Shown here one piece after another: positions 1 through 32,684 of a stretch of DNA of 32,684 nt (positions are counted from its first letter, which is position 1; the number at the start of each line of letters is the position of its first letter). The stretch is taken from the NCBI GenBank assembly GCA_021432655.1, contig MU271307.1:1-32684 (forward strand), read 5' to 3'. This stretch comes from Atractiella rhizophila. Taxonomy: Eukaryota. The notes under the pieces are model-generated. The model saw only the letters and a list, made by a program, of their open reading frames with translations. It was not told the DNA's origin and did no database searches. The translations under genes were made by a program, and so were the position numbers.

Positions 1-2
1 GA

Positions 3-56
3 TAGGGCTACCCAGCCGTACCGTAGCGGTACGGACGGTTGCGGTGGACAGCCCTA
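3..56. mobile_element. 54-bp minimal hAT-like foldback remnant
   Basis: TAGGGCT (3-9) ... AGCCCTA (50-56) inverted ends; internal hairpin ccgtaccg-tag-cggtacgg (16-34); shares the ggacggttgc motif with the hAT end at 12990-13169. TSD cannot be tested at the window edge. Confidence 0.55.
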
Positions 57-238
57 TTTGAGCTTCCTTCGAGTCCAAAAGTGGGTACTCCTACTGCGTC
101 GTTTTCGCGACATTTCCCAGAGCTTCCTGCAACGCATTCAAGGATAGAAATATATTCAAACCAGGCTTAGAAAGCAACATTTTCCTTTAGGCTGTCGACT
201 TCTACCATCTTAATTTTTCCTGCCGCTAAGGAAATATC

Positions 239-1609
239 ATGTCATCCTCTGCATCTGCAGCAGATCTAAGTCTTACTGTCGAAGAACAGCTCGACCTCGC
301 TCTTGAAACTGCAGCTCTAGAGAGAACTCTTTCAGCTAGCCATATCTATCTCACAGGTTGTCACATGTGACGATCGCTGAACTGGAGAACAGCATGTTTT
401 GCCCTCTATGGCTGGGACTTCATCATTACTTTCCCGGACGAATACAGAGCCATGTGGAAGGCGGAACGATGGACATCAGTCCGAGTGTCATTCTTCTTCA
501 ACCGGTATCTCTCATCTCTCTCTTTGGCGTGAACCTAATGTGACACATGCAGCTACTGGGGCCTTTTAGTTTTTGTCCTGGCTATGTGTCTGTTCTGGTT
601 CGAATTCACCCCAAAAACATGCGACAGGATTCACATTCTCAAACCTATTGCAGTCACCATTCTTCTTTGTGTGTCCTCCTAATGTAAGGCATAATAAACT
701 GATACAACAAGGACCCAGTGAACTGCGAGTTCCTCCTTGGTGCAAGAGTGTGGGTGATGTGGAACCGTCGGAAATGGGTTGCTTACTTCTTTTGGCTATT
801 CGCCATGGCTGGTACAACTGTCCAGTTCTGGTCGTTTTCTCAGAGCAAGGCAATGGAGTTGTACGTCTCATCCCATCTCGTCTTTGAGTGATGGGACAGA
901 AATCCTGATAAGTCCCCTAGACTGCCTGGCTTGAGGGGGTGTATCTCAGTTGTTAGGGTAGGCCAGAAGTGATTTGCCATCCTCGTATGAAGGAAGCTGA
1001 TGCTTTACTGGAGCTATGCATGGATTTATTGGTTTGTGTCCTCTTCGGGCAGGATCCTGTCGCTGATGGAAACACAGGGTCCCCCTTCTCCTTTATGACA
1101 CGACTGCAACGATATTCATGCTAGTGTCAGTCCCTGGCTCCTCCATCTGATTGTTTCTAAGTCGGCAACAGATCGCTCATCGCCCGGCGGCAGAATGGGC
1201 AGCTCAATCTCCTCCTCTCCGTCTTCATCCGTGATGGCGTCCTATACTTCGTCATCGTATCAATTTGCAACCTGATTAACGTGGGTGTTCTTCTCGTTCG
1301 TATTCCTCTTCACATCTTTCATACCAATTTCACTCTGAACTGACTTACACCTGCAACGTAACGCAGTCTCCCTGCAGAACGCAACCCAACATTGAACTGT
1401 CCGCTACCCTAACATTCACAACAATAATGGCTTCGCGCATAGTCCTCCACCTCCGATTTGTGTCAAAATCAATTGATGGCGATGGCAGTAGCCGCAGTTC
1501 CCCTCATGGATGTAACGATACGCTTCCAAAGTTTCGCAGTTTTAATATCCATGAACCGCCCGACACTGAACTTCAGAGTGAAGAGCGGCGAATCGAGGAG
1601 AAGTTATAG
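239..1609 (+). CDS. Multi-exon integral membrane protein, DUF6533-like family
   Basis: Spliced translation from ATG 239 gives LYGWDFIITFPDEYRAMWKAERWTSVRVSFFFNRY, GARVWVMWNR, LLLYDT, FIRDGVLYF and IMASRIVLHLR, the motif series of this basidiomycete family. Exact exon borders and stop approximate. Confidence 0.8.
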
Positions 1610-2257
1610 GTTATTATCCAGGTGTGATGATTGATATCGAAGTAGAGACGAAGATGGGAACAGGGCAGGTGTGCTACTCATTGCATGCTGATTAAGCATA
1701 CTCATGGGAAGGATAGACTTGAGACTGTGGAAGAGAATTCGAATGCCTCGAGGTTGACTGTTGTTCATGAGAAAGTGTTGTAGTGTTGTACTATCCAGCC
1801 GTAATTTATGGAGGTTTTGCCTTGTTGTTGCCTATATTTTGTTTTGTGCTGCCTGTTTTGCATGTAATTTCGTCCTGTGGTGCTTACGCATCTGTAAAAT
1901 TGTTTTTTCCTCAGTTCGCCGCCCGGAGGTCCTTGGAGGCGCACACGAGGAGTTCAGTCGCCCCCTGGCGGAGCCAAGATTCAGCGATCTCCACGTCTCC
2001 AGGAGCCTCCACGGTCCTCACGGAATAGTAAGGCCCGTTGGAGGCTTTTTGCAAAACGTACACTCCTTTTCTCATTTACTCCTTTGCTCCTATGCCTGTC
2101 ACGCTCTCTAGCTGTTCTGGAAGTTGTAATAAGACGATATATACCTGAAAATTATACAACCGCAATTTTATATACAATTTGCACCGATCTATGCCAATAT
2201 TTCACACTAGAAAAAGAGTAAGAATCTTGAGTACACAGATAAATAAACGGCATACCT

Positions 2258-4010
2258 TTAATCGTCTTCGCTAGCATCAGCTGCATCGCTTTCCATCATG
2301 AAGTAGTCCTCCCAATCTGGTTCCCCTTCCTCCTTTCTATCCAGCCATAGTTAATGTGAGGTTCGCCTCTTGAACTGAGTGACCCACGAGTCAATCACGT
2401 TGAAGAAGAGGAGAGCTGAGAGCTCAAGAGCAATTATCTTTGTGACTGTTCTGAATCATTTTGGTGCAATTTGTGTCTTCAGTACAAAACACGGTAGGAT
2501 GGTCTACCAACTGGAGCATACTATAGCAATGATGAAACTATCATGCTCATAAGAAAGCTGTGCAGTTCCACAGAAGGGGACTGGCCTGAGAGAGTCTGAT
2601 CCCCCACAGACAGAACAAGAGGACAACAGAGACAACGATGGGATGGACGACTTCTCTATAAAGCTTACGTGTGAACATCAGGGCATCAGTCGATGATGGT
2701 GCCATCTTAACCTCCCTGTTAGGGCTGACACTCCGTAAGCTATAGTAGGGGGCCTGCCAAGTAGAGTGGATATTCTAAGAAAACCAATCTGGATATCTCA
2801 CTCCATTGGCAGGGGTATTTATACACAGACAGTACAAGTGGGACCATTGTGTTGACGTGGAATCCAGCAAGTTTCGTTGGGTCCATGACCACCGACCGCT
2901 TTTTGGTTCGGAGCCAGATATGAAGAATGGCACAAATTTCGGGGTCATTCTGTAGCCCATACATTTTTATATCCTACATACATCATGTCAGTCCTTATCA
3001 ACTGTCAAGACAAACTGACCTCTGTTTGACACCGGCAACTCACCTGTCTCCTCGAAATGAGAAGCCCATAAACGCATACACCGTGCACCATGTGTGAGTC
3101 CGAATTGATGTGATGCTGCCCACAAGCTGTGATGCCTCTACTTTAGTGCGGGTGATTCAATTGGGGACACTTCTTCGTCTGATCTCTTTGCCGGTGTGAC
3201 AGGACGTGAATCGCAAGTGAGTATGATGTTGTTGGAGTCTGAGAAAATGGAAAGGCTTGTGAGGAAGAGTTAGGCATAGAGGATATGGTGGGAGAGTATA
3301 GTGAAGGTAGGAAGGAGTTGACAGGAGAGGGGCCAGTGAGATGTAGGGAGAGAGATCTTCTTGTTCATCCTCATCATCAGTCAGTACATTGATTACATCG
3401 TCATGTGTTGTGTAAAGTGAGGATAGCCATGACAAAGGTGGCTCTCGAAGAGGTTTGAACAGGTTATGAATTCACTTACAGCCACTAAAAGTAGGAGTTA
3501 ACACAGATGACAGATGTTTTAAAGACTTACTGTTGCCTTACGTCATTGTATTTGTTTCTGTGCCACATTGAAGTCCATGCTTTTAATGTTGCTCCATCAC
3601 TATATCCCTGGGTCCTCAGCTTGCCCTGCCACTTCTTTCCCTCAGTCCAAGCATTCTTATCCTCTGCCCAGCTCATAAGGTCGTCATAGACTGATCCCCG
3701 GAGGTCATCCTTAGCTTGCAGCAGCAGGGCTCGTTGTTCCCTTCTGTCTCGTGCCTCCTCTTCCTCGCTGTCTATCTTAATCTCCCCATCATCGGTCTCT
3801 TCCTCTTCCTCCTCCTCACTATCCAACTGGCCTGAACCACTAACATTGGTTAGAAGGGATCTGGAGATCATTTCTCAGTGCTTATGACTGTGCCTTCATC
3901 CACCATCAAAGATGAAAGGCCATCTTCCTCATTACGCTTGGCTTTTCATGGACAAAGTTGGCAAGGAGTTTGTTGGCATCATATGAGGCAAAGCACTATC
4001 CATGTGGTGT
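2258..4010 (-). pseudogene. Decayed gene of unknown family (possibly TE-derived)
   Basis: Protein-like reading segments (GYRMTPKFVPFFISGSEP...RYPDWFS*NIHSTWQAPYYSL...; acidic ORF 3527-3871) broken by stops and frameshifts; looks CpG-poor by eye. Confidence 0.4.
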
Positions 4011-5098
4011 GAAGACAGTGAGAATACCAATGGAAATTTGCTGATGAAGTTCCTGAGGTTAGCGCAGCTTGTGATGATTTCCTCTCAATCTAGATATTCC
4101 ACTAATTTACAGTAATTTAATGACGATTTTACATAGGAAAAAAAGCAAATACGTTAAAAATTGTTTCCAAAAAAATTTGGCCACCTCAAAAGTGGGTAGG
4201 GACTAGTTTTTTGACCCTCTCTAGTGCTCCCTTCACCCCTACTGTACCCAGCTTTTCCTCTTCAGAAAAGGCATACACCATGAAACAAATCATCATCTCC
4301 TGCCACCTCCCCTCCTTTAAGGCCACAAAACCACTTCGACCAACCCACCTCCCTCTCTGCCCTCGCTCTGACACATCCGCTAACCGACCCGTCCACAGGA
4401 CTGCTCCAGCTGCACTATCTGGATAAAAGCGAAAGGAGAGGGAAGTGGGGGAGAGTCGATGCGGTCTTCACTCTTGTGCAGACCGAGTGCGGCATTTAGA
4501 ATGTGGGTTGGGAGCCTACATGGTACATTAGGTGGTGCTACGTGAAGGCAACAGCTAGGCCTCTTCACCATCCTGTCCTGTTGAATTTCGTCTTATGATG
4601 GTAATGGGACAGGTGCAATCCGTCCTGCACAACCTGTCCGCATTGTTGCCCAACTTCCTTTGATGGTGACGGAACGGTAGACAGACAGCATGTTGTCCAG
4701 ACGGACAGTTGAAGCAGTCATCATCATATCAAGGGGTGAGGAGGAGCAAGAATCCATGCATGATGCTAACCTATACACAGCTCTTCCAATGTACAACAAT
4801 GCCATCAATTTTCAATTGATGTCCATATCAATGTTAATGATTTCTTGTGCAGAAGGAATAGTGGAAGCCTCAAAGAGCCATTGCAAAATAACCCACCATT
4901 TTGATGCTTTCGGCCGCCAAACTTTTGTAATTGCGTGTAGCTTCTATCGCAAATCTTGCCAAAACTAAAGCGTCGGGCAGAGCCGCGGAAACCGCGAACC
5001 TCAAAAGTTGTCGACCAGTTTGCCAGATCGACCCAGTTCGCGCCACCTAGGCCCATTCCCAATTATTCGGCCTCGAGCTGTCCGCTGCTCATCGAGAT

Positions 5099-5771
5099 GG
5101 CTACGGGGAGAGCGATAACTGAAGCAGCAAGACTGGCTCTCAGGAGCCCACTGCTGGCAGTAAATTTACGCCTTCAAATCCCATTACTTGTAATTAGAAA
5201 ACTCAACATTTTATCTTTATTTTAATTAGTAAAGTGAAATTACCACTGCTCCTTAAACGGCGAACATCTGTTCTTGTCTAAGGACGCAACGTCAGGCCAC
5301 TCCAGGATCGCATCTACTATTACGAACCGGTGCCGAGGATTTCATTCCTATACACACCAGACTTCAATCGAAGATGACAGAGCGAAAAGTGCCGACGGCG
5401 AAAAGCACGGCATGCAACAACGATGACACTCACTGGGAGAATATGGGTACATCGACAACAGCGCAACTTCTCGGTCCACATTCCAAGCTTACAACGACGT
5501 ATCCTAAGTGATCTAATGACCACACAAGTTCCTTGCCTCTTCCTCCCTCGTCGAGACTTGAATTAGCGGCTAAAGCCCTGATTGAGTCCATTGGATGCCC
5601 AGACCCATAAAAATATGAGGAAGTAAATGATATTTAAAGCACCTTGCCATCCCCAAACACTCTGTAAGACCTGTCGGATCCAGCAAGGTGAAGAAAAAAT
5701 ATTGAGTGCCTTAAGCAGTAGCCCAGACCCTGGGGTTAAATGAAAATCTCCAATTGTGTGAGTCATACCTT
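5099..5771. ncRNA. Structured non-coding repeat, copy 1 (with an AT-rich insertion at 5156-5242)
   Basis: Colinear with 19543-20141 (same orientation) and 32232-32684 (inverted); no conserved reading frame; conserved hairpins; core 5636-5696 is 60/61 identical to each other copy. Confidence 0.6.
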
Positions 5772-5979
5772 TTGAGATTGCAGTTTCGATTGACATTTAA
5801 ATATTTGTGGAAGCCTCGGAGGTGATAATGATTTCCACAGTATGGTATGAAAGTGGGTATGAAACTCCCTCGATCAAATGTTATGCACCGATTAAGCCGG
5901 TGCGGTACGAATAAAATGCAGACGTTTGGGCTGAACGAGTTGGACTATTGGTGAATCAAGGCTTGCACCCGCGACGTTC

Positions 5980-7573
5980 CATGGGATCCCGCACCCACTT
6001 ACAAGTGTTCATCACCTCCAGCAGCAGTTAACCCTATCGATCCCGCTCAGCTCTGGTCTTGGACGGGCGGAAAGGAACATTCCAGCAGACCAATGGAGAG
6101 TACTTTAGTCCGGACATCAAGTTTTCGGTGTGCCCTAGGCTCAGCAACACGACTGTTTCCCCTGGAGATTTGGTTCACTGCCATATTCACCTGACCCCAA
6201 CACGATGTCAGCGAGTATGAAAGGTGGATATCATTTTTTCTGGCATTAGCACCGTCGATGCGGAGTGGTTGCTTCGTGACAAGGAGACCAGAACCCCACA
6301 CCTTTTTCAGCTTGGGAAACCGGTCATTCCCAAAGAACGCCAGCCATTTTGCGAATGGAGTTTCCAGTTCGAGGTGCCTCGTCATACGAACTGCGAATGC
6401 CCCAGACCCCAAGTTCCCGTTCCACCGACACGTCAAGACGCAAAATTTAAGATCAACTATTCGATCCAGCTCATATGGCGGAGGAACGAACGCCGAGGCG
6501 AGATTTCGTTAACTTTTATAGTATGGTACAACGAGGACATCTTGTCTTCTCAACGGCAACAAGATTGGTAACGAATGTTGGGCCAGATGGTTTTTGGAAC
6601 TCTGCGCAGTCCGCCCCTTGACCCTCGCCAACCAAATCGTGCCACTTGCTAAGGTGGGTTCTTCCCCGGGGATGGCTGTATGCCTATGGATGCACCTTGT
6701 CACGCCAAAAGCTTCGCCTACCACGATCTTCCTTAATTACCATTTCTTGATACACCTTTACGGTACCCCTTATGTTGCGAACGGCAAGCTCAACTCGCTC
6801 ATGGAGAGACTTCAGATTTCGTCGTCGCAGCGACTAGTTTTACGGAGAACGGGGACGGCCACAGTTTTACCAATTACGAAAGTTGGCGTGGGAATTTCTG
6901 GCATTGACCTATGCTCGACGTGGAAGATGGAAGGGCATATTGAAATTACAGAAGAAAATCATCTCGTCTGGGATAGCTGCAATGCTAAAATGCAGGTGGG
7001 CTGCTTCCAGTTAGTCTTGTTGCATTTGACTGATCGTATCTGTATTAGTTGGTTCTACCCGCCGCTTTATCTTATCTTGCCCTCTCCTCTGATGTCACCA
7101 TTGAGAGTCCCATCGACGACTTCGGGGCGATCGTGGTCGATGTAGACCAAGGTGTGTTCACTGAACTACCTTACGATGGATCCTTTACGGTCGCCTTCAC
7201 CACATCAGAAACGAAGGCTCCGTCTTCCCTCATTCCCGAGTCGCTCCACTTCCCAATACAGCATTTTTCTTTGACGACGCAGGCGCGACACAGCAATGCA
7301 GCCTTCAGCAGCTGCCCCACTGACATTGCGCTGATTGAATTGAAGAAAGATGCTCATTCTCTTTATGTCCAACGCACCAAATCATTCATGTCATACCAAA
7401 CTGAAGACACCGGCCCGGATACATGCTTTGAATTCAGCCATGACCTCCTCGCCCGTATGCATCACGAGCTGCACCGCGGAGCATCATCCGCTCCCAATTT
7501 TGTTTCTTTCAAGCCAACTTCGAGCGACGCTGAGGCTGTGCAGGATTTTAGCTCCTTTCCCAGAAAACTCTAG
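5980..7573 (+). CDS. Hypothetical multi-exon protein with weak arrestin-N-like segment
   Basis: ORFs 6224-6571 (EWSFQFEVP...PVPPT...KINYSIQLIWRR, arrestin-like pattern) and 7049-7573; start and exon structure uncertain. Confidence 0.4.
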
Positions 7574-7650
7574 CGATCCCACTCCAGTAATAGAGATATC
7601 GCTGGAGCGTTCGCTCATGAATCCCTTTGCAATGATTTTGCACAACTACA

Positions 7651-8049
7651 TCAGGAAAACCAGTTTTTGGAGACTTCGTTCATGGATCTTATAGATGCAC
7701 TCCTTGCCAGCGAGGAGGGAGGACAAGCTGTCGCATCAGCCGAGTTTTTTGTTGCAAAGAGGTATGCGTCGAGACGGGCTTTCAGTCTCCCGACATATGC
7801 AGTAGCGATACTTGCTCTTCCTTTTCGTTCGCCCGACCGGTCGCCCTCGGGATCCAACATTGCATCGGTAATTGCGGCTTTTGCTTTGGTACGGGCAATA
7901 GAGAAGATATCCGTCTCGAGATCCGTTGAGAGGGCTACTCCAATAGAGAGACACTTAATCTTCTCCTTGAGCTTCGCGTAAGCATCAGACTTCTCAACTC
8001 TGCTCATCTCGCCCGTCTCCTCGCCCAGGCACCTCGTGCTCTCTCCCAC
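7651..8049 (-). CDS. Orphan 132-aa ORF/fragment abutting the truncated hAT
   Basis: Open frame with protein-like composition; no family recognised. Confidence 0.25.
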   Translation of the reverse strand: MGESTRCLGEETGEMSRVEKSDAYAKLKEKIKCLSIGVALSTDLETDIFSIARTKAKAAITDAMLDPEGDRSGERKGRASIATAYVGRLKARLDAYLFATKNSADATACPPSSLARSASIRSMNEVSKNWFS

Positions 8050-8089
8050 TCGGAGAGATGTTTATCTAGCGAGGTTGGAACCTCACTGA

Positions 8090-10611
8090 TCACTTCTGTG
8101 GCCTCTGTGTTGAGGAATCCAAATTTGCACGATATTTATTTGCCATCCAAGTCATGACAGACATCATTCGTTCATCTGGCACCGATGTTGGAAGGACTGA
8201 AAAGAGCTTGATCGTGATCTTCGCTAGGGCTGCCACCCCAGCATCTGGGTGATGCACATAGATCTTCCACCAATCTAGTGGTTTATCCTGTTGCAGACGA
8301 AAGCTTCTCCCAAATAAACTGTCTTGTGTCATCCACCTTCGCACTGTCATGTTGAAAATTTGCACTGTTTCTCCGTTTTCATTTTCGCTCGTGATCTCCT
8401 CTTCTGCTGTATGAAGGAGGTGGAGTTCATGTCCAATCCGCCTCTTCAGAGATGGGCTCTCCATCTTAAGAACATTGCTTCTTCCCCAGAAAGGATGGAG
8501 TATGAAGGCAGCAAGGTAGACATCTGTGGGAGATGTATAGATGGATCAACAGGTGGTGTTGTGTGCAGCTATAATCTGATTCCAACGTCGATTGACGATT
8601 TCTCTGATTTTCACTTCAATCTCTTTTAAAACATCTTCTGGTGCCGCCTTTTCAAATACCGTGTGGAGATGGGCAATAATCGCACTCCAATGGAGGAAAA
8701 CATTGGCAAACATAACACTTGTGGCCTGAAGCTCTTTGATTGCACGTGCACAGGGGGCGTACACTTTTATAAGAGTGTTATTTTGCTCTTGGAAGTCAAA
8801 TGAAGCATGGCCTTCAGTAAAAGCTGGTTGAAGTTGACGTTGAGCTTTTGTTGTACAGACGTTGTTTTGAAAGAGATGGTTCCAGTTTCGATAAGGTTGG
8901 AAATGGGGGGAAAGCATCCTTTCATTGAGAGGGCAGTGTCGTCGTTCCCTCCCCACCTTGTAGTTCCAGCGCAGACTAGTAGGCGGCTGATGCCTTCTGC
9001 CTTCGCCCGTTGTTCAAGTGAGTTGTATGCATAAGTGGATTTAGAGAAGAAGCCGACAATAGATGTATTTTCTTTGATAGTCTGGTCAAAGATCTTCACT
9101 TCCTTGGCTATATCTTTCATTGTGTTGTCGAGATGGTGCTCTGGATCAAAGCAGTTGATTATCCATGGCCGTTTTGCCACAAGCTCCGCCGTTGCAACAC
9201 GCACATTCCCAGTGTTGTCATTAACAATCAGGGCAAATTTGCGAAAACCAATCTTCTCCATGTCGGACTCAAGGTCGGAGGCAATGTGCTGTCCGTTGTG
9301 TGACATGAGGTTGTGACTGTGTCCAGCGACGAGAATAGACCGCCGAGAATTGAGGAGTGTTATGTTGGACATGTAGATACTGTCATTGCTGATTGTGGTA
9401 CCACTCTCAAATGAGATTGTAAGGTTTCTTTCATTGCTAAAGAGTGACATCTGATCCGTTCGGACTCTAGCGGCCTCTGTAGGCCACAAAAACTCGGCAA
9501 AACGGGTAGCAGACGGAAGGAGATAGTTGGGATTGATGTGGGAGACAAAATTGCGGAAGAAGTAGTTATCGAGAAGGCGGAATGACAGATTGTTTGTGAG
9601 TATGGCTCTGACCAACCCGTAAGAGGTACGTTGCTCCCAGTATTCCTGAACATAACTATCCAATGTCCCGTCGCTGGACTGAGTAACCGTTATATTCTCA
9701 GCTGAAGGGGGAACAGGAACTGGCAGTGGACCTTGAACTCGGCCTCGTTTTCGTGGACGTCCCTCACGTATCCAGTCCCCAATCACTGTTTCCAACTTGT
9801 CATTCAGATTTCCAACGGCAACCTTCTTTGGGTGAGCATTTGCAAGTGTCCGGATTTCCTCGTTGACATATTCACAGACCGCCATATGCTTCTTCATTAT
9901 TGTAGCTTGGAAGGAACCGTAGCTTTTTGCACAACCGTTCGGCCTGCCAATGCATAACCAGTTGTTGCCATCGTCATATCAAGCATGTCGGGTGATGGGG
10001 TCTTTGGACTTGCCACCAGTATGTACATGTTTTTGAGATGTCGGAGCAGTTGAGTCACTTCTTGCCGCTGTCCTCAGCTTCGTCGACTCTCCATCCTCGT
10101 CATCACTGGAGGAAATTTCGATTGTCTTCCGCTTTTGGTTCTTTGGTACGCTCTGCTTTTCAAAAATGGTCCCTAACTGACCGAAACTCGTTACGGATGG
10201 TGATGGGCCCACACTCTCCCTTTAATTCTGGTCAGTCTCCATTCCCTTTGTGTACAGGAATACTCACACTATCTCCTCTACCGTCTTTAGCAGCTTCTCC
10301 ATGAAGATTAAAAGCAGCCCACAGCTGTTCATATCTGCCAGCTCCTTATAATGACCCTTCAGAGCCCGAACAACTCTCTCCAGTCCATGCTTGCCTTGTT
10401 TGATCTTCGCAGCGGGAAAAGTCGCTGATGCCTGGTTTCCTTGGAAGCATCCCATGAGATGAGGATCCAGGGACTCGAAATCTCTTGAACCCACTGGAAG
10501 TGTTGAGCAAACCGCATTATAGTGGGATGATGATGCTTCTTCGAGGTGAAGAGGAAGCCTTATGCTTAGTCTTATAAGGGCTGTTAGAGCTGCTTCGAAA
10601 TCTGCATCCAT
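8090..10611 (-). pseudogene. hAT transposase pseudogene (BED-like finger, DUF659-type core, dimerisation domain)
   Basis: WLCIGRPNGC...KKHMAVC finger; NLSFRLLDNYFFR; NDNTGN; DPEHHLDN; GTTRWG; YLAAFILHP; WWK...LAKITIKLFSVLPTSVPDERMMS. In-frame stop at 9979-9981, frameshifts near 8840 and 8480, intron near 10220-10266; 3' end truncated near 8100. Confidence 0.85.
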
Positions 10612-10858
10612 GAGAGAGATGTTTTGGGGAGAAGGAAAGGGGAGCGGTCTACAAGTTGTTGAGGAAGGGAATGTTCAAAAGGTGGCTGTGCAGAGTGTTC
10701 TTAGGAATTTTAGAGCTTCACAAGCTTCAAATTGCGTCAGGAGCTGGTAAATGTGTTTGCAATCAGAACCACGGAACTCACGACCAATTTGTCCCAATCG
10801 AACCAAAAAACCATCTTTGTGAGAACTCTCAGTATTGAACTGAATCATACTATGTGTT

Positions 10859-10926
10859 ATCAGGATCCTTAACAGATCAAGATCCTTAACAGATCAACAT
10901 CCTTAACAGATCAGGATCCTTAACAC
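10859..10926. repeat. Tandem repeat, 4 x 17 bp (ATCAGGATCCTTAACAG consensus)
   Basis: Units start at 10859, 10876, 10893 and 10910, each with 0-2 substitutions. Confidence 0.95.
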
Positions 10927-11360
10927 CATATAGTAAACTTCTTCAATTTTTCATCAACATCTTAGATATTTCAGATTCTTTATGATCTAATGTATACACA
11001 ACTTTTCTCCAGCAAGGTCAAAACAAACCATGTAGATCTCTTTGTGATATCAGGGGAGTATCATTATATAAAACAACATTAAATGTGCCCTTTTCAAATG
11101 ATTGCTGTGGTTTTTTCTCGTGGAGTTCAAGGCCAATAGGTAAAGAATCAAATTACAAGAGCAGGTAAGAATATCACTTGTTCCCTTTGTGCGACATCCT
11201 GTCAAAGTGGCAACCTGCTGGAATCAAGAGGTGCACAAAATCCACAAGTTAAAGTTTATGAACGTAAATCTGACACGCTTTCAAATCATGTGAACTGAGC
11301 CGCTATACGGGCCGTCCGCCTGTTTAAGTGCGGTGTGTGTTGTTTCCACTTTCACCTTCA

Positions 11361-11709
11361 ATGCCTCGTAAATCTAAGAAAGAGACAATAGCTCAGCTCA
11401 AAGCGTGGAAGGAGAGGGATCTGGAGGAGGCAGTTGGTATTTATTGGGATGCACAGGCAAAGGCAAAGGAGATGTAGGACGACAGCTACGCTATTTCTTA
11501 CAGGTTTCTTGCTGGACAGTATAGCTATCCATGTGCTAAAGGTGGCTTCAAGACTATGAATTATGGGACACTTAGGCTCTGTTGCTTAGGGGATCAGACA
11601 CGTGAAGAAAGCCATGGCCATCAGCAGTTGGTGGGAAAAGGAGAGGAATCAGGACTTGTTTCCTGGCTTCAATGGATGGGCGATTCCTCACATCCTCTTC
11701 ATAGGCACA
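11361..11709 (+). pseudogene. pogo/Fot1-type (Tc1/mariner) transposase N-terminal fragment
   Basis: MPRKSKK...YGTLRLCCLGDQTREESHGHQQLVGKGEESGLVSWLQWMGDSSHPL fits the HTH_psq plus CENP-B-type HTH pattern; stop at 11475-11477; no DDE domain follows. Confidence 0.7.
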
Positions 11710-12062
11710 ACCCCCTTCCTTCCTTTCCTCATTTCGAAATTTTGCTTCTGTCAATGCTCGCAGGTTCTCGAGCTCTACCAAAGCGATGGATCTTAGCATG
11801 GAGGTGCACCAAGAAGTGAAGGGTGGCGGTGGAAATGGAGGAAGGAAGGTGGAAGAGAAGGATGATGCTGCATCGGCAGGTCATGGACATGGTATGATGT
11901 GTTTCAGGGAATTTCTGATGAGTATTACTCGTTTTCTTTTCGCAAGTCGGCATGTACAGGGTCCCGTGTGATGTAGTATTCCTGGACCTTGCAAAGAGGG
12001 TGCAATCCTTTAAAAGCTGCCACTGGGTGTACTTCTGTTCCAAGAGCCGTCACTGAACAGTC

Positions 12063-12914
12063 ATGGATCAACCGAAACTTCAATTTCAGCCTTCTGGTAG
12101 AAAGAGTAACAGAGTTAAAAAGCCAGTCGACCTAGCTCGAAAGAACAACGAAGATGGAACATCGCTGTCGGAAAGAGCGCAGAAGAAACAGCTACATGAA
12201 ATGTTTGTCCTCTTTTTTGGCATCAACATTTGTTGATAGATTAATATTTACTTGCAGGCTCATGTCAGATGCGAACCAGAGTGGCTATGATGCGACAAGA
12301 TACTTAATTTCGGAAAGCCAGTCCCTGATCAAGAGTCTAAATACATTTCGGTTAGTCTTTTATTCCGAGATTTTATTCCGAGATGTTTCATTGCTCTCGT
12401 ATGAATGGTTTCCTCATGCATTCCATTCTAGGACACCAACTCGACGTTGGCTCTGAGTTCCCTCCACCTTCTCTCCCTCGTAATGTCAACCACCGCTGAT
12501 GAGCCTCAACCACTGGACGAGGATGACGAGTTTGTCCAATTCTCAACTCAACAGCTCAACACAGCGGGGATTGGCGGCGGGGCAGGTATCTCGTCGTTTG
12601 TCAAGCTTTGGTTCGAGACCAGAAAGCAACAAGCGGCATTCCCTTCACTGACGGTCAAACGGTTACGCTACCTCAATAAAGTTGGGGCAACTATTGTAAC
12701 GATCCTGATTGAAGTGGGCGAGCTGGAGGAATATGAAGAGGATAAGCGGGACCTGGACTTTGTGCCCGAGGAGGAAGCAGAAGACGGAGTTGGAGCAGAA
12801 ACAGTTCACAAATTGATGCTCCTCAGGGCGTGGTGGAGATATGACGGAAGGATGAAAGGAGAATTGGAATGGCTTTTCTGTATGCCTCAAGACGGACCAA
12901 TTGTTATTGATTGA
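12063..12914 (+). CDS. Small spliced gene with a degenerate hAT dimerisation domain
   Basis: ATG 12063 and two probable introns (second donor uncertain); last exon LWFETRKQQAAFPSLTVKRLRYLNKVGAT...GAETVHKLMLLRAWW resembles hAT WW..FP.L...YL..PAT and ET...LM.L..W; directly followed by a hAT-type end. Confidence 0.55.
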
Positions 12915-12989
12915 AGAACTTCAGTGAAGTGTCATGTCACTGATGGGATAACTGATTATGTTTTTGATCATTATTACTGAACCTGGTTC

Positions 12990-13169
12990 CCTTCCTCCCC
13001 GTCAACCCGTGTAAGCCAGTGGGCAAGCCGTTTTAGCCAACTGTACCCCGTCCCGTTCCCATCCTCGACCAGGGAAGAATCCTGTAGACAGGACAAACGG
13101 GACGGGGTGCAACCGTCCCGTTCCCGTTTCGCCCAAAAAATCAATGGGTCGGCACGGTGTCGAGCCCTA
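12990..13169 (+). mobile_element. hAT-type right terminus with subterminal repeats
   Basis: Ends GTCGAGCCCTA (reverse complement TAGGGCTCGAC); clustered cccgtccc/acggg repeats; no matching left end found. Confidence 0.7.
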
Positions 13170-13319
13170 GTTGTACCCTGGTTGCCCAGGAGGCAATGCT
13201 TTGGCCAGGACCATGTTCCTATCATAGGCACGGTTGAACCCTAAAGTACTGTTAGTAGCAATCAAGAACTCAACCTCTCATTGTGTTATGACAATACTGA
13301 TCATCTGAGACAAATCAAG

Positions 13320-15020
13320 TGAATCAGAATTATTTCTCTTCTAACTCTATGAACGGACTCCAAAGGCACCTTGTAGAGCAAGTCAGAGTGCCTTTTGCAA
13401 TGGTCAATAGCCTTCTTCTCTACATCATGATCTGCAGAATTATCATACTGCCATCCTTCTTCTCCCTTCTCTTGATAGCCGCCCGCAACTGCCCAGGTGA
13501 CAAACGGCAGTATATCTCCATAACTATGAATTAGGTGAATATATGAGAGAAAATAGGAGGGAAAACGAACCTATTGGGGCCACAGTATTCAAGAAAAAGT
13601 TCCCAGACAGTGCCCACACTGTGGGATCATCATAAGTGGTCCTAAGACTGCCTCTAGTGCCTTGATGCCGATACCAGGCCACATGATAGGGTTTATGGCG
13701 CCTTCTACACCCAAAATTGAGTAAGCTGGCACCACTTCAAGACAGAAATTGAGAGAACTCACCTCTTCTCCCCTGGATGAAGTAGACCAGGAAACTGTCC
13801 ATCTATAAAGCGTACTGCACTGCAGAGTTAACAATATATGATCACGGATGGGATCATGAGAATGAGAGAACCAAGGGGATGTTCTCATGCTTTCCTATGA
13901 CCCAACACTTCATAGAAATGAAATCATAAGTCATAAAAAAGAATAGGAAAGGTATATAAGTAAAGAATGCACCTGTCTTGAGAAAAACATTGTAATAGAT
14001 TGTCATGGAAACCGATCTTATCTGCTTTCAAGCTATAGCACTTCATGATATCTGAAAAGGATATGAAGAGAACCAGTAATTATCAAGAAAGGTGTAAAGA
14101 AATGATAGAACACCCACCTTTCATTGACCTTTCCCTTGATTAGAGGATCCAAAGAAATAGAGTATTTCTCTCTGACAACATCAAACAATGATGACATGTT
14201 GTCATATTGCTTCTAGACATGATGAAAAGGTTTTAGATTAGTGGAAAAAGGTCACACAGAGATAGAGAAGTTTATATATCCATCTCCCTCTGCCACATAG
14301 GGCCATTGCCTATGCAGCTTAGTAGAAGCTCCTCATAGCCATGAGTTTTCAGCCATAAATCAACTCACTGGAGCAGCTCACAAAGCAGGAGCTCCACCTG
14401 TTGGCCTAATGATCAAATTAAATCATGGCATCATCCACTTAGGACCAGGACAACCACTAATGAAGTGATGCAAAAAATAGTGATCCCACAGCACTGTACT
14501 ATCGAAAAGGAACAGAATAGATGGCCTCAAGACTTTCTATGACCATGCCGACCATTCAGAGCATCCCCATTTAGCACAGGAGAACACTTGATACATTACT
14601 GCCTTATCTTGAGGATGTCCAAGCTTTAGGATATATAAAAGTGGCTTGTATAGAAAAAGGGAAGGCATATACATCAATGAGGTAGCTGAGGAACAAGATG
14701 CCTTAGGGTTATGAGTAGAGGCCAGATCAGCATTGATAGGGAGGGCAGAACCATCCAAGTCCAACAAAGTGGGGCTCCAAAGCAAACCAAAGACGAAACA
14801 CTCACAGGGTAGCTTCTCCCTTTTTGATATATTAATATCAAACACTTCCAACAGCGAATAACTAGGGGCAGGAGGGAGAGGAGCGATAAGAGGGTATGAG
14901 ATGAGGGGTTCCACCCAGAAAGACAAGGCTTCTTTAGTTCTAGTGATGGTGAGGGCTCTTTGGGAGGCACTGTGAGTGGTTTTTAATTGAAGGAATTGAT
15001 GGGATTGCCCATGGCATCAT
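13320..15020 (-). pseudogene. Heavily mutated multi-exon gene of unknown family
   Basis: ORF remnants 14537-14926 and 13589-13888 plus further protein-like segments with stops; looks CpG-poor by eye. Confidence 0.35.
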
Positions 15021-15329
15021 GCAGAATTGTCATCTATGCATTAGCTTAGACCGAGTTTCTTCCTTATGCTTTCTTTATATTCACGTAATGTTGAGACCTC
15101 ATGGAGATGGAATTAGGCTGGAATATGGTCCTTGTAGTGCCTTTTTATTCGCTCAAAGGTCCTGACACCCCCTCTATAGGCTGTCTCTCCTGTGTTTCCC
15201 TGTTAAGTGCGGCTATGGCAAATAGCGTAAGCTAGCTAAGAGGGGAGTTTATGGGTTGGCATATTACGTTGCATATATCCGCTACAAACTGGAGAGGGGA
15301 CCCTTAAAGGGAAGGTTTGAACTTCTCAC

Positions 15330-17880
15330 CTCTATAAAAATTACAAGCGACTTTTGAAGTGTACTCTGAAAGAGGACGCTGGCACCCACAATGAGTTTCA
15401 CCTAAAAGAAGCTAATCAAGAAAATATTATATACTATAATTATTTAATACTAATTATGATATTCTATATAATTCAATTTTAAAATTCTTGTTGATTTAGC
15501 TTATTTCCACTATAGTATGATAATTATAGTGACAATATTTTAACGTAATGTTATTCTATTCACTATAAATATGTATAATAAGAATATATATTAAAGATAT
15601 TATTAAAGATTAAAATTCATATAAATAATTTCTTTAGAAAAATTAACTTATGTATAAAATATTTAATATTTATATAATATAACTATATAATAAGAAGAAG
15701 AAATGTATCTATCTTTCCAGCAACAATGTAGCTTGCAAAAGCAGACAAATGCTCTCTTTGTCTTTGTTTAAAAGAAGGAGACAGGAGACTCTTAGCCCTT
15801 ATCTGTAGTAACTTCACCTTCACACAATTTTTAAGTCTTGATGAGACTGGCACCTGCAGCTTCCATACTTTCATTGAGTACATGCACCTCTGTTTCTTCG
15901 CCTCAACTGCTTAGAGACCCGCTCTTCAAGGTCTTTCTAAATTCTGAGGCTTGCTTCCTGCTCATGCTTTGACATTGACAATACTGGCCACACACTGTTC
16001 AGCTCATGTAAATGTTGAATTTTGTAAATACTACTCTTCTCATTTCTTTGCTGATTTGCTTACTCTATTGTCTTTGCAGGTGGTTTGTTAAACGGCAAAA
16101 AATCTTAAGAACGAATTCAGAGAAAGGAACAATGATGATACTGCACTGAAGCTTGCTTTGGGGACAACTATGAGGCAAGAAATATGTTTGAGGATGACAC
16201 TTAGATTCCTTTGCTATCTTTTTCTCTTTTATACAACATAAAAATATAAGAAGATAGTCCAAATAGGAGTTGCTAGCATTTTGGGGTTGGATTGCATTAC
16301 AGAGAACCATGTATTTGGTTCACAATAACAGAACACCAGGGTTAGTTGCCTGGCATTCCTCAAGTATGGACCATTTGGCTACCCCTAAAGGAGCAAGATG
16401 TGAGCTAGTAGTTGACAAAAGTATCAGTGCTGTGAAGTGCAAGGTAACACTGAATATAAGTCTTGCACTTGCAGGTTTACAAGCTTTTATAACAGAGATA
16501 TCCCCGAGGCAAAAAGGAGGTCTACAATTTTGTCAGTAGTCAGTTACTTAAGTTTACTTTGTTGTTTTGTAGTAGTCTGCTGTGTGGCTACATGTGTATG
16601 ACGTCAATCTATGTTATTTGTTATTGAGATCATATTAAACAGCATTCATACAAAGTCAACATAGCTTTACATTTTGGGAGACCATCAAATAAAAAGAAGT
16701 GTAATCGATGAGATGACAGTGAGAAGAGTACCAAATGAGGAGGTTCTAAAAGGGAGTAAAGGTAAAGAAAAACCGATAAAGAAGAAGCCCAAAGTCCCCT
16801 TGTAATGTTATATTGAGAAAATATAATCAACTGTAAGGGTATCACTAAGTCGTAATAGTAGGTTGCAAGTAGAAAGAAGATTCAGAAAGAAGTTAAGACG
16901 AAAAGAACTACCAAGAGAGATCATTTAACGTAGAACTGCTCTAAAGAACCCTTGCCCGACCAATCCTTCAACTTCTCCTTCCACACCAGACATAGCTGCC
17001 GATCCATAGCTTTGTGCTTCCCATCATACAAAATGCATTTGAAGGAGAGATGAGAGCAAAGAGCAGGTTGAGTTGATTGGTACTGTGATGATTGGTAATA
17101 TGATGTTTGGGGGCATTCCAGAGGACAATTGGTAATATTGCTATTGGTAAATTGGGTTTTAACATCTTGAAGAGCGGCTCTCTGCTAAATCAACAAGAAT
17201 TAAAATATAAAATATTGTCACTATAATTATCATACTATAGTGGAAATAAGCTAAATCAACAAGAATTTTAAAATTGAATTATATAAAATATCATAATTAG
17301 TATTAAATAATTATAGTAGATAATATTTTCTTGAATTACCTTCTTTTAGATAAAATTTAATTTTAATTAGCGTTGAGTACAGATATCCTTATCTCTACTG
17401 CTTGGAAGATGAGGACAGAACAAGTCGAGGTGGTATTTGTAGATATAAGTTGTGCGGTTAATGTGGAGATATAAGATGGAGGGACTGGACGAAGATGCCG
17501 GGGATGAGGAGAGATTATGGTCTTGCGGCAGAAGAGTTGCGACGACCGCTTGAGAAGCCGAAGGCCAAGATAACTTTGTAGGATTCACAGGGGACGGCTG
17601 ATCCTGGTCAGTAGTGTCTTGAAGTGCAGGCGCAGAGATCTTCTGATAGACACAGTTGAGGTAAAGTCGTCCGCAGTTCGCGCATCCAGGCTTCTCTTCG
17701 CCACATTTCACACCGCGTTGTTTGCAAATCAAGCAACCTGAAGGACGCACAAAAGTCAGCATTTCCATCAAGTATTGATTGCGACAAGAAACCAACCTTT
17801 CTTGCTGCGAGAGAAATGTGGTTTAAACCCTCGTCTAGGGGAGAGAGTCGCACCCCAGCTCCGACGCCTTTCGTGCCATC
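15330..17880 (-). pseudogene. Zn(II)2Cys6 transcription factor gene split by the TIR element
   Basis: Spliced FSRSKK|GCLICKQRGVKCGEEKPGCANCGRLYLNCVY; removing the element restores an open frame DIC-TLQKSLVIFIE up to a GTGAGA donor at 15329. No clean start codon found. Confidence 0.75.
15364..17377. mobile_element. Non-autonomous long-TIR element with TA target duplication (Tc1/mariner-like), very AT-rich arms
   Basis: 15402-15541 is a near-perfect inverted copy of about 17210-17349; degenerate homology extends to TA|CTC (15362-15366) and GAG|TA (17375-17379). Confidence 0.8.
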
Positions 17881-18699
17881 TACTTCGTCTGGTTCAGTTC
17901 TGCAACTCAGGTATGCTATTTATGAACACTCAAAATGAGTTTTGATGATTTCAACGGCAGAAAAGGCTGAGTAATGCGTTCCGAGCACATTCAGAGTGGT
18001 AGTCATTCAACGAATTTTACACCTTCAGTCGTGTCCAATCTTTTCAGAAGGTTCTATTATCATCCTCTGCCATAGGAGCGCAGAGTAACAGTTGCCAGTT
18101 TGCGTATTCCAACTGCTCGCTCTCCTGTGCTCTCGTCTTTTGTTGGGGAGGCAGCTTTCTGTGCTTCTGCCCACTGTCTCAACGGCAAGCGCTGAATCAG
18201 TGCGGCGTTCCATCCTGCCTCACAGGCAGGGGTGAACATACTAACAACTCCCCTGGATCAGCCCCATAATGTGAATTAACCACCCCCTCCATCATCGAAT
18301 TGGGAACCTTGACAAGACTGATAGGTTTATTGTGTAAGGGCCGCTTATGGGGAATCTGTTGATGCAGCCCCCGGTGGGACCTGATCCTGGTTCTTCAGCT
18401 GGCTGAAGGTGACAGACGGTATAAGCAAAGGCAGGTGAGAGGATACAGCGCCCCGAATATCGTAGGTGCGCATCGCTATGGAAATGACGACGATGTTGGG
18501 CTGTCAGGTTGAAACAATGAGCGTTCTGATCTGTATTGTAGGGAAACATCTTTCATTGGAAGCAATTTACAGGATCGAGAAGAACATGTATGTTGCTGGA
18601 TGAGATCATCGAAGTCTCTCCTAGCTTCTCCGTCGAGTAAGTGTACTGGTCCCTGGAGCTCGAGATATTGTTCAGATAATTTTCAGCAATTATTGGCGA

Positions 18700-18900
18700 A
18701 CGGAGCCTAAACGCGATCTATCTGCCAGTGGAAGTCCCGCAGATGAGATCAACATGTGCAAGACGAACAGCTTGGTCTTATGGCACATTGAGGAACTACC
18801 AGGGTTGAAGCATGATGTGTCCGAGCGTATATGAGCCAATGTCATCGATGGAAAGGATCTGCAATCCTATGGATTCCTCGCGCCTTTCATAGATAGTACC
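18700..18900 (-). pseudogene. Patatin-like phospholipase N-terminal fragment
   Basis: GLQILSIDD ... VDLICGTSTGR*IAFRL corresponds to patatin LRILSLDGGG and DLICGTSTGG motifs; several in-frame stops. Confidence 0.65.
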
Positions 18901-19542
18901 GATATTCCTCTAGAAATACATATAGAGGCTGTCAGGAATCCACTCCCTACACACCCAACTAGGTAAACTCAGGATGGCAAAAATTGGGCCTCCTTATCTG
19001 GAAGTCTTTGATAGCAAAGTTCAGAGCAGTTAAGGATTTAAACACCCTTCCCTGTACAAATCCAAGGGAAAAAAAACCGACTGTTCAGGGAGACAACACG
19101 AACGGTCCGTCCTACTCTCCCCCAGAACATTTACGCTCGCCCTACAACACGATATCGAAATGACGACTTTTTTGTCAATAAAAAAACCTAACCTCTTTGG
19201 CTCTCTTACACCAGACCAAGCACAGGCTTGATCAGATGTTCCAGCTTCCTTCTCATAATGGGGCTACTATGACCCTGCCTATTCGTGCATGCCATATGTG
19301 GCATACCGCACACACACTGCACGCCCATGCTTTTATTCCACCCACCCACCCACCTCGACTCCCAACTTTTCGAACTCTAGTAAAAATTCTGCAAAATGCG
19401 CTGTCAACCAACCGTTGTGGAGTTCATTGGCGGAGGTCGTAATCAAAAGTAGGCGACAAGACACGGACTGCCCTAGTCCTTTTTTTCGTCTCCGACCGGT
19501 CCTCTGATCAAGCATATTAGGATGGCATGATGGATTGCAACC

Positions 19543-20141
19543 GGCCACGAGGACAGCGATAACTGAAACAGTAAGTCTGGGCTTAGCGCTGCTCCTTAAA
19601 ACTGCGAACTTTCCTGTACCAGTTTAAGGACGCAAACGTCTCGCCACTTAAGACAGCATCTACTATTACGGACAGGTGCCATGGATTTCATCCCTCATAC
19701 ACACTTGCCCGACAATCGAAGATGAAAAAGTGAAAGGCGCATCGGCAGGTGGGGCATGCAATAACAATGACACTCACTAGGGAATATGGGCACACAGACA
19801 AACAGCGCAACTCCAGTCTACACTCCAAGGCTACAATGCCTTGCCCTCAAGTAGGGGAGCTGGGAGTTCCTTGGCTCCTTCATTCTTCCCTCGTCGAGAT
19901 TTGAATTGGGCCTGGTTGAGTCTAGCAGATGCCAAGAGCCGTGAAATGAGGAGGAGGTAAATGATGTTCAAAAGCACCTTACCATCCCCAAACACTCTGT
20001 AAGACCTGTCGGATCCAGCAAGGTGAAGAAACCAAATACTGTGTGCCAGAGCTGACGATGAGGAAAGCGGAAAAATACGACACACAATGCAAACCCCTCA
20101 GAGGTTAATGGACTAAGTGACATAGTGTGAGTCATGCCCTT
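19543..20141. ncRNA. Structured non-coding repeat, copy 2
   Basis: Most diverged copy with many indels, yet core 19971-20031 is 60/61 identical to copy 1 and helices are retained. Confidence 0.6.
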
Positions 20142-20519
20142 CCGCGGCAAATGGTGGTTCGGGTGTATTGGAGAGTTACTGTGGCTTAGAATTGTGCCAG
20201 AATACCTTAATGAATTGAAAGCAAATTCTACATGCCAAAGTGAGAACAGGAAGATTCCAAGGTTGGATAATCAAGGTATGACCCATTGGTAGATGGTTGC
20301 CCCATCTGGATCCCCCTTTAAATCCATATCGTGCCACCCGATGCAGAAATCCAGGATTTCGTCTAACATGAGCTCAAACTTCTTACCCTTAACGTCGTAC
20401 TGGTGTAGTCCCTCGCCCACTTCGGATCATTCTCTACCTTCTTCACGACCCCGTGCATGGTGTACGAGGAGAACCACTTCAGCTTTTGACTATACTGTTA
20501 GGAACATGCTGAGAGATGA

Positions 20520-23200
20520 TCAGTGATTGAGTACTCGTAACACTTCCTTGTAAACTACATTATCTGTTTGCTTGTTTTCTTCTCCTTGCTTTGTTTTGAC
20601 CAATACTCGTAAATTGTTTGCGTTTGAAACCCATGAAAGACCAACATAAAGTTGCCCATGAGAGAAAGGAGAACACTCTAAGTACAAACCCACATGTCCA
20701 ACAGATTGTCCTTGCACTTTATTCAGAGTTAAGGCAAACGCTAAGCGCACAGGGAATTGAAAGCGCCAGAATTGAAAAGGAAGCTGGTTTGATACTGCAC
20801 TGTCAATGCCAATTTGAGGAATGAGAACTGATTCGCCACTGTGTGTGCGCCTGTAATGATGGTTCCTTTGATGACTCATCGGGGAAGCTGACTGACAATG
20901 AGTTGTGTGCCGTTGCACAGGCCAACAGATGGATTGAGATTTCACAGAAGAATGATGGGTGCACCGGTCTTGAGGTGTAAACGATGCGAAGGGAATCCAG
21001 AGATCTCCAGGGTATTCAGGTACTCGACAGAGAAGCGATTTCTGAGATCTCCCTCATCATCGGTAATTTGATCTGCACTATAATATACCCGATCTCCTGT
21101 GCATTCAAGCCACTGAATCAAGCAATCATTGATGCCATCCACATTCTTTGCTGCTAGAATCGTGCGAACCCGGAAGTATTCTTGAAGGAACCTAGTTGTC
21201 CGTAAATTGAGCACAACAGACCATCTAGTCCTTCATGGGATGGAATAATAGACCCATCTGGTATCGTTAAGGCTCCACATCCATTGTCTGATGGATTATC
21301 AGTGAGACCATTTCCAACATCAAGGAGCCACTGGGCAAATCTGGTCGCATCCTCAAATTCAGCTGGTGTCATTTCCTGTTGGCCTCAAAGAAGGCGCATA
21401 TTGGTTTTCAAAGGCAGGACTTGAACATTTGGCCAGAAGTGAGAATTAATGATGCAGGCATCCACAATCTGAGCTCAGCTTCCATTTGGCACTACCGGAA
21501 GACACTGTCTGCCATCTCCTATGAACAGTATGTTAATAAAGAACTACTTAAAGGGAAGTATCATACCACAGAAAACCATTAGTGTTCCTCCAAGTGGTCT
21601 TGAATCCTTTTAAGGTCCTGCCCCAACCGATCCACACAGCAGACAGAGAGGCAATCACTCATAATGGCTTCATCCCACAGGATAATTTCTGCCTCGACAT
21701 ATAGCCTTCCATGATCACTTTGAGCCGAAATACCACAAACTGATTGAGCATCTGCATTGAGGGGAATCTTGAATCACGTATGAGCGGTACGACCACCTTC
21801 ATCCTGGAACAGCTGATTCATTGAACGTGGACTGCCAGTGAAACTTGATGGTAATATAGTCTGCCTTCCTATATCTTCTAAAGGATAGCCTTCTGCAAGG
21901 GCATCTGTAAGACCTTGATATACCTCAGCTCAAAGAATAGACTGATTGAACCGAAGGTAGCGGAGGCGATATGCTTCAATTTGTGCATAAGCGTCAACTA
22001 CTAATTCTTGTAATAGCCGACCACCATAGAGAGGTAGTGAGAATGTATCACTTCGTTGATGCAACATGTAAGAATAGAACTCCATTTGGCTGACACATTG
22101 TCAAACCCCGGAATTGCCAACCCGCATGCTGTCGTCATTGAAGTGCTCTCGCTCACGAGGAGGAAGATCTGCAGGCAGGTCTCAATATGGAATCTGCGGA
22201 TGCCATCATCCCCATATGGGAAAAGAAGTGGAAAACGAAGTGGAAGATAATTTGAGTTGAGCTCGTTGACACGCTGTACGTTGCCACCGGTTGTGGTTGC
22301 CCTGAGCTAGATGATGATATCTCTAGCCACACCATATTCTTCTCTGTTGCCATCTCCTACCATCACTACAGCAACTTCGCTGGCTACAGGAATGTTGTAG
22401 CGTCTTGGGTCCCTATCTCGTGGAACTACTGTGCGAAGATGTAGCGTGGTGGTAGGATCCTGTTCCATTCTTTCTTTTGCAAATTTGTAGATCCTGGGAT
22501 ATGGGTTGACACGGAAGAGCATAGCCTGAAGTTCTTCAAGCGTAGCACAACTCAGTGAGACTGAAGAGTCCCCAACTCTTCGTTCAATCTGTACAGCTGA
22601 ATCTGTAATGTAGACCTGTGCAAATGTTTCACCCCCTTCTTGTTGTGGCAAAAGAGTACCAATAAGGTGGCACAGCTCTCCCTGAATTTTGAAGGAGTAG
22701 GGACCAGGTCCAGGAATTGAGACCTGGCATACACCTAAGGATGTAAAGGCAAAAGTATTGTTGAATACCCTGATATGCTCTCGAAATTTTGACTCTATAA
22801 TGATTGTTCCTCTCAGATATGTATATGCAATAAATTGAATAGAAATACTTACCTGTTGTATTGTGATATATAAAAAGCTTTCATAGCTCTTCAGAAGGAG
22901 GTGGAGGAACAGGTAGCAGCACGTTGTAGACAGCACAATGAAAACTTTGGATTATATTGTGGGCTGTTAACGATCTTCTCTTCCATCCAATGAAAGGCTT
23001 TGCAATGTGCACAAAGTAATTCCCACGTACTGAGATGGTGTGCCTCAAGATCCATATCAGGTGAGTAGTTGAATGCAGGATAGTGATGTTGCCTTTGTTA
23101 GCCTTGCAACAATGGGACTAATGCCGTATCCTCATCGCTGTCTCCATCATCAGGATCAGGAGAGGATGGGTGCTGTTGAGCCTCTTCTTCACTGTCCTCC
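20520..23200 (-). mobile_element. Helitron Rep/helicase pseudogene with a large internal deletion
   Basis: CAHCKAFHWMEE; IRVFNNTFAFTSLG; GPYSFKIQGELCH; RRYNIPVASEVA; PLLFPYG; PSSFTGSPRSM; PIF1-type GGRTAH, IIWDEA, QFPVRLAFALTLNKVQGQS, FSHGQLYVGLS, NVVYKEVL; many stops and frameshifts. Termini not identified. Confidence 0.92.
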
Positions 23201-24144
23201 TCAAGGAGGGTGAACACTGTCTCCGATGTCGTCGAGCTCGTCGTGACGATCTAGACAGTGATGAGCTTTGACGCCGCCGGTGATGTGGAGCCCTGGCTGG
23301 TCTCGTCTCATGCTGAGGTGGAGTCGGTGGAGTATGGAGTAGGATTAAAATGTGCAGGGCATCGCCTCTCCCTTATAGGTCAGCCTTGGTGTGGTGGTGC
23401 CTCCTGCTGCAGATTTTGGGGCCGTTTGGATCAGCGCTCTCGATTTCTTGTTTGATTTCTCTGAATTGCACGTGGCATGAGAGTGCAGCTTGCTGCACAT
23501 AGCAAAATGATGTAAGTGAAGAATACATAAGCTAGAGTACACACACCTATGCTCCTTTTGCTTGATTTGATTTGATGGTAAAGGACTCATACGGTAGATT
23601 GTTAGGAAGCATATTTGTGTTGAAAGAAACAGTTTCACTTGCATGAAACTTTGCTCACTTTCCCTCATAGTTAGGAAACAATGTTTTTTTGGGCCACGAT
23701 GTGAGAAATCAGAGAAAGGGCTGTGCTGCACTTTTCGGGGGACAAAATGTGATCCCACCGGGAATCGAACCCACCGCAACATAATGCATGACCTGAGTTT
23801 CGCTATATACCAACTAAACCAACTTTTATGTTCTACCAACCTTACTTTGAGTAGGTAACCAAAGCTTTGCCCAAAGGGTCAAAGTCACCTGACTCAGTCA
23901 GGAAAACAATGTTTTTTCGTCTTTCAAACAGGCTTTGCTGTATACGGTTCGAAGGGCGCCGACACGCGTATTCTGTTGGTATGCTCAGAATTCTGACAGG
24001 GTTGTTGTGGGCGGTGATATAAGAGCTCAAAAGTACATGCGTGAGTCATGGTCAAACCCGTCGTTCTTTTTATATAAGGAGGATAAGGATGCACCCCATT
24101 CGGCTTGTGCTTACTTTCATTCGTTGGCTTGTAACGCGAGCACC

Positions 24145-24775
24145 TACGGCCGCTACCGGTGAAAATGTTGACCTGTAGACTGCTCGTTGATTATGAGCTG
24201 ATCAAGTCCCCGTGCTTTGCGTTAAACATCTGCCCTGATGCTACACTTCACGGGTTTCCCTCATGTCTGAGCGTCTCATCATGGTGACGCCAGATGATGT
24301 TCCGACAGGCTCAGACTCAAAAGTGAACGGGCACCTCATGTCCAACATCCTCCCTCCCAAGTCTTATCTCCATCGAGCCTTCAGCGCCTTCATCTTCCGG
24401 CCTTCCGATGGTCGTTTGCTCCTTCAGAAGAGGGCAGACGAGAAGATCACGTTCCCTTCATACGGCCGCTACCGGTGAAAATGTTGACCTGTAGACTGCT
24501 CGTTGATTATGAGCTGATCAAGTCCCCGTGCTTTGCGTTAAACATCTGCCCTGATGCTACACTTCACGGGTTTCCCTCATGTCTGAGCGTCTCATCATGG
24601 TGACGCCAGATGATGTTCCGACAGGCTCAGACTCAAAAGTGAACGGGCACCTCATGTCCAACATCCTCCCTCCCAAGTCTTATCTCCATCGAGCCTTCAG
24701 CGCCTTCATCTTCCGGCCTTCCGATGGTCGTTTGCTCCTTCAGAAGAGGGCAGACGAGAAGATCACGTTCCCTTC
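24145..24775 (+). repeat. Direct tandem duplication of 315 bp (24145-24459 and 24461-24775)
   Basis: Two copies appear identical by eye and are separated by a single A; they cover upstream DNA plus the first ~65 IDI codons. Confidence 0.95.
24263..24478 (+). pseudogene. Truncated duplicate of the IDI1 5' coding region
   Basis: Identical to the start of the downstream gene up to KITFPS, then YGRYR*. Confidence 0.85.
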
Positions 24776-25364
24776 GATGTGGACAAACACCTGCTGTTCG
24801 CATCCTCTCTTGCTCGATGCAGAGCGCGAAGAAAAAGGCCAGATGGGTGTGCGCAGAGCTGTACAGAGGAAGTTGCTTCATGAGTTGGGCATACCTTTGG
24901 AGACCATCAAGTTGGACCAAATGGTTTACGTTACGAGGATTCACTATCTCGCTCCGAGTGATGGGAAGTGGGGAGAGCACGAGAGTAGGCCCTGCCCTTT
25001 GTCAGATGGGTGAATGGAGGATGCTAACAAAGGCATGAAATAGTCGACTATGTTATGTTCATCGTTGCCGATGTTCCCCTTGAACCAAGCCCGAATGAGG
25101 TCTCTGATACGAAGTATGTATCGAAAGACGAATTAGAGGCGTTTTTCAAAGATCCCCGTAAGTTCTCAGCTGTAAAGGTGTCAGCGTCTATTGAAACTGA
25201 GAATAGAAAACTCTTTTACTCCCTGGTTCAAGCTGATTGCTCAATCTTTCCTTTACGAATGGTGGGACCATCTACTCGAAGGTGGCAAGGCGGATTTGGA
25301 ACGCGTCAAAGGATTAATCGAAAGTGGGGGCGAGCGTGATACTATTCAGAGAATGGTGGAATGA
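24579..25364 (+). CDS. IDI1: Isopentenyl-diphosphate delta-isomerase type 1; exons 24579-24984, 25044-25157, 25207-25364
   Basis: LHRAFS, LLLQKRADEKITFP, WTNTCCSHP, RKLLHELGI, RIHYLAPSDGKWGEHEIDY, PNEV, FTPWFKLI; both introns are GT-AG and keep frame. Confidence 0.95.
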
Positions 25365-25736
25365 AACCTGCCGTGAATTTATTGGGACTACATTTACCTT
25401 TAATGGAATTCAAGGAATTATTTGCGTTGTCATACGTTGTGCATTCGCGACTGTTATCAATGACTAAGTCTCGGTTCACGGCGCTCCCATTGATGACCCC
25501 AATATTGTTTGCAGGACAAAGGGAAGGAAAGAGAACGTATTCCAGCGTGGTACCAAAAAACTTTAACAAATCCAAGACGATGAGAAAAACACGAGGAAGA
25601 TAACATCTCTGATGTTGCGCAGAAATCGAAACAAACCCGATTCTCAATATTAAGCGATATATACTAGTACCGTACACCATCAATTATAACGATAACAATT
25701 CACGCAATTTCGATTGTTTCATTTCGTTGAGAAAGC

Positions 25737-27009
25737 TCAAGATGTGATGGACGAAGTGCGAGATATTTGAGGATACGACACTTGATAAGCGTTTGGATTG
25801 CTCGATATATTCTTCCCTCCAGTGAAGCCAGGTCCCTTGATGGGGACAGCCTTCTCGTCGTCACCCAACTCTTCTGCGGTTGAATGTTCCTACTCCCCGA
25901 TGAGCTGTGATGGAAATAAAGATTGAATACGAACTCTTTCGACTTGTACGATCGGTTCATGCTGGACCGAAATGGCATTCATGAGCATGCTCGGTGTGTT
26001 TGCCATTGACTTCGGGCCAGTAGTATTTCCCGGCGTAGTGAGGGATTCCCTCATCAGGAGATTCACAAGCAAGGTGATGGAGTAGGCACGGCCAAGATTA
26101 AAAAGCATGCCCGTCGGTACATTGCTGAGATATATCAGCAGAGGACGAGGCCGGGAGCAGGGTACATACGTTGCATTGTTCTGCAAGTAGGTTATCAATG
26201 CTGTGACGGCAATCTGAAGAGAAACGTCAGTCCGAGTTCACCTGAGGGGATGCGACATACTACGGCTGTTGGTGTACTAGTCTCGATTGCGAGCAAGCAC
26301 AATGCTGCAATCAGTTTTCTAGTCTCTGTATAAGTAGGATATGTCAGATGTCAGTCCAGAGAAGAAAGCGAATCCGGCGCACGTTAAAGTTGCTGCCAAG
26401 ATCGGTAACGCAGAAGGTGAATAATCAAGGTAGCAGCAATCACGACATCTGAACTCAAAATCACAAGGTTTGTAAGTCACATAGATCGACTAACCACAGA
26501 GAGCCTTTGTTCCTGCCCATAGAATTGCCGGAACCTTGATATGACCTCTTTCCGTGTATTCCGTGTACTTGATAACTGTGGCAGAGAGCGCGATAGAACC
26601 TGCAAAAGCGAGGAGGGCTAGAACAGCCAATAGGCCAGTGACGATGGGGTTGCGCGATAGGCGGAGGTAACGCTGAATGAAATAGCTCTGAACAATGATG
26701 GCGACGCTGGCTAGGGCGGGGTCAGGTACTGGCTTTTCGTTTGAAAAAGTATGAACCTGTAAGAAGAACGTATGCTGGAAATTGCCACCCTGCAGTCTAT
26801 TTGTCAGACTTCACTGACACAATAGAACAAGACTTACCTTGACGTAGTAGATATGATTCATTTCCCCAGTTTGTTACCGTGTACTCATAAACGCCTGACG
26901 GTGGTCAGGAAAAGAAAACAAAAAAAAGGAACCTACAAGACATTGTCACAGCAGTACACGCCATATCGAGGATACCGCACTGAGCCACCGTCAGTTTGCA
27001 CTCAAAAAT
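25737..27009 (-). pseudogene. DUF6534-like membrane protein gene, 5' part missing at the hAT border
   Basis: Exons read KLTVAQCGILDMACTA, YEYTVTNWGN, IVQSYFIQRY, LIAALCLLAIETSTPTA, LGRAYSITLLVNLLMRESL; the N-terminal exons are not found. Confidence 0.7.
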
Positions 27010-30000
27010 TAGGGAATGTATACGGATTTATATCGAAATCCGTCAAACCCTCAACCCTCCCCACCCCCTACCCGTAGGGGGTCATCCTTGGGTGGCAAGG
27101 GTTCACCCTTCATGGGCACGGGGTGGGGTAGGGGAAGCTCCTCAAAGGTCAGGAACCCGTGGGTTTCCCCTTGTTTACCCGTGCACCCAAAGGCTGTTCT
27201 GACCACCTCCAACGGTTTCGGAACTGGGAACTAGGAAAAGAAACGAAATGTACAGGGATGGATTGAAGAGGTGGCGCGAGCTTGCAATAGCTGGCCATGC
27301 AATGTGAACCAATATCTTCTAAATATTCTTCACGGCGCAAATACGGTGAGCACGTAAGGACCTGTTCAAACTACGTGTCTGGAACAAAGTTCCTTGAAGG
27401 CCAAAGAGCTTTGCGAAATCTATGCGAAAAGCAATTGCAAGAGTGCTAGTAGTCTCACTGGAATGTCAGTAACTCCAATGAGTGGCTTGCAAAGAGTTAC
27501 GGACGAGCATGAAAGCTCATCTGAAGCTGGCATATAAAAGAGAGGAGCCTGGCCACACTTCAAAGATTCTTTAGGCATTAAGATGTCACTGGAAAATTTG
27601 AGAGAGCCTCGAAGGCGAGACATCACTCCTACTTTGCAGCCTGTTGCCCTCGACGCGTTCGAGGATGAAGGTGGCTCGCCTCGTCGATCTCCTCGAAAGC
27701 ATGCTCGAAAGCTTGATAGTGGAAAAAGTCAAAGCAATGATGAGAATTTCAAGTCTTGGACGGATGACGAGATCATTGGTGAGCCCTGGCATGCTTTTGT
27801 ATCATTTTTTGATCGTTCCCACAACTAGATTTTGATCTCCAACGCTGGGGCAAATCCATTACGAAGAAGAATTCGACGCAGCCCAGCTCCTACTCTCACT
27901 TCGAGGAGCGACCTATCCTTCGTCGGGGAACATATGCGAAGAAGACGAAGAACGGTGCTATTGGTGACTTTCGGGTCTTCTATACCTTTCTCTGCAAGGA
28001 GCACCCTGAAGAGCATCGGTTTGAGCGGGCGCGAGATGATCTTTCAACGGGAACGATGCAAAAAAGCGTTGATGAATGTCTCAAGGTCCGCACTGGTTTC
28101 TTCTATGCCACTAATGTCTGATTGTTTGGAGAATAGCGTCACAACGCAAACAAGTCGGCAAAGGAGAAACAAGCAGTTCTGATGCCCAGCGGCGCAAAGG
28201 AGCTTTGGGTACAAACCCTTACTCCGGAGCGCCGTGCTCTTCTTCGACGGGTTTACACAGCGTTGTGGTGTGCCACATCAGCTCGTCCGTTCAACATCAC
28301 GCAAGATAAGTACTATCGAGATGTACTTAAGGTGGGAAATGGAGGAGCAGACCATGTTGCCAACCTGGATCCTCATAAAGTTGCGGGATGACTGCTCCGT
28401 GATCAACGACTACGTGAAGGGAAAGGTCAGGCAGAAGCTGCAAGTTAGTACCTTTTTCTCTAACACTCCAATGTGACTAATGAGTGGCGCAGCTGATCAA
28501 GGGAATGTGCAGCATCAGCCTCGACGGCTGGACGTCGCCGCAGTCCTTCTCCTACGTCCTTGTTTACCTCCATTATCATGAAAAGGGCAGAATGAAGAAG
28601 GCGGGCCTTGCTATGATCCGGTTAGCACTGCTCACTTAAAATGTGCAACCAATAACTGCTCGGCAGCATCACAGAATCACATACGGGCATCACCATTGCG
28701 GAGAAGGTTTACAAGGTGCTTGAGGAGTTTGATGTCTGTGAAAAGGTGACTTCATGTTTCTGACCTTTATCTTTCACTGTCTGCTCAACATGTTCCGACA
28801 AGGTCATCCTTCCCGTCGCTGACAATGCCTCAAACAACGACACCTTCACGAAAGCCCTTGCTGACCTCAACAAGTTCCCTCGGATGGTGCGCTGGGGAGG
28901 ATTGCCTATGCGTGTTAGATGCTTTCCGCATATCTTAAACCTCATTGCAAAGGTTAGCTGTTTTACTAATCCCTTTTGTGTCACTATTGAACTAATAGCG
29001 TGATCATAGGCATTCATCTCACGCTTTAAGCGTCCCGTAACCAAGAAGTCCTCAGTTGACGGAGTTGGGACATCTGTTGCTCTGGATGAAGCTGCATTAG
29101 CAGAACTGGATCGCGAAATCAATGAGTCGGGGTTTGGGGATGAAGCAGACATCATTGGTGAGAGTCCCATAGAGTCTGGTTCATCAGTGCTTACCAGATT
29201 ACAGGCACTTCGGACGAAGCACAGGCTGATGAAGCTGCCATCATGGCAATTGATAACCAAGTCATGGCAACAGAATGCTCCGCGAAACAGGAATGCGAAG
29301 CTCGCTTCACACTCCCCAAGGTTTGCCCAGTTGTTCTGACTTACAACTGAACTTCTGACTGACATTCCGTTGGATCAGGTCACTAATCTGGCCAAGAGGG
29401 TTGAGGATAGTGATGCAATACGCACAAGCCTGGAAACCGAAGTTCTCCAAGCGCAGAAAGACGACCCAGCCGGATTGCTCAAGCACTTCAAGCCGCCAAT
29501 TCACCTTGTTCGTGCTTGCCCCACTCGATGGAACGGTGAAGGTGCAATGGTCAATCGTGCTCTGCAGCTGAGGGAGCCGATTGCAAATGTCTGCGGAAAG
29601 CCAAGGCTGAAGCTGGAGAAATGCCGACTGACAGGGATGGAGTGGTCGATCTTGGATGAACTTGTTCCGTCGTTTGTGTGAGTCGTTTGTCCTTTATGAC
29701 GAGCATGAAGCAATGTGCTGAAATGGATTCTACTCTAGCTCTTTCAGGAGACGAGCGACAAGATGTCACAATCCGACAGCCCAAATCTGGCCCGTGTGAT
29801 ACCAATGTTTAACAACATTGGCATTCACCTTTCCCGGTTGTATGAAGATTATCAGTTGGATGGTGAGTGGCATTTCGCCGACACGCATATGGCTATTCGG
29901 AAGGGTGCAGAGCGTGCCCACAAGCTGCTCGACAAGTATTTCTCAAAGGTAACAGATGAGGCACATATCTGCACTTGGGCTCTTCGTATGCATCTAGTTT

Positions 30001-31040
30001 CGTTGGTGCCATTGCCTGGCTTGCTCAATTTTGCTCATAGTTCTTCACCCAAACCGAAGGACGGCTTATTTGAAGCTGTTGGATTGGGAAACAGCATGGA
30101 TTGCCGAAGCAGTCAACGGCCTGAAAGAGTACTATCAGAAGTATTACACGGTAACCAATACAGCAGAGGCTGATATGAGCCATAAAGTATGTCCTGATTA
30201 TCAACAAATCCAGACTGAAGTATGTTTAGGACCAACATCCACAAAAGAAGATGAAGATGGCATCCTACGATCCGATGATTCAGCAATTGAACGGAGCTCC
30301 TGTCGAAGTGGACTTCCTCACAGAGTTTCTGGAAGCGAAACCAGAAGCCATTGTCCTGCGAGAGGACGGGTTAACAAATGAGCTAGATGCTTTGAGCTAC
30401 CACTACAAGGCTTGGAAGGCAGCTGGGTCGGAGCAGGAGAAAAAGTTCAGGGAGCTTGCCATGGACATTTCCGCCATTCCGTGTTAGTCTCTCCTCCGAA
30501 GTCATTCGTGATTACTCTGACAACTTTCCTGAAGGTTCTTCGACCGACGTTGAGAGGGCTTTTTCGGATGGACGTCCCACTGTTACTCACCTTCGTCACC
30601 GACTTTCGGATGCCAGATTCCGTGCATTGTTGATGCTGAAGCTTTGGGATGAGGATGGGCTCTTGGCAGATGTGAAGGAGTTGGTGAACCTCCTTGAGAA
30701 CAGTGACAGCGAGCGAAAGGAGGCGAGGCAACAGCGGAAGAGGGCGGCTGATGTTGCTGAAATTGTTATTGATTGATTGACAACTGCCTGTGATTTAAAT
30801 ATTTACATGCCTGGCTTGAAATTTATTTAAAAGCCTTGGTTCTGCTCCTGACATCCACAGGTCTAACCCGTACCCTTTCCCCCACGAACATCCACGGGTT
30901 ACCCATGGGAAACCCCGTACACCCAAGGGGAGTACGGGTGAATCCTTCGCGGGTAGGGGGCGGGGTAGGGATGGGATTTTGTACTCTTACCCGCGACGGA
31001 TTTCCCCATGGGGTCACGGGGACCCCGTATACATTCCCTA
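27010..31040 (+). mobile_element. hAT DNA transposon, full length with perfect 16-bp TIRs
   Basis: TAGGGAATGTATACGG (27010-27025) and CCGTATACATTCCCTA (31025-31040); dense acccg/cgggt subterminal repeats at both ends; encloses a transposase gene. Confidence 0.95.
27583..30776 (+). CDS. hAT transposase, multi-intron, with one apparent frameshift near 28386
   Basis: ARPFNITQD, ISLDGWTS, ADNASNNDT, RCFPHILNL, CPTRWN, VLHP, SSTDVERAFS, RHRLSDARFRALLML; D-D-E triad present. Confidence 0.88.
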
Positions 31041-31539
31041 TTAGCCCACAAACCAAACCACGGTGGCTCTCGACGAGCAATCGTGCAAGGATCACCACCA
31101 CTCAAGAACGTTCAAAGCGTAGGAGGGAGTTGTGGTATAAAGGAATAAATAGGAAGAGGGGATGAGAAGAAGAGGATTATGTAGAAACGAAAGCTAGTTA
31201 ATATTTTCGTCTTGATTGATAAATGGGAGAGAGAGGTCTTACCATGGCAGTCTGGTTTATGTACATCCTTTGACTTAAAGAATTACATAATAACATGAAT
31301 GTTGTCAATTTAAAAAGCAGGTGTGATTGCAAATGTAATCACTACTGGAATTGCTCTACGAGCAACAATCTCCAGACTAGTCCAGTGGAGTTGCAACTCC
31401 TTCGTAACGAATAGATCAGAGTACCTTCACTTACTACTGTGTGTCTACAAACAACATGTAGCTCACATCTCACATTTGAACGAATTTCACTGGGGCTTGA
31501 GGACAAAACATGAGTATGAATGAATTTACATCACATTAA

Positions 31540-32225
31540 TCAGAAGACAGTCGAAAATATATGCAGATCAGCATAAATGTTGATGAAAAAATGATCATAG
31601 TAATCCATCACATCGCATCGACGGTTTCCTTCTGGAAATGAGGAATGAGAGGACAAGGATGGATCAGAGTATTGAGAGATATTACTGATGTGGTCACCTC
31701 TCCATCCACTCCGTGTTTCTTCCTGATCTTGAAGAGCCCCGTATTCTTATCAGTCACTCCATCCCTCCTTCTCATACCACTCCACGAAAGCCACTTGCTC
31801 TTTCACTCCTCCTAACTTTAGTTTGAAGATGAGCTTAACTCGACAAACCGACATCCCATCATAACCATCAGCCGCATGAGTAGACCTGTCTGCAACCAGA
31901 GTAATCCTGGTATGTGTCGTCATCTTGAGCTCTCCAGTTAGGATTACGGCGGAGGATTGATTACAGATATGGATACTCGCCGTTTGGTGTTTTGTCTGGT
32001 AGATGAGGCTCGGGATAGCGAAACGTGAGGCTGTAGAAATATCGGACAGCATCGCTGTACTGACTGCTGGCTAGCTCTGGCTTCTTGAGACAACGATGTC
32101 GAGATGCAACGGTAGTAAATGTAATGTTGCACAGCTGAGGGAAGACTTGTTAGATCAGTCCGTGATTGCTGAAGTTGTTCAAGTGTCCTAACTCCTCCTT
32201 GGACTGAACTACCTGTTAGCATGAG
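31540..32225 (-). pseudogene. Plavaka-like transposase C-terminal fragment
   Basis: CRVKLIFKL...VAFVEWY, VISLNTLIHPCPLIPHF and VMDYYDHFFINIYADLHIF match the C-terminal motif series of fungal Plavaka-type transposases; frameshifted; upstream part absent. Confidence 0.65.
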
Positions 32226-32231
32226 AGCAGC

Positions 32232-32684
32232 GCCCAGGTGGTCTGGGCTATCTGACTAAGGCACTCAATTACTGTTTCTTCACCTTGCTGGATCCGACAG
32301 GTCTTACAGAGGGTTTGGGGATGGCAAGGTGCTTTTAAATCTAATTTACCTCCTCGTTTTTTACGGCTCTGTGCATCCAATGGACTCAATCAAGCTGCCA
32401 ATTCAAGTCTCAACCAGGAAGGAAAGAGGCGAGGAACTTGTATGGTCATTTGACCACTTAGGATACAGCGCTGTAAGCTTGCAGTGTGGGACCGAGAAGT
32501 TGCGCTGTTGTCGATGTACCCATATTCTCCCCTTGAGTGTCATCGTTATTGAATGCCCTCTCGCCTCTGCACTTTTCACTCTGTCATCTTCGATTGAAGG
32601 CTGGTGTTTATGGGAATGAAATCCTCGGCACCGGTTCGTAATAGTAGATGCCTTAGGGTTAGGGTTGCGTGTCCTTAGACAAGA
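32232..32684. ncRNA. Structured non-coding repeat, copy 3 (inverted relative to copies 1-2; cut by window end)
   Basis: Reverse-complement homologue of about 5273-5735; contains TTAGGGTTAGGGTT at 32653-32666 where the other copies have a different loop. Confidence 0.6.

Follow-up and report, generated by a model that had tools for sequence, protein, structure and literature searches.

A many-copy, non-coding interspersed repeat of Atractiella rhizophila, probably a non-autonomous mobile element, with a conserved 61-nt core

Introduction

In SINEs the 5' head stems from tRNA, 5S or 7SL RNA and contains an internal polymerase III promoter, the 3' tail is A-rich or a simple repeat, and target-site duplications of varying length flank the element; LINEs and SINEs with stringent-type partners have stem-loops in their 3' tails that are recognised by the reverse transcriptase. 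Solo LTRs are bounded by TG...CA termini and a target-site duplication of 4-6 nt, hAT-type non-autonomous elements and MITEs by terminal inverted repeats and an 8-nt duplication, and Helitrons, which insert between A and T, by a 5' TC and a 3' CTRR that is preceded by a short hairpin. [quoted passage not shown]

The locus described here lies in a window of 32,684 nt (the whole stretch of DNA analysed, from contig MU271307.1 of Atractiella rhizophila), in which an earlier reading of the letters, hereafter the original prediction, had seen a structured non-coding element in three copies. Our analysis indicates that the three stretches probably belong to a non-coding interspersed repeat that is specific to its lineage and has many copies in this basidiomycete fungus; the repeat is most likely a non-autonomous mobile element, with a core that would serve as a cis-acting module. 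Among the listed literature matches that name Atractiella rhizophila, none, as far as the excerpts go, concerns its repeats.

Results

Three copies of a much larger family

Self-BLASTN and a repeat search place three colinear copies within a few bases of where they had been predicted (Table 1), with identities of 75-87% among them. The highest identity is between copies 1 and 3 (5310-5734 against 32651-32233, 87.0% over 432 nt, E 8e-141), followed by copies 2 and 3 (19656-20032 against 32651-32274, 77.1% over 388 nt, E 5e-67) and copies 1 and 2 (5240-5710 against 19583-20047, 75.0% over 488 nt, E 3e-76). The repeat search also aligns the 5' starts of copies 1 and 2 (5099-5136 with 19543-19580, 84%), and these two copies begin (5099 and 19543) and end (5771 and 20141) at the same points, while the flanks of all three are mutually unrelated. 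A nhmmer profile built from the three copies found no fourth within the window.

Table 1. Positions of the repeat copies and of the features within them.
Feature	Positions	Strand	Remarks
Repeat copy 1	5099-5773	+	full length as far as the copies share sequence
AT-rich insert, copy 1 only	5156-5250	+	87 nt plus the second unit of the 8-nt direct repeat CCACTGCT
5' hairpin of copy 1	5247-5288	+	counterpart 19590-19633 in copy 2; 13 pairs, 11 never vary
Conserved block starting with GCATCTACTATTACG	5310-5334	+	counterparts 19656-19680 and 32651-32627
Core of copy 1	5636-5696	+	8-bp closing helix pairs 5640-5647 with 5683-5690
Repeat copy 2	19543-20141	+	most diverged of the three
Core of copy 2	19971-20031	+	60/61 to copy 1
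Repeat copy 3	32233-32684	-	inverted; window end cuts off its 5' end
Core of copy 3	32275-32335	-	60/61 to copy 1; change in the loop region
Exact two-unit telomere-like word CCCTAACCCTAA	32653-32664	-	copy 3 only

The copies differ by private inserts as well as by substitutions. That of copy 1, no part of which is present in copy 2, is bounded by the 8-nt direct repeat CCACTGCT (5148-5155 and 5243-5250); copy 2, for its part, carries 32 nt of its own 3' of the core and has lost the helix 5508-5523. Two blocks that had been called invariant, GCATCTACTATTACG and AATCGAAGATGA, are indeed so in 3/3 copies, and the 3' end beyond the core is poorly conserved. The pentamer GAGAT stands directly before copy 1 (5094-5098) and directly after it (5774-5778), a possible target-site duplication to be read against a chance level at which 684 of 20,000 random boundary pairs share any 5-mer within 10-nt flanks; copy 2 has no flanking duplication.

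The predicted count of three did not hold, and contig depth, contig variants and annotated mini-ORFs reveal a family that is much larger. In two DNA runs of the same organism (X1 and X2) the summed contig depth on the element, which is not the same as copy number, is about 35-120 times the single-copy depth: over the bin 5134-5700 it is 15095 in X1, against 123-170 for zero-difference single-copy contigs, and 2978 in X2, against 71-85 for single-copy contigs. Between five and seven distinct contig variants cover the element in these runs, and at positions 5349 and 5353 every contig (5 in X1, 7 in X2) has another letter. Contigs of both runs join 19447 to 19951, 20039 to 20126 and 19258 to 4939, the first of these joints recurring in a related sample (organism B, run X3), where two diverged contigs lie over 5118-5493. 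These joints mean that the genome has variant forms of the repeat at other places.

Three annotated hypothetical proteins of Atractiella rhizophila (P0001-P0003, 55-70 aa) all contain LFLHLAGSDRSYRVFGDGKVLLNLIY, the minus-strand translation of the core, followed by sequence in which they diverge from one another; they represent three further copies of the repeat, each beneath an annotated ORF and on contigs other than this one. Diverged copies in large number at unrelated genomic sites are what defines an interspersed repeat, and this family has them. Its named relatives are annotated in Atractiella rhizophila only, and metagenome scans with a 27-nt word from the core and a 25-nt pattern from the first block gave 0 matches each.

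A core that escapes uniform decay

The near-identity predicted for the 61-nt core is borne out in copies 2 and 3. With gap columns scored as mismatches, the longest run with at most one mismatch between copies 1 and 2 is 61, against a mean of 19 and a maximum of 40 in column shuffles; none of 5000 shuffles reached 61, nor did any of 5000 reach the observed run in a three-way comparison that allowed at most two mismatches. The original prediction had taken block-wise conservation as a sign of selection on structure instead of neutral decay, and the first half of that argument stands, conservation being uneven beyond uniform decay (0/5000); the fold of a whole ~600-nt RNA, the other half, is unsupported. 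The core is able to form a hairpin on either strand, folding on the plus strand with z-scores against shuffles of -2.7 (copy 1), +0.27 (copy 2) and -2.0 (copy 3). Its single change in copy 2, G to A, leaves an A.C mismatch in the plus-strand closing helix and a G.U pair in the minus-strand one.

Why should this tract have lasted? Were the copies old dead insertions and nothing more, the core should have decayed with the rest, so that its conservation calls for constraint in the source lineages, gene conversion or a host function; the three DNA copies in the window are too few to separate these. We favor a history in which the repeat copies, arriving at different times or descending from different source lineages, have decayed since their insertion. 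The core (61 nt, up to ~90 nt) would most likely be a cis-acting module that source elements must keep to be copied, for example a site that the mobilising enzyme recognises, or a promoter, and source lineages that are 25% apart elsewhere would still share it. More tentatively, the 61-90 nt might themselves constitute a hairpin with a function, maintained by purifying selection in repeat lineages that have diverged in other respects: the fungal equivalent of the central domains of animal SINEs, or else a small-RNA precursor or protein-binding site that the host now uses. The ~600-nt body would then be only their vehicle.

A transposon-rich setting

Transposon remnants abound in the window: besides other repeats, there are hAT domains (8090-9978) and what is left of a Pif1-like helicase (20520-23878). 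A Pfam scan took in 153 of the 155 stop-to-stop ORFs with a length of 70 aa or more, the two left out lying at 6195-6568 on the plus strand, outside the element, and the only families found in the scanned ORFs were DUF659, the hAT dimerisation domain, Pif1_2B, NUDIX and Zn_clus. No reverse transcriptase, with the element's tail or otherwise, was present among the 153 ORFs scanned, and no autonomous partner of the repeat was identified in the window. From a C-terminal motif, we take the ORFs at 29340-30776 to be a second hAT, an assignment that Pfam does not confirm. The repeat was also considered as the common end of two hAT elements, an idea rejected because the two hAT-type regions show no tblastx similarity.

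The known classes of non-autonomous element fit the copies poorly at their ends. As regards a SINE head, ARAGORN predicts 0 genes in the window and Rfam gives no tRNA, 5S or SRP match at E up to 10; neither 5760-5773 nor 20130-20141 shows an A-rich or simple-repeat tail, and the 5-nt direct repeat accompanies copy 1 only. Setting the ends of copy 1 at TG (5098) and CA (5765), as for a solo LTR, leaves flanking 5-mers that differ, and the interval that the 5-nt repeat does bound (5099-5773) begins with GG and ends with TTTT. In neither copy 1 nor copy 2 are the ends connected by an inverted repeat, and no 8-nt duplication of the hAT or MITE kind is found at the element's ends, the sole 8-nt direct repeat being the one around copy 1's internal insert. 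Helitron ends are absent from both strands of copies 1 and 2, and the depth of the neighboring Pif1-like piece (63545) is uncoupled from that of copy 2 (446-4330).

It is unlikely, in our judgment, that the ~600-nt unit is a piece of a larger repeat, such as the UTR or terminus of an autonomous transposon or a part of a composite unit, of which the window would hold three rearranged fragments. Copies 1 and 2 have both boundaries in common amid unrelated flanks, and depth changes sharply with the element, from 374-921 around copy 1 to 15095 on it, and from the helicase piece to copy 2; the two hAT-type regions, moreover, have no similarity to each other. What such a reading would account for is that the sequences on both sides of copy 2 recur elsewhere (bins 17608-19308 at ~1000-1465 in X1), that the bin 4567-5133 upstream of copy 1 stands at 921 in X1, well above single-copy depth, that contigs join 20195 to 14741 in addition to the joints from 19447 and 19258 given above, and that every copy has, at a distance of 0.4-1.9 kb, the 3' side of an opposite-strand transposon-type ORF.

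Shared limits of the conserved tract

A somewhat smaller chance attaches to the idea that the near-identity of the core is a historical accident, gene conversion or recombination having recently homogenised the tract, with copy 2 as a mosaic, in a process that involved no selection. Copy 2 is 72-77% like the others everywhere except in the tract around the core, the variant joints show that copies are mosaics, and the three copies lie within 27 kb, all as conversion would have it; but a block with about the same limits is the only part that the copies share with P0001-P0003, which come from other contigs and diverge from one another right after it, and contigs of organism B with loose ends at 5620 and 19954 begin to fit just before the core. 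These shared limits speak against independent conversion tracts, which are not expected to share limits.

Folding of the whole unit

As a structured RNA gene, the whole ~600-nt unit is not supported. The original prediction saw a new class of ~600-nt structured non-coding RNA genes with a fold under selection, a view that we now consider very improbable: block-wise conservation and the lack of any known family that explains the element agree with it, as do two local hairpins that fold better than shuffles, but whole copies fold no better than shuffled sequence (z -1.46, -0.53 and +0.29), inserts of 87 nt (copy 1) and 32 nt (copy 2) interrupt the supposed RNA, and the family has dozens of diverged copies. 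Those two short hairpins are the only ones to beat shuffles, and they do so in some copies only. The 5' hairpin reaches z-scores of -2.8 and -3.3, and between copies 1 and 2 one of its pairs is altered on both sides and one on one side, in favor of a conserved fold.

Covariation, which had been proposed as a check, gave no clear signal: the RNAalifold covariation term is +0.92, a penalty and not a bonus, with 2 of 94 pairs compensatory and many broken, and the covariation observed in the predicted helices (2/27 pairs changing on both sides, 21/27 never varying) was reached in 186 of 500 shuffles, three sequences giving such a comparison little power. The recurrence claimed for these helices is real for the 5' hairpin and the core-closing helix; it fails in copy 2 for the deleted 5508-5523 helix and the absent CCCAG/CTGGG hairpin, so that 2/4 proposed helices are missing there. 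The helix strings themselves had been quoted loosely.

Rfam, which takes in snRNAs, RNase P/MRP, SRP, telomerase RNA, ribozymes, snoRNAs and tRNA, returned 0 matches over the whole window at gathering scores, and in E-value mode over the three copies its best matches (E 0.047 to 9.8) are to unrelated bacterial, plant or viral families, far below cut-offs. The match at E 0.047 (31981-32031) sits outside copy 3. Together with ARAGORN, these scans agree with the original statement that the element is no recognised snRNA, RNase P/MRP, SRP or tRNA-SINE. Readings of the core by eye as tRNA-like, C/D-box or hammerhead RNA were dropped, Rfam giving no match.

In copy 3, CCCTAACCCTAA replaces ~20 nt common to copies 1 and 2, just 3' of the 5' hairpin. 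We give hardly any credence to copy 3 as a telomerase-RNA-like gene or a derivative of one, in which a hairpin would be followed within 5 nt by this template-like word on the element's own strand. A template boundary element usually sits as a helix immediately before the template. In favor of the idea, the 12-mer has a single exact occurrence within the window, the one in copy 3; a loose end at 20984 in X2 gives TTAGGG as the organism's telomere repeat; and the variant-linked letter at the position matching 5309 is found in one X1 contig whose depth is close to single-copy (120.6 of 656.9). However, the motif is absent from copies 1 and 2, the family has many copies, and no Rfam telomerase RNA model matches at E up to 10, copy 3 being cut by the window end. 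Since copies 1 and 3 are more alike than copies 1 and 2, CCCTAACCCTAA is a change that arose late, in copy 3. Excerpts of two articles describe, for vertebrates, short telomeric inserts at sites of break repair (PMC2246262, PMC7215372).

Coding capacity

The three copies are non-coding. The predicted frame-breaking indels are there, mostly of 1, 2, 4 or 5 nt, transitions are about as frequent as transversions among the copies, none of the 10 overlapping ORFs that reach 70 aa matches a Pfam family at E up to 0.05, and a protein search with the plus-strand ORF 5257-5508 gave no candidate. A search of 1.84 billion representative proteins returned P0001, P0002 and a 1690-aa bacterial repeat protein (P0005), which was rejected as a relative, its match being a chance one to a non-core part, multiplied by P0005's own repeats. 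That the core is a short protein-coding exon on the minus strand, as in the three annotated gene models, is scarcely conceivable: P0001-P0003 do have 30 identical residues in common across it and the copy 2 change is synonymous in that frame (read by eye), but copy 1 meets a stop right after the core in the same frame (read by eye), the copy 3 change is non-synonymous, and the models, at 55-70 aa, have neither a Pfam domain nor relatives outside this species.

Discussion

Among the outcomes against which the original prediction had set itself was that the element would turn out to be the ordinary terminus or UTR of a known transposon family with uniform divergence, and the situation found here, a dispersed family of many copies amid transposon remnants, is of that kind except that the divergence is non-uniform. 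The result is a repeat annotation for a group of little-studied fungi, the Atractiellomycetes: behind the conspicuous pattern of three copies stands a family of many, and not a new class of RNA gene. If the constraint on the core is real, the family would offer a convenient case for learning what the conserved internal modules of non-autonomous elements do, a question that is also open for the animal SINE superfamilies.

How does such an element compare with known ones? With solo LTRs, MITEs and Helitron-derived elements it has in common a length of ~600 nt, many diverged copies, surroundings of hAT and Pif1-helicase sequence and, at copy 1, a 5-nt flanking repeat; unlike them, it has no TG...CA termini, terminal inverted repeats or TC/CTRR ends. 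The likeness to the SINE superfamilies, as excerpts present them, lies in short non-coding interspersed repeats that have diverged nearly throughout and keep one internal block of some tens of bases. In contrast to those superfamilies, this repeat lacks a tRNA-, 5S- or 7SL-like head and an A-rich or simple-repeat tail, its conserved block lies near the 3' end, the window contains no partner LINE, and sharing of the block is so far known only from one fungal species and one related sample. From the LINE and SINE 3' tails it differs in that its very 3' end is poorly conserved and that the 153 ORFs include no reverse transcriptase with the same tail; as in those tails, however, a conserved hairpin lies in the last ~130 nt of the repeat, and there are variants that have lost other parts but retain the core and the terminal motif (19447 to 19951, 20039 to 20126).

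A dispersed repeat and its copies

The three copies described here (see table) belong to an unclassified interspersed repeat, which we hold with moderate confidence to be restricted to this lineage and probably non-autonomous. Self-comparison within the window by BLASTN recovers the copies at the places originally claimed for them, with E about 1e-67 or lower for every pair: copies 1 and 3 share 432 nt at 87.0% identity, copies 2 and 3 share 388 nt at 77.1%, and copies 1 and 2 share 488 nt at 75.0%. Copies 1 and 2 have a 38-nt start in common, at 5099 and 19543, and end alike, near 5771 and 20141; copy 3 is inverted and truncated by the window end. The flanks of the three copies bear no relation to one another, and a profile search built from all three found no fourth copy in the window.

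Positions of the repeat, its conserved parts and neighbouring features in the window
Feature	Position	Strand	Remark
Copy 1	5099-5773	+	
Copy 2	19543-20141	+	
Copy 3	32233-32684	-	cut by window end
5' hairpin, copy 1	5247-5288		
5' hairpin, copy 2	19590-19633		
Core, copy 1	5636-5696		61 nt
Core, copy 2	19971-20031		61 nt
Core, copy 3	32335-32275		61 nt
hAT transposase domains	8090-9978	-	DUF659 + hAT dimerisation region
Zn(2)-Cys(6) cluster ORF	17370-17822	-	
Decayed Pif1-type helicase ORF series	20520-23878	-	Pif1_2B domain at 20945-21232
NUDIX/isopentenyl-diphosphate-isomerase-like gene	24555-25339	+	

Copy 1 is flanked exactly by the 5-nt word GAGAT (5094-5098 and 5774-5778), plausibly its target-site duplication; as a chance control, boundary pairs were drawn at random, and in 684 of 20000 trials the 10-nt flanks had some 5-mer in common. 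No flanking duplication was found at copy 2. By the usual definitions, the copies contain no terminal inverted repeats, TG...CA ends, A-rich tail, or TC/CTRR ends with a subterminal hairpin, nor did ARAGORN or Rfam detect a polymerase III head; because these diagnostic features are missing, the element is left without a class assignment. Copy 1 also has a private AT-rich insert of 87 nt, within 5148-5250, with the 8-nt word CCACTGCT on either side of it. No terminal inverted repeat was seen in the insert, which resembles a nested insertion whose target-site duplication is 8 nt long. Nested insertions befall dead repeats, not RNA genes under selection.

Contigs from two DNA runs of organism A (X1 and X2) and one of organism B (X3) were placed on 4000-21000 at 80% likeness, X3 matching only a small share of the window stretch. 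Summed contig depth in the bin 5134-5700 is 15095 in X1 and 2978 in X2, and zero-difference contigs on unique parts of the window have depths of 123-170 (X1) and 71-85 (X2); the repeat is clearly present in tens of copies, an order of magnitude only, since summed depth is not copy number. At 5349 and 5353, all five X1 contigs and all seven X2 contigs have the letter of copy 2 or 3, none that of copy 1, and organism B contributes two diverged contigs across 5118-5493.

Are these copies pieces of something larger? Variant arrangements occur elsewhere: a form passing from 19447 to 19951, found in X1, X2 and X3, runs from the flank of copy 2 through 37 other letters into the sequence that starts just before the core and continues through it; another form lacks 20040-20125, some contigs link 19258 with 4939 or 20195 with 14741, and the window at 13-21 kb is itself mostly repeated. 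Mosaic joints would fit a larger element from which the copies derive, a reading that fits less well with their shared ends and uncoupled depths and that we regard as unlikely.

The conserved core

Divergence is patchy throughout the repeat, with copies 1 and 2 ranging from 43% to 100% identity per thirty-column block and copies 1 and 3 being 93-97% alike across long stretches, not just in the core. In the core, one base is changed in copy 2 and another, different base in copy 3. When the columns of the pairwise and three-way alignments were shuffled, 0 of 5000 trials produced a run of 61 columns this poor in mismatches (shuffled runs for copies 1 and 2 had a mean of 19 and a maximum of 40). 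The block-wise conservation in the original prediction is real. Several other blocks are well kept, including both that it named, and the contrast between the core and the rest stems mainly from copy 2.

Further copies can be traced through annotated proteins. A minus-strand ORF of 119 aa in copy 3 matches three annotated proteins of 55-70 aa (P0001-P0003), named hypothetical proteins of Atractiella rhizophila, two of them on the same 65.7-kb contig. The core translation, LFLHLAGSDRSYRVFGDGKVLLNLIY, is present in all three, and right after it they depart from the window copies and from one another. In organism B, too, the match of contigs with loose ends sets in shortly ahead of the core, at 5620 and 19954. 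The core is thus the part common to at least six copies, the rest of which is between 13% and well over 25% divergent. Among 1.84 billion representative proteins the only further match was a chance one, to a bacterial repeat protein, and two metagenome scans with conserved words gave 0 matches; these searches found no relatives beyond this fungus and organism B.

Gene conversion might have kept the core nearly identical, but it would require repeated tracts sharing identical limits, and we judge it quite improbable. The explanation that suits the core best is a cis-acting module, which would have been retained in the source elements of an interspersed repeat while the remaining parts drifted.

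RNA structure and coding capacity

The copies had been read as a structured non-coding RNA element of ~600 nt with four helices. Rfam gave no match at gathering scores and, in E-value mode, chance-level matches only for all three copies; ARAGORN found no tRNA-like gene. Whole copies fold much like their dinucleotide shuffles (z -1.46 and -0.53 for the plus and minus strands of copy 1, +0.29 for the plus strand of copy 2), and RNAalifold on the three copies returned a covariation term of +0.92, with compensatory changes in 2 of 94 pairs and many pairs broken. Three of the four helices could be placed on the alignment (27 pairs, 21 invariant and 2 altered on both sides), and their covariation was matched by 186 of 500 shuffles. 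As judged by eye, MAFFT misplacing copy 3 there, copies 1 and 3 have the fourth (CCCAG/CTGGG) and copy 2 lacks it; copy 2 has also lost the helix at 5508-5523 to a deletion.

Two local hairpins are exceptions in some copies. For the 5' hairpin, z is -2.8 (copy 1) and -3.3 (copy 2), with one G.U changed to U-A and one G.U to G-C between copies. For the core of copies 1, 2 and 3, z is -2.7, +0.27 and -2.0 when read on the plus strand, and -2.8, -1.35 and -2.0 when read on the minus strand; the one base altered in copy 2 disrupts a plus-strand pair and leaves a G.U on the minus strand, a single transition that carries no weight. Because three sequences give little power, we read these tests as offering no support for a structured RNA, not as disproof. 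The original observation is confirmed and its interpretation partly so: block-wise conservation stands, and the structured 600-nt RNA is left without support. A structured RNA gene family, which draws positive support from the two hairpins and from nothing else here, is very unlikely.

The prediction that the repeat element is non-coding is borne out: most gaps between copies span 1, 2, 4 or 5 nt, transitions about equal transversions in number in the pairwise comparisons (33/31, 64/59 and 69/51), and none of the 10 ORFs of >=70 aa overlapping the copies has a Pfam match (E up to 0.05).

A telomere-like word in copy 3

Among the three copies, copy 3 alone contains an exact CCCTAACCCTAA, a two-unit telomere-like word, at 32653-32664 on the minus strand, starting five bases past its 5' hairpin, where copies 1 and 2 have a different 20 nt in common. 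The organism has TTAGGG as its telomere repeat, seen where an X2 contig departs from the window at 20984. At the counterpart of 5309, the variant letter matching the CCCTAACCCTAA form appears in both organism B contigs covering the place and in a single X1 contig, whose depth is roughly that of one copy. That copy 3 is telomerase-RNA-like is scarcely credible, the word being a late change in a single member of a many-copy family and the telomerase RNA models of Rfam giving no match. Its ordinary explanation would be that a break was repaired with a short telomeric insert, as described in vertebrates (PMC2246262, PMC7215372).

Genomic setting

The window is eukaryotic and fungal. Its Pif1-type helicase remnant, which we take to be Helitron-like, has the highest summed contig depth of the region on which contigs were placed (63545 in X1); one X2 contig passes from 20984 directly into TTAGGG repeats, and therefore some Pif1-like copies abut a telomere. 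Upstream of copy 2, the stretch 18339-19447 is moderately repeated (~8x single-copy depth in X1). It is also conserved in organism B, one of whose contigs passes from it almost directly into the core part of the element.

The coding-region start of the NUDIX/isopentenyl-diphosphate-isomerase-like gene is covered by a perfect tandem duplication of 315 nt (24145-24459 and 24461-24775, 100% identical), which is either very recent or an assembly artefact. Inverted repeats of 147 nt, 96% complementary (15396-15542 and 17208-17355), bound an AT-rich stretch of ~1.96 kb (GC 35-37%), and 15396-17355 may thus be a non-autonomous DNA transposon of the type whose terminal inverted repeats are long. Adjoining the hAT transposase ORFs, a 17-nt unit occurs in four tandem copies (10859-10925, 91-100% alike), which could be the subterminal repeats that the transposase of this hAT element binds.

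Relation to known repeats

The conserved core is the sole feature of the repeat worth following. Its nearest described parallel is the central domain shared within SINE superfamilies (PMC4824008, PMC4758252), although neither a SINE head nor a SINE tail was found in the element.
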